NCBI RefSeq assembly: GCF_004010195.1
Contig: NC_057719.1
Coordinates: 12,501,969-12,565,968 of the forward strand
Direction of reading: 5' to 3'
Length of the DNA stretch: 64,000 nt
From: Chiloscyllium plagiosum
Lineage: Eukaryota
Below the pieces are notes generated by a model. That model saw only the letters and a program-made list of their open reading frames with translations, was not told the DNA's origin and ran no database searches. Shown piece by piece: positions 1-64,000 of the stretch; position 1 is the first letter of the stretch, and every line of letters starts with the position of its first letter. Both the position numbers and the translations under genes were made by a program.

Positions 1-352
1 CTAGGAACTCTCCAACCACAAGGGATGAACTCGGGTTTCACCAGTTTCCTCATTTCCCCTCCCCCCACCTTGTCTCAGTCAAATCCATCGAATTCAGCAC
101 CGCCTTCCTAACCTGCAATCTTCTTCCCGACCTCTCCGCCCCCACCCCAGTCTGACCTATCACCCTCACCTTGACCTCTTTCCACCTATCACATTTCCGG
201 CGCCCCTCCCCCAAGTCCCTCCTCCCTATCTTTTATCTTAGCCTGCTGGACCAACTTTCCTCATTCCTGAAGAAGGGCTAATGCCCGAAACGTCGATTCT
301 CCTGTTCCCTAGATGCTGCCTGACCTGCTACGCTTTTCCAGCAACACATTTC
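1..352 (+). mobile_element. Penelope-like element 3' end / pLTR with intact minimal hammerhead core at 267-294
   Basis: CTGAAGA-A-GGGC-TAAT-GCCC-GAAACGTC followed by the family tail GATGCTGCCTGACCTGCT; same family as 2846-3183, which carries GIY-YIG C-terminal coding sequence. Confidence 0.8.
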
Positions 353-359
353 CATCTCT

Positions 360-3300
360 ATCCTTCACAAAACCGTATTGATTATCCCTAATCAAATTAT
401 TCCTTTCCAGATGATTATAAATCCTCTCTCTTATTATCCTTTCCAACACTTTACCTACAACTGAAGCAAGGCTCACTGGTCTATAATTACTCTCCTTGAA
501 CAAGGAAACAAATTTGCTATCCTCCAGTTTTATCATTATTCCTATAGAAAATGACGATATAAAGATAAAAATCAAAAGCTTTGCAATCGCCTCCCTCGCT
601 TCCCTGAGAATCCCATTCGGCCCAGGGGACTTACCTGTTTTTACACTTTCCAGAATTGCTAACACCTCCTCCTTGTGAACCTCAATTCCATCCAGTCTAA
701 TAGCCTGTATCTCAGTATTCTCCTTGACAACATTGCTTTTTCTTGTGTGAACACTGACGAAAAATATTCATTTAGCGCTTCTCCTATCTCTTCGGATTCC
801 ACACACAACTTCCCACTACTGTCCTCGACAGGCCCTAATCTTACTGTAGTCATTCTTTCCTTTCTGACATACTTATAGAAAGCTTTAGTGTTTTCCTTGA
901 TCCTATCTGCCAAAGACTTCTCATGTTCCCTCCTGGCTCTTCTTATCTCTCTCTTAGCTCCTTCCTGGCTAGCTTGTGATTCTCAAGCACCCTAACTGAT
1001 CCTTCAAGACTCAACTTTATAGAAGCCTCCTTCCTCTTGACAAGAGATTCAACTTCTTTAGTAAACCCTCGCTTGACCACTTCCTCCTTGCCTGACATGT
1101 ACATACTTATCAAGGACATGCAGTAGCTGTTCCTTGAACGAGCTCCACATTTCAATTGTGCTCGTCCTCTGCAGTTTCCTTCCCCATCCTATGCATCCTA
1201 AATCTTGCTTATATACCTATCACTTTTTATTGCTAAAGTAAACGTAACCGAATTCTGGTCACTATCACCAAAGTGCTCACCCACCTCTAAATCTAACACC
1301 TGGCTTGGTCCATTACCCAGTACCAAATCCAATATAGCCTCACCTCTTGTTGGCCTGTCTACATACTGCGTCAGGAAATCCTCCTGCACACAATGGACAA
1401 AAACTGACCCATCTAAGGTACTTGAACTATAACATTTCCAGTCAATATTTGGAAAGTGAAAGTCCCCATAACAACTATCCTGTTACTTTTGCTCCTATCC
1501 TGAATCATCTTTGCTATCCTTTTCTCTATATCTCGAACATTTTGGAGACCTATAGAAAACTCCCAACAAGGTGACCTCTCCTTTCCTGTTTCTACTACCT
1601 TAGTAGACAAGTCCTCATCAAACGTCCTTTCTGCCATTGTAATACTGTCCTTGACTAGCAATGCCTCATCTTTTACCACCTTCCCTGATCTTACTGAAAC
1701 ATCTAAATCCCAGAACCTGCAACAACCATTCCTGACCCTGCTCTGTTTATGTAGTTGAAATGGCCATAACATTGAAGTCCCTGGTACAAACCCATGTTGC
1801 AAGTTCACCCATCTTTTTCTGGATACTCTTTGCACTGACGTAGACACACTTCAAATCACCTTCCTACCTGCTGGTACACACCTGCGACCTTGAAACCTTA
1901 TTCATGACCTCACTACTCTCAACCTCCTGTATGCTGCAGCTACAATTCAGGTTCCCATCCCCCTGCTGAATTAGTTTAAATCCTCCTGAATAACATTAGC
2001 AACAACCACCCCTTGCTGCCCCCCTCCCCCCCCCCCGGATATTGGGACCCCTCTGATTCAGGTGTATATTATCCAATTTGTAGAGGTCCCACCGACCCCA
2101 GAATGAGCCCCAATTATCCAGGTATCTGAATCTCTCCCTTCTGCACCATCCCTGTAACCCATGGGTTCAACTGCTCTCTCTCCCCCCATTCCTTGCCTCA
2201 CTAGTACAAGGCACAGGTAACAAACCAGCGATTACAACTCTGTTTGTTCTAGCTCTAAGCTTCCACCCTAGCTCCTTGAACTTCTGCCTTACATCTCCAT
2301 CTCTTTTCCTACCTATTCCTGACAAACGTATAGAAAGCTTTAGGGTTTTCCTTGATCCTACCTGTCAAAGACTTTCCATGTCCCCTCCTCACTCTTCTTA
2401 GCTCTCTTTAGGTCTTTCCTGGCCAACTTGTAACACTCAAGCGTCCTAACTGAGCCTTCATGTCTCATCTTTACATAAGCCTCCTTCTTCCTCTTGACAA
2501 GAGATTCAATCTCTTTAGTAAACCACGGTTCCCTTGCTCAACCACTTCCTCCCTGCCTGACGGGTATATACATATCAAGAACACGCAGTAGCTGTTCCTT
2601 GAATAAGCTCCACATTTCAATTGTGCCCATACCCTGTATCATAATCGCCTTTCTCCCAGCTATAACTCTTGCCCTGCGGTACATACCTATCCCTTTCCAT
2701 CGCTAAAGTAAACGTAACTGAATTGTGAGAGGCAGGTCACTATCACCAAAGTGCTCACCTACCTCCAAATCGAACACCTGGTCCAGTTCATTACCCAGTA
2801 CCAAATCCAATGTAGTCTTGCCGCTTGTTGGTCTATCTATATACTAAAGCAGAGTGCTTTAGGGAACATCTCCGGGACACTCGCACAAATCAACCACACC
2901 ACCCCGTGGCCTAACATTTCAACTCCCCCTCCCACTCTGCCGAGGACATGGAGGTCCTGGGCCTCCTTCACCGCCGCTCCCTCACCACCAGATGCCTGGA
3001 GGAAGAACGACCTATTGTACTCTATGCTACTTTCTCCCCACCCCCACCCTCCTCTAGCTTATCTCTCCACGCTTCAGACTCTCTGCCTTTATTCCTGAAG
3101 AAGGGCCTTTGCCTGAAACATCGATTTCACTGCTCCTTGGATGCTGCCTGAACTGCTGTGCTCTTCCAGCACCACTGATCCAGTATCTACATACTGTGTC
3201 AAGAAACCCTCCTGCACACATTGGACAAAAACTGATCCAAGGTACTTGAACTATAGCGTTTCCAGTCAATATTTGGCAAGTTAAAGCCCCCATAACAACT

Positions 3301-3500
3301 ACCCTGTTACTTTCACCCCAATCCTTTCCTTGACATCTCTGCAACTGTTTAGAATCCATAGAAAACTCCCTACATGGTGATCTCTCCTTTCCTGTTTCTA
3401 AGCTCAGCCCATACTACCTCAGTAGACCAGTCCTCATCAAATGTCCTTTTGGCCATCATAATACTGTCCTTGACTAACAATGCCACACCTCCCCCTTTTA
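360..3500 (-). mobile_element. Two adjacent decayed CR1 LINE fragments (~360-2315 and ~2316-3500)
   Basis: KSPGPNGI, NYRPVSLASVVGKVLE, FLTQYVDRPTRGEAILDLVLGN and IKENTKAFYKYV fragments; the endonuclease-linker region is present twice. Confidence 0.9.
2846..3183 (+). mobile_element. Penelope-like fragment (GIY-YIG C-terminus plus pLTR) inserted in a CR1
   Basis: REHLRDTRTNQP.../HFNSPSHSAEDMEVLGLLH peptide; degenerate hammerhead ~3094-3122; TSD tatctatatact (2834-2845) / tatctacatact (3184-3195). Confidence 0.8.
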
Positions 3501-3739
3501 GGGGGAGTTATCTAAATGTCTTTTAAATGTTGTAACTGTACACGCATGGAAATACATAAACATAAGAAATAGGAGGAGCAGACCATCTGACCTGCTGAGC
3601 CTGCTCTGCCATTCAATGACATCTTTTCGTGAATTCAGCTGCACTTACCGCTTGCTCACCATAACACTTAATTATTTTATTGTTCAAAAATCAATCTGAA
3701 TCATGAAGATCCAGTTGATGGGAAAATAATTGTCCAGTC

Positions 3740-4490
3740 ATACAACATGCAAACTTGTCCATGCTGACCAGGTGGCTTCAATTCAACTAGTCATATTTGT
3801 CTGCATCTGGGTCATATTCCTTGAAACATTTCCTATCCATGTACCTCTCCTAATGTCTTTTAACTGTTGTAATTGTTCGCACTTCTACCACTTCCTCTGA
3901 CAGCTCGTTCCATATATGCACCATCATTTGTGTGGAAAAGTTGCCTCTCAAGTCCTTTTTAAATCTTTTCCCTCTCTCCTTAAGCCTATTCCGTCTAGTT
4001 TTGGGCTCCCCTGCCCTGGGGAAAGTCAGTGGTTATTCACCTTATATATGTCCCTCTTGATTTTATAAATCTCTGTAAGGTCACCCAACAATTTTCTATG
4101 CTCCAGGGAAGAAAATCACAGTCTGTCAACCTCTACCTGTAACTCAAATCTTCCAGTCTTGGTAACATCCTTGTAAATCTTTTCGCACTCCTTCCAGTTT
4201 AATAACATCCTTCCTATCACAGGGCGACCAGAAGTATACACAATACTCCAAATATGGCCTTACCAATGTCTTGTACAGCTGTAACGTGATATCCAAACTC
4301 CTGTACTCACTGCTCTGACCAATGAAGGGAAGCACTTCAAACGCCGCCTTCACTATGCCTGTGATGCCCACTTTCAAGGAATTATGTACCTGCACCCGCA
4401 GGTCCCTCTGTTCAACAACACTCTCCATGGCCCTATCATTAACTGCTCCAGTTTGTCTCACCAAAATGCAACACCTCGCATATTGAATAA
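3740..4490 (-). mobile_element. CR1 LINE 3' fragment
   Basis: QLYKTLVRPYLEYCVYFWSP C-terminal CR1 motif. Confidence 0.85.
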
Positions 4491-4537
4491 GTTTTGTACA
4501 ATTGCAGTTGTCCAAATGTGGGGTAATGTTATCTTAC

Positions 4538-4639
4538 CTTCTTTTATTCCTCCAAACTTATAGTTGATTCCACTAAATTTCCATTCAGCTTTCAAAGACG
4601 GTGGTAAACATGAACTTGTAAATAGTTTGCTGTCCACAT
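4538..4639 (-). CDS. ENTPD5: ENTPD5 coding exon 9 (last in window; gene continues past position 1)
   Basis: cttgcttccag|ATGTGG...AAAGAAG|gtaaga; 102 nt; (D)VDSKLFTSSCLPPSLKAEWKFSGINYKFGGIKE(G), similar to the mammalian SACLPRWLEAEWIFGG segment. Confidence 0.95.
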
Positions 4640-4779
4640 CTGGAAGCAAGTATGGACAATGTTTGGAAGGATGGAATTGAGAAAACTAAAAATCCACAAT
4701 GTTTTAAAAAAATGCAAGCAGTCTACTGAAACTTTAAAAGTCCTGTCAAAGTAAAGGAAAACCTATTTTTTTCCAAACA

Positions 4780-5400
4780 CACTGACACAAAGATCAGTAC
4801 AGTGGTAAACAGTGAAGAGGACAGCTGTAAACTGCAGGAGGATATTAACAAAATAGTCAGGTGGACAATGCAGTGGTAAACAGAATTCATCCTGGAAAAA
4901 TGTGAGAGAATGCACTTGAGGAAGGCTACAAGGCAAAGGGTTACTATGAATGGAAGAATCTTCAAAAATGCTGAAGGTCAGAGGGATGGTCGTGAACATA
5001 TCCACAGTTCCCTGAATATAGCAGGACAAGTTGATAAGGTGATTAATAAGGTTCATGCAACATGTGTCTTTATGAGCTGAGGCACAGAATACAACACCAG
5101 GGAGTTTATCTTGGAACTGTACAAAATGCCGGTGAGGCCACAACTAGAGTACTGCAACAACTTGTTCTGATCATATTATGGGAAGAATGTGATTGCACTA
5201 GAGAGAATGCAGAGGAAGTTTACCAGGAGACTGCTTGGACTGGAGGGTCTGAGCTATGAGAAAAGTTTGGACAGGGGGGAGTTGTGTTCCTTGAATCGTG
5301 ACGATCGCAAGGGATGGAGGTGCATAAGATTTTGAGGAGCGTAGGTAGAATTGATAGCAAAGCACTTTTTCCATTAGTAGAGAGGTCAATAATGAATCAG
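4780..5400 (+). mobile_element. Old CR1 3' fragment
   Basis: Degenerate LQEDIN..., LELYK..VRPQLEY segments. Confidence 0.7.
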
Positions 5401-5802
5401 TGTGGACATAATGGACCGAATGTATTGTAGATATCTATGAACGAAGTGAGAATATCAAGGGATCATCTCAAAGTCACCCCTTTGACAATTTCTGATCATG
5501 GATTCTATCCCAATAATTAAATTATGAGGGAATTAATTAGATGAAGTACATAAAGCATTAAGTTCCACTGAGTACTGACAGTCTCATTCTCCAATTGTTA
5601 CACCTGGTGTTAATCTAGAAGTCAACATGAATGGACAGTGGCCCTAAAAGATTCTCCTCTTTGTGGGAGTTACTGCACACCTACAATAACTTTGTTTTCA
5701 AGTCAGTTTTACTGCGAGGATACATTTGTACGAAAGTAGACTGTGCCAACAAAAAAACAATCTCAGGCAAAGTCCAAGGTAGGAATTATATTGTAAAATA
5801 AA

Positions 5803-6690
5803 GTCATAGAGATGTATAGCATGGAAACTGACCCTTTGGTCCAACTCATCCATGCCGATCAGATATTCTAAATTAATCTTGTCCCATTTGCCAGCATTTT
5901 GCCCATATCCCTCTAAACCCTTCTTATTCATTTACCCATCCTGATGAGTTTTAAACGTTGTAATTGTACCAGCCTCCACCACTTCATCTGGTTGCTCATT
6001 CCATACACACATCACCCTCTGTCTGAAAAAGTTGCCTCTTAAATCCCTTTTACATCTTTTCCATCTCATCTTAAACCTGTACCTCTAGTTTTGGACTCCC
6101 CTATTCCCGGGAAAAGACCTTGTCTCTTTACCCTATCTATGCCCCTCATTATTTTATAAACCTCTATACAGGTCACCCCTCAGCCTCCGTTGCTCCAGGG
6201 AAGACATCCCCCGTCTATTCAGCCTGTCCCTATAGTTCAAACATCCTTGTAAATCTTTTCTGAACCCTTCCAAGTTTCAAAACATCCTTCCTACAGCAGT
6301 GAAACCAGAATTGCATGCAGTAGTCCAGTTGTGGCCTAACCAATGCCCTGTACAGCCACAACATGACCTCCCAACTCCCATACTCAATGCACTGACTAAG
6401 CAGACCAAACACCTTCTTCACTATCCTATCTACCTACGACTCCACTTTCAAGGAACTATGAATGTGCACACCAAGGTCTCTATGTTCAGCAACACTCCCC
6501 AGGACCTTCCTAATTTGCCTTTTCAAAATGCAGCACCTCACATTTATCTAAATTAAACTCCATCTGCCACTCTTCAGCCCATTGGCCGATCTGATCAAGA
6601 TCCCATTGTACTCTGAGGTGACCTTCTTCGCTGTCCACGATACCTCCAATTTCGGTGTAATCTGCAAATTTGCCAACCATATCTCGTATG
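5803..6690 (-). mobile_element. CR1 LINE 3' fragment
   Basis: KFADYTEIGG, WAEEWQMEFNLDKCEVLHF, LYRALVRPQLDYC; 3' tail CATCTCTATGAC. Confidence 0.9.
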
Positions 6691-7139
6691 TTCAAACTGG
6701 GAAAAATGAAACTTGTGTCATTTTTATAAATTTGAAATCAAGTAAAACAAAGTGCCACAGAGCCACCCTATCCTCAGAATTACTAAACACCCCCAGTGAC
6801 TCAGATGCAGGTTCACCACGTGATTCAGCTGTGGCCCACTGAAATAAGAGGTATTCAGGATTTATTTTCTAACCTGTGTGATCCATCCATGAGAGGCAAG
6901 GGAGGAGATAGCTGGTGTCCTGGCAGATGCATTAAATACTTCGCTGGCCACAGGCAAAGTGCCTGATGACAGGAGGATAGCTGATATAGTTCCTTTGTTC
7001 AAGAAGGGCAGCAGGGATAGACCAGGTAATTACAGTCCAGTTAGTCTGAGGTCAGTGGTAGAGAAATTATTGGAAAAATTCTGAAGTTCAGGATTAATCA
7101 ATACATGGAAGGCAGGGACTGATCAAGGATAGTCAGAAC

Positions 7140-10128
7140 TTGTGGTACACATTGGTAGCAATGAGATAGCTAGGAAAAGGGATGTGGACCTGAAAAGTGA
7201 ATATGGGGAGTTACGTTGGAATCTAAAAGGCAGGACAAGCACAGTAGTAATCTCAGGATTGGTACCAGTGCCACAGGCTTCAGAGATGTGGATCACTGAG
7301 ATACCTTCTGGGGAAAGTGGGACCTGTACAAGAAGGATTGGTTGTACCCGAGCTGGAGGGGCACCAATATCCTGTACGGGAGGTTTGCTTGAGCTCTTTG
7401 GGAGAGTTTAAACTAGTTTGGCGGGGGATGGGAACAGGAGCTATGGATCAGTAGCTGGTGAACAAGCAGATACACTGTGCAGAGAATCTGTGAGGAAGGA
7501 TAGACAGTTGATAGCAAAGCTGCAGTCAGTGTGATGGGCTGAAGTATATATATTTTAATGCAAGAAGTGTCAGAAACAAGGGTGATGAACTTAAAGCATG
7601 GATCAGTACTTGGAGCTATGATGTTGTAGCCACTGCGGAGACTTGGATATCACAGGGGCAAGAATAGTTGTTGGATATTCAGGGTTTAGATGTTTCAAAA
7701 GGAGTAGGGAGGGAGGTAAAAGAGGTGGTGATGTGGCATTGCTAATCAGGAATAGTACCACAGCTGCAGAAATGGAGGTCATTGAGGACAGTTTGCTTAC
7801 AGAGTCAGTATGGGTAGAAGTCAGAAACAGAAAAGGATTGGTTACTTTATTGGGAGTTTTCTATAGACCACTCCAATAGCAACAGAAACAGAGGAGCAGA
7901 TTGGGAGGCAGATTTTGGAAAGATGCATAAGTAACAGGGTTGTTGTCATAAGTCTTTTCAACTTCCCTAATATTGATTGGAACTTTCTTGATGCAAATAG
8001 TTTGGATGGAGCAAATTTTGTCAGGTGTGTCCAGGAAGGATTCCTGACTCAATATGTAGATAGGCTGACTAGGGGGGAGACCATATTGGATTTGGTGCTT
8101 TGCAATGAATCAAGTCAGATGTCAAATCTCTCTTGGGAGTGCATTTCAGTGATAGTGATCATAACTCCCTGAACTTCACTATAGGCATGGAGAGGGACAG
8201 GAGCAGACAGTATGGGAAAGTATTTAATGGGGGGAGGGGGAATTACCATGCTCTTAGGTAGGAACTGTGGAGCATAAATTGGAACAGATATTCTCAGGGA
8301 AGTGCACAACAGAAATGTGGAGGTTGTTCAGGGAGCACTTGCTACGAGTGCTGGATGTGTTGTCCCACTGAGGCAAGGAAGGGATGGTCGGGTGAAGGAA
8401 CCTCAGATGACAAGAGATGTGGTACATCTAGTCAAGAGGAAGAAGGAAGCTTACTTAAGGATGAGGAAGCAAGGATCAGTCAGGGCCCTGGATGGTTACA
8501 ACGTAGCCAGGAAGCAAGTGAAGAATGGACTTAGAAGATGTAGAAGGAAGCATAATAAAGCCTTGGTGGGTAGAATTAAGGAAAACGCCAAGGCATTCTA
8601 TGCTTATGTGAGGAACAAGAGGATGGCCAAAGTGAGGGTTGGGCCGATCAACAATAGTGGAGGGAACTTGTGCCTTGAGTCGGAGGAGTTGGGGTGGTCC
8701 TTAATGGATACTTTGCTTTAGTATTCACTAATGAGAGGGACCTTGTTGTTTGTGAGGACTGCGTGAAACAGGCTACTTTGCTAGAACAGGTTGATGTTAA
8801 GAAGGAGCATGTGCTGGAAATATTGAAAAACATGAGCATAGATAAGTCCCTGGGCCAGATGAGATATACCCAAGGTTACTATGGGAAGTGAGGGAAGAGA
8901 TTGTCGCGCCTTTGGCAATGATCTTTGCATCCTCACTGTCCACTAGAGTAGTACCAGATCATTGGAGGGTGGCAAATGTTATTCCTATGTTCTAGAAAGG
9001 GAATAGGGATAACCCTGGGAATTGCAAACCAGTCAGTCTTCTGTTGGTGGTGGGCAAGTTGTTGGAGAGGATTCTGAGACAGGATTTATGATTTTTTGGA
9101 AAAGCATACTTTGACTAGAGATAGTCAGCATGGCTTTGTGAGAGGCGGGTCATATCTCACGAGCCTTATTGAATTGTTTGAGGATGTGACAATACACACA
9201 TATGAAGGTGGAGCAATGGACGTGGTGTATATGGATTTTAGCAAGGCATTTGATAAGGTTCCCTATAGTAGGCCTATTCAGAAAGTAAGGAGGCATGGGA
9301 TACGGGGAAATTTGGCTTTCTGAATACAGAATTGGCTGGCCTATAGAAGACAGAGGGTGGTAGTAGATGGAAAGCATTCAGCCTAGACCATGGTGACCAG
9401 TGGTGTTCTTCATGGGTCTGTTCTGGGACCTCTGCTCTTTGTGATTTTTATAAATGACTTAGATGAGGAAGTGGGAGGTGGGTTAGTAAGTTTGCCCATG
9501 ACAGGAAGGTTGGAGTTGTGGATACTGTGGAGGACTATTGTAGACTGCAACAGGACACTGACAGGATGCAGAGCTGGGCTGATAGGTGACAGATGCAGTT
9601 CAACCTGGGAAAGTGAGAATGGTTCATTTTGGAAGGTTGAATCTGAATGCAGATTACAGGGTTTAAAGGCAAAATTCTTGGCAGTGTGGAGAAACAGAGG
9701 GATCTTGGTGTCCACATCCATAGATCCCTCAAAGTTGCCACCCAAGCTGATTGGGTTATTAAGGAGGTATATGGCGTGATGGCTTTCATTTGCAGGGGGA
9801 TTGAGTTTGAGTTTAAGAGCCGCGAGGTTATGATGCAGCTCTATAAAGCCCTGGTTAGATCACACTTGGAATACTGTGTTCTGTTCTGGTTGCCTGATTA
9901 TAGGAAGCATGTGGAAGCTTTAGAGAGGGTGCAGAGGAGATTTACCATGATGCTGCTTGGACTGGAGGGCATGTCTTATGAAGAAAGGTTGAGGGAACTA
10001 AGGCTTTTCTCATTGGAGCAAAGAACGATAAGAGGGGACTTGATAGAGGTGTACAAAAAGTTGAGAGGCATAGATAGATAGGATAGTCAGAGACTTTTTG
10101 CCAGGGCAGAATTTTAAGGTTTAGGTGA
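7140..10128 (+). mobile_element. Long CR1 LINE (ORF1 SGNH esterase end, APE endonuclease, RT), decayed
   Basis: VHIGSNEIARKR (ORF1), FNFPNIDW, YMDFSKAFDKVP, GSVLGPLLFVIFINDL, LYKALVRSHLEYC; many frameshifts. Confidence 0.93.
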
Positions 10129-10177
10129 GACAAAGAACAAAGAACAAAGAACAAAGAACAAAGAACAAAGAACAAAG
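10129..10177 (+). repeat. (AGAACAA)n 7-bp microsatellite, the CR1 3' tail
   Basis: About seven copies of ACAAAGA. Confidence 0.95.
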
Positions 10178-11021
10178 AAAATTTACAGCACAGGAACAGG
10201 CCCTTTGGCCCTCCAAGCCTGAGCCGATCCAAATCTACTGTCTAAACCTGTCGCCCAATTCCTAAGCATCTGTATCCCTCTGCTCCCCACCTACTCATGC
10301 ATCTGATCAGACGCATCTTAAATGAATCTACCGTGCCTGCCTCTACCACCTCTGCTGGCAACGCGTTCCAGGCACCCACCATCCTCTGTGTAAAGAACTT
10401 TCCGCGTGTATCCCCCTTAATCTTTTCACCTCTCACCTTGAAAGCGTGACCTCTCGTTATTTTCCCCTTACCCTGGGAAAAATCTTATCGCTATCTACCC
10501 TGTCTATACCCTTCATGATTTTGAAAACCTCAATCAGGTTCTCCTTCAATCTCATTTTTTCTAATGAGAACAAATTTAACCTACTCAACCTCTCTTCATA
10601 GCTAGCACCTTCCATACCAGACAACATCCTCTGCTCCCTCTCCAAAGCTTCCACATCCTTTTGGTAATATGCTACCAGAACTGAACACAGTATTCTAAAT
10701 GCGGCCGAACCAATGTCTTGTACAATTTTAACATGACCTGCTAGCTCTTATACTCAATACCCTGTCCAATGAAGGCAAGCATACCATATGCCTTCTTGAC
10801 CGCTCTATCCACCCATGCAGCAACCTTCAGGATACAATGGACCTGCACTCCCAGATCTCTCTGCTCATCAACTTTTCCCAAGGCTCTTCCGTTCACTGTA
10901 TAATTCGCTCTAGAATTAGTCTTGCCAAAATGCATCATCACACATTTGTCTGGATTGAACTCCATCTGCCACTTCTCTGCCCAACTCTCTTTATTCTCCT
11001 GTATTCTTTAACAGTCCCTTA

Positions 11022-11103
11022 TGCTTTCTGCTACTCCACCAATCTTTGTGTCATCTGCAAACTGCTTTCTGCTACTCCACCAATCTTTGTGTCATCTGCA
11101 AAC
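11022..11103 (+). repeat. Perfect 41-bp tandem duplication inside a CR1
   Basis: TGCTTTCTGCTACTCCACCAATCTTTGTGTCATCTGCAAAC twice. Confidence 0.93.
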
Positions 11104-12610
11104 TTGCTGATCATACAAACAGTACCCTCTTCCAGATCATTTATGTATATCACAAACAACAGTGGCCTCAGCACTGATCCCTGTGGAACACCACTGGTCA
11201 CCTTTCTTCATTTCAAGAAACTCCCTTCAATGACTGCTCTCTGTCTCCTGTTGCTCAACCAGTTCCTTATCCACCTAGCTAGAACACCCTGCACACAGAA
11301 AGTGAAGTCACAAGGTATCAGTTTACCATGGGAAACATTGTCAAATGCCTTACTAAAGTCCATGTATATGACATCAACAGCCTTCATCTATCAATTTGGT
11401 CACTTCCTCAAAGAACTCTACTAATTTGGTAAGGCACAATCTCCCCCGCACAAAACCATGTTGCCTATCACTGATAAGCCCATTCTTTTCTAAATATAAA
11501 TAGATCCTATCCCTCAGTACCTTCTCCACCAACTTTCCCACCACTGACGTCAGGCTCACTGATCTTTAGTTACCCGGAATATCCCTACTACCCTTCTCGT
11601 ATAAGGGTACAACATGAGCAACCTTCCAGTCCTCCGGCACATCACCTGTGTTTAACGATGCCACAAAGATATCTGTCAGGGCCCCAGCTATTTCCTCTCT
11701 TGCCTCCCTCAGCAACCTGGAATAAATCCCATCCGGTCCTGGGGATCTGTCCAACCTCTAGCATACCCAACACATCTTCCCTACTTATGTCAACGTGATC
11801 CAGACTAATCAAACTTCTATCTCTAATCTCAACATTCATCATGTTCCTCTCCTCCATGAACACTGATGCAAAGTAATCATTTAGAATCTCACCCATTCTC
11901 TCAGGTTCGACACACAGCCTTCCTTCATTATCCTTTAGTGGACCAATCCTTTCTCTAGTTACCTGCTTGCTTCTTATATAAGAATAAAGTGCTTTTGGAT
12001 TCTCTTTAATTCTGCTCACTAAAGCTATTTCATGACCCCTTTTAGCCTGTTTGTTTCTTCGTTTAAGACTGGTTCTACTCTCCCGATATTCCTCCAGGGC
12101 CCGTTCTGTTCTTAGCTGCCTGGACCTTATATAGGCTTCCCTTTTCCTCTTGGCTAGTCGTATGATTTCTCCTGTCATCCACGGTTCACAAATCTTGCCT
12201 TTCTTACCTTTGCCTTCAATGGGACATGCCTATCCTGCACTATCTTTGAAATCCTCCCATATATCAAATGTGGACTTCCCTTCAAATAGTTATGTCCAAT
12301 ACACATTTCCCAACTCATGCCAAATTTTGATATAATTGGCCTTGGCCCAGTTTAATACTCTTCTCTTAGGACCACTCTCAGTTTTGTCTATGATTATTCT
12401 ATAACTTACAGAACTGTGGTCACTATTCCCAAAGAAATCTAACACCGCAACTTATACCACCTGGCCTGGCTCATTACCCAATACCAGGTCTAATATAGCA
12501 CCTTCCCTCGTCGGACTAATGACATACTGCTCTAGAAAACTCTCCTGGACACTTCTTGCAAATTCTACTCCACACAGACCTCTGACGCTAAGTGTATACC
12601 AGTCAATGTC

Positions 12611-13460
12611 ACTTCTTTACATAGAGCGGTGGGTGCGTGAAACGCACTGCCACAACTTGTAGTAGAGTCAGATACATTCGGGACATTTAAGTGAATCTTG
12701 GATAGCCACATAGATGGTAGTAAAATTAAGGGTATGTTGGTTAGTTTGATCTTAAGAGTAGGATAAAAGGTCAGCACAACATTGAGGGCCAAAGGGTCCT
12801 GTACTATACTGTACTGTTCTATGTTCTATGTTCAATATGGATTTGTTAGAAGTCAAATTTAATTAATCTTTTTTGAAAAAATTACTAAATTTAAATGTGG
12901 GTAGTGCAGTTGATATGGTTTACATGGACTTCAGTAAGGCTGATAAGATCCTACATGAATGGCTGTTCCTAAAGGTAATAGCCCATGGGATCCAAGGAAA
13001 GTTGTCAGACTGGATCCAAACATTGGCTTGCAAATAGGAGGAAAAAGGTGATGGTGGAGGTTTGGCTTTGTAATCGAAAGCCTATGACTAGCGGCGTACC
13101 ACAGGGTGTACAAAATTATGATAGGCATACACGGAGTAGATCGCGAGAATATCTTCTCCATGACAAATGTGTCTAAGACAAGGCATAAGTTTAAGGTGAG
13201 GAACAAGGCAATCTGATTATGATTCTTCTCACCCAGAAGGTAGCATATATATATATACAATGTGCTGCTGCCTGAGAGGATGGTGCAGGTAGGTACTTTC
13301 CCAGCATTTAAGAAAAATCTGGATGAGTACTTAAAATTCCAGGGCACAGCAGTCTATGGACTAAGTACAGATATTTGGGATTAGTGTAGTTTGGTGCTTA
13401 TTGCTTGACATTGACACGGTGAGCTGAAGGGTCAATTTCTATGCTGTATGATCCAATGGA
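12611..13460 (+). mobile_element. CR1 3' end with (TTCTATG) tail followed by a degenerate CR1 RT/3' fragment
   Basis: tgttctatgttctatgttc at ~12815-12833; VDMVYMDFS-like and TSGVPQG segments. Confidence 0.75.
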
Positions 13461-13593
13461 GTCGTAACACAATGAAAAGTCTTATAAATTCCAGTGACAA
13501 CTAGAGTAGGGCAGAACTCTAACACTTCCCTTTTTTTTGAACTACAAAACCAAGAAATATTTAGTCAGTAATTAAAAATGAGATTGCACTTGC

Positions 13594-13655
13594 CTTTTGC
13601 ATCCAATGCTCCTAAAACAGCCAATCTTGCTACTTTCAGTCCAAAACCTAAATAA
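13594..13655 (-). CDS. ENTPD5: ENTPD5 coding exon 8 (GC donor)
   Basis: ttcttgattgtcag|TTATTTAGG...GCAAAAG|gcaagt; 62 nt; (S)YLGFGLKVARLAVLGALDAK; frame joins both neighbours with this boundary. Confidence 0.93.
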
Positions 13656-15850
13656 CTGACAATCAAGAATAAAAAATACATCAGGACCTTTAGCAAGAAT
13701 CCTACTAATATTCTAGTAACATGCATTATCATTTTGTTTCTGTAAAATTATACAAAAATATTTTTTCAATATTGATTGCTGCTGCTAATCCTTGGGAACC
13801 AGAGTAAAAAGGATCTAAACCTTCACTTGGCTGAAGGGACTGGTTAACCTAGCAGCACTTCAACAATTTTATTGTTAATGCAATACTTTCTTCAAAGAAT
13901 TGGCAAATATGTAGACTGCAAAATATGGAATGTGATTTTGCTGACTGGAAATGTCCTATGGTAATCCATGCTGTGAACTGCTTTAGTTGATCTCACCACA
14001 CTACAGGTGAACCTGGTGTTCCTGGATGAAAGGTCATGGTTGACAGGACCGGGAATATGTGGAGAGTGGTGGATCATGGAGAAGAATGGTAAAACAGGAG
14101 AAAAAGGTTCTTTTTCCTAATCATTATCAATTGACCACAGCCAGAGAGTACAAGGACATGCTTTGAGTCAGGACAGGCTCGGCTCGGCTCTGACGTGCTC
14201 AATAAATCTACTGCCTAAGTTCAGAATGGAAAGGAAAACATTCTTTAGAAATATTAATCGGGGGAGGACGACGACTTTTGGTCCACTATGTCCGTGTCAC
14301 CTTTCAGCATGAGCAACTCACTAAGTCCCACTTGCCACCACTCTACAATTTTCTTCTGTTCAGAAAGTTCTTTAAATTTCTTTTGAAAGCCTCTAGTGAA
14401 TTTGGCATCATCATAATCTCAGGTACCCATTCCAGATCCCAACCATTTTTTGCAAAAACAAAGCATTTCCTCACATTGCTATTCTTTTTGTCAATCACCT
14501 TAAGTCAGTATGGCCTCTGGTTCTTGACCCTTCTGTCAATGTGAACATTTTCTGCTGATTTACTCAGCCCAAATCCCCTATTATCTTGAACATCTCTTTT
14601 CAAATCTCTTGATCCTCTCTAAGGAGAACTGGTCAGCTTCTGCAATCCATCTTCATGGATGAAGTTCCTTAAAATTTGGTAATTCCTTTGAATCTTTCAA
14701 CATAATGTCTTTTCATCCTTTTTAAAATTATGATGCCTAGTTCCAGCTGTGGCAAATGTTTTATATGGGTTCACCAAAACTTCCTTTGCTTTTAAACTGA
14801 ATGGTCAGCACTTCAAGTGTGAACAAGGGAGAGGGTTTGCAATTCTCTGGTCCCCTGGCATGACCTCTGTAATTAAGGAAAATTGGAAGATGATGGCCAG
14901 TGTCCCTACAATTTCCACGTTTAACTCCCTGTTGTACATTTGCAGAACTCTGCAAGCATCTGTGTGACAACAGTGTAGTATGGGTCAGTTAGGTAACTGA
15001 GATTTCGAGAAGATAGAGTAATGATATAGATAAGAATCAAAATGTACATCACTATCTTCATAAGGCATCAAAATTGAGAAGTTTAGATTGTCAATCTTAG
15101 GGGAGGATACATACAACAATAAATATAATTGAAAATCCAAGGTAATACAGCAAACAGCAGGTTAAAGGGTCACTGGTGCAAACTACAAAAAGGACAGAAA
15201 TTCACTAGTCCAATCTGAAATGGACAAACCGGAGAGGAGAAGGTTTGGCTCAATGTAATTAGTGGTCAGGTATTGAGACTCACATGAACCTAACACTTGT
15301 TTTACGTGACTGTCAAGAACTTGAAACATCATCTGACTCAATATTGGATTGGACACATTTCAAACGTCTTTGGGGCAAGAGATGGTAGAGTACAAACTAC
15401 ATTTTCTGTCCCCAGTAGAGGGGTGTAACAAAATTTCCCACAAATGTTTCACTGGTGTCAGGAGGTTTGTCACACAGGAAAGTAACATATGCAATGGATT
15501 TCCAGGTAAGATGAATGAGGCAAAGACAATGAAATAATTTGAGGTTACTGTATGATACCTGATTGATCAAGCACACAGTTGTCTCAATATGCTAATGCAT
15601 TCGTAGCACAACCTAAATTTTTATTAAAGAAGTCAAGCTTAAATATTCAATAATGTGTACAAACATATGGGTCTCAGACAATTGACTCAAAGCCCTTAAT
15701 TGGATTACCTGGATGAACAAAGATGGACAGTTACAATCAACTAGATTTGTTATCAATATTCTACAACAATGTTAGTGCACTCAACAACATTTAATTACCA
15801 TTGGTTTATCTTCAATGCAAAAATTGTCGAGTTAGTATTATGTAACATAC

Positions 15851-15930
15851 CTGTGGGTGTACAGCTTGTAGAAATTGTTAAACATTTCAAAGGAACTGAT
15901 ATAATCTTTAGGCGCAGCATGAAGTGTACT
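15851..15930 (-). CDS. ENTPD5: ENTPD5 coding exon 7
   Basis: ttttaatcttgcag|AGTACA...CCCACAG|gtatgt; 80 nt; STLHAAPKDYISSFEMFNNFYKLYTH(S). Confidence 0.96.
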
Positions 15931-15988
15931 CTGCAAGATTAAAACAAAAATGTCAGCTCAATGCAAACTTAAATATACATATTCCCTT

Positions 15989-16815
15989 GTCATAGAGACA
16001 GAGATGTACAGCACAGAAACAGACCCTTTGGTTCAACTCATCCATGCTGACCAAATATCCTAAATTAATCTCATCCCATTTGCCAGCATTTGGCCCATAT
16101 CCCTCTAAATCCTTCCTATTCATATACCATTGTTTTGCCTTTTAAATGTTGTAATTGTATAAGCCTCCACCATTTCCTCTGGCAACTCATTCCATATACG
16201 CACCACACTACGTATGAAGAAGTTGTCCCTTAGTTCCTTTTTAAATCTTTGCCCTCTCACCCTAAACCTATACCCCCTAGTTTTGGACTCCCCCAACCCA
16301 GGGAAAAGATCTTATCTTTTTACCCTAACTGTGCCCCTCATGATTTTATAAACCTCTATAAGGTCATGCCACAATCTCCTGTAATCCAGGGAAAGCAGCC
16401 CCAGCCTGTTCAGCCTCTCCCTATAGCTCAAACCCTCCAACCCTGGTAACATCCTTGTAAATCTTCTCTGAACCCGTTCAAATTTCCGATAGGAGAGAGA
16501 CCAGAATTGAACACAATATTCCAAAAGTGACCTAACTAATGTCCTGTACAGCTGCAACATGACCTTCCAACTCCTATACTCAATGCTCTGACCAATAAAT
16601 GAAAGCATACCAAACATCTTCTTCACTATCCTATTGACCTGTGAGTTCACTTTCAAGGAACTATGAACCTGCACTCCAAGGTCTCTTTGTTCAGCAACAC
16701 TCCCTAGGACCTTACCATTAAGTGTACAAGCCCTGCATTGATTTGCTTTTCCAAAATGCAGCACCTCACATTTATCTAAATTAAACTCCATCTGCCACTC
16801 CTCTGCCCATTCCTC
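15989..16815 (-). mobile_element. CR1 LINE 3' fragment
   Basis: 175-aa ORF WAEEWQMEFNLDKCEVLHFG...LEYCVQFWS...VQRRFTRMLPGL. Confidence 0.92.
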
Positions 16816-17365
16816 TTTGGGGCAATACTTATTTAACAAAGGTTGAGGAGTCTGTGTAAATATCTGTTGAACTCATGCCCACGAGAAATAGACTGGACTT
16901 GATTAAAAACTAGACACTAGACTAATAGCCGGAATAATACCTGCTTATGAGGAAAGGCTAGACAGGCTAGGTACGTACCCTCTGGAGTTTAAAAAACTCA
17001 GCGGTGACTTAATTGAAACATACAAGATCCTGAGGGGATTGACTGGGTGATTGATGAAAGGGATTCTATTGTGGGAGAATCCATAAATACAGGTCACTGT
17101 TTAAAAATAATGCGCTGCTCATTTAAAGCAGAGGGTTGAAAGTACAGAATTTCGTTCCTCAAAAGGCAGTGGATGCAGAATTGTTAAGTATTTTTATGGC
17201 AGAGGAAGATAGATTCTTGATTACCAAGAGGACGAAAGAAGATCAGGGGCATGGGGAAAAATATTGAGTATCAGTTACCTCACAACAATTCATTCAATTA
17301 GGAAGGGCATGAATATGGCCGATAAAAGTCTTAAGAGGGGGTAAATGATAATATTTGAAAGGGCT

Positions 17366-17920
17366 TGGGAGGTTGTGGCTGTACAGGACATTAGTTAGGC
17401 CACTTTTGGAATATTACGTGCAATTCTGGTCTCCTTCCTATCGGAAGGATGTTGTGAAACTTGAAAGGGTTCAGAAAAGATTTACAAGGATTTTGCCAGG
17501 GTTGGAGTATTTGAGCTATAGGGAGAAGTTGAACAGGCTAGGGCTGTTTTCCCTGGAGTGTCGGAGGCTGAGGTGGTGACCTTATAGAGGCTTATAAAAT
17601 CATGAGAGGCATGGATCAGATAAATAGACAAAATCTTTTCCCTGGGTGAGAGGGGAAAGATATAAAAGAGACCCAAGAGACAAATTTTTCATGCAGAGGG
17701 TTCCAGTATGGAACGAGCTGTCAGAGGAAGTGTTGGAGGCTAGTACAATTGCAACATTTAAAAGGCATCTGGATGGGTATATGAATAGGAAGGGTTTGGA
17801 GGGATACAGGCCAGGTGCTGGCAGGTGAGACTAGATTAGGTTGGGATATCTGGTCGGCATGGACGAGTTGGATAAAAACATTCTGTTTCCCTGCTGTTCA
17901 TCTCTATGACTCCATGACTA
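17366..17920 (+). mobile_element. CR1 LINE 3' fragment
   Basis: LYRTLVRPLLEYYVQFWSPSYRKDV; tail CATCTCTATGACTCCATGAC. Confidence 0.9.
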
Positions 17921-18164
17921 GCGAACTTAATTTAAATAAGTCAAATTTATATAATTTATTCCCATTTGATTGAATTAACTAAGAAAGATTTTATAATTAC
18001 ATTGAATCCACAGATAAAATGCTGAAAGAGCAGAAAGCAGGCCAGGCAGCTAAATGTATGTGTGACTGAACTGAAAATAACTTATGAGTTCTTATCAGTA
18101 GCTTGAATGCCTAGTGACCTTGGTACTACCCTGAGCTGCTCATCAATATAATGTAGTAACTTGG

Positions 18165-18295
18165 AGGTAATGAGGACTGCAGATGCTAAAAAGTCAGAGT
18201 CAATAAAATGGGGAGCTGAAGAAAAGTACAGCAGGTTAAGCAGCTTCAAAAGAGCAGGACTGTCAATGCTTCGAGCAGGACCCTTCATCAGGAGA
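18165..18295 (-). mobile_element. Diverged Penelope-terminus copy
   Basis: GAGGACTGCAGATGCT tail; minus-strand CTGATGAAGGGTCCTGCTCGAAGC degenerate hammerhead. Confidence 0.6.
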
Positions 18296-18659
18296 TTATG
18301 AAGATCCAGTCTGGAGCATTTTATTGACTCAATATATTGTTGTAGACAAAGTTGGCCTCTCAAGGCTACAAGATTAACACCAAACAGAGGCTCCAGAGGA
18401 GAGATAAAAATGCATCTGAGAGTGGTAGATAAGACCAGGAGTACCTGACACCCTGCAGCAAGGTATTTTGATTAATATAAGTCTAAACAGACCATGCTAG
18501 AATTCAAGTAATGTAAGGCCTACTGCTTCTCAATGTTTAAATATCTGATAAATTCCTGATTAAGCAGGGTCTTGCTTCATAATCTGAGGTAGAGCTCTCC
18601 TAATATGTTGGCAAAATTGACAATTGTAACCTGTACCTGAGACTCCTGAGATTATTTTA

Positions 18660-19553
18660 TACAATAATTTACCACAACAGAGGATAGTATCCTGTCACCA
18701 AGTCACTCTTTATTTGCACATAGAAAGTCCTTGACACTGATCCAGCTTCCTCAGAGCTAGCTCTCAGAATGAATAGAACCTCAACACTCCTCCTACATCT
18801 TTCAGCCATGGCCCCCTGATTGGACAGATTAATAGTCCCAATTAGGGACTTGTATTCTATGAGGCCCACCTGGCTGACCTCAATACAATCATTACATCTC
18901 TCCCCCTAACCCCTGGTCTGAGGACATTGGCCGATTCTTTTCTTTGTAGCTCCTCCTGGGACAATATAGAACCAGATCAGGTTTCTCCAACTCTGACTCT
19001 GATACAGGCAGCATGAAACACACAGTAGCTCATCTCTTGTGTCTGGAGCATCTTGGAAGAAATTCATTCTCTTCTTCAGGCAGCAAAGGCATTGAGGCGG
19101 CAATATCTGCCTTGTCCATCTCAGATTCTAAAGTACCTTCAACGCTTGATGGAGAAGAGAACCTACAGGTTTCGGAACAGTCCCAAACACTATCAAGGAG
19201 CCAGGTACATTTTGCTCCTGCACCATTTGAGAGTTTGCAACTTTCATATGATCCATGTGCCTGTTCAGGACATTCACACCTATACCCAAATGTCACACAT
19301 CACAGGACCTGACCTCATGTCGACCATTCCTCTTACCCATGCAGAACCATTCCCATGGTTCCTCCATTAAAAACTTTATCCCCTGAAGTAAACTCTCTCA
19401 CTTAGCGGAGTCCTGTTTCCAGCACTGACATTCCATCCAGGTCTGGGAAGATCAGATCTAACCTGGTGTGGAGTCTTCTCCCCATCTGTTGGAACCATCC
19501 CTGCAGTTGCAGAGTGGTCCTGTCATCAAGTATGAACTGAGACAGTTTGGTAT
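18660..19553 (-). mobile_element. Older Gypsy element (K02A2.6-type integrase 3' half, PPT and short LTR ~18660-18896)
   Basis: Minus strand reads TKLSQFILDDRTT...GRRLHTRLDLIFPDL (integrase C-terminal core); purine tract 18897-18907 abuts an LTR end (...CATTACA on plus). Confidence 0.75.
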
Positions 19554-20571
19554 TGTTATGACACGGGATAAGATCTCCTGCTTAATTTAAAACCAGCAAC
19601 ACAGAAAAGATTTATCCCGTGCAGTAATCTGTAAAATTTGAGTGGCCAAGAACTATGCAAAGTAAAAATTAACAACTTTATTTCTTAAAGTATAACAGAA
19701 TAATTAACTAACCAGTATTTACAATTTCTTTCTCTAACAGATTTTTCACTTTCCCTTCTATAATACTAGTCTGATAAAACTCCCAATTAAGATTTACAAA
19801 ACACTTCTGATCTCAAAACCAGGCAGCTGTAGGTTCTTGTCTTCAGATCTTTGTGTCTTCTTTTCTCTTTGTTAGGAATTTCTGCATCACAGGTTACTGA
19901 TCGAAAATGTACTTTTAAGAGAGATATTCTTCCAAGCAGTCTGTTACAATGCTAGGACTTGATAGTTCTTCTCTCAACTGTTCAATATTCCCCTGGTTTT
20001 ATACTCCAGAGCAGATTAGATTAGATTCCCTACAGTGTGAAAACAGGCCCTTCGGCCCGACACGTCCACACTGTCCCTCCGAAGAGTAACCCACCCAGAC
20101 CCATTTCCCTCTGACTGATGCACCTAACACTATGGGTAATTTAGCATGGCCAATTCACCTGACCTGCATATCTTTGGACTGTGGGAGGAAACCGGAGCAC
20201 CTGGAGGAAACCCACGCAGACACGGGGAGAATGTGCAAACTCCACACAGATAGTCACCCAAGGCTGGAATTGAACCCAGGTCTTTGGAGCTGTGAGGCTG
20301 CAGTGCTAACCACTGAGCCACTGTGCTGCGTCATTGGCTTTTACGATTGTCAATGTACTCAATTCAAACTGGGTTGGAAATTGGTTTTCTTTTTTGGGGT
20401 ATAGTTTAAACTGATTGGCCGAATCTGAATTTGTTTTTGTCTCCAGGCAACAAATTAATTAAGTTGGTCGACCAGGTATTACATTGTTGCCTTATTGAGA
20501 AGACTTACTGCTGTGTCCAGTAGTTCTGCTGCTTTTAACTCTCTTAAAGGTACACCCACATCTTCATAACA
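19554..20571 (-). repeat. 3' LTR of the Gmr1-like element (interrupted by a SINE)
   Basis: Terminal inverted repeats TGTTATG...CATAACA; polypurine tract (minus-strand AAGGGGGGAGA) directly adjacent at 20572-20582; collinear with 25362-25857. Confidence 0.92.
20013..20328 (-). mobile_element. HE1-like V-SINE inserted in the 3' LTR
   Basis: tRNA-like head (GTGGCTCAGTGGTTAGC...GGGTTCAATTCC), V-domain (TGTGTGGAGTTTGCACATTCTCCCCGTGTCTGCGTGGGTTTCCTCC), CR1-like tail ending in (CTAAT)n; absent from the other LTR. Confidence 0.88.
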
Positions 20572-22795
20572 TCTCCCCCCTTAAGAAAAAATGATCCATC
20601 ATGATGAAAAGATGGCTTCTTTTTTTCCTACCATTTAAACACATTACCCTAACATACCAATAACGTTCATATAAGTTCACCTTAACGTCTTCCCATATAC
20701 CTATATATATTCATAAAACATTAAATAAAGACAAATCTCATCTAAACTCAGTTAAATCCACAATAATGCATCTGCGATTACATTCTTATGACCCACAACA
20801 TTTATGATGTTTAAATTAAAAGTCTGTAACATTAGACTCCAATGAAATAGTCTCAAATTCTTATCTTTAAAATGTTCTAAGAATGTAAGCGGATTGTGGT
20901 CTGTGTACACAATTGTCTCCGACACATTGTTCTTGATATACACATTAAAATGCTCTAAGGTCAGTACCAAATTCAATAGTTCAATCCCATTCTCATCCTC
21001 ATGTAGGAGTACAGCCTCAACTCCAATGTCACTAGCATCAATGGTAACTTTAAAAGGTTTTGAAAAGTTTGGTGTAGCTAACTGGTTTGGTGGTTAATAT
21101 CGATTTCAAATGGTCAAATATTTCCTGGCAAATATTTAATGGTGCTACTACACTGCTGAAGTTTGGAATAGACTTCTGATAGAATCTACTGAGTCCTAAA
21201 AATTGAAATACCTCTTTCTTCAAGGTTGGTCGTGGAAACTCCTCAATAGCCTTTGTCTTTGCATTCTGTCGGGTCAACTATCCATGACCGATGTTATGTC
21301 CCAAGAACGTCATCTCTGCTTTCGCGAATTCCATTATTTAAGTTTATCACCAGTTTTGCTTCTCGTAGTCATTCAAAGAGCTCTGCCAACTGTACCATGT
21401 GATCTTTCCAGGACTTACTAAAGATCACTACATAATCCAAATAGACTGCACATTTTGTTATACCAGCCACTACTCTGTTCATGAGTCTTTGGAATGTGGC
21501 ATCACTTTAAGCTGATATAGCCCATTTGGGGTTACAAACGCAGAAATTTCTTGCACCGTCTGTGATAAAGGTACCTGCCAGTAACCACACATTAAGTCCA
21601 ACTTGGTGATACAACTGGCTTGTCCGACTTTCTCGATTCAGTCCTCCAATCTAGGAATTGGATAGCATTCCGATTTTGTAATGGCTTTGACCTTCCAATA
21701 ATCCATGCAGAATCGTCGAGTGCCGTCCGGGTTTGGGAACTAAGACGATCGGCGAACTCCATGTGCTGGCTTGGGTCAATGATGTTCTCGTCGATCATGG
21801 CCTCCACCTCCATCTGGACCTGTCTGGCTTTGAAAGGATTAAGCTGATAGGGGTGTTGTTTTATCGGGCCAATATTCTCTACGTCTACTTCATGTACAAT
21901 AGCATTAGTCCTCCCCATCTGATTCTTACATATGTTTTTATACTGCAGTAACAAATCTTTCAACTTTGTTCTATGCACCTGAGACTGATAGCTTACCAAT
22001 CTATTCCACTCCTCAAGGACTTTTCCATTTTTAAATCTATTTGAGACACCTCAAAATCTATATCATTTGGATTGGATTCCTCACTCTGCGTGGCAGTAAC
22101 TAACTTGTTCCTCCAGTTCTTTCTCTCTAGTATAATACGGTTTCAACATGTTCGCGTGACATACCAGATACCTTTTTTTCCCCCTATCTGGCATCTTTAC
22201 TAAGTAGTTCACCTGACTCAGTTTTTTCTCAATTTGATAGGGACCAGTAAACCTGACTTTGAAGGAATCCCCTATCATTGGTAACAGCACTAACATGTTA
22301 TCCCTTTGGGAAAACTTCCAAGTCTCAGTTTTTATCTGCCACCTGCTTCATTCTACACTGAGTCCTCTTTAGGTGCTGTTTAGCTAACTCACCTACTCAG
22401 TTTAATCTCTCCTCCACCTCCGATACATAATCTAATTGTGAGATCTTTGACTTTGATCCTGTCAATTTTTCTTTAATTAATTTCAAAGGGCCTCTCACTT
22501 CATGACTGAATATTAACTCTAAAGGAGTAAACTGAGTAGATTCATTTGGGGCATCTCTAATGACAAACAATATGAATGGGATACCTTTATCCCAATCATT
22601 CGGGTAATCCCGACAGTATGCTCTTAATATGGGCTTCAAGGTCTGATGCCACCTTTCTAAAGCTCCCTGGGATTCAGGATGATACGCACTGGATTTAAAG
22701 AGCTGTATATCTAAGCTATCCGTAATCTCCTTAAACAGCCCAGCAGTAAAATTTGGTCCGACTGAATCTCTCTGGGTAGCCCATACTGTATGAAG

Positions 22796-22901
22796 CTTAA
22801 AAATGTGTTGCTGGAAAAGCGCAACAGGTCAGGCAGCATCCAAGGAGGAGAATTGACGTTTCGGGCAAAAGCCCTTCCCGAATCTGCAGTCCTCACTTTC
22901 T
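22796..22901. mobile_element. Short, internally inverted Penelope-terminus insertion in the Gmr1 integrase
   Basis: TSD ccatactgtatgaag (22781-22795) / ccatactctgtgaag (22902-22916); partial hammerhead on the minus strand. Confidence 0.78.
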
Positions 22902-25332
22902 CCATACTCTGTGAAGAAAGCTACTAACTCCTCTACCACCTTTTTTGCCTTGATACTCTGTAATGGAATTGCCTCGGGAAATCTGGTAGACACATCCATT
23001 ATGGTTAACAAGTACTGGTTCCCACTTTTAGTTCTTGGGAGGGCATGTGCGAACGATTCTTCAAATGTGGGAATTGGCAACAAAGGGGCTGGTTTTATTA
23101 CAGCCTGTGGCTTACCTACCATTTTGCATGTATGACACGTACAGCAAAAGTTAACCACATCCTTGTGCATTCCTGGCCAATAAAAATGTTTTTGTACCTT
23201 AGCCGGAGTCTTTTGTAACCCTCGATGACCTCCTACAGGTAGTTCATGTGCTGCCCATAACACTTCCTGTCTGTATGTACCCAGCAACACATTCTGGTAC
23301 ATTTCAGTTCATTTCTCCTCTGCACTAACCTGCCGTGGACTCCATTTCCATCTAAGGATTTTATCTTTCAGATAATAACCCTCTGGAATATTCTCTGTTT
23401 CCTTTTCAGAGTATGCATCCTCATATATATCTTTTATCAACTTGTCTTTGCTGTTGCAAATTTCTTAGCCTTTCAGGACTAAACACTTCTGTCTGATCCT
23501 CTGCCCGTTCAGGTTTTTCCTGCTTCATTACATCAAACAGGGTATCCATTAACTGAACCTCAACTCCTTCATCTTTGTCTTTACCTTTCACTTCGTGCTG
23601 TGACTTATGATAGTGGGATCTGGTTACCACACAGTCTGGGAAAATACCAGATACTTCTGTTGTAACTCCTCAGTTTCTTGGTCTTCCTTAGGCTTCTCCA
23701 CAACAAGGGGTGTCACTCTCACCTTGGATCCTGCCAAATCATTCCCAAGAACAAACTGAATTCCTGGAACTGACACTCTGTCAATCACTCCCACTGTAAT
23801 TTCCCCAGTCTTAAGTTGGCACTCCAACCTGATCTTACATAGGGGAACACTAGAATTCTGTCCATCTATTCCATACATTACAACACTCTCGGGTAACAGA
23901 TCAGAAAGAGTGCATATTTGCTCAGCCCTTACTGTTAGCAACTGATTAGATGCTGTATCTCTCAAAATTATAACTTCTTGTCCTTCTCCCCCTGTTCTTT
24001 CGGAATATACTTTACCCATAGAGGCGAATTCTTTGTAGAGATCAGGTATTAACTCCAAACCCAACCCCTGCCTAAGCTGTATACTCTCCTCAGCTCCTTG
24101 GCTTTTCTTCAGATCTCTTTTACTACCTTCACTAATGTGAATGGCTTAGCTTCTTTTACCAGATCTTTTCTCACAGTGCCTTTCTTTAACGACAAGCATT
24201 GTGTCTTTACATGTCCCACCTTACCACAGTGGAAACACCTGAGGCCTTTCACCTCCTTTCCACCCTCTTGAGCTTCTTTGTTATCCTACTGTAAAATCTT
24301 ACCAGTGCTCTGTACTCTTGGTTTAGTAGTGTAGGATCTCCCCTTCTCCCCACTTCTATCCCTCACAGGATGAAATTCTGGCCGGAAGCTTGTCTTATGC
24401 ACCAGCATGTACTCATCTGCTAATTCTGTTGCCCTCCTCACTTCCTGAACATTTTGTTCCTCCATGTGAATTCTTACCATCTCTGGAAGTAAGTTTTAAA
24501 CTCCTACATCAGAATAATCTCTCTGAGAGCCTCAAAGGTCCTATCTATTTTCAAAGCACGCACACATTGATCAAAATGACTGTGTTCAATTCTTTCAAAC
24601 TCAACTTAAGTCTGACCTGGTTCTTTCTTTGTGTTTCTGAACCACCGTCTATATGATTTGGAGATGCTGGATAATTCATAAGCACTTAACATAGCCTGTT
24701 AAATCTCTTCATAATCTCTTGACATCTCATGTGACAATGCAGCAAATACCCCACTAGCTCTGTCTACCAATTTAGTCTGAACTAGCATTACCCATAAATC
24801 CTTGGACCACTCCATCTGCGTAGTCAATTTTTCAAATGAAATAAAGAAGGCTTCAATATCCTTCTCATCAAAATGTGGCAGAGTTTTGACGTATTTATAT
24901 ATATCACTACCTTCTCTTCTAATCTCCATTCTGTTAACTTGACTTTGTTGACTAAGTCGCAACTTCTCAAGTTCAAATTCTCCATCTCTCTATCTTTGCT
25001 CAGCCAACAACCTTCTGTCGCTATTCTTCTTCTCTCTCTTCTTTTCTTCTCTCTCAGTTTATCTTCTAACTCCATTTTCCTCAATTGTAATTTAGGTTTT
25101 TCTACCTGTACTGCACTTGTCTGTTTCTCTGACACACCCAAGTGTTTGAGTAACCCCATTATAATTTCAGCTTTACTTTTGCACTTTTAATTTAATCAAC
25201 CACAAGCCCCCAAAATTAAACAAATTATCTCACCTGCGTTTTATTTAAAGATCTAGGACACTAACCTGCAAGTGTTTTAATCTGCTGGGATTTTTTTGTA
25301 CCCCCAAATCTATTCAAATCTGTCTAAATTCA

Positions 25333-25358
25333 GTTCAAATCATGGACCTGGGCCTCCA
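25333..25358 (-). other. Degenerate primer-binding site, tRNA-Pro type
   Basis: Minus strand TGGAGGCCCAGGTCCATGATTTGAAC, 3 nt inside the 5' LTR, versus the tRNA-Pro 3' complement TGGGGGCTCGTCCGGGATTTGAAC. Confidence 0.65.
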
Positions 25359-25361
25359 AAT

Positions 25362-25857
25362 TGGTATGACACGGAGTAAACTCTCCTGCTTAATTTAAAA
25401 CCAGCAACACAGAAAAGATTTATCCCTTGCAGTAATCTGTAAAATTTCAGTGGCCAAGAATTATGCAAAATAAAAATTAACAATTTTATTCCTTAAAGTA
25501 TAACAGAGAATAATTAACTAACCACTATTTACAATTTCTTTCTCTAACCCATCTTTTACCTTCTCTTCTATTCTACTAGTCTGATAAAAGTCCCAATTAA
25601 GATTTACAAAACAACACTTCTGATCTCAAAACCAGGCAGCTTTGGTTCTTGTTTTCGGATCTTCCTGTATCTTCTTTTCTCCTTGTTAGGAATTTCTGCA
25701 TCATCTGCTAATTCTGATTAAAAAGGTTACTGATCAAAAAGGTACTTTTAAGAGAGATACTTTTCCAAACAGTCTGATATATGCTAGGACTTGGCAGTTC
25801 TCCTCTCAACTGTTCAATATTCCCTTGGTCTTATACCTCAGAGCATTGGATTGTGTC
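25362..25857 (-). repeat. 5' LTR of the Gmr1-like element, outer ~240 bp missing
   Basis: Starts tggtatgacacgg... and aligns with 19554-20012; similarity stops at ~25857. Confidence 0.88.
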
Positions 25858-25997
25858 TGTGACCAACACTTCCAGGGGTCTGTGTGTTGCAAAAGATATG
25901 CACAATCTTTCTATCGTCAGGCCCGTTTGACAAATGAATTCTGCACTTTGAGTGGGAGTCCACAATGACTAAGAATACTGAACCCCTGAAAGGACGT
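25858..25997 (-). mobile_element. Upstream part of the same older Gypsy integrase
   Basis: Minus strand reads PFRGSVFLVIVDSHSK ... TIERLCISFATHRPLEVLVT, matching the GPF..FLV.VD.HSKW and FATHGLPE.LVTDNG integrase motifs. Confidence 0.75.
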
Positions 25998-26009
25998 GCA
26001 CTGTTAACG

Positions 26010-26272
26010 TGGATTTTGATTCAATAAATATCTGGAGTTAAGATATTAATGATGACCATGAAACCATTGTCAATTGTCATAAAAACCCATCTGGTTCACT
26101 AATGTCCTTTAGGGAAGGAAACTGGCATCTATATCTGGTCTGGACTACATGTGATTGCAGACCCACAGCAATGTGGTTGACTCTTAACTGTTCTCTGGAC
26201 AATTAGGGATGGGCAATAAATGCTGGCGTGACCAGTAACACCCATGTCCTGTGAACGATTAATAATTAAAAA
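26010..26272 (+). mobile_element. SINE with L2-like 3' tail (related copy at ~27035-27280)
   Basis: CTGGTTCACTAATGTCCTTTAGGGAAGGAA core shared with 27192-27222; tail GGGCAATAAATGCTGG shared with the LINE ends at ~28670, ~30845 and ~61000. Confidence 0.65.
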
Positions 26273-27529
26273 ACTACAAATACTTCAAGGTCATGCAAGG
26301 TGTACTGTAACTGCAAATTTTTCTTTCAAGAAGATTCCCTCCAACTTTAGAAATGAAGAGTTATAAACAATCCAATTAGCACAATTTCATAGATTTTCAC
26401 AAAATAGATATTCATGTCTCATGATAAAATGGTTTTTAATAATAACCTTTTTCCTCTAATATCTTAGTACAATGAATTTGACTAATTCATCATTGGCAAA
26501 ATATTACATACCTGATATTTGGGGAAATGCTGTTGATTCTCATTATTACTCATTAGTAAACCATTCCAATGAGCTTCCTTATCAAAGGTGGCTAAGAGTA
26601 AGGTGCTCAATGCTACTGATGGATGGGTGCACGTCCTGTACGGTCTAAAATTAGTTCTCCAGTTCAGATGCTTCCATCTTGTGATAGACATTTTTTAGAC
26701 AATCTGTTCATAAATGTTATTTCTCTGTAACAGGGAAACTTGAACCAGGGCCTCCCAGATCAGAGGTAGGGACACTACCATTGTGCCACAAGAATCTCCC
26801 CCACTGTGAAATCATGGCTTCAGTTAGCCTTGACTAGTGACCCTTAGATACTGAGGATGCTATTTGGAGAAAGAGAAAAACACTGAGTTAAGGAGAATGA
26901 AGGCAGAACCTGCAAGTGGGACCTCCATTTCCAGTGCATGAAATAAATGACTTGGTGTGTGCCAATCTTGTTTGCCTTGGTTTAACATTGCAAGTCCTTT
27001 CCTTCACCTCTCCAGAAATTCATTCACACATTTTGGGTAGGCGATGACCTAGTGGTATTATCACTAGACTATTAATGATCTGGAGACTTGGGATCAAATC
27101 CTGTCATGGCAAATAGTGGAATTTGAATTCAATAAAATATTTAGAATTAATGACAACCATGAATCCATTGTAGATTGTCAGAAATACACACCTGGTTCAC
27201 TAATGTCCTTTAAGGAAGGGAACAGCAGTCCTTCTCTGGTCTGTCTTTACCCACATGATTCCAGACCCACAGCAATATTGGGCCGATGAGACCTGGACCT
27301 GGAACTTCTGGTTCCGAGGTAATAACACTACACTGCACCACAAGCCCCTGAGACAACACTTTAACTGTGCATTGCAATATTGATGCATGTACTAAAACTG
27401 AGCATCTGTTTCACATTAGTTACTGCCTGTTCTTGGTTTGGAGGCCTAGAGTGAAAGGAGGGGAAATTCCTTTCAAGATTTAATGACATTGATTTCTGGT
27501 TGAGTCAGAACCTTGCTGTTTCTTCTTAC

Positions 27530-27618
27530 CTCAGCCTGAGGGAGAAAAGTAATCTGTGTGGAAGCACCTCCCAGGTCCAGGATTCCTACAGTGTTTTCAT
27601 TTGCACCATACAGGTGGC
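27530..27618 (-). CDS. ENTPD5: ENTPD5 coding exon 6 (ACR4)
   Basis: tattttatag|GCCACC...GCTGAG|gtaaga; 89 nt; (G)[29 protein letters not shown] (DLGGASTQ = ACR4). Confidence 0.97.
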
Positions 27619-28071
27619 CTATAAAATATATTTTTTAGAAAGTCAAATTCTGGTTATAAAATGCCACTAGAAATCTTCCTTTCTTAAAAAGATATACAAT
27701 CTCACTTGTACTATAGTGCTACTTGTACTACTTATAGTTATTGAAACTACTGGCCAATCAGCCCAATGAGCTATTCATTTTGGTCTGATTTTTAGCTCAT
27801 TGAGTTAGTCTTGTGTCACTCCCAAAAACTGCAAAATTAATGGGACCTCTGACAGAATCCAAAGTAACACTAGGTTTTTCATTTTTCATCGGATTAAATA
27901 ATGGTTACTGTCTTAAGGTCCTATATTAAGTGTCAGCACAGAATGCTGTGAATTGTGAAAGTTTAGATGGCAACAGGCTGGTAAAGCTACAGCTAAACAA
28001 AAAGCCAGACCATGTTTTCAGCCATTCCAGAAATGGCAATAGTCAGATAGGAAGAGAAAACACACACTTAC

Positions 28072-28107
28072 CAGTCAAGAAGTTTATTGTGATCCAGGCT
28101 AAAATTC
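28072..28107 (-). CDS. ENTPD5: ENTPD5 coding exon 5 (36 nt)
   Basis: ttattttttgtag|GAATTTTAGCCTGGATCACAATAAACTTCTTGACTG|gtaagt; (G)ILAWITINFLT(G). Confidence 0.95.
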
Positions 28108-28624
28108 CTACAAAAAATAAAATGCAATCAGCACAAACATTAAGAATATTTATACATTTAATAACACTGCAGGTGTACAAAACAATGTGAATGTAATGCA
28201 GGAGACTGCTCCTTAGCTTGTTCCCTTGTTAAAGTTTTTCTCCAGAACTCTTTGGATCACTGCACTTCTTTCTTGACACTACTCTAATAAGTTAAGAACT
28301 GGGCCATTATTTCTTTAATGTACATTTTAACCAACTTAATGTGCTCAGGTAACATTCTGTTTATAGTTTCCACATCTTTTTATAATTGTACCCTTTGGTT
28401 CTTTACATACATATCCCACTGACCTTTGGCATCACATTTCTCTCATTAATACAATAACATACCTTTAATTAAAGCAACTATTGTGGTGGGGTCAGAACCA
28501 GAGGTAATTCTGTTTGTACTAAAAACACAGCAAATGATAATGATATGCAATGCACTGACTGACTTGGAGGAAATTGAATCAATTATAACTTTAATAAAAG
28601 AGGGCATAAAATATTTTCAATCAT

Positions 28625-30640
28625 CATTTTTCTATTCATTCATGGGATGTGGGAGATGGTGGCTAGGCCAGCATTTATTTCTCATCCCTAGTTGTTCTTT
28701 AGAAGGTGGTACTAAGCTACCTTCTTTAAGCACTGCAATCCATTTGGTGCAGGTTCACCCACAATGCCATGAGAGAGGGAATTCCAGGATTTTGACCCTG
28801 TGAAGTGAAGGAATAGCAATATGTCAATATGGTGAGTGGCTTGGAAGGGAACTTGCAAGTGATGATGTTCCCACATATCTGCTGCCTTTGTCCTTCTAGA
28901 TAGAAGTGGTTGGGGGTTGTAAATTGCAGTCTATGAATCCTTCTGTGGTGCATCTTGTAGATAGTATAAACTGCTGCTACTAAGTGACGGTGGTGGATGG
29001 AGAGAATTTTTATGGATGGCTAATCAAATGGGTTGATTTGTCCTGGATGGTGTCAAGCTTCTTGAATGTTGTTGGAGCTGCAGTCACCCAAGCAAGTGGG
29101 GTGTATTCCATCACACTACTGACTCGAGTGGTGTAGATGGTGGACAGGCTTTGGGACTCAGGAGATGAGTTACTCACCGCGGCAGTCCTAGCATCTGACC
29201 TGCTATTATGGCTACTGTATTTATATAGCCAGTCCAATTGAGTTTCTGGTCAATGCTAACCCCTAGGATGTTGACAGTGGTGGATTCAACATTGGTAAAA
29301 CATTGAATGTCAAAGGGCAGAGGTCAGATTGTCTCTACTGGAGATGATCATTGCCTGGCATTTGTGTGTTGCGAATGTCACTCACCACTTTTCATCCCAA
29401 GCCTGGATTTTGCCCAGGTCTTGTTGTATTTGAACATGGACTGCTTCAGTATCTGAGGAGTCATGATTGGTGCTGAACATTGCACAATCAGCAGCATACA
29501 TCCCCAATTCTGACCTTATGATGAAGGGGAGGTCACTGTTGAAGCAACTGAAGATGGTGGAGCCTAGGACCCTACCCTGAGGAATTCCCACAGAGATGTC
29601 CTGCAGCTGAGATGACAGACTGCCAACAACAACAACCAATTTTCTATGTACCAGGTAGTGACACCAGTAGAGAGATGTGTCCCCCGCCCCACCACCATTG
29701 CCCCCAGATTCTCATTAATTCCAGTTTTGCTAGGGTTGATGCCACACTTGGTCAAATCTTGACCCTCACCTCACTTCTGAAATTCAGCACTTTTGCGCAT
29801 GTTTGAACCAATGGCATAATGAGGACAGGAGTTGAGTGACCCTTACAGAACACAAACTGGGTATCAGTGAATAGGTTGTAGCGAAGCAGCTATGTCCACA
29901 ACATAGCTCAGTTGCGGACATACTTATGGATTTGATGCCAGTCAACTGGGCTACATTCCATTATAACCCTGACTTGTGTCTTATGGACAGGCTTTATGGG
30001 GTAAGGATAGATCAATTAATGCAAGATTGCTAGCCTCTGACTTGCTCTTGTAGCCACAGTGTTTATATAGAATCAATAGAATCCATACAGTGTGACTACA
30101 GTCCATTCAGCCCATTAAGTCACTGACATTCCAAAGAGCATCCAACCCAAACCCACCCCTCCCCTCTTCCCTATCTTTGTAACCTGCATTTCCCATGGCC
30201 AATCCACCTAGCCTACACATCTTTGGACTGGTGGTTAATCCAGTTCAGTTTTTTTGTCACTGGTAACCTCTAGAATGTTGACAGCGGGGGTTTCAGTGAT
30301 GATTATGCCATTAGATTTCATGGGTTTATAGTTAAAGTCTCTTTTGTTGGAGATGGTCATTGCCTGGCATTTGTGTAGAGAAAATATTACTTGCCACTGA
30401 ATTGTCCAGATCTTGCTGCATTTTGACCTGGACTGTTTCAGAATGTGAGGAATCGTGAATGGCACTGACCATTATGCAATCATCAGTGAATATCTCCAAT
30501 GCTGAAGTTATGACTAAGGGATGCCCATTGATGAAGCCACTGAAAATGGTTGGACCTGGAACAATATCCTGAGAAAATCCTGCAGAAATGTCCTGGACCT
30601 GAGATGACTGACTCCAACATCTATAAACATCTTTCTTTGA
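28625..30640 (-). mobile_element. L2/CR1-group LINE RT and 3' fragments (two partial copies, with a short SINE piece at ~30068-30232)
   Basis: GIPQGRVLGSTIFSCF, MYAADC, VSSVMEYTPLAW, KKLDTIQ; 3' end with (GAAT)n. Confidence 0.8.
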
Positions 30641-31724
30641 GCCACACTAAAATGTTCAGATATATCATGAAACATCTCTCAAGAAGATGGGACTTTAACC
30701 CAGGGCTTCTGGCCCAGAGCTAGAGACACTAGGGGTGAGTAATTCCAGAGGTGAGGTGAGAGTGACAGCCCTTCACATCAAAGTCACAACTGCTGTGGTT
30801 AAAGAAGGCAGCTCATAGCCACCTTCTGAAGGGCAACTCAGGACAGGCAATAAATGCTGGCCAGCCATCAATGCTCACATCCCATGAGTAAATACATAAA
30901 TAAAAAAAACCACCACATACAAGAGCCTTAAAGGTAGAATATAAATTTGCAAAAAGAAATGAAAACTGAAGAACAGAGTGGCAGAGTCTAGTTGCTTAGA
31001 TTTTCCAAGAGTCATACAGACTCTGTCCAAAGCCTGAAACCATCCCAAATTTTCCTTTCATAAACAATATAAGTCAAGATCATGAATCACTAGATCTCAT
31101 AAGTCAAAGCCATAATAACATTTATAATGGTGACAAATTTTGATTTACCAATTTAAAAACACAGATAGTTATATCATAATAGATCTTGATCACTGGGCCA
31201 GTGAGCCAAGGAGTGGCAGGAGAAATTTAATTTAGATAAATGCAAATTGTTGCATTTTGGTAAGATAAACCAGGGCAGGACTCGCACAGTTAATGGTATT
31301 GTAGAACAGAGAGACCTTGGGGTATGGTGCTTAGCTCCTTGAAAGTGGCTTCACAGTAGGTAGGGTGGTGAAGGCAGCATTTGGCACACTTGCCTTCATT
31401 GGTTACTACTTGGCATAAACAATAAAATTATTTGGCATAACCTATTGTTCTGATGAAGGGCCATTGAATTAAAATATTAAATCAGCTTCTGTATACAGAT
31501 GCTGCCCAATCTGCTGTGCGCTTCCAGCTTTACAACTTGCATTTATACCTTAAAACTGGTAATAAATTCCAAGATACCTCACAGACATGCAATCAGATCA
31601 AGTTGCATCAAATAAAGGAGATGTCTGGACTGGCAAAAGAGGTAGATTTGAAGGATCTGGGATGGCGGGAATAAAATGAAGGAATTTTGGAGTTTAGGCT
31701 GAGATGGATGAAAGCACATCAGAC

Positions 31725-31800
31725 TGTGGTTATGTTAAAGGGATAGGGACAAGTTGGAGGAATGTGGTTATGTTAAAGGGATAGGGACAAGTTGGAGGAA
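31725..31800 (+). repeat. Perfect 38-bp tandem duplication
   Basis: TGTGGTTATGTTAAAGGGATAGGGACAAGTTGGAGGAA twice. Confidence 0.95.
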
Positions 31801-31839
31801 TGTAGAATTCTCAGAGCAATGTATAGCTGGAGGGCCACA

Positions 31840-32925
31840 GGACCATAGATAGAGGAGCAGGATTAAGCCATTCAGCCCATTCATTCTGTGCTGCTATATT
31901 TCTTAACCCCATTTTCCTTCCATCTCCCTGTAACCCTTGATCCCCTGACATGTCAAGAGCCTATCTATCTGTCTTAAATACACTAAATGACTTGACATCT
32001 TGGCATCTATAACCCTCTGTAGTAATGAGTTCTACAGAGTCATCACCTTCTGGCTGAAGAAATTCCTCCTCATTTTAGCTCTAAAGGATTGTCCCTTCAT
32101 CCTGAGTCTCTGCCTCCTGGTGCTAGTCTCCTATTAGTGGATACGTCTTCTCATGTCCAATCTGTACAGGCCTCACAGTGTCCTTTAACTTTTAATCAGA
32201 TACTACTTCATCCTTCTAAATTCCACTGAGCACAGATCCAGAGTTCTCGTGAGTGCCCTTCATCTCTGGGATAATTCTTGTAAACCTCTTCTGGACCCCC
32301 TCCTATGGCAGCGCATCTTTCCTTAGATATGGGGCCCAAAATGGCTTACAATATCCCAAGTGTGCTCTGACCAGAGCCTTATACATCTCTGATCTTGTTT
32401 TCTAGACCTCTTGAAATGAAGGCCAACACTGCATTTGCCTTCCTAGCTGCTAACTGAACCTGTATGTTTAATCTTAACAGAATCCTGAACTAGAACTCCC
32501 AAGTTTCTTTGTGTTTCAGGTTTCCTAAGCCTTTCCCTATTTAAAAAATAGTCTACACTTCTATTCTTTCTACCAAAGTATATAACATCACACTTTATCA
32601 CATTGTATTCCAATTCTTTCTGCAGGCTTCCCATTTCCTCAACTCTATTCTCTTCCCAACTACCTTGTGTCATCTGGAAATTTACCAACAGTGCCTTCAA
32701 TTTCTTCATTCAAATTGTTAACATATAATGTGAATAGTTGTGGTCCCAAAACTGCCCCCTGTGGAACTCCATGAGTCAATAGCTACCATCCTGAAAAAGA
32801 ACGCTTTAACACTACTCTCTGCCTTCTACCAGTCAGCCATTCCTCTATCCATGCCAGTACCTTGTCCCTAACACCATGGGCTCTTATCTTATTTAGCAGC
32901 CTCCTGTACAGCACCTTATCAAAGG
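31840..32925 (-). mobile_element. Decayed CR1 3' region (third subfamily)
   Basis: YNVIKCDVIYFGRKN..YFLNRERL..QRNLGVLVQ. Confidence 0.8.
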
Positions 32926-34223
32926 AGGACATAGAGAAATAGAGCGCCTAATTGGAAATAGAATGGGGAGGAGTTGGTAGTTGGCATTTGAACAAGAGGG
33001 TGAGAAATTTAAATTCAAAGTATTGCCAGTCTGGAAGCTAATGCAGACATGATAAGTAAATGGAGTTGGACCATTTCAAATTTGCAGAGAGTAAAAAGGA
33101 TGGTATATCCAGCAGGAGAACAATGGAACAATCAAGTCTGTAGGTAACTAAAGCACGAATGAGACTTGCAGTAGCGGAGGTGATGATGACAATATTATGG
33201 AGCTGGCAGGAGGTAGTCTGAATGACGGAGACGATATGGAGTCAGAAGTAGAACTCAGGGACAAACGTAACAAGATTGCAAGTTGTCTGCTTCAGCCTGC
33301 GGCAGTAAGCAGGGAATTGGTACCTCAGGAATAGAAGTGTGAAAATAGTTTAGCTTGGATTTCAAGCTAACAGTCTGACACCAAAGAGGCTGTGAAGGAA
33401 TTGAGGGGTAGAATTAGGTCAGGAACATAACATCACAAAATAGAAACGGGAGGTGGCACCTAGAGCCTAGTCTGCTATTCAGTACTATCATAATTTGAAT
33501 GATCGTGTTTTTCAATTCTACCGAAATTTGTTATTTTATCTTTTGACTCTAGTTTTCCTGCCATCTCCTCGCCTCACTAACCAACTTCTGAAATGGACAT
33601 GTGCTTGAATAAGCTTCTTTCAGCAGTTCACCCAAATAGGCAGTCTTCATGCAAAAGTCTGAGTAGGGTGACCAAAGACCTATTGACCACAGGAGCAATT
33701 TTATCAAAGCTCAAGGGAGCTCAAGTCTTAGTGTCCCTGCCGGTGAGTCAGAAGTCCCATGTTCAAGTTCCACCTGATCGACAGATAGGTCATAATAGGT
33801 CTGAACAGGTTGTTTAAAAATATCTATCCATGACCATTACATCCCAGTTTCCAATACACAGAGAGACACACACCTATTGCAGGGTAGAATTCAGCAGCAA
33901 GAACCATACAGCTTCATCCTCAAGACAGGAAAAATGGGAGGTTTTATATATTTGTTGAGGAAGCAAGTACTTATGTAATACAAGTAACAATATCTAAATT
34001 GCAACTTAAATTATTATAATTCAGCATAACTAATGTGGACTTCAAATTATATTTAACTGGTCATCAGATTTGTAGAAAGTCATAGAAGTATATTGTCCCT
34101 TTCCATCCCAAATGGTGCAGCAAAAAATAATTAATTTTCTAGAAATTGGAAAATTATTCCCAGTCTAGAGACATAATTAGCAACAGAGGAGAAAATAAGC
34201 ACACATGAAATTTTGGTACCAAC

Positions 34224-34299
34224 CTTCATATGTGCCGTTCATTATACTAACACAGTCAGCTGGTACTAGAAAAGGTGAATCCTCAAATAGTTCCTGGAC
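34224..34299 (-). CDS. ENTPD5: ENTPD5 coding exon 4 (start of ACR3)
   Basis: ttctcaatccag|GTCCAG...TATGAAG|gttggt; 76 nt; [25 protein letters not shown](G), including the catalytic Glu of ACR3. Confidence 0.96.
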
Positions 34300-34758
34300 C
34301 TGGATTGAGAATACATATATTAGTGCTATTGCTGATTTATTTTATACTATGCCTATGTGATTTTCATCTTTTTTTCTAAAATCTCCCTCAAGGTTAGATT
34401 CTCATTTTCACCATTTACCCTTACCATCAATCAATTGGTTCTCACAATTTTCCACCCTCCATAACACTGTTTCTACTTCTTCAAAGAAAAGTCCCCTGAC
34501 AGGGATACAATTCTCTTGAGACTACAGTACTTCAGAAGCATACATTCTTGGAATGTGGGGGTTGCTGGCAAGGCTAGCATTCATTATCCATTTGTAGCTG
34601 TCCTGAAATGATGGTGATAGGCCTACTTGAAGCACTGATGATTTAATCAAGTGAATGACTCATAAGGTCATTTTAGTGGGGAGCATAAAGTTAGATTTAC
34701 ATTTATGTCAGTTGGATAAGGAAAGCAAATTTGATTTGCTAAAATGAATATAGTGAAC

Positions 34759-34936
34759 AGCATCTGAGGAACAGGAGAATCGATGTTTCGGGCATAAGCC
34801 CTTCATCAGGAAATTCCCAATGAAGGGCTTATGCCCGAAATGCCAATTCTCCTGCTCCTCAGATGCTACCTGACCTGCTGTGCTTTTCCAGCACCACATT
34901 CTCGACTCTTCAGCATCTGCAGTCTTCACTTTCTCC
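34759..34936. mobile_element. Fold-back Penelope-terminus insertion
   Basis: Inverted arms 34759-34810 / ~34815-34868 centred on the hammerhead; TSD atagtgaac at 34750-34758 and 34937-34945. Confidence 0.82.
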
Positions 34937-35443
34937 ATAGTGAACGAATTGGATATTTAGAGTAACTTAATTCTTTTATTGATAAAGACTTATTTTTAGA
35001 TTAAAAATATGCTGAATTCAAATTTGCAAACTATCATGGTGTGCTTTGAACTCGGGATAATACCATGCATATTGCTGATTTGTATCTAGGTAGCATAAAC
35101 AAGTCAGTCTGGTTTGAACACATTTGCTTGAACATAAGCAATAAATTTTTGTCATAAAATAGCACAGTTCCAGTCATTATACCACTTCTTAGTCTTTAAA
35201 GTGTTACCAAGCTGAAAGAGTATTAGATCTGTAATAAAAAAACTCACAGATTTTTGATAACTGGAAAAGTCAAATTCCTTTTTACTACATGGAAGCTTAT
35301 GGCATTTTGAGGATTACTTTCTGTGACTTCACCCACACAAGTGGCTTTGCCTGATACCAAGATATTAGATTAACCCTGTATCCTGAATTTGGCTTTTTTC
35401 CCCATGTAATGGATATTTGCATCAATATATTATAAGGTCACAC

Positions 35444-35587
35444 CTCTAATAGCAAAGCTTGGGCTTTCTGCTCTGGAAGCAATCGCAGTCCTGCTGTGGC
35501 TTTTAATACCACAGGGGTAGTGTGCCAGTGGGTTGAAGGTATTGTCTGCTTTGCCACATCCAGTAGTTCGCGTACAGTCTCTGCACC
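35444..35587 (-). CDS. ENTPD5: ENTPD5 coding exon 3 (ACR2)
   Basis: tattttag|GGTGCA...TTAGAG|gtgtga; 144 nt; [48 protein letters not shown] (KATAGLR = ACR2). Confidence 0.97.
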
Positions 35588-36991
35588 CTAAAATACAATA
35601 ACATAGGGCTTTGAACAACAGGCTTTCTACTGTCTGTTCTACACAATACTATAAGTGTGCCAGATCTGAATACTTGTACACAGAAAGTGATTTCAAACTA
35701 CAGCATAATAAACAGAGCCCAGTGCTATGAAGGTAGTCACTGTTTCACTCTGTACAATGTCCTTTTATATCTAAAAGTTGTCTGTGATTCATTAAAATGC
35801 TGTCAATTTTCTACAAGACAATAATGGAAACACCACAAGTGTCAATAGGGTTCAAGCTATATATATACATATTTATACGTACTATCGCTATGATCAATAC
35901 TTCAATTTCTAACAAGTGAATTAGGCACACAGTGGAGAGTTTGCCTTTGCCTCACTGTGTTTACTCAACAAGTACACAGTTCTTCCTGAAGGCTCTTTCC
36001 TCCCTGTTGGATGCTCTGCAGCCAAGAAGCTGAAAGAAGATTTTTAAAAAATCTATTATGAGCTTCCATTTCATTGAAGGAGATTCAAGCAGATTCACAA
36101 CTCCACAACCTGCTCTGAAACTTTTGTTCCCATTTTGACAGATGTGACAGATCCCACCAGCAGGGACAATCTATAGTGTTTCAAAATAAGTAGCAACATT
36201 CTGAATCAAACAACCCATAATATTCTAAAATAAAACAGTTAATTCGCTCAATGCTAACAATCCTTAAATATGTTCCTGTATCTGTACCTAATTCCCTATC
36301 TCTGCATATCAGTTCTTCCTTGGACACACCCTGTCAGGGTACCAAGTTCAACTAAGATCTATTCAATAATTACTTGAGAGATATTGTTTACAGATTAAGA
36401 GGGATGATGTTGTTAGAAACAAAAACATAGGAGCTGCCAAATGGAAAATGATCATGACTTATTAATTTCACTGTTTACCATCCTGGTGCTCTTAACATCT
36501 TCATGATTGTTGAAAATTAACTAATCATGGTGACAGTAAAATATCAGTGGTAAACAGTTTTGGGAAGCTGTCATGCATAGAGTGCATGTAAAACAAATAA
36601 GGGAAGGATCCTAATCTCCTCCCCTCACACCCTAGAAAGAACAGAGAAAGAACAAGGCACACAAAGAAACAAACTTGCTCTGACTTGCTGATGTAACTTG
36701 GAACTTTGTCCTTTGCGTGCAGCAGTATAAATACAGAGTGTAAACCTTTGCCCATTGGTATTAGAAGAGGTGTGTCAACAAAAAACAGTCTTTCTAGTTT
36801 GTTAGGTAACTTTAAACATTCCCAGTTACACCAGCAGTCTCACAAATCACAATTGTAGAGATAGCTGGGTTTAATATAATAGATTACAATATACTAATTT
36901 ATTATAGTACAGCACACATAAACTAGTACAAGAGATCACTGATACCATAACTAAATAGGTTAATATGTCCATTAAGAATTACAGAACTCAC

Positions 36992-37068
36992 CTGCTCAGG
37001 GTCATCTACATAAGCTGACAGACCAGGTTTTACCGATTCAAATATTTCACTGTCGACTTGAGGGGGTT
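36992..37068 (-). CDS. ENTPD5: ENTPD5 coding exon 2
   Basis: ttttcaaacag|AACCCCCT...GAGCAG|gtgagt; 77 nt; (E)PPQVDSEIFESVKPGLSAYVDDPEQ with the VKPGLS motif; frame continuous with the previous exon. Confidence 0.96.
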
Positions 37069-38260
37069 CTGTTTGAAAAACATGTTGGTTACTTATTTGA
37101 AACTGTTTAAAGCAATTTACAATTTAAAACAAATTTTGCAAGAAGTATTTGTCTCAAATGGGATATCTAAGAAGGAAGAAGTGCTTTGTTGTTGTATTTA
37201 CCATACTAGTCCAACGGCTTTAAATGCAATTATCTTGAAATGCAGCAACTTATGCAAGCAACACCAGAATCATGCAATGCAGAGCAAGATTCCACAAAGG
37301 GCAATGAGAAGACCGACAAATTAATCTATTATGGGTAGTGTCCTTTGAGGAGGAACGTTGGTCAGGATACCCAGAAAACTTCTTTTTATACTTTGAATGA
37401 GCCACAGAGATCCAATTGTTATTTCTGATCTCCACTTTCCATAGTGGATTGGTGGGATTGCAGCCTTCAGATCTTTCCCTTCTGCTATTGCTGCGACTGG
37501 TTACTGGGCAATACTTACACGGAGGCATACTTTTCCTTGATTTCAGTCTGCAATTTGCCTGATGGATCAAGATCAGTGGGCACAAACATACGGACATGGA
37601 CTCTGCAGTTTTGTCTGAATTGCTCTTGTCACTTACCTACAGATTCTGAGCACTCTTGCACTATGTAACTAAAGCGCTGAAATACCGCAGTGTCCTGACA
37701 GGGAATCAGGCAATGTGAGAATTGGGCAAGGAATTAAGTAACCAACTGACTGAAGAATCCTTACTGAGGTTTGCAGAACCTAAACCAGTAAGTATAAATT
37801 AGAACATTCAAAACAAAATCATTTACATAATAAATAATTGGAAAAGGTGGATTAAGAGAGAAAAATAAAGTAACTAAAATCTCTAACAATAATTAAAATG
37901 TGAAGGAATGACATCGGATTTCTAATAAATAAAGACTTTTCTTAAGGCCAGAGATGTTGTTTGACAGAAATTAAGATTTACCACACCATTGAAATGTCAC
38001 TTGCACTTGAATGGACAGGCCCCAATTTTCTTTGGCATGTTTTATTTGTAAACACTGCAAATTCATGCTCCCCTCATATGTGGCAAAGAGTTGCATTTAA
38101 GGCTAACAAAATGCTGCTCTCAGAATGAATGTACACCAACATTCCAAAAACCCTCAAAACTCAATTAGCAACCATCAACAGCTAGACATGCATACAAGGT
38201 TGGATTAAGTTAAAAATCATACAACACCAGGTTATAGTCCAACAGGTTTAATTGGAAGCA

Positions 38261-38295
38261 CACTAGCTTTCGGAGCGACGCTCCTTCATCAGGTA
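38261..38295 (-). ncRNA. Minimal hammerhead ribozyme motif (second Penelope-like family; host fragment ~38210-38385)
   Basis: Minus strand: tac-CTGATGA-A-GGAGC-GTC-GCTCC-GAAA-GCTA-gtg; full catalytic core, 5-bp stem II, palindromic AGCT stem III, 3-bp stem I. Confidence 0.7.
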
Positions 38296-38429
38296 ATTGT
38301 GGAGGGCTCGATCGTAACACAGAATTTACAGCAAAAATTTGCAGTGCGATGTAACTGAAATTATACATTGAAAAATTGACAACTTGCAACGAGTCAATGG
38401 AGTCGGTGTATAGGGAAAAATGTACTTAC

Positions 38430-38658
38430 CAAGGCCTTTCTGAATGAAAGAGTAGATGTGTATGCGTGTCCCAGTACTTCCAGCATCAAACATGATTCCA
38501 TAAAACACATTGGATACATTTACAGATGTTAGCCTTGAAGGTAAGATGTCCGGATTTTCAATTCCATATTGTGGGCTATAAACATCTGCTTCTGACAAAA
38601 TAATGTAAGGCAGGGTAACAAGAAACTGCAGAACAAAGAGATCCCTCAGGAATTCCAT
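38430..38658 (-). CDS. ENTPD5: ENTPD5 first coding exon (signal-peptide-like N-terminus plus ACR1); the exon probably extends through 5'UTR to an acceptor at 38729
   Basis: [24 protein letters not shown]...[25 protein letters not shown] contains apyrase conserved region 1 (DAGSTGTR). Donor G|gtaagt at 38429; 229 nt, phase 1. Upstream acceptor ttttcctgttccag. Confidence 0.96.
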
Positions 38659-39033
38659 CTTTTCTTAGAGAAGAAATGTTGGAAATGGCAGTGAAGGTCT
38701 TGTTTGGAATCTAATTGTACCTTACGAATCTGGAACAGGAAAATTTTGTTAAACAGTTTCTGTTGATGATTTTTAAGAAGATTTGTAGCTCAGATTGAAG
38801 TTCTGGATGTAAATTTGCTCGCTGAACTGTAAGGTTCATTTTCAGATGTTCGTCATCATTCTAGGTAACATCATCAGGGAGACTCCGGTGAAGCACTGGT
38901 GTTACGTCCCACTTTCTATGTATACGTCTTGATTTCTTAGGGTGGGTGATATTATTTCCAGTTCTTTTTCTCAGAGGATTGTAGATGGGGTCCAAATCTA
39001 TCTGTTTATTGATGGAGTTCCAGTTAGAATGCC

Positions 39034-42000
39034 ATGAACATAGAACATTATGTTGCAGTACAGGCTCTTCGTCCCTTGATGTTGCACTGACCTGTGGAAC
39101 CAATTTGAAGCCTATCTATCCTACACTGTTCCATTTTCATCCATATAGTTATCCAATGACCATTTAAGTGCCTTTAAACCTGGCAAGTCTACTACTGTCG
39201 CAGGCAGTGTGTTTCACGCCCGTACTACTCTGAGTAAAGAAACCACCTCTGATATGTGTCCTATATCTATCACCCTTCAATTTATAGCTATGTCCTCTCA
39301 TGCTAGCCATCACCTTCCAAGGAAGTAGGCTTTCACTGTAAACCCTACTAAACCCTCTGATTATCTTATATGTCTCAATTAAGTCACCTCTTAACGTTCT
39401 TTAACAAAAATAGCCTCAAGTCCCTCAGCCTTTCCTTATAAGACCTTCCCTCCATACCAGGCAACATCATAGTAAATCTCCTCTGAACCCATTCCAAAGC
39501 TTCGACATCCTTCCTATAATGCGGGTGACTAGAACTATACGCAATACTCCAAGTGCAGCTGCAGAGATTTGTACAGCTGCAGCATGACCTCGTGGCTCCG
39601 AAACTCAATTCCTCTACCAATAAAAGCTAACACACCGTATGCCTTCTTAACAACCTTATCAAAATGGGTGGCAACTTTCAGGGATCTATGTACATGGACA
39701 CTGAGATCTCTCTGCTCTTCTAGACCACCAAGAATCTTACCATTAGCCCAGCACTCACCTCACACTTTTACACACTAAACTCCATTTGCCACCTTTCAGC
39801 CCAGACCTGCAGCTTATCTATGTCCCTCTGTAACCTGCAACATCCTTCCACACTGTCCACAATTCTACCAACCCCCGAGTGTCATCAGCAAATTTACTAA
39901 CCCATCCTTCTACATCCTTATAAAAATGACCAACAGCAATGGCTCCAAAACAGATCCTTGAGGTACACCACTAGTAACTGAACACCAGGATGAACATTTC
40001 CCATCTATCACCACCCTCTATCTTCTTTCACCTAGCTAATTTCTGATCCAAACCACTAAATCATCCTCAATCCCATGCCTCCATATTTTCTGCAGTAGCC
40101 TACCGTGGGGAACCTTATCAAACGCCTTACTGAAATCCATATACACCACACCAACCGCTTTACCCTCGTCCACCTGTTTGGTCACCATCTCAAAGAATTC
40201 AATAAGGTATGAGGCATGACCTACCCTCACAAAACCGTGGTGACTATCCCTAATCAACTTATTCTTCTCTAGATGACTATAAATCCGATCTCTTATAACC
40301 GTGTCCAACACTTTACCCACAACCGAAGTAAGGCTCACTGGTTTATAATTACTAGGGTTGTCTCTATTTCCCTTCTTGAACAAGGGGTAACATATTATAT
40401 CTTCCAGTGTTCTGGCACTATTCCTTTAGACAATGACAACATAAAGATCAAAGCCAAAGGCTCTGCAATCTCCTCCCTGGCTTCCCAGAGAAACTGAGAA
40501 TAAATCCCATCCGGCCCAGTGGACTTATCTATTTTCACACTCTCTAGAATTGCAAACACCTCCATCTTGTGAACCACAATCCCGTTTAGTCCAGTAGCCT
40601 GTAGCTCAGTATTCTCCTCGACAACATTGTCTTTTCCCAGTGTAAATACGGAGGAAAAATATTCATTTGGTGCTTCCCCATCTCCTCAGACTCCACACAC
40701 AACTTCCCACTACTATCCTTGATTGGCCCTAATCTTTCTCTCGTCATTCTTTTATTCCTGACATACCTATAGAAGGCTTTAGACTTTTCCTTGATCCTAT
40801 CTGCCAATGACTTCTCATGTCCCCTCCTGGCTCTTCTTAGCTCTCCCATTTGGTCTTTCTTGGCTAACTTCAAGCACCCTAACTGAGCCTTCAAGTCTCA
40901 TCCTAACATGAGCCTTCTTCTTCCTCTTGACAAAAGATTCAGCTTCTTTAGTAAACCACGGCTCCCTCGCTCAGCTACTTCCTCCCTGTCTGACAGGCAC
41001 ATACTTATCAAGGACATGCAGTAGTTATTCTTTGAATAAGTACCACATTTCAATTGTGCCCATCCCCTTAAGTTTCCTTCCATCCTATGCATCCTAAATC
41101 TTGCTGAATCGCATCATAATTGCCTCTTCTCCAGCAATAACTCTTGCCCTGTGTTATATATCTATCCCTTTCCATTGCTAAAGTAAACATAACCGAATTG
41201 TGGTCACTATCACCAAAGAGCTCACCTACCTCCAAATCCAACACCTGGCCTGGTTTATTATCAGTACCAAGTTCAATTTGGCCTCGTCCCTTGTTGGCTT
41301 GTCTACATACTGTTAGGAAACCCTCCTGCACACATTGGACAAAAACTGACCCAACGAACGTACTTGAACTATAGTATTTCCAGTCAATATTTGGAAAGTG
41401 AAAATCCCCCATAACAACTATCCTGTTACTTTTGCTCCTATCCAGAATCATCTTTGCTATCCATTCCTCTATATTCTGGAACTATGTGGAGGCCTATAGA
41501 AAACTCCCAATAAGGTGACCTCCTTTCCTGTTTCTACTACCTCAGTAGACAAGTCCTCATCAAACGTCCTTTCTGCCACCGTAATACTGTCCTTGACTAA
41601 CAATGCCACACCTCCCATCTTTTACCATCTTCTCTGTTCCTACTGAAACATCTAGATCCCAGGACCTGCAACAACCATTCCTGTCCCTGGTCTATCCATG
41701 TCTCCGAAGTAGCCACAACATTGGAGTCCCACGTACGAACCCATGCTGCAAGTTCACCCACTTTTTTCCGGATGCTCCTGGTGTTGAAGTAGACACACTT
41801 CAAACCACCTTCCTGCTTGCCAGTGAACTCTTGCAACCTTGAAACCTCATTTATGACCTCACTATTCTCAAACTCCTGGATACTGGAACGACAATTTAGA
41901 TTCCCATCACCCTGCTGAATTAGCTTAAACCCTCTCGAAGAGCATTACCAAACATTCCCCTAGGATATTGATACCCACTGGTTCAGGAGTAGACCATCCT

Positions 42001-42304
42001 ATTTGGATAGGTACCATCTACCCCAAAATGAGCCACAATTATCCAGGTATCCGAAACCCTCTCTCCTGCACCATCCCTGTAGCCACGCGTTCAACTCCTC
42101 TTTCCCTATTCCTTGTCTTGCTAGCATGTGGCACAGGCAACAAACCAGAGATAACAACTCTGTTCGTTCTCGCACTAAGCTTCCACCCTCGCTCCCTGAA
42201 TTTCTGCCTTTAATCCCCATCCCTTTTTCTACCTATGTTGTTAGCATCTATGTGGACCATGACTTGGGGCTGCTCCCCTTCCCCCTCAAGGATCCCAAAA
42301 ACAC
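39034..42304 (-). mobile_element. CR1 LINE (ORF1 esterase end, endonuclease, RT, 3' tail), decayed
   Basis: ORF fragments KCVYFNTRSIRKK, VMGDFHFPNIDW, YMDFSKAFDKVPH, VQRRFT; 3' repeat (TTCTATG) at ~39035-39048. Confidence 0.92.
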
Positions 42305-42355
42305 GCTTCTAGGAATTCTCGTGCATGTCTCTCTTTAGCTTGTCCTAGTCAAAGT

Positions 42356-42560
42356 TATGAGAGCATGGTGCTGGAAAAGCACAGCAGGTCAGGCAGCAAC
42401 ACAGGCACAGGAGAATTGACGTTTCGGACATAAGCTGATGAAGGGTTTATGCCCAAAAGGTCGATTCTCCTGCTCCTCGGATGCTGCCTGACCTGCTGTG
42501 CTTTTCTAGCACCAGACTCTCGACGCTAATCTCCAGCATCTACAGTCCTCACTTTCTCTC
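42356..42560. mobile_element. Fold-back Penelope-terminus insertion
   Basis: Inverted arms meeting at ~42435 inside the hammerhead; TSD agtcaaagt at 42347-42355 and 42561-42569. Confidence 0.8.
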
Positions 42561-45500
42561 AGTCAAAGTGGTGTCCCTCCTTGTCTGTATGTAAGGATAC
42601 TAGTGATAGTGGGTCATGTCTTTTTGTAGCTAGTTGATGTTCATGTATCCTGGTGGCTAGTTTTCTGTCTGTTTGTCCGATGTAGTGTTTGTTACAGTGC
42701 CTGCGTGGTATTTTGTAAATGACATTTGTTTTGCTGGTTGTTTGTATAGGGTCGTTTTGATTCATTAGCCACTATTTAAGTGTGTTGGTAGGTTTGTGGG
42801 CTACCATGATGCCAAGAGGTCTGGATGTAAGGTAATGTGACTAGAGTTTCTGGGCGCGTTGTGTCTGCTTGTTTGGGTTTGTTATTGAGAAATCAGCGGA
42901 CTATGTTTATTGGGTGTCTGTTCTTCTTAAATATGCTGTATAGGTATTTTTCTTCTGCCCTTCGTAGTTCCTGGGTGCTGCAGTGGGTTGTGGCTTGTTG
43001 TAACACTGCCCTGATGCAGATCAGTTTGTGGGTGTTGGGATGATTGCTTCTGTGTTATTTTCCTATAAATTTACAAAATACCATGCAAGGACTGTAACAA
43101 ACAAACTTAAATATAAGGCAGGAATTATCAGCAGTGCTTCACCTGAGGCCCACTGAAGATGTTACCTAGTAGGGGGACAAAACGTCTGGAAATGAACCTT
43201 CCAGTTCAGCAAGCAAACCTACATCCACAAACACTACATCAGATAAACAGGATACATGAACATCAACAATCCACAAAAAGACATGATCCTCTATCACTAG
43301 TATCCGGAAATACAGACGATGAAGGTCACCACTTTGACTGGGACAACATATCCATCCTAGGATAAGCTAAACAGAGACATACATATCACCTACCCTAAGA
43401 AGCTAAGACACAAATAGAAGGTGGGACAATAACACTAGCACTTCACCAGAAGCTCACTGATATTGTTATTGTTACTGATATTGACAAAATGTCTGAAAAT
43501 GAACCTTTCAGCTCAGTGAGCAAACTTACACCCAAAGTTTTTGTTGAGTTGAGTTTTAACCCACATTTACTTGCTGGCAGCCTCTCCCATGAAGGTCCTT
43601 CCTCTGCCCAAAGCTTGCAGAAAAGCTGTGTGGGAGGAAAGCAGATGCCACATGCATACCATTCCAAAAAATACACTTTAACAGAAATGAATGTTAAACT
43701 AAAAACAGGAGGCCAGTATTACATTTATTAGTCTAGTAGGAATTAGAACTTTCACAGCTGAATATAAAGAGCAGAGAAAGCAACACACTGGCATAGTTTC
43801 AACCTTAAATAATTACTTTCCTCTTTCAAATAAAATTAACAATGATAAGACTTCCACCTTAAAAAGAACACTATAACATTCTTATCCTTTTCTTCTTAAG
43901 GTGAAGCAATGCATGGCTTTATAGATTACTCTAAACTCTATACAAATACATCTTACCATTGAGATGAGCCTCAAATATAACTTGATGATGTCCAAATAAG
44001 CAGCTACTCTTAGCGTGTATGCTCTAAATCTGTTTCAATGTGCAGCATTTCTCCCTCCCACTTCACTAGTCAAACAAACTTAAGATGCTTTGTGAGATTA
44101 CTTGCCTTGAAATTACACAAGTTTATGAAAAGCAAACTGAAGTAAAATACAGAGGGGGACAGGGGTGATGTCGGAGAAATAGTAGGATTAGCAATTCACT
44201 GAGAATAAAGGGGCTTTTTTTCCAGTGACAGTGGTAAGGCCAGTAATTATAAAATCAGTCAGCGGCAAAGAATAAAGAACTGCAATATTTAGTTAAGATG
44301 AAAAGAAAATTGGAACTTTTCACCACAGATTTCAGACAAGTCAGACTTGCTTGATAAGCCTAATGAGATTTTTAGAAGAGGTATGGGGGAAATGGACTTT
44401 CAGCAAACCTTTGACAAGGAAACACATACAATTAAGAAGATTGATAAGTATGCAATTGGGGCAAGTTTCAAATTAGATTAAAATTTATTTGAAAGAGAAG
44501 AGATGGAAAGCAACTGTTAAGAAACAATTTCTCAAGATGGTTAGAAATAGGATCAGTTCTGAATCTACATCTGTTCATAAGACATTAATAATTTGGACAA
44601 CGGGCTAGATGGAGTGGCATTCAATTGTGAGGATTAACCTGAAATAGGATTGAAGTTCTGCAGAAGGGGTTACTGAAGAGATAAAGTTAACATAATAAGT
44701 GTCAGATGACATATAGTGTCAGCTTCCCTGGGCTAGTGACTGTTGAGCCGGGGAAATAATCTCAAGATAAAAGGTATGCCATCTAGGACAGATGAGGAAT
44801 TTCTTCATTTGGTGAACCTTTGAAATTTGTTATTATGATCAGCTATGGAAGTCCAATCATTAAACATGTTCAAGAAAGAAATCAAAAGGTTTTTGGAGAC
44901 TACTGAGAGATTGAGATAATGTGGAAGAGTGGCATTCAGGCAGAAAGTCAGACCTAATTGAATGGCAGTGCATGCCCAATGGCTGAATGGCCTATTGTTG
45001 TTCCCATGTTCTCAAGGCATGAAAATACACCAACACTTTAAGACCATTAATACATATTTTAACAAGATTACACTTGGTGGAGTGTTTGACATGGTCCATG
45101 CTCAGCATGGTCAGGATGGGCCAAATTGTTCCTTTCTGTGCTGCATCTCTGGTTTCTATGATGTGTAGTTTTCATCTCCAAACAGTGTGAAAAATGTTGA
45201 AGCAAAGGAGACAGTGGCACTGATTCCTAATATGCAACTTAGTACGAGAAACAACAAACATAAAGACAAATATCAGTCTGTTCTCATTGCAATAGCAGCG
45301 ATTACAAGATAAGTTGTTTGATGTTTAAAACTATAAAAGGATACGATGGGTTAGATAACATTTCTGGTATGAGGAGTCTAGGGTGAAGATAGATACTGCA
45401 AAATCACATTGATAATCTGTTGTAGAAGTGTGGGTTGCGGGATAACTATTTACATTGTGCCATAATATCTTTTATTTCGATTTAAGGGGGCCAGACAAAA

Positions 45501-45765
45501 CCTCTAATTTTAAAGTCTCATTCAAAAGTTTGCACTCAACTATGAGACCAGATTATGTGCTCACTTCTGGAGTGAGGCTTAAAAATCACAAACTGCTGAC
45601 TTAGGTGAGAGCCAAGGTTGACTCTTGCAGAAATACAGCTAAATAGTAAATACATGTTTAACAGATCTATGAATACGTAATCCAACATTTCTGTTTTTCT
45701 TCTGAACCTTTTCACTTTCCATTCAAGAGCATTAAAAAAGTAGAGGAGTGAGTGAATGTCAAGAG

Positions 45766-46336
45766 TTATCTTGTTTTAGATCATAATCATTCTGCTCTAA
45801 AAGCACACAAACTAGTAGGAAAGGATATTCAGTACAGTCAAGTGCACAACACAATAAAGTCCACAATGTAAAGGATTCATTGCACTATTATGTTGTTTGA
45901 TTTTGACATTAGAAATAGATGAAGAGGTTTTTAAATTAACTTTTAGTAAAATAAGCACATTTTGAAGGGAAGTGTTGAATGGCCAAAGCACTTGCTGATT
46001 TTCAATGTCGAATGTTATTTTGTTTTAGATCATAATGATTCTGTTCTAAAAGCATACAAATTAGCAAGAAGGGTTATTCAATAGAGGGACAAATGCTTCC
46101 CCCATGAACTCCTGATAATGTCAATGACTGGCTGTGTTATCTGGTTGATGGACCAACCTTGACTCTACAGCTTGTAAATGGCTAAACCCAAATTGCATAA
46201 TGTAAAGGATACACTGCACTAAACATGTTGTTTGGTTTTGGCATTAGAAATAGGTAAAGAGGTTTTTAGATTAACTTTTAGTAAAATAAACACATTCTGG
46301 AGGTCAGGGTTGAAGGGCCAAAGCATTTGCTGATTG
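45766..46336 (+). repeat. Diverged tandem duplication (~235 bp and ~320 bp copies)
   Basis: TTGTTTTAGATCATAAT.ATTCTG.TCTAAAAGCA and AATGTAAAGGAT...TTAACTTTTAGTAAAATAA...GGCCAAAGCA.TTGCTGATT both occur twice in the same order. Confidence 0.88.
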
Positions 46337-46984
46337 TGATAATGTTGTATGTCAACACCAGATGCAAGGCATTTCACAACTTGAAATCATGATCCTGCCA
46401 ACAAGGACAAGTCAGCTTCCCTCCACCCAGAAGTTCAACGATTCTATTTACTCCTTTCAAATCACAATCTTTCTTACACCAGATTTCAGTTCATATCTTT
46501 TCACCCCTTACAACCACAGAAAGTTCAAATCTCTTTGAAAACATCCACAAAACAGTTCACTGTATTGTTACAGTTTAGTGATATAAATTTAAAAATCACA
46601 ACTCAAAGCAGCAATTAATTTTAATTTTAAAGAAGACAACACAAAGTATACCTGAAAAGCAATGACAAGTCAATTCAATTCTTGGAAACACATGTGAAAC
46701 TCTTGAGGGTTTTTAAACGAGTGCAGTGTTTTAGTGTTCAATTAAATGTTTCCTATCTGAACTACAATAGAAATCTGTCAGGATTTATTGTCTCAAGGGT
46801 CCACCAATCAAGAACAATAGACATTGAACATGGACTGATTTAGGCTCAGCTGTTTTTCCTTTACAATTAAATAGTGCAGAGAGAGTCAATCTCTGGTCAC
46901 TCTAAGAATGGAGATGGGAAAGAGTGGCTGGTTTTTGAAGTGACTCACAATTAAGGAAATTAGAGCAACCAAAAATCAAGTGAA

Positions 46985-47880
46985 GGGAGCGGCATTATGA
47001 AGTTTGCAGCTGACAAGACTTGGCACGGTAGTAGATGGTGATCTGTAAGCTGACTTAGAATGGATGATGAAACAGAGAGAAACATAGCAGATGAAGTTCA
47101 TTGTGGAGATGTGTTGGGAGGATTATTCTGAAAGGTTATACACTATAAATCAGATAAGTACAGATCAGCAGTGAGAACTTGTGGCTCCTTGACACAAATC
47201 CTTATAGGTGGTAGGGCAAGTTGATACAGTAGTTAAAAAAAGCAAGTGAATACTTGTGTTTATAAATAGAGGAAACAGAATATTAATAATTAATACAGCT
47301 CATGCTGAACTTTACAAATCACTGTTCAGCTTCATCTGGAGTATGATGGGTAATTCTTGGTAAGGAAACTTGCCAAGAGTATCAGAAAGGTTACAGAGGA
47401 CATTTACTGGGGATGAGGAACTGCAGTTATGAGGAGCAGGAGGAAAAATTAGGATTGTTCTTCTTGAAATTAAGACATGACTTAATGGAAGGTTTCAAGA
47501 TTAAAATAAGACATTGGAATAAATTAGGAATAAAAATAATCATGAGGGGCATAGTTAAGGTGAATAGCCAATGTCTTTTTCCAAGGGTAGGGGAATCCAG
47601 AACTAGAGAGCATAGGTTTAAGGTGAAACTGGAAAGATTTAAAAGGGACCTGAGGGGCAACTTTTTCCACACAGAGGGTGGTACATGTCTGGAATGAGAT
47701 GCCAGAGGAAGTGTTAAAGGCAGGTACAATTACAACATTTAAAAGAAATTTGGACAGGTACATGAATAGGAAAGGTTTAAAGGAATATGGGCCAAATGCA
47801 GCTGAATGTAACTAGTTTAGTTTATGATAGCTGGATGAGTTGGACAAAAGGGTCTGTTTCCATGCTGTATAACTCCGAAT
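46985..47880 (+). mobile_element. Old CR1 RT remnant plus a younger CR1 3' end (~47538-47875)
   Basis: KFAAD-like start; LFPRVGESRTREHRFKV...RDLRGNFF. Confidence 0.75.
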
Positions 47881-48671
47881 GAAGCAATATCAAGTAGCCA
47901 TTAATTTAGTAACATTGGAAATGGAATTGGAGGAGAAGAAGAAAATTTTGATTTACTCAATTGTCAGATCTAGAATGCTAGATGTTAAAAGATGGTGAAA
48001 CAACACTAAGTACCAAAAACTAAGCAATACAGAAAGTGGCATCAAGATTGAAGAACCTTGCAGAGTTATGGACAAAAAGCTGGCCTTGAGCTTGAGTAGG
48101 GCTGCACTTTCAACAAGCCAGCACAGGCATGGTAAACCCAATTGACTACATGCTCTATGATATACACCAAAAGGTGTATAAGAGGGGAAAAAGAAATAAA
48201 ATTGACAACACCCCGCCTCTACATTAAACAATTCAGCTCTTCTTTTCAACCTTGGTACTGCACTGTACTCCAGACTTTGGCCCTTTGCCAAAGTTTCTTA
48301 AAGAATAACAAAAAAAGGAGATAAATAACTTAACCTTCCCCGACAGCAAAAAGGCCACATAAAACTGTTTGATTGGTGTGCTTGACCTTTTCCTCCCTCA
48401 TTAAGAAATATAATTCTACAAATGTCTCTTCACATCTTCACAGTTTTAAAATCCAAAATAATTTTTGCTCTTCTTTGAGCCTTTTGCGATACTTGGGATG
48501 CTTTTACAAAACACAGAGGGGTTATAAATTATACATTATATTCCCTGAGAAGAAGAAAGTGACCAGTATACGGATAGGGAAATTTACTATAAGCATCCAC
48601 TTTCATGACTGGTTTCAGCAAGCAATGCTGTTCTTGCCTTTCTGGATGCAACAGCTCTTGGAATAAAAACT

Positions 48672-48875
48672 AAAAGGTAAAGTTACCATAGCCCCAAAGG
48701 GCTTATCTCTCCTCATTTGAGAGTGAAGTGGTGGCTTAACTTAAGGGTCACCATGCACCAGGCAAGGAGAGAGGCTGAGAAGGAGAGTCATTCATGGTAA
48801 CCTCAGCCATTCCAGGAATTGAACCCACACTATTGGTATCATTCTGCATCAGAGACCAGCCATCCAGTAAACCAA
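48672..48875 (-). mobile_element. tRNA-derived SINE (related inverted copy at ~51080-51295 on plus)
   Basis: GGGTTCAATTCC B-box and shared GTTACCATGAA..CTC.CCTTCTCA...TTAA.CCACCA...CTTTACCTTT tail in both copies. Confidence 0.6.
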
Positions 48876-51469
48876 CCTTCTTCTTGATATGTTGTTCAAA
48901 TGGATGACAACAACTTAGTGATGATTGTTGGGGTAATCAACTGATGAGCATAACTGAAACCTTGCCATAATTTCCAACAGATCATATCAGTTAGGAATAG
49001 AAACTATTCCCAAGATTTCCCTTTCTTATCCTGAGGATAATGGCCAACTGTAGTGTCCTTGAGGAGATCATCTAAATTGGTAGTGCTTTTGGGCCAAACT
49101 TACAACTTTCCAGTATAGTAGACCAAGTAATGCATGCAGTTCCAGTCATGGTTTGGTAGATATAAATCTTGGCTAGACGCAAATAGTTGCATGTTCAAGT
49201 CCAACTCCAGAGTCTGTAGCACAATAATCAGCATTCCAAGGCAAAGTGCATTTAGAAGTGTTGGCTTTTTGGATCAGAAATGGAACATTTATTCCACTGT
49301 ACCTCTCATTTGGTCATTATCATATTACTGTTTAGAAGAATTTTTTGAGTACAAAGTAATTGTTATATTTCCGACCTAACAACAATGAAATTCAAAAATT
49401 TTCATTCACGGTGATGCATTTTGGAGAACTACAGGTTGTGAAAATGCACTACAGAAACACATACTCTCTTTTTCTTTTGCATTTGACAAATTTCATTTCA
49501 GCAGAAGAGGTTAGGAGAGCTCTAGAAAGTAATTTCAGAAGTAAAATGATGAACAATTGCACAGTACCATTACAAGTCACAGTGGAAGCACAATGGAAAT
49601 GAACTGTGTTTGGAATTTTCTTTTGAAGATTTGTAATTTTTATGGCTTAGAAAGCAAATGTTAACAAGCCACAATACCATCAGGGACATCAAAGCAGGTC
49701 ACGACTTTATTTTCACAAAATGCTTAGAGTTAACTGGTTTTCAGCAGAGATCACTACACAGCAGTCGTGACACGGAGGCCTAGATGATTCTTACTTCTTA
49801 CTAGTGCAGAGGTACAGCAGCCTACACTAGACCCCTTCCTTCAGCTTTCACTGAGATCACCTAATGCAGCACAACAAAAACGTCAAATCTGTCAATGCAG
49901 ACACACTGAATAGCCTCTACTACACAATAACAATTCTGTGATTCTGCAGCTCAGAAAGACACTTTTAAGTTAAAAATGGCAAAAAGATCAACTGTGTTGC
50001 TTATCTTCAAAGTACCTTAAGCTGATAGAAATTGAGGAGACATCATAACAGTTGGCAACTAGACTAATCAAGCTCCTTCCCATTATATTATTCTGTACCT
50101 TAACCATCCTCCCCAAGGGAATATTTGCACTGACATTCTCTGATCATCCTTAACCTGTTATTTAACCTTAGCCTGCGAATCTTAACATTCCTTGTTTCAC
50201 ATCACATGAACAACTGCTACAGAATGAAATGACCTTGTGCTGTAGTTCTACAATATTGAGATGGATGAATGACAGAAAACAGTATTGATATCAGATCACC
50301 TACTCAAGCTTATTTGTAGATATTGAAGAAAGGAAAAATAAATAATATAACACCAATATAACATCAGAGCTATATCATCAGAGCTTTCTCAATGCCTCAT
50401 TCAAATTGTGGTGTGGCACTGATTCAGACATTCCAGGATGATCCCAGATATGAGCAATAGTCTGTACTGAGTTATCCAATTTTAGCCATGAAGCTATTGC
50501 ACCTTCCAATGTTTATCAAACCATCTCTTTGAAATAATTATGAACATCAAGGGAGAACAGGCATAATTAAGCTTTCCCTACGATAAATTGGCTGGCTGAC
50601 AGGCTGATTCTGAATGAACAGCACTGCACTGCACAGTAAGTACTGGACAGCTACCAGAATAAGTTTCTATTGTTGAATTACCTGGAAAGATTTCACACAT
50701 TGTTTGCAAAAGCAAATTAAAAATATATTTAAAATAACTTCAGAAAAGTCTGACTATTGTGAAATCAAATTTGAAAATGGCATTTAGATTTTTGGAAGCA
50801 TTTCCCTACCAAAAAAAATGTTAATACTCAAGTAGAAAAAAATCTTAGATGACTCTATGACTTCAAGAGGACCAAACTGCAATTGTCCTTATATTATACA
50901 TTACATGTGTCTGAATGAACAACTAGCCAACGACCTTCATCTACTCTATCCAGAAAAACTTAATCTTCCACATACAACTGGAGAAGTCAGTACTTTACTG
51001 AAAGCTTTGAAGAAAACTATCCATTTTGTTCAATTTCTCTGATGTTTTTGTTTTGGTTGCTGTTTCCTGGGTTTAGTATCTTAGTTGGTGGACAGCTGGT
51101 TTGCAATGCAGAGTGATCCAACAGCATTGGTTCAATTTACACATGGAGTTTGAAGTTACCATGAAGGAGTCTCCTTCTCAATGTCTCCCCTCATCTGAAG
51201 CATGTGGCCCTCAGGTTAAACCATCAACATCTCTCTCTCCAAAGAGAGAGCAACTCTATGGTCTAGTAGGGCTACGGTGACTTTATCTTTACCTTTCACT
51301 GTTTTGCTAGGATATCAACAATCTCTCATACTTTCATTCAAAATACAACTTCTGTTTTCCTTCCGCATTTGTTGACTTTTTAAAAAAAAGACTATGCTGT
51401 CAAATAACCAGCAGAATCATTTGATCTGGTGTATTCCTCGTCTCAGAACCAAGGGAATTTACTGTGATC

Positions 51470-51715
51470 TGAGTGTGATTAAGTGAATGTGTGAGGCAAA
51501 CTGCATGAATGAGTAAGTGAGTTAATGATAAAATGAGGAAAGCTGATTGAGCAAGTAAACAAATGAGTGATACAAGTTGAGTGAGTGAACAAATGAATGG
51601 GGGAAGAAGGCAAGTTGAGTGAGTGAATGAGAAAAGTTGAGTGAGACAAGTGGGCTGAATGAGAGTGAGTTAGGCAAGCTAAATGAATAAGTGAGTAATG
51701 CAAGCAATGTGAAGA
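51470..51715 (+). repeat. Degenerate (GAGT/GAAT)n purine-rich simple repeat
   Basis: Repeated TGAGTGAGTGAA-like units. Confidence 0.8.
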
Positions 51716-51724
51716 GACTTTTTA

Positions 51725-52175
51725 AATTCAGTCATGGGATATGGATGTCACTGGCTGGCCAGCATTTATTGCCCACTCTTAGTTGCTCTTAAGGAGATGG
51801 AAGGAGTGAGGGACTTGATGAAACATTGCCGTCCATGTGCTATCGGTTGACCCACAATGCTTTCTGGGAATGAATTCAATGGTTGTGACCCAGCGACAGT
51901 GAAAAAAACAGGGATATATTTCCAAGTCAGGATGGTGAGTGGCTTGCATGGGAACTTACAGGTGGTGATATTCCCATGTATCTGCTGCCCTTGTCCTCCT
52001 AGATGAAAGGTGTTGTCTAAGGACTTTTGGTGAATTTCTGTAGAGTATCTTGTAGACAGTATCAGCAATGTGCATTAAGCATTCATGGTGGAGGGAATGG
52101 ATGTTTTTTGATGTAGTGCCAGTCATGTGGGCTGCATTGTTCTGGATAGTGTCAAGCTTCTTCAGCTCTTGTTGT
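51725..52175 (-). mobile_element. L2-like LINE 3' fragment
   Basis: KKLDTIQNNAA, ITTCKFPCKPLTILTW; same family as 28625-29300. Confidence 0.78.
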
Positions 52176-52589
52176 GAGTGAGGAAATCTTAGAGAAAATC
52201 TGAGTGAGCGAGGCAAGCTGAGTGAGAAAATAAAAACAGAAACAGTATGATTCCTCTTCAGGACAGTTTTCTCGCCAGTTGCATGATTCTGCTTGTTTCA
52301 GATCGCCAGCCTCCGCAGTTCTTTTTGTCTCAGAAGGGCTGCCTGATCTAGCACAGTGTTGGTCTGGATTTGACAGGTCGGTCACACGGGGGACCCTGAC
52401 ACTTGTGGCTGTGACAGGCAGAGAAGTCCCTCTGCGGCCAAACAGAAACTTCCAGGACAGTGGCCAACTCCATAGTGACAGGAGAACAACTCAGCAGCGC
52501 CTTGTCCACCTGATACAACCCCTCAGTGCCACCGCGTTTCTTTAAAAAGAAAGCAAACCGACAGATCACCACAAACGAACATCACTTAC

Positions 52590-52660
52590 CCCTCGCGGAG
52601 GACTCCAATCCACAATATCAGCCAAACCGGCACTGCCTGCCGGCCGGCCGCCTAGCGACC
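52590..52660 (-). other. ENTPD5: Probable non-coding first exon of ENTPD5 (5' end uncertain)
   Basis: Consensus donor GGG|gtaagt at 52589-52584 on the edge of the CpG-rich region, just downstream (minus strand) of GC boxes; TSS cannot be determined from sequence. Confidence 0.6.
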
Positions 52661-52806
52661 GCCCCGCCCCCATTACACCCCAGCTTCTTGGTCCGCCTCC
52701 TGCGGTCTACGTCACGCGCAATGGTGTGCGCGTTCCGACGTCATCCGTCATTCGCGTCGAACGTCACCGTCCCCCCCCACCCCGGCCCTTCCCTCCGAAA
52801 CACCCG

Positions 52807-52820
52807 GTTTCCATGGTGAC
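52807..52820. promoter_or_regulatory. RFX X-box
   Basis: GTTTCCATGGTGAC versus the consensus GTTNCCATGGNAAC (one mismatch); about 400 bp upstream of the ATG of a motile-cilia gene. Confidence 0.7.
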
Positions 52821-53213
52821 GGACGCTCCGCCGGCCAGATCCTCTCCCGCTGTCTCGAGCCATTATTTGAAAAATTTGAGTCAGAATTGGAGAAATTGTC
52901 CTTTGAAGATGTAGTGTGAGATAGATAGAGCCCTCCCTGCAGGAACTTGGGGCCACCTTCAGAAACTCAAATGTAGTCGGAAAAGACGCAGGGGGAGAAA
53001 CATCATTGAAGTTGCTCCGTCCTCCCGTGGGATGAAGGGATGAATTTGTGATCAGAATCTCGCCAGTAAGCCTCCCGTTGTATTCCAAAACGCTGTGCAG
53101 GCGTGACAAGCAAAATTAGCAACTCTCATTTCCCAGAGTGAGAGTTAGGAGACTCTCCCGCAGCAGAAACCTTCACACAGCACAGCAACTTCACAGCTTA
53201 CCGCACAGTAACC

Positions 53214-53236
53214 ATGCCGAAGAAAAAGGGAAAAGG
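53214..53236 (+). CDS. BBOF1: BBOF1 (CCDC176) first coding segment
   Basis: accATGCCGAAGAAAAAGGGAAAAGG|gtaaca; MPKKKGK(G); phase 2 matches the next exon; Lys-rich start like mammalian MPSKGKDKKKGK. Confidence 0.85.
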
Positions 53237-53510
53237 GTAACATGCCTGCGTATTTTCCTTTAAATGTTGACTAACTCGGTGCTGTTCAAACCTAATTTTA
53301 AAAGTTTCGCCGCCTCTACTCTGTTTTGCTACGTCTCCATTCAAACCATTGCCATGAAAAATCGTCAGACCATTTAGCAAAACAAAAATGGATGGGGAAG
53401 TATTACTAAACAAAAACACTTTGGGGGGAGGGATCTGTTTGTGGTGCACAGACTTCGAACGGCTCACCAAGGTAAATAGGGAGGAACATTTCCCACTGTA
53501 GAGGGGGTCA

Positions 53511-54408
53511 GGCAGCATCGGAGAAGCAGGAAAATCGACGTTTCGGGCAAAAGCCCTTCATCAGGAATAGAGGCAGAGTGCCTGCAGGGTGGAGAGATAA
53601 ATGAGAGGAGGGTAGGGGTGGGGAGAAAGTAGCATTATTGAGTGCAATAGGTGAATGGGGGTGGGGATGGAGGTGATAGGTCAGGGAGGAGGGTGGGGTA
53701 AGGTAGCAAAGAGTACAATGGGTGAATGGGGGTGGGGATGAAGGTGATAGGTCAGAGAGGAGAGTGGANNNNNNNNNNNNNNNNNNNNNNNNNNNNNNNN
53801 NNNNNNNNNNNNNNNNNNNNNNNNNNNNNNNNNNNNNNNNNNNNNNNNNNNNNNNNNNNNNNNNNNNNNNNNNNNNNNNNNNNNNNNNNNNNNNNNNNNN
53901 NNNNNNNNNNNNNNNNNNNNNNNNNNNNNNNNNNNNNNNNNNNNNNNNNNNNNNNNNNNNNNNNNNNNNNNNNNNNNNNNNNNNNNNNNNNNNNNNNNNN
54001 NNNNNNNNNNNNNNNNNNNNNNNNNNNNNNNNNNNNNNNNNNNNNNNNNNNNNNNNNNNNNNNNNNNNNNNNNNNNNNNNNNNNNNNNNNNNNNNNNNNN
54101 NNNNNNNNNNNNNNNNNNNNNNNNNNNNNNNNNNNNNNNNNNNNNNNNNNNNNNNNNNNNNNNNNNNNNNNNNNNNNNTTCATCCCCACCCCCATTCACC
54201 TATTGTACTCAATGCTACTTTCTCCCCACCCCCACGCTCCTCTCATTTATCTCTCCACCCGGCAGGCACTCTGCCTCTATTCCTGATGAAGGGCTTTTGC
54301 CCAAAACGTCGATTCTCCTGCTCCTCTGATGCTGCCTGACCTGCTGTGCTTTTCCAGCACCACTCTAATCTAGAATCTGGTTTCCAGCATCTGCAGCCCT
54401 TGTTTTTA
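53511..54408. mobile_element. Penelope-like element with inverted pLTRs spanning the assembly gap
   Basis: 53511-53768 is the reverse complement of 54179-~54340; intact hammerhead core at 53537-53564 (minus) and a GAAA->AAAA copy at 54283-54310 (plus); TSD cccactgtagagggg(g)tca at 53492-53510 and 54409-54426. Confidence 0.82.
53769..54178. other. Assembly gap (410 N)
   Basis: Run of N. Confidence 1.
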
Positions 54409-54640
54409 CCCACTGTAGAGGGGTCAATGGCTAAACAGGGGGCACAGTTTTTTAGGGAGGAACATTTCCCAATGTAGAGGGGTCAATGGCTAAACGGGGG
54501 CATAATTCTTTAGGGAGAAATATTTCCCTTCCATAGAGGGGTCAATGGTTAAACAGGAGGCGTAGTTTTTTAGGGAAAAACATTTCCCTTCCATGGGGGG
54601 GAGGGGGGGCAATGGCTAAACGGGGCCACAGTTATTTTTT
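54409..54640 (+). repeat. ~59-bp tandem repeat (about 4 units) derived from a CR1 3' segment
   Basis: Repeated TAGGGAGGAACATTTCCC...TAGAGGGGTCAATGGCTAAAC.GGGGC...TTTT; the first unit starts at ~53477, before the PLE insertion. Confidence 0.85.
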
Positions 54641-55583
54641 TAAGTGGGGAGCAAAGTCTTTTGACCGGATTTGAGGGAAAAAGAGGGTTGTGATATCTCG
54701 AACTCGCAATCAAAAAGGATCGTAGAGGCGGGAACCCTCAAGACATAAGAATTTTTTAGATGAACTCTTGAAACGCCATAGCATACAAGGGTTCAGGCTA
54801 AGTGCTGGGGAAAGGGGGGATTAGAAGATGTTCGATTAACTGCGCGGCGTACACGATGTGGGCGTGTTTCAGTGTTGTAAAATATGATTACTCACCACCC
54901 CCTTACCTTGGAAAATACTGAAATGGACATCTGTGAAGTAAGGAGGATATTGGTCAACATCTATAAAAGAAAACAGGTTGGCATTTGGAATATCATCATC
55001 AGAGTTATGTTAACGTTGTAATATTATTTGTATATATGAAATATTGAGCTTGATTTTGTATTGTTATTCTTAAGTAGGACCGTATACTGGCAACTAGCAT
55101 ATAATTTAAGGAAGGTCAAGATAGTTTGTTAGAAAATCAACAACTGTCGTTTGCTTTACCTGTACGGCCACATTATTATTATTACGCTGATCATATGTCA
55201 ATCAACAAACATCCTCTATTGGTTCACTACATCATAGTCATAAATACCATCGTAGGAACATATGCATAGGGCATAATTCAAATTGCGATGGCGCAGTTGG
55301 CTACATTTCGGTAACCTAATTGATTATATTTATATAATTTGTGTGTAATGAAGTGACATTTAATTCCTTTCTTTCTGGGAACGTATTTAATGCTCTCCTC
55401 TAGGCATGTCTCCCTATGCCATTTATGTTCGCCGGATGAAAGGCTCGAGAACTGATTAGTCCACCGCTCGTGACACTATGTCAAGCTTTATGTAGGGTAC
55501 TTAACCCTCCATAATGAGTTGTTTCCTTAAGGAAGTAGGGGAGAAATGAGATAATAATTGTGGATGGGGTTAATTTAGAAATG

Positions 55584-55711
55584 AGGAGAAAGTGAGGTCT
55601 GCAGATGCTGGAGATCAGAGCTGAAAATGTGTTGCTGGAAAAGCGCAGCAGGTCAGGCAGCATCCAGGGAACAGGAGAATCGACGTTTCGGGCATAAGCC
55701 CTTCTTCAGGC
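55584..55711 (-). mobile_element. Short Penelope-terminus insertion with intact hammerhead core (55682-55709)
   Basis: Minus strand CTGAAGA-A-GGGC-TTAT-GCCC-GAAACGTC; perfect TSD ttaatttagaaatg at 55570-55583 and 55712-55725. Confidence 0.85.
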
Positions 55712-56457
55712 TTAATTTAGAAATGGTTAATTTAGATTGATGTCCAAAGATAGTCTGTAGAATTTACCATCAATCTTTTCCTCCGTGGTAAAATATTTAA
55801 GCATATCGATACTTGTCATGGGTTTATGATTTACTAACCTGCCAAACTCTGAAAAATGTAAACTTGAATGGGGTACCAGTGACTGGACATTTACAGAATT
55901 GCAGCCTTGTATGAATACTGCAAGGCGAAACCTTGATAGAAAGAGAACTCAGTTACTTGTTAAATTATATAAAGCTCGATGATTTCAAATGGGGGTAACT
56001 TTATATCTTAATATATAAACAAACATATACCAATCTAGATTAAATGCTTGAAATGTACAGCAAACCAGGTGAATAAGCTGAATTTTTGTTCTGGGTTGAG
56101 GACCCCGACTTCGGGTGACCTTCGATTTTATTTATTTAATTATCCACCACCCATACAAAAATAAATCAAGCCTTAAAATACTGACAACTTACACTTGTCC
56201 TTGAAGAACCATCTCCAACACTGACATATCAGTGGTCCTATCTACAGAGGTTAGCACTGCCATTGTAGACTGGAAAAGAGCGTGGGAGCCTCAAGATGAT
56301 AGCATTTGTTTTCACAGAAGGCCATAGCTACAGACTGGCGTGGTTGTGGAAGGACAGTCAGTAAGCACAGCTGTGGCCCAAATGTTTATGCTGAAGGTGG
56401 GAGCTAGCGCAGCTGGAAGACTGCATCACCAAATAAAGAATACATTTTTTTATTAAG

Positions 56458-56707
56458 GAAAGGAAATAAGGATGAAAAGGCTGAACCAAAACCCGTGGAA
56501 TCAGATACAGAGAAGGCGATGGCTAATGCAGCTTTGTGGGAATCGAGACTGAACACGGTTGAGAAGTCGCGAGTGGAGTACCGTGACACAGCACGGACAC
56601 TTGCCAGGACCAATGAAACCTTAATGAACGATCGGTTTCAGGTAGAGAGAGATGCCATGGAAGTGATCACATACTTAAAGAAACAGGACTTGGAGAAAGA
56701 GACAATG
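56458..56707 (+). CDS. BBOF1: BBOF1 coding exon 2
   Basis: ttttttattaag|GAAAGG...ACAATG|gtaata; KGNKDEKAEPKPVESDTEKAMANAALWESRLNTVEKSRVEYRDTARTLARTNETL...VITYLKKQDLEKETM matches the BBOF1 motifs ANASLWEARL / YRDT / SYLKKQDQEKDNM. Confidence 0.93.
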
Positions 56708-57549
56708 GTAATAATCTTGTTTAATTATGTATTTTAAAATGTTGTTGTTTAACATGTATTTAATCTTCTCCCCATTGGAAAGATTTAAACGTGGAGGACT
56801 GAGAAAGATATACATGTGTTTCGAAGGCGACAACATGTTCAATGACTTTGGGCAGAAAGGGATTTTGAAGAGGGGGTATCATTTTCAGCGATATGGGAGT
56901 TATATGTTGGTTCTTTGAGAAGTGTCCCCATTGATATCGACTAATAGGTATGTTAATGAACCCACAACCAGGATGACGCCAAATGATCAGCACCCACAGA
57001 GTGCAAGCAGCAACATGCTAGATTAAAAATATGTACCGAAGTTGTTCCGTTAATGAAAATTAGCAGCTGTCTGTTAAGTAAATTTATTGAGATTTTCAAG
57101 CAAATTGAACATACATTACTTACCTTCTAATGTGGGAATGGTGATTTTATGCTAAGGAACAGAACACAAGAATAGGACAATAAAAGAAAAGAATTGTGAA
57201 TGCTACAACCTCCTTCACTGGACTCAAATCTTTAACTCTGTTTTTTTCTCCAAAAATGCTGCAAGCATTCTGCCTGATGACAATAAATTTAATGGAGAGG
57301 GGAACAAACCCTGAAGAGCAAGAACCATTAACAATATCAAATAACATAGGAAATAAGGTGGTCAGGAGGGGAGTGGGAACATGGGTAGTGGGAGATCTCA
57401 TGGACTAGGTGAAGTGTAGAGAAGGCACGAGGGAGATAGAAAAGAAAGAGAGATTGTTTTTTATATATATCAGTTATGAGAAAGGATAATGGACCATTGG
57501 CCTTTCTCAAGGGAACCAGAAGTTATGCTTGCTTTGTAGAGAGTCTTGG

Positions 57550-57938
57550 TCACATAGCGTCATAGAGATGTACAGCATGGAAACAGACCCTTTGGTCCAA
57601 CCCGTCCATGCCAACCAGATATCCCAACCCAATCTATTCCCACCTGCCAGCACCCGGCCCATATCCCTCCAAACCCTTTCTATTCATATACCCATCCGAA
57701 TGCCTCTTAAATGTTGTAATTATACCAGCCTCCACGACATCCTCTGGTCCCTGTAGCTCAGATCTTCCAACCCTGGCAACATCCTTGTAAATCTTTTATG
57801 AATCCTTTCAAGTTTCACAACATCTTTCCGATAGGAAGGAGACCAGAATTGCACACAATATTCCAACAATGGTCTAACCAATGTCCTGTACTCAATACTC
57901 TGACCAATAAAGGAAAGCATATCAAACACCTTCTTCAC
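57550..57938 (-). mobile_element. CR1 3' fragment with internal deletions
   Basis: LVRPLLEYCVQFWSPSYRKDVVKLER; same tail again at 63900-64000. Confidence 0.88.
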
Positions 57939-58532
57939 ATGTGGAGAACTGCGTTCTGTGTGAACAGATTGACCTTGAAGAGGGGAGTCTATAGTTTCAT
58001 CCGACCGGGGTTTAGAGGATTAAATTTTGGGGACATATTACATAACTGTGGCTTGTATTTCCTTGATGGCTAGGATTACTGCTGTTTACAATGTTAAAAG
58101 GATTTAATGTAATCAAAACAAAAAACTTTCTTTTGTGGCTGACAAATCAAAAACCATGAGACATAATCCTAAAATTAGGGGGAAAGAAATTCAGGAACAA
58201 ATCAGGATACATCTTTTCACAAAAAGGCCAGGAGCATCCTGACAGTCTATCTCCTTCAATTTGCACATGGAGTTTTGAAAACTAAGAATGATAGATTATT
58301 GCAAGGTAAGGGTATCAAGGGATATGGGAAAAGATGGGTAAAAGAGGTTGAGATGTAGGTCGGTCATGATCAAATTGAATTGCAGAGTAGAGTCCAAGGA
58401 CTGACTGGGCTAAACCTATTCCTGTATTCTCAGTATTAGTTTTTACTTTGATTAAGTCAAGTGCTTTTGGTACAGAATGGCTTAAGTGTTCATGAATTTA
58501 CATGGCATATTCTGAGTCTTGGCATTTGAAAG

Positions 58533-58629
58533 GACGTGGAAAAAGTGAGGACTGCAGATGCTGGAGATCAGAGTCAAAAAGTGTGGTGCTGGAAAAGCAC
58601 AGCCGGTCAGCCTTTTCCATTACCACACT
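58533..58629 (-). mobile_element. Very short Penelope-terminus insertion with small inversion
   Basis: Family tail GTGAGGACTGCAGATGCTGGAGATCAGAG; TSD atttgaaag at 58524-58532 and 58630-58638. Confidence 0.7.
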
Positions 58630-58737
58630 ATTTGAAAGTGCTTGCCTGCATGAAGGGGATTAAAATGTGTCACTGAAATTTTCCACTCTCAAAGAGTTGA
58701 ATTTTGTCAATGTAATTGCAGATTTTGTATTTTTCAG

Positions 58738-58803
58738 ATCACCAAACTGCAACAGCAATTAGTGGATCAAAAGCAACAAGCAGCTGAGGAAAACAAAACA
58801 ATT
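58738..58803 (+). CDS. BBOF1: BBOF1 coding exon 3
   Basis: tttgtatttttcag|ATCACC...ACAATT|gtaagt; 66 nt; ITKLQQQLVDQKQQAAEENKTI (coiled coil). Confidence 0.92.
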
Positions 58804-59169
58804 GTAAGTGACTGAAGTTTTCCAGTTACAGTAGTATTTATGGCACTTGTCATCTTTGAAGGTTCAAGGGAAGCACTGGATTAAAGTATGTTGACTAGTA
58901 AAGCATTTTAGGAAGTATGTCAAGACCTGGGAGAGGGTCTTGACAATTTACTTGGATAAGAAATTTGAATAACATAGAGAAACTAGTGTAAGTGGTGTTT
59001 TGCTAAAAGAAGGTCGAGAACAAATTTGATAAGTTAAAAATCACACAGTGTGATTTTTAACTTTGTACACCCCAGTCCAACACCGGCATCTCCGAATCAT
59101 GACAAATTTGATAAAGGTATTCAAAATTATGAGAATGGTTTTGATGGGGTAAATAAGGAGACACTGGAC

Positions 59170-61056
59170 TGAAATGTGTGCCATACATCATAAGCAGCAA
59201 GTGATAGACAGAGCTAAGCAATTCCACAACCAACAGGTCAGAACTAAGCTCTGCAATCCTGCAACATTTTGTTGTGAATGGTAGTGGATAATTAAGCAAC
59301 TCACTGAAGGAGGAGGCTACACAAACATTCCCAGCTGCAATGATGGGGAGCCCAGCTCATCAGTGCAAAAGGTAAGGCAGTAGCATTCTTCAGCCTCCAG
59401 AGGTTCCCAGCATCACCATCTTCAGCCAATGTGATTTACTTCTCGATATTAGGTAATGGTTGAAGCCACTGTGTAGGCTGTAGGCCCTGACAACATTATG
59501 GCAATAGTATTGAAGACGTGCACCAGAACTTGCCACTCCCCAAGCCAAGCTGTTCCAGTGCAGTTACTACACTGGCATCTGCTTGATATTGTGGAAAATT
59601 GCCCAGTTATGTCTTTGTACACAAAAGCAGGACCCAGCAATTATCACCCCGTCAATCTACTCTCGACCATCTGTAATGGAAGGTGTCATCAACAGATTGA
59701 TCAAGCAGCACTTGCTAAGCAATAATCTGCTCACTGATGCTTAAAATCAATGAGGTAAAAACAATGACTGCAGATGCTGGAAACCAGATTCTGGATTAGT
59801 GGTGCTGGAAGAGTACAGCAGTTCAGGCAGCATCCAAGGAGCTTCGAAATCGACGTTTCGGGCAAAAGCCCTTCATCACTGATGCTTAGTTTGGGTTTCA
59901 TCAGGGTTACTTAGCTCCTGATCTCATTACAGCCTTGGTTCTAACATGGATAAAGGAACTGGATTCCAAAGGTAAAGTGAGAGTAACTGCTATTGACATC
60001 AAGTCTGCATTTTCAGAGTGTGGCTCTCATAAAGCTGGAGTCAATAGCAATCACAGGGAAAACTTTCCACTGATTGGAGTAATACCTGGTACAAAGAAGA
60101 TGGTTGTGATTATCAGAGGTCAGTCATCTCAGCTCCAGGACATCTTTGCTGGAGTTCGTCAGGGTAGGCTAAACCATCTTCAGCTGCTTCAATACTGTAA
60201 TTCCCTCCATCCTAAGGTCATAACTAGGAATGTCTGCTCATGACTGCACAATATTAAGCACCATTCATGATTCCTCCAATACCGCAGCAGTCAAAGTGCA
60301 GCAAGATCTGGAGGTCAATTTGAGCTGAAAAGTGGCAAAAAAACATTTGCTCCACATAAGTATCAGACAATGACCATCTCCAATAAGAGAGAATTTAACA
60401 TTTAACATTCAATGGAATTAATGAAGCCTCATTATCAACATTCTGGACCAGAAATTGAACTGAACCAGCCATATAAATACTGTGGCAACAAGAACAGGAC
60501 AAAGGCTAGGAATCATGCAGTGAGTAACCATCTTCATGACTTCTGTTAGGCTGTCCACAATCCACAAGGCACAAGTGAGGAGTGAAATGGATGAGTGCTC
60601 TATCAACACTGAAGTTTGACACCATCAGGAAAAATCAGCCTGCTTGACTGGCATCGCATCCACAAATATTCACTCCCTCCACCAACAACACCCATCAACA
60701 GTGTGTATAATCAAGAAAGTCCATTGTAGAAATTCAACAAAGCTCCTTCAACAACCATTTCCAAACTCTCTACCGCTAGCATCTAGAATGACAAGGGCAG
60801 CAAATGCATGAAAACACCACCACCTGCAAGTCTCCCTCCAAGCCACACTCCATCCTGACTTGGAAATATATCACTATTCATTCACTGTCGCTGGTCAAAA
60901 CCCTGGAACTCTCTTCCTAATAGCATTGTGGATCCACCTAAGCAAGTGGACTGCAACAAGAAGGCAGCTCATCACCACCTGCACAAAGGAAACTAAGGAT
61001 TGGCAATAAGTGCCAGCCGAGCTAGTGACACCCACAGCTATGAATGAATAAACAAA
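59170..61056 (+). mobile_element. L2-like LINE (RT to 3' end), decayed
   Basis: NYHPVNLLS, VTAIDIKSAF, AGVRQG; tail GGCAATAAGTGC...ATGAATGAATAAA. Confidence 0.82.
59744..59875 (-). mobile_element. Short Penelope-terminus insertion within an L2-like LINE
   Basis: Perfect TSD tcactgatgctta at 59731-59743 and 59876-59888; truncated inside the CTGATGA box. Confidence 0.83.
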
Positions 61057-63189
61057 AAAAGATTTAGCAATAATCAGTTCTACGTGGTGGCGGTGGAAAT
61101 TGTTTTCATTGTTGAAATGTATGTCATGACCAGAAGGCATGAAGAGAAATCTGAAAGAAAACTATATTTTCTTCTTTAAATTCTGTTTGTGTTAAAAATA
61201 CAAACAAGCTTGCTGAATTTATAAAATGGCCATACCTGATCATATACTTGCATTTCCAGGAGCTTTTGCACTCTTTGCATTGTGTAAACATTTCAGCTAA
61301 AGCTGACACAAAGTACTTGAAAACTTGCTTCCATCCAGCTCTGGGCAAAAGAAAACCTCAATGCTTTATATTAAAATAGGCACTATTGCTCTTACACTTA
61401 TCTTGTCACCTCACAATGGATACTCACATGGGGGAAAGTAATGCTATAGTGTTAGCACAACAATCTTCCAAATAGCCCATTAAGATGGACTTTCACCATC
61501 TGAAATGTCTGTCCTTGTCACATGAAGGAAATTGCTTAAGTATGCAAATCTGGGAATCTAAACCAGTTGCTATCTTAACATTACAGGAGCACCAGCTCTA
61601 GATCTTACCAGTTAAGAGGCATGCTGTCCATCTCTTTTCTCTCTCAAAAGTACATCTCCAGAAAAAATCTTGGACTTTGTCTTCCAATCTGGACTAATTA
61701 TCTGAGTATAAGAAATATTGCTGTGCCTTTTGACTGCATCCCAACTTCCAGGAAAATAATTGGTATAGGATTAACCAATTCATAGATTCTCAATTGGACA
61801 TTGACTCACTGAACTCTAAGTCACATACATTAATACCAGCATTCTTGACTATTGGGGAAAAAAAATCATAAGTTGTAACTTGCCTTATAGGTCTGCGCAT
61901 GTGTGCATGTATACATGTGTGTCTATGTGTGAGAGAGAGCGAAAGAGTGAGAATGAAGTAGCAAAGAATCAGCCCTACATTTTGAAAGCTTATTAATAAA
62001 CCCTACCTTTTATTTAATTTTAAAAGATATTTCTATAGGTTTAATAAAAAGACAGGGTTTGGGAAATACTTTTAGCCTCAGTAAGAGTTAGGCTTAAAGA
62101 GGGAAAGGAGAAAAGGGTTTGAGGAGAAAAGCAATCCTAATTTAAATTCACCCCATTCTCTCTTTGCCCATGACATGTTGGATATAAAAGAAAGGACAGG
62201 AAGCAGTGCAAAATGGTTGCTCCTCAATCTAGAGGATGGTAGAGAGTTCACCCAAGGGTCAATACAAGAACCACTGCTTTTTAAATATATATCGATGATT
62301 TGGAATAGAGTAAAATTTCAATATTTCAATTTCAAGATTCTTGAGGGACTTACAGTAGGTATCGAGAGGTTGTTTCAGAGGACATTATCTCAGAATAAGG
62401 GGCTGCCCAGTTAGGGGAGAGAGAGAGAGAGAAATAAGGAATTTCTTCTCTCAGAGAGTAGTGAATCTTTGCAACTTTTTATTGTAGAGGGCCATTAAGG
62501 GTGACATAGCTAGATTTTTAATCAGTAAGGGAATTGAGGGTTATGCGGAAAAGGCAAGAAAGTGAAGTTGAGATTATCAGATGCATGATCTCATTGAATA
62601 GCTCGATGGTCTGAATAGCAAATTTATGCTCTTGCGTCTTATGCTCTTATCACCTGATCAAATCAAAAATAGATTCAAGGTTTTGGGCAAGGTGTGTAGA
62701 GAGGCACTCCAGGGAAGAATGGTTCTTACCTCGTAGACAGTTAATTGTAATGACCTGGAAATTTTTCTCTGAGCACAGTGAAAACAGAGATAATCCAGTG
62801 ATTTCAGAAAGAAATTAGTTGGGCACTTGAGTGAATTAATTTTAAAAATAAGTGAGGCTGGATCATAGGTAACGGACTAACAAAGGGTGACAGGATCAAA
62901 ACGTGTGGTGCTGGAAAAGCACAGCAGGTCGGGCAACATCCAAGGAGCAGGAGAGTCAACATTTTGGGCATAGGCCTTTCATTAGCAATGTTGACATAGA
63001 TTTGATGGGCCAAATTACCTTCTTTGTGCTGTAATTTCTTCAGTACTTCATGTGGTATCCAAATGTTTCAGGGAAATACAATTGGATCCATAATTATTAG
63101 CAAATAACCTACATTTATAAGGAGTGCAATGCTCTATCCAAGTAGTCACTGTTAGCTGAACTTGCTCTCACACCTTCATCTTCCTATAG

Positions 63190-63333
63190 GTTGAAAGCTA
63201 CACTCAACAGTTGGAACAAATGCAAGGCAAAATGTTACAAAAAACAAAAGAAATACAGCTGATCCAAGAGGAACTGAACAGGGTAAAGGAGTTTAGGAAG
63301 AAACAAATTCTTTTGGAAAATGAATTGGATGAT
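63190..63333 (+). CDS. BBOF1: BBOF1 coding exon 4 (gene continues past the window)
   Basis: cttcctatag|GTTGAA...GATGAT|gtgagt; 144 nt; VESYTQQLEQMQGKMLQKTKEIQLIQEELNRVKEFRKKQILLENELDD. Confidence 0.93.
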
Positions 63334-64000
63334 GTGAGTCTATTCAGATTTCCTGTTTCTTTATGTACATCTTTAAGCAAATATATAGTTATATACAAAA
63401 CTGTTACCACCTCTGTGTGGATATAATTTAAATTTATAATCAGTCTTAAAATAAATACGCTGAAAACACAATATTCCAGACAACTTGCTCATTTATGTCA
63501 TCTTTGTATCAGCGCCAGTTTCATATTTGCCTTCCACTGTGCCACTCTTCTGCAAATAATGCCTATATGAACAGGTTACTTATCATTAACAGTTGTCATT
63601 GGAATGTAAAAAGTATTTCATTTATGTGAAGTGAGGAGTTTCAGTTTGAAAATAATTATATGAATCCAAGTATTTATTTTTTCTTTTTGTTCAATATTAA
63701 TATCCCATTTACTGATAATTGTTCTATTCTGTCTTCCCATTCACTATATTTGTGGCTAAAATGATAAGCAAGGGATTTACTCATTGCACAACTACTACTC
63801 TCTTGCCAAAGCTAACAAATATTGTCGGTAACTCCCCTTCCTCCAAATTCCATCCATCCACCCTCAAAGACAGTTATTGTAGTGATAGGCCCTCTTATAT
63901 AGAGTCATAGAGATGTACTTCGGTCTAACCCGTCCATGCCGACCAGATATTCCAACCCAATCTAGTCCCACCTGCCAACACCCTGCCCAAATCCCTCCAA

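Follow-up and report, generated by a model that had tools for sequence, protein, structure and literature searches.

The hammerhead-bearing repeats scattered over the window (the whole 64-kb stretch of Chiloscyllium plagiosum DNA that was analysed) are the terminus of a Penelope-like element (PLE), of a known kind: the end, made up of pLTR and 'tail', of an autonomous PLE that carries an RT, a CX4CxxC linker plus a GIY-YIG at the C-terminus. The new detail concerns their ends. The 5′ ends cluster just before the hammerhead ribozyme (HHR) rather than where it is predicted to cut, also in ORF-bearing copies, where 14 of 18 uncensored insertions with an ORF leader start at -11..+4 of the core. 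In the reading that we prefer (probability about 0.6), the repeats arose by insertion of a high-copy autonomous PLE, likely Neptune-type, are 5′-truncated and decay neutrally, and the stubs of ~95-135 nt are likely run-off cDNAs of uncut element RNA, the 5′ end of which would lie 4-10 nt before the hammerhead core.

A profile built from nine window copies gave 15 matches at E<1e-4, one per 4.3 kb (Table 1). All 13 sites listed in an earlier note on this DNA were recovered, together with two others (31449+ and 58610-), and the density of about one per 5 kb given there agrees with our estimate of about one copy per 5-8 kb. A minimal HHR (min-HHR) descriptor matched the window four times, whereas 20 Markov shuffles averaged 0; in 1.27 Mb of fetched DNA it matched 119 times, and once in one shuffled set. 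Genome-wide, the exact motif occurs 86,254 times and the reversed pattern 0 times; extrapolation gives ~0.4-0.6 million copies. The motif had been described as retained. It is present, but its full form, ending in ACGTC, is confined to three of the 15 window copies (267+, 53564-, 55709-); a fourth (34809-) ends in ACATC, and the others are 5′-truncated into the core or CpG-decayed. Likewise, target-site duplications (TSDs) of 9-15 bp were found at 7 of the 12 family-A/B/C units tested, but the lengths of up to 19 bp reported before were not seen in the window; the window test gave no TSD at 18292, 22877, 62989 and 31449, nor at the family-C copy 38292. As had been stated, introns of both genes (ENTPD5-like, minus; BBOF1-like, plus) harbour the copies; the unit 53506..54411 lies in the first intron of the BBOF1-like gene. 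All three intact family-A cores are antisense to the host gene (n=3); relative to the ENTPD5-like gene, the intact core of family C is in sense orientation.

Table 1. PLE-derived copies in the 64-kb window. TSD, target-site duplication; blank cells, nothing reported.
Feature	Positions	Strand	Profile match	Details
Long family-A PLE copy, 3′ end	1..354	+	263+	95.8% to RT/EN-bearing copy L069; in order, codons for the GIY-YIG C-terminus (1-60), pLTR, an intact min-HHR at 267-294 with its cut predicted after 294, and a short tail; RT-coding fragment upstream, just 5′ of the window beyond a 1013-N gap
Internally deleted family-A copy	2846..3183	+	3091+	Endonuclease fragment 2848-3009 fused to pLTR; HHR 3095-3122 CpG-decayed; 12-bp TSD with one mismatch, 2834-2845 / 3184-3195
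Old decayed HHR+tail stub	18165..18294	-	18292-	Profile match, without TSD
Stub truncated at +5, without CUGA	22796..22903	-	22877-	Profile match, no TSD passing the test; short inverted tail piece at 5′ side; host site is a gypsy-like element
Decayed stub of family B, an older family	31446..31540	+	31449+	Profile match; absent from earlier note
Head-to-head fold-back pair	34757..34936	both	34811-/34814+	9-bp TSD 34750-34758 / 34937-34945
Family-C min-HHR with upstream pLTR	38196..38294	-		Intact core; stem II GGAGC/GCUCC, stem III palindrome AGCU, cut triplet CUA; absent from earlier note
Family-D (Poseidon-like) HHR+tail, decayed	38780..38879	-		Absent from earlier note
Head-to-head fold-back pair	42357..42560	both	42435-/42434+	9-bp TSD 42347-42355 / 42561-42569; inside a family-D endonuclease fragment
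Two decayed family-D HHR+tail copies (43150-43242, 43482-43538)	43150..43538	+		
Long head-to-head unit	53506..54411	both	53568-, 54279+	15-bp TSD 53492-53506 / 54409-54423; spans assembly gap (N 53769-54178); full tail; HHR 53564-53537 (-) intact, HHR 54283-54310 (+) with G12>A
Young stub, start at -1, long tail	55584..55711	-	55712-	14-bp TSD 55570-55583 / 55712-55725; core 55709-55682 intact, 5′ strand of stem I missing; 100% identity to L069 over 90 nt
Tail-only stub without hammerhead	58538..58628	-	58610-	9-bp TSD; absent from earlier note
Family-C tail-only fold-back	59033..59101	both		13-bp TSD 59020-59032 / 59102-59114, by eye
Stub, start at +1 (C3 missing)	59744..59879	-	59881-	13-bp TSD 59731-59743 / 59876-59888; tail continues into ORF leader
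Decayed stub, start at -4	62897..62990	-	62989-	Profile match, without TSD

The parent element was reconstructed from long copies, all of which are frameshifted, truncated or interrupted by N gaps. The unit runs in the order HHR, tail, ORF, pLTR, HHR, tail over ~3.7 kb (estimated across gaps), and the ORF contains DKG, RT, CX4CxxC linker and GIY-YIG with CCHH. DKG and DIQSLYTSIP/YIDD-type motifs lie upstream of the same pLTR in L051, L069, L077 and L021, the tail runs on into the ORF N-terminus in L051 and L142, and the window copy with its hammerhead at 3095 still carries endonuclease codons. The Pfam matches were RVT_1 (E 1e-5, under the gathering cut-off) and GIY-YIG (E 3e-4, just under it); a PDB sequence search with one RT-bearing and one EN-bearing ORF returned 0 matches each. 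The C-x4-C-x2-C linker between RT and EN and the C-terminal GIY-YIG with CCHH were read in P0002. Such a CX2-5CxxC linker is common to Neptune and Nematis in the accessible part of PMC8557442, and the motifs place the parent likely among Neptune-type elements. The first in-frame ATG of the long family-A ORF lies ~170 nt past the core; an ORF start inside the family-A hammerhead, as in the anole element PAc, was rejected since the frames differ between subfamilies, by eye. The insertions show the anatomy of PLEs: pLTR or partial tandem, inverted 5′-truncated partner, optional 30-40-bp tail and variable TSD. Tandem 274-281-bp units of the family occur at other genomic loci, L163 and L180 among them.

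The motif has the CUGANGA/GAAA/NUH core, stems I and II and a palindromic stem III of a minimal type I hammerhead, an identification made before and now strengthened by the linkage to RT and GIY-YIG and by covariation between families. In an alignment of 14 chosen rows across families, 90% of the cells pair; stem I, said earlier to be weak, pairs in 82%. Stem II has 4 bp; stem I, in most family-A subfamilies, has 4 bp and a U-U mismatch, but in one subfamily (L081:9030-9069) it is perfect. The dispersed copies decay neutrally: core, stem II and ACGT are kept in 38 of the 89 that reach C3, and the fastest-decaying core positions are its three CpGs. The excess conservation of the core across genomic copies, on which the earlier note would have had its proposal stand or fall, was looked for and there is none; this test is unsuited because dead copies decay neutrally, and conservation is visible only between families. 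Folding prediction gave stem II only. PLE hammerhead dimers are reportedly the subject of Lunse et al. 2017.

The distribution of the insertion ends was then analysed relative to the core. Among 98 uncensored copies, 60 have their 5′ end at -10..+9, where the hazard is 0.03-0.05 per nt compared with 0.001-0.005 in eight of the nine other bins and 0.010 at -20..-11; none ends at +22..+29, around the cut site. Forty-two of the 60 pile-up ends adjoin an inverted arm or a TSD, and two resemble library artefacts. About a quarter of all copies extend past the 5′ edge of the hammerhead. The edge recurs in family C (37 of 53 ends at -17..+8) and in family B (20 of 33 at -10..+6, library of three only). 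Bare HHR+tail stubs make up about two thirds of the copies, and the 3′ ends are bimodal, near +88-95 and +120-131. Among 281 matches, 40 head-to-head and 0 tail-to-tail pairs were counted; TSDs flank 14 of 18 pairs and 12 of 61 singles, against 2 of 150 in the null, which leaves 49 singles without TSD in a narrow search. Two other origins of the edge were rejected. Endonuclease cutting at ATT fails as families B and C show the edge without ATT, and a splice acceptor near -22 fails as the stubs have no upstream exon in common. As for a retained intron, family-A pLTRs have a polypyrimidine-AG near -22, and reads of the one usable RNA run contained no splice joint.

These data show that the copied templates were uncut at the ribozyme site, and the edge before the ribozyme likely marks the start of the element RNA. 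Transcription would begin at the 5′ edge of the hammerhead, ~30 nt behind a TATA-like box of the upstream pLTR. By analogy with PAc, the RNP would nick both strands ~9-17 nt apart and the RT would be primed internally at about +90 or +125, which fits the two observed clusters of 3′ ends; in PAc the tail arises from internal RT starts, nicks are made in both strands, uncut RNA serves as the principal template and the HHR needs protein (PMC11167929). Priming in the first repeat would lead to run-off at the RNA end and hence to a stub, priming in the last repeat to the longer truncated copies, and use of both nicked strands to head-to-head pairs. Selection may keep the hammerhead in master elements, and its cleavage would require either a dimer or help from protein, the intronic stubs being probably passengers. 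Against run-off stand the family-D ends, of which only 6 of 27 lie at -17..+9 despite a TATA-like box near -50, the ORF-bearing insertions reaching upstream of -20 (4 of 18), and the family-A box, only a non-canonical TTATCT near -36. In the accessible part of PMC2377424, the internal promoter of D. virilis Penelope is TATA-less.

The end distribution would be identical if RT stopped strongly at this place. The element and its by-products may be as described while RT that was primed in the 3′ repeat halts, or snaps back, as it leaves the hammerhead, owing to RNA structure or bound protein, with no transcription start there; we consider this possible but rather unlikely. The inverted arm that adjoins 33 of the 60 pile-up ends would be explained, as would the scatter of these ends across ~20 nt, the absence of a TATA-linked pile-up in family D and the predominance of one subfamily within pairs, and self-priming has been proposed (PMC3846280, accessible part). 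However, families C and B have TATA-like boxes ~30 nt before the pile-up (nine of the 12 long copies of family C have CTATAAAT near -41), upstream extension is rare in ORF-bearing insertions, and at least one of the 40 head-to-head pairs has arms with differing subfamily signatures (L143, possibly L109), unlike pure snap-back. We advance a wider proposal only tentatively and would not bet on it: in Neptune-type shark PLEs the mRNA would begin with the hammerhead as its first 35 nt, a TATA-like box lying ~30 nt ahead of it; the stubs, in hundreds of thousands, would be fossils of cDNAs that resemble strong-stop products and were copied from uncut RNA; and the ribozyme would be a conditional switch, triggered by dimers or protein, that takes off the capped 5′ end and sets RNA fates apart rather than making template ends. 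If so, pairs with arms of different subfamilies would imply two RNAs per insertion complex.

The earlier note had the terminus spreading as a SINE-like unit of its own, and an independent non-autonomous family with an internal promoter, mobilised in trans by PLE protein, comes nearest to that; we regard it as improbable. It would account for stubs far outnumbering ORF 5′ ends in sequencing depth (~200 against 2-10 in run X19, several-fold in X15) and for internally deleted derivatives sharing a junction at many loci of the genome, and D. virilis Penelope does have an internal promoter (PMC2377424, accessible part). Against it, the 5′ ends are ragged where a SINE has a fixed one, the stubs share subfamily variants with long RT/EN-bearing copies and one is identical over 90 nt, they carry no upstream promoter-like box, and the frequent head-to-head pairs are published PLE insertion anatomy. 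The RNA gave no element-specific strand or start signal: the raw single-cell polyA run X19 held 1,423 reads in both orientations, 98% continuing into unlike sequence, without a pile of read starts or ends and without cut ends, but this run is unsuited and its reads resemble host transcripts carrying copies; run X20 held no reads of the repeat. The short copies thus look like insertion by-products and not an independent SINE. That the stubs are cDNAs of self-cleaved fragments is largely refuted by the end distribution and scarcely conceivable. Four of the 98 ends do lie at +30/+31, 2-3 bases beyond the predicted cut, but none falls around the cut, most copies include the whole ribozyme upstream of it, and the 3′ ends lie 60-100 nt beyond it. 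Equally hard to credit is a motif other than a hammerhead, or an origin of the repeat outside PLEs. An Rfam scan, even at E<5, gave no hammerhead match, and minimum-energy prediction for monomer or dimer did not return the active fold; the core letters are nevertheless invariant across PLE families, with compensatory changes in all three helices, and RT and GIY-YIG are directly linked.

The repeat is ordinary among PLEs and extreme in number; with so many exact motifs from one family, genomes of the shark type probably rank among those with the most min-HHRs, which Rfam does not detect. They offer a natural dataset on the purpose of the PLE hammerhead and on the origin of pLTRs, tails and inverted copies. 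By the end distribution, an origin of the copied ends in ribozyme cleavage is excluded and an exact transcription start is predicted.

Literature searches, with most subscription papers and all supplements outside their reach, returned no paper on this shark family or on the 5′-end pile-up. In the accessible text on non-LTR retrozymes (PMC7229834; bioRxiv 10.64898/2026.07.22.740005), these are likewise non-coding HHR-bearing PLE derivatives, comparable also in the tandem units elsewhere in the genome; the window copies, single or head-to-head, fall outside the definition because none is a head-to-tail tandem. With EN+ PLEs of the Neptune or Nematis clade, as far as the accessible part of Craig et al. 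2021 (PMC8557442) describes them, the family shares an RT with C-terminal GIY-YIG, CCHH and CX2-5CxxC linker, heavy 5′ truncation, an adjoining inverted truncated copy, the optional 30-40-bp tail and an HHR in the pLTR. It differs in its extrapolated copy number (tens of thousands for the most abundant named there), in its share of bare stubs and in that no microsatellite targeting is evident at the TSDs of the window. Metazoan PLE min-HHRs, in the accessible part of Cervera and De la Pena 2014 (PMC4209133), which names no shark, share the intact core, the additional base between 9 and 10.1, G10.1-C11.1 and palindromic 15.2-16.2 without loop 3, and are mostly single dispersed motifs with opposite-strand pairs close by; stem II has 7-8 bp in Schistosoma, and ~4,000 motifs are given for coelacanth and ~9,000 for Xenopus, against 86,254 here. 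PAc, the green anole Poseidon element (Frangieh et al. 2024, PMC11167929), has no linker Zn finger and starts its ORF in stem II, unlike family A; the main text does not describe 5′ ends piling up at the HHR edge, and family D in the window looks closer to PAc. PAc and the shark family have in common two 3′ ends that define the tail, an uncut RNA template and an HHR without a stable fold on its own.

The window repeats are of Penelope-like element (PLE) origin. The copy at 1-354 opens with the C-terminal codons of a GIY-YIG domain, and a PLE reverse transcriptase (RT) fragment lies upstream of it, on the far side of a 1013-N gap. Genome searches that used the RT and EN pieces as queries yielded 49,780 and 18,092 first-look candidates. 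Long copies carried RT, a C-x4-C-x2-C linker and GIY-YIG with CCHH, joined to a terminal repeat (pLTR), hammerhead and tail of the window type, which bears out the proposal of the earlier note that the repeats are PLE termini; Pfam matches for these domains fell below the cut-off. In two ORF-bearing copies (L051 and L142) the tail continues into the ORF N-terminus, indicating that the unit closes at about 3.7 kb (gap-estimated). The accessible part of PMC8557442 assigns such a domain make-up to EN+ PLEs, Neptune or Nematis; judged from sequence by these criteria, the main repeat (family A) is of this type, and Neptune was preferred to Nematis because the host is a vertebrate. None of the 40 loci picked by their RT or EN matches showed an intact ORF. 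Two copies are 99.5% identical across about 410 nt, which indicates recent activity.

A profile built from nine window copies (E<1e-4) gave 15 matches in the 64 kb. It recovered all 13 sites of the earlier note, which had claimed at least ten dispersed copies, and added 31449+ and 58610-. The full hammerhead motif is present in three copies (267+, 53564- and 55709-), and one further copy has a motif ending in ACATC. A structural descriptor matched four times in the window, where 20 shuffles averaged 0; in 1.27 Mb of DNA it matched 119 times versus once in the shuffled control. Genome-wide (3.56 Gb), the exact motif occurs 86,254 times and the reversed-pattern control 0 times. As an unbiased sample we took 70 stretches of 10 kb at arbitrary positions, with 676,083 bases other than N; they contained 121 matches, 85 of them at ≥50 bits, the weaker ones including a second family (B). 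At this density, one copy per 5.6-8 kb, the genome would hold some 0.4-0.6 million copies by extrapolation, and the window is not unusual within it. The proposed density of about one per 5 kb was nearly right; independent spread of the terminus was not borne out. Target-site duplications (TSDs), described as clean and 9-19 bp long, were present at 7 of 12 window units tested, but measured 9-15 bp.

Copy ends were mapped by tail anchoring in 837 kb not selected for the element (the 70 stretches, 100 kb of neighbours and the window). Of the 126 candidates, we discarded 18 that fell below 78% identity and treated 10 as censored because N or an edge cut them short. The 5′ end fell at the hammerhead 5′ edge, −10 to +9 of core position C3, in 60 of the remaining 98 copies, most commonly at −4. 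The hazard was 0.03-0.05 per nt in this interval, 0.010 at −20 to −11 and 0.001-0.005 in the eight other bins. Templates were uncut: the predicted cut precedes +28, and 0 of 98 ends lay at +22 to +29 and four at +30/31. The 60 pile-up ends were flanked by an inverted arm (33), a TSD (9) or neither (18, two of which resemble library artefacts). Insertions bearing the ORF leader had the same 5′ end (−11 to +4) in 14 of 18 cases (30 loci minus three overlapping duplicates and nine censored; three loci have a common upstream piece). The 3′ ends form two clusters, near +88-95 (35/108) and +120-131 (36/108), a PLE tail signature attributed in PMC11167929 to two internal RT starts. A helix predicted in family-A tails, including 55584-55711, would pair about +45-51 with about +105-115 in the optional tail, so that the two clusters bracket its 3′ strand; the folds as a whole score weakly (z from +0.8 to −2.2).

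We consider the repeats to be by-products of PLE insertion (probability about 0.9). Element RNA would begin at the hammerhead 5′ edge. Reverse transcription primed inside the first repeat would run off after 95-135 nt and leave short 5′-truncated stubs, priming in the last repeat would give longer truncated copies, and both nicked strands could be used. That run-off yields the stubs is somewhat favoured over its main rival, RT arrest or snap-back at the hammerhead edge. In a single-cell polyA RNA run (X19), reads occurred in both orientations, 96-98% of them extending into other sequence, and no pile of read starts was seen. According to the accessible part of PMC2377424, Penelope of D. virilis has its start in the pLTR, with an internal promoter that lacks a TATA box; stubs might therefore have some promoter activity.

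The ribozyme was evaluated on 14 chosen natural rows from about six lineages, whose source matches had required pairing of stem II and not of stem I. Core letters were unchanged, helix cells paired at 90% (slid controls, 22-42%), and two-sided changes numbered 41 versus 11.9 ± 2.7 in shuffles (0/500). Stem I paired at 82% with two-sided changes in three of four pairs, though not required in row choice. It has 4 bp with a U-U mismatch in most family-A subfamilies, confirming the weakness noted earlier; one subfamily has four Watson-Crick pairs. Predicted folding of monomer or homodimer recovered stem II alone. This agrees with PMC11167929 and the accessible part of PMC4209133, which report that PLE hammerheads have low activity or need protein for it. 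Dispersed copies decay neutrally: in 120 of them the core was retained no better than the tail, and its three CpGs showed 12-18% transitions per base. Core, stem II and ACGT persist in 38 of the 89 copies that reach C3. Selection probably acts on master elements, with stubs exempt.

Internally deleted family-A derivatives join hammerhead, tail and ORF leader to the pLTR at −29 or −33, the latter junction being common to at least seven loci. Arranged head-to-tail in units of 274-281 bp, they form retrozyme-like tandems in which hammerheads lie next to each other, and would make good natural substrates for assaying dimer cleavage.

The descriptor scan revealed three additional hammerhead-bearing families (B, C and D), some copies of each preceded by endonuclease fragments. 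The stem III palindrome changes from ACGU to AGCU in family C, which has a CUA triplet; family D looks Poseidon-like and has an AC-rich tail. In samples drawn from all fetched loci, not solely unbiased ones, the edge pile-up recurred in C (37/53 at −17 to +8) and B (20/33, a weak library) and was absent in D (6/27). In family C, 9 of the 12 long copies have CTATAAAT at about −41.

The window of this genome, which we label 'shark-like', holds an NTPDase gene with a GDA1_CD39 domain, presumably ENTPD5-like, and a DUF4515 gene that we take to be BBOF1-like.

Positions of the features (window coordinates unless a locus, L, is named)
Feature	Position	Strand	Remark
Internally deleted family-A derivatives	L161/L166, L163/L167/L168, L169, L172, L173, L179, L180, L181	element orientation	e.g. 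L163:1217-2170
Copies of families B, C and D	38196-38294, 38780-38879, 43150-43538, 59033-59101, 31446-31540		families C, D, D, C and B, respectively
Gypsy-like LTR retrotransposon pol fragments, decayed	20755-24650	minus	by eye from translations; the 22877 stub sits within
CR1/L2-like LINE fragments, decayed, numerous	360-17900, 39000-42300, 47300-47900, 57500-58000	both	
NTPDase gene, motif-bearing exons	38487 to past window start	minus	
DUF4515 gene, first exon	52908-53235	plus	spliced to 56457 in one contig
GC-rich common promoter region	52590-53235		the two genes (presumed ENTPD5-like and BBOF1-like) head to head
PLE unit	53506-54411		about 270 bp inside intron 1 of the plus-strand gene
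Short tandem repeat	~54409-54620		adjoins the PLE unit
Fold-back arms	L036:500-680		identical over 94 nt, private deletion and flanking sequence included

Neighbouring copies (281 matches) were head-to-head in 40 cases and tail-to-tail in none. Pair arms are mainly of a single subfamily, one locus being clearly discordant (L143) and another possibly (L109). TSDs were detected for 14 of the 18 pairs and for 12 of the 61 single copies, compared with 2 of 150 in the null; they span 8-21 bp and are mostly 12-15 bp long. The arm identity at L036 suggests later gene conversion, inverted duplication or an assembly artefact.

Our literature search found no account of family A or of the 5′ pile-up; the supplements of PMC4209133, PMC11167929 and a 2026 preprint (bioRxiv 10.64898/2026.07.22.740005), whose accessible part includes one chondrichthyan in its sampling, may bear on this point. 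The literature already describes minimal hammerheads in PLE pLTRs, as well as single dispersed motifs, inverted copies and tails. The anatomy of PLE insertions in the accessible part of PMC3846280, with inverted pLTR, tail and TSD, matches the pairs and TSDs seen here. Family A is a further example of the known PLE hammerhead repeats.
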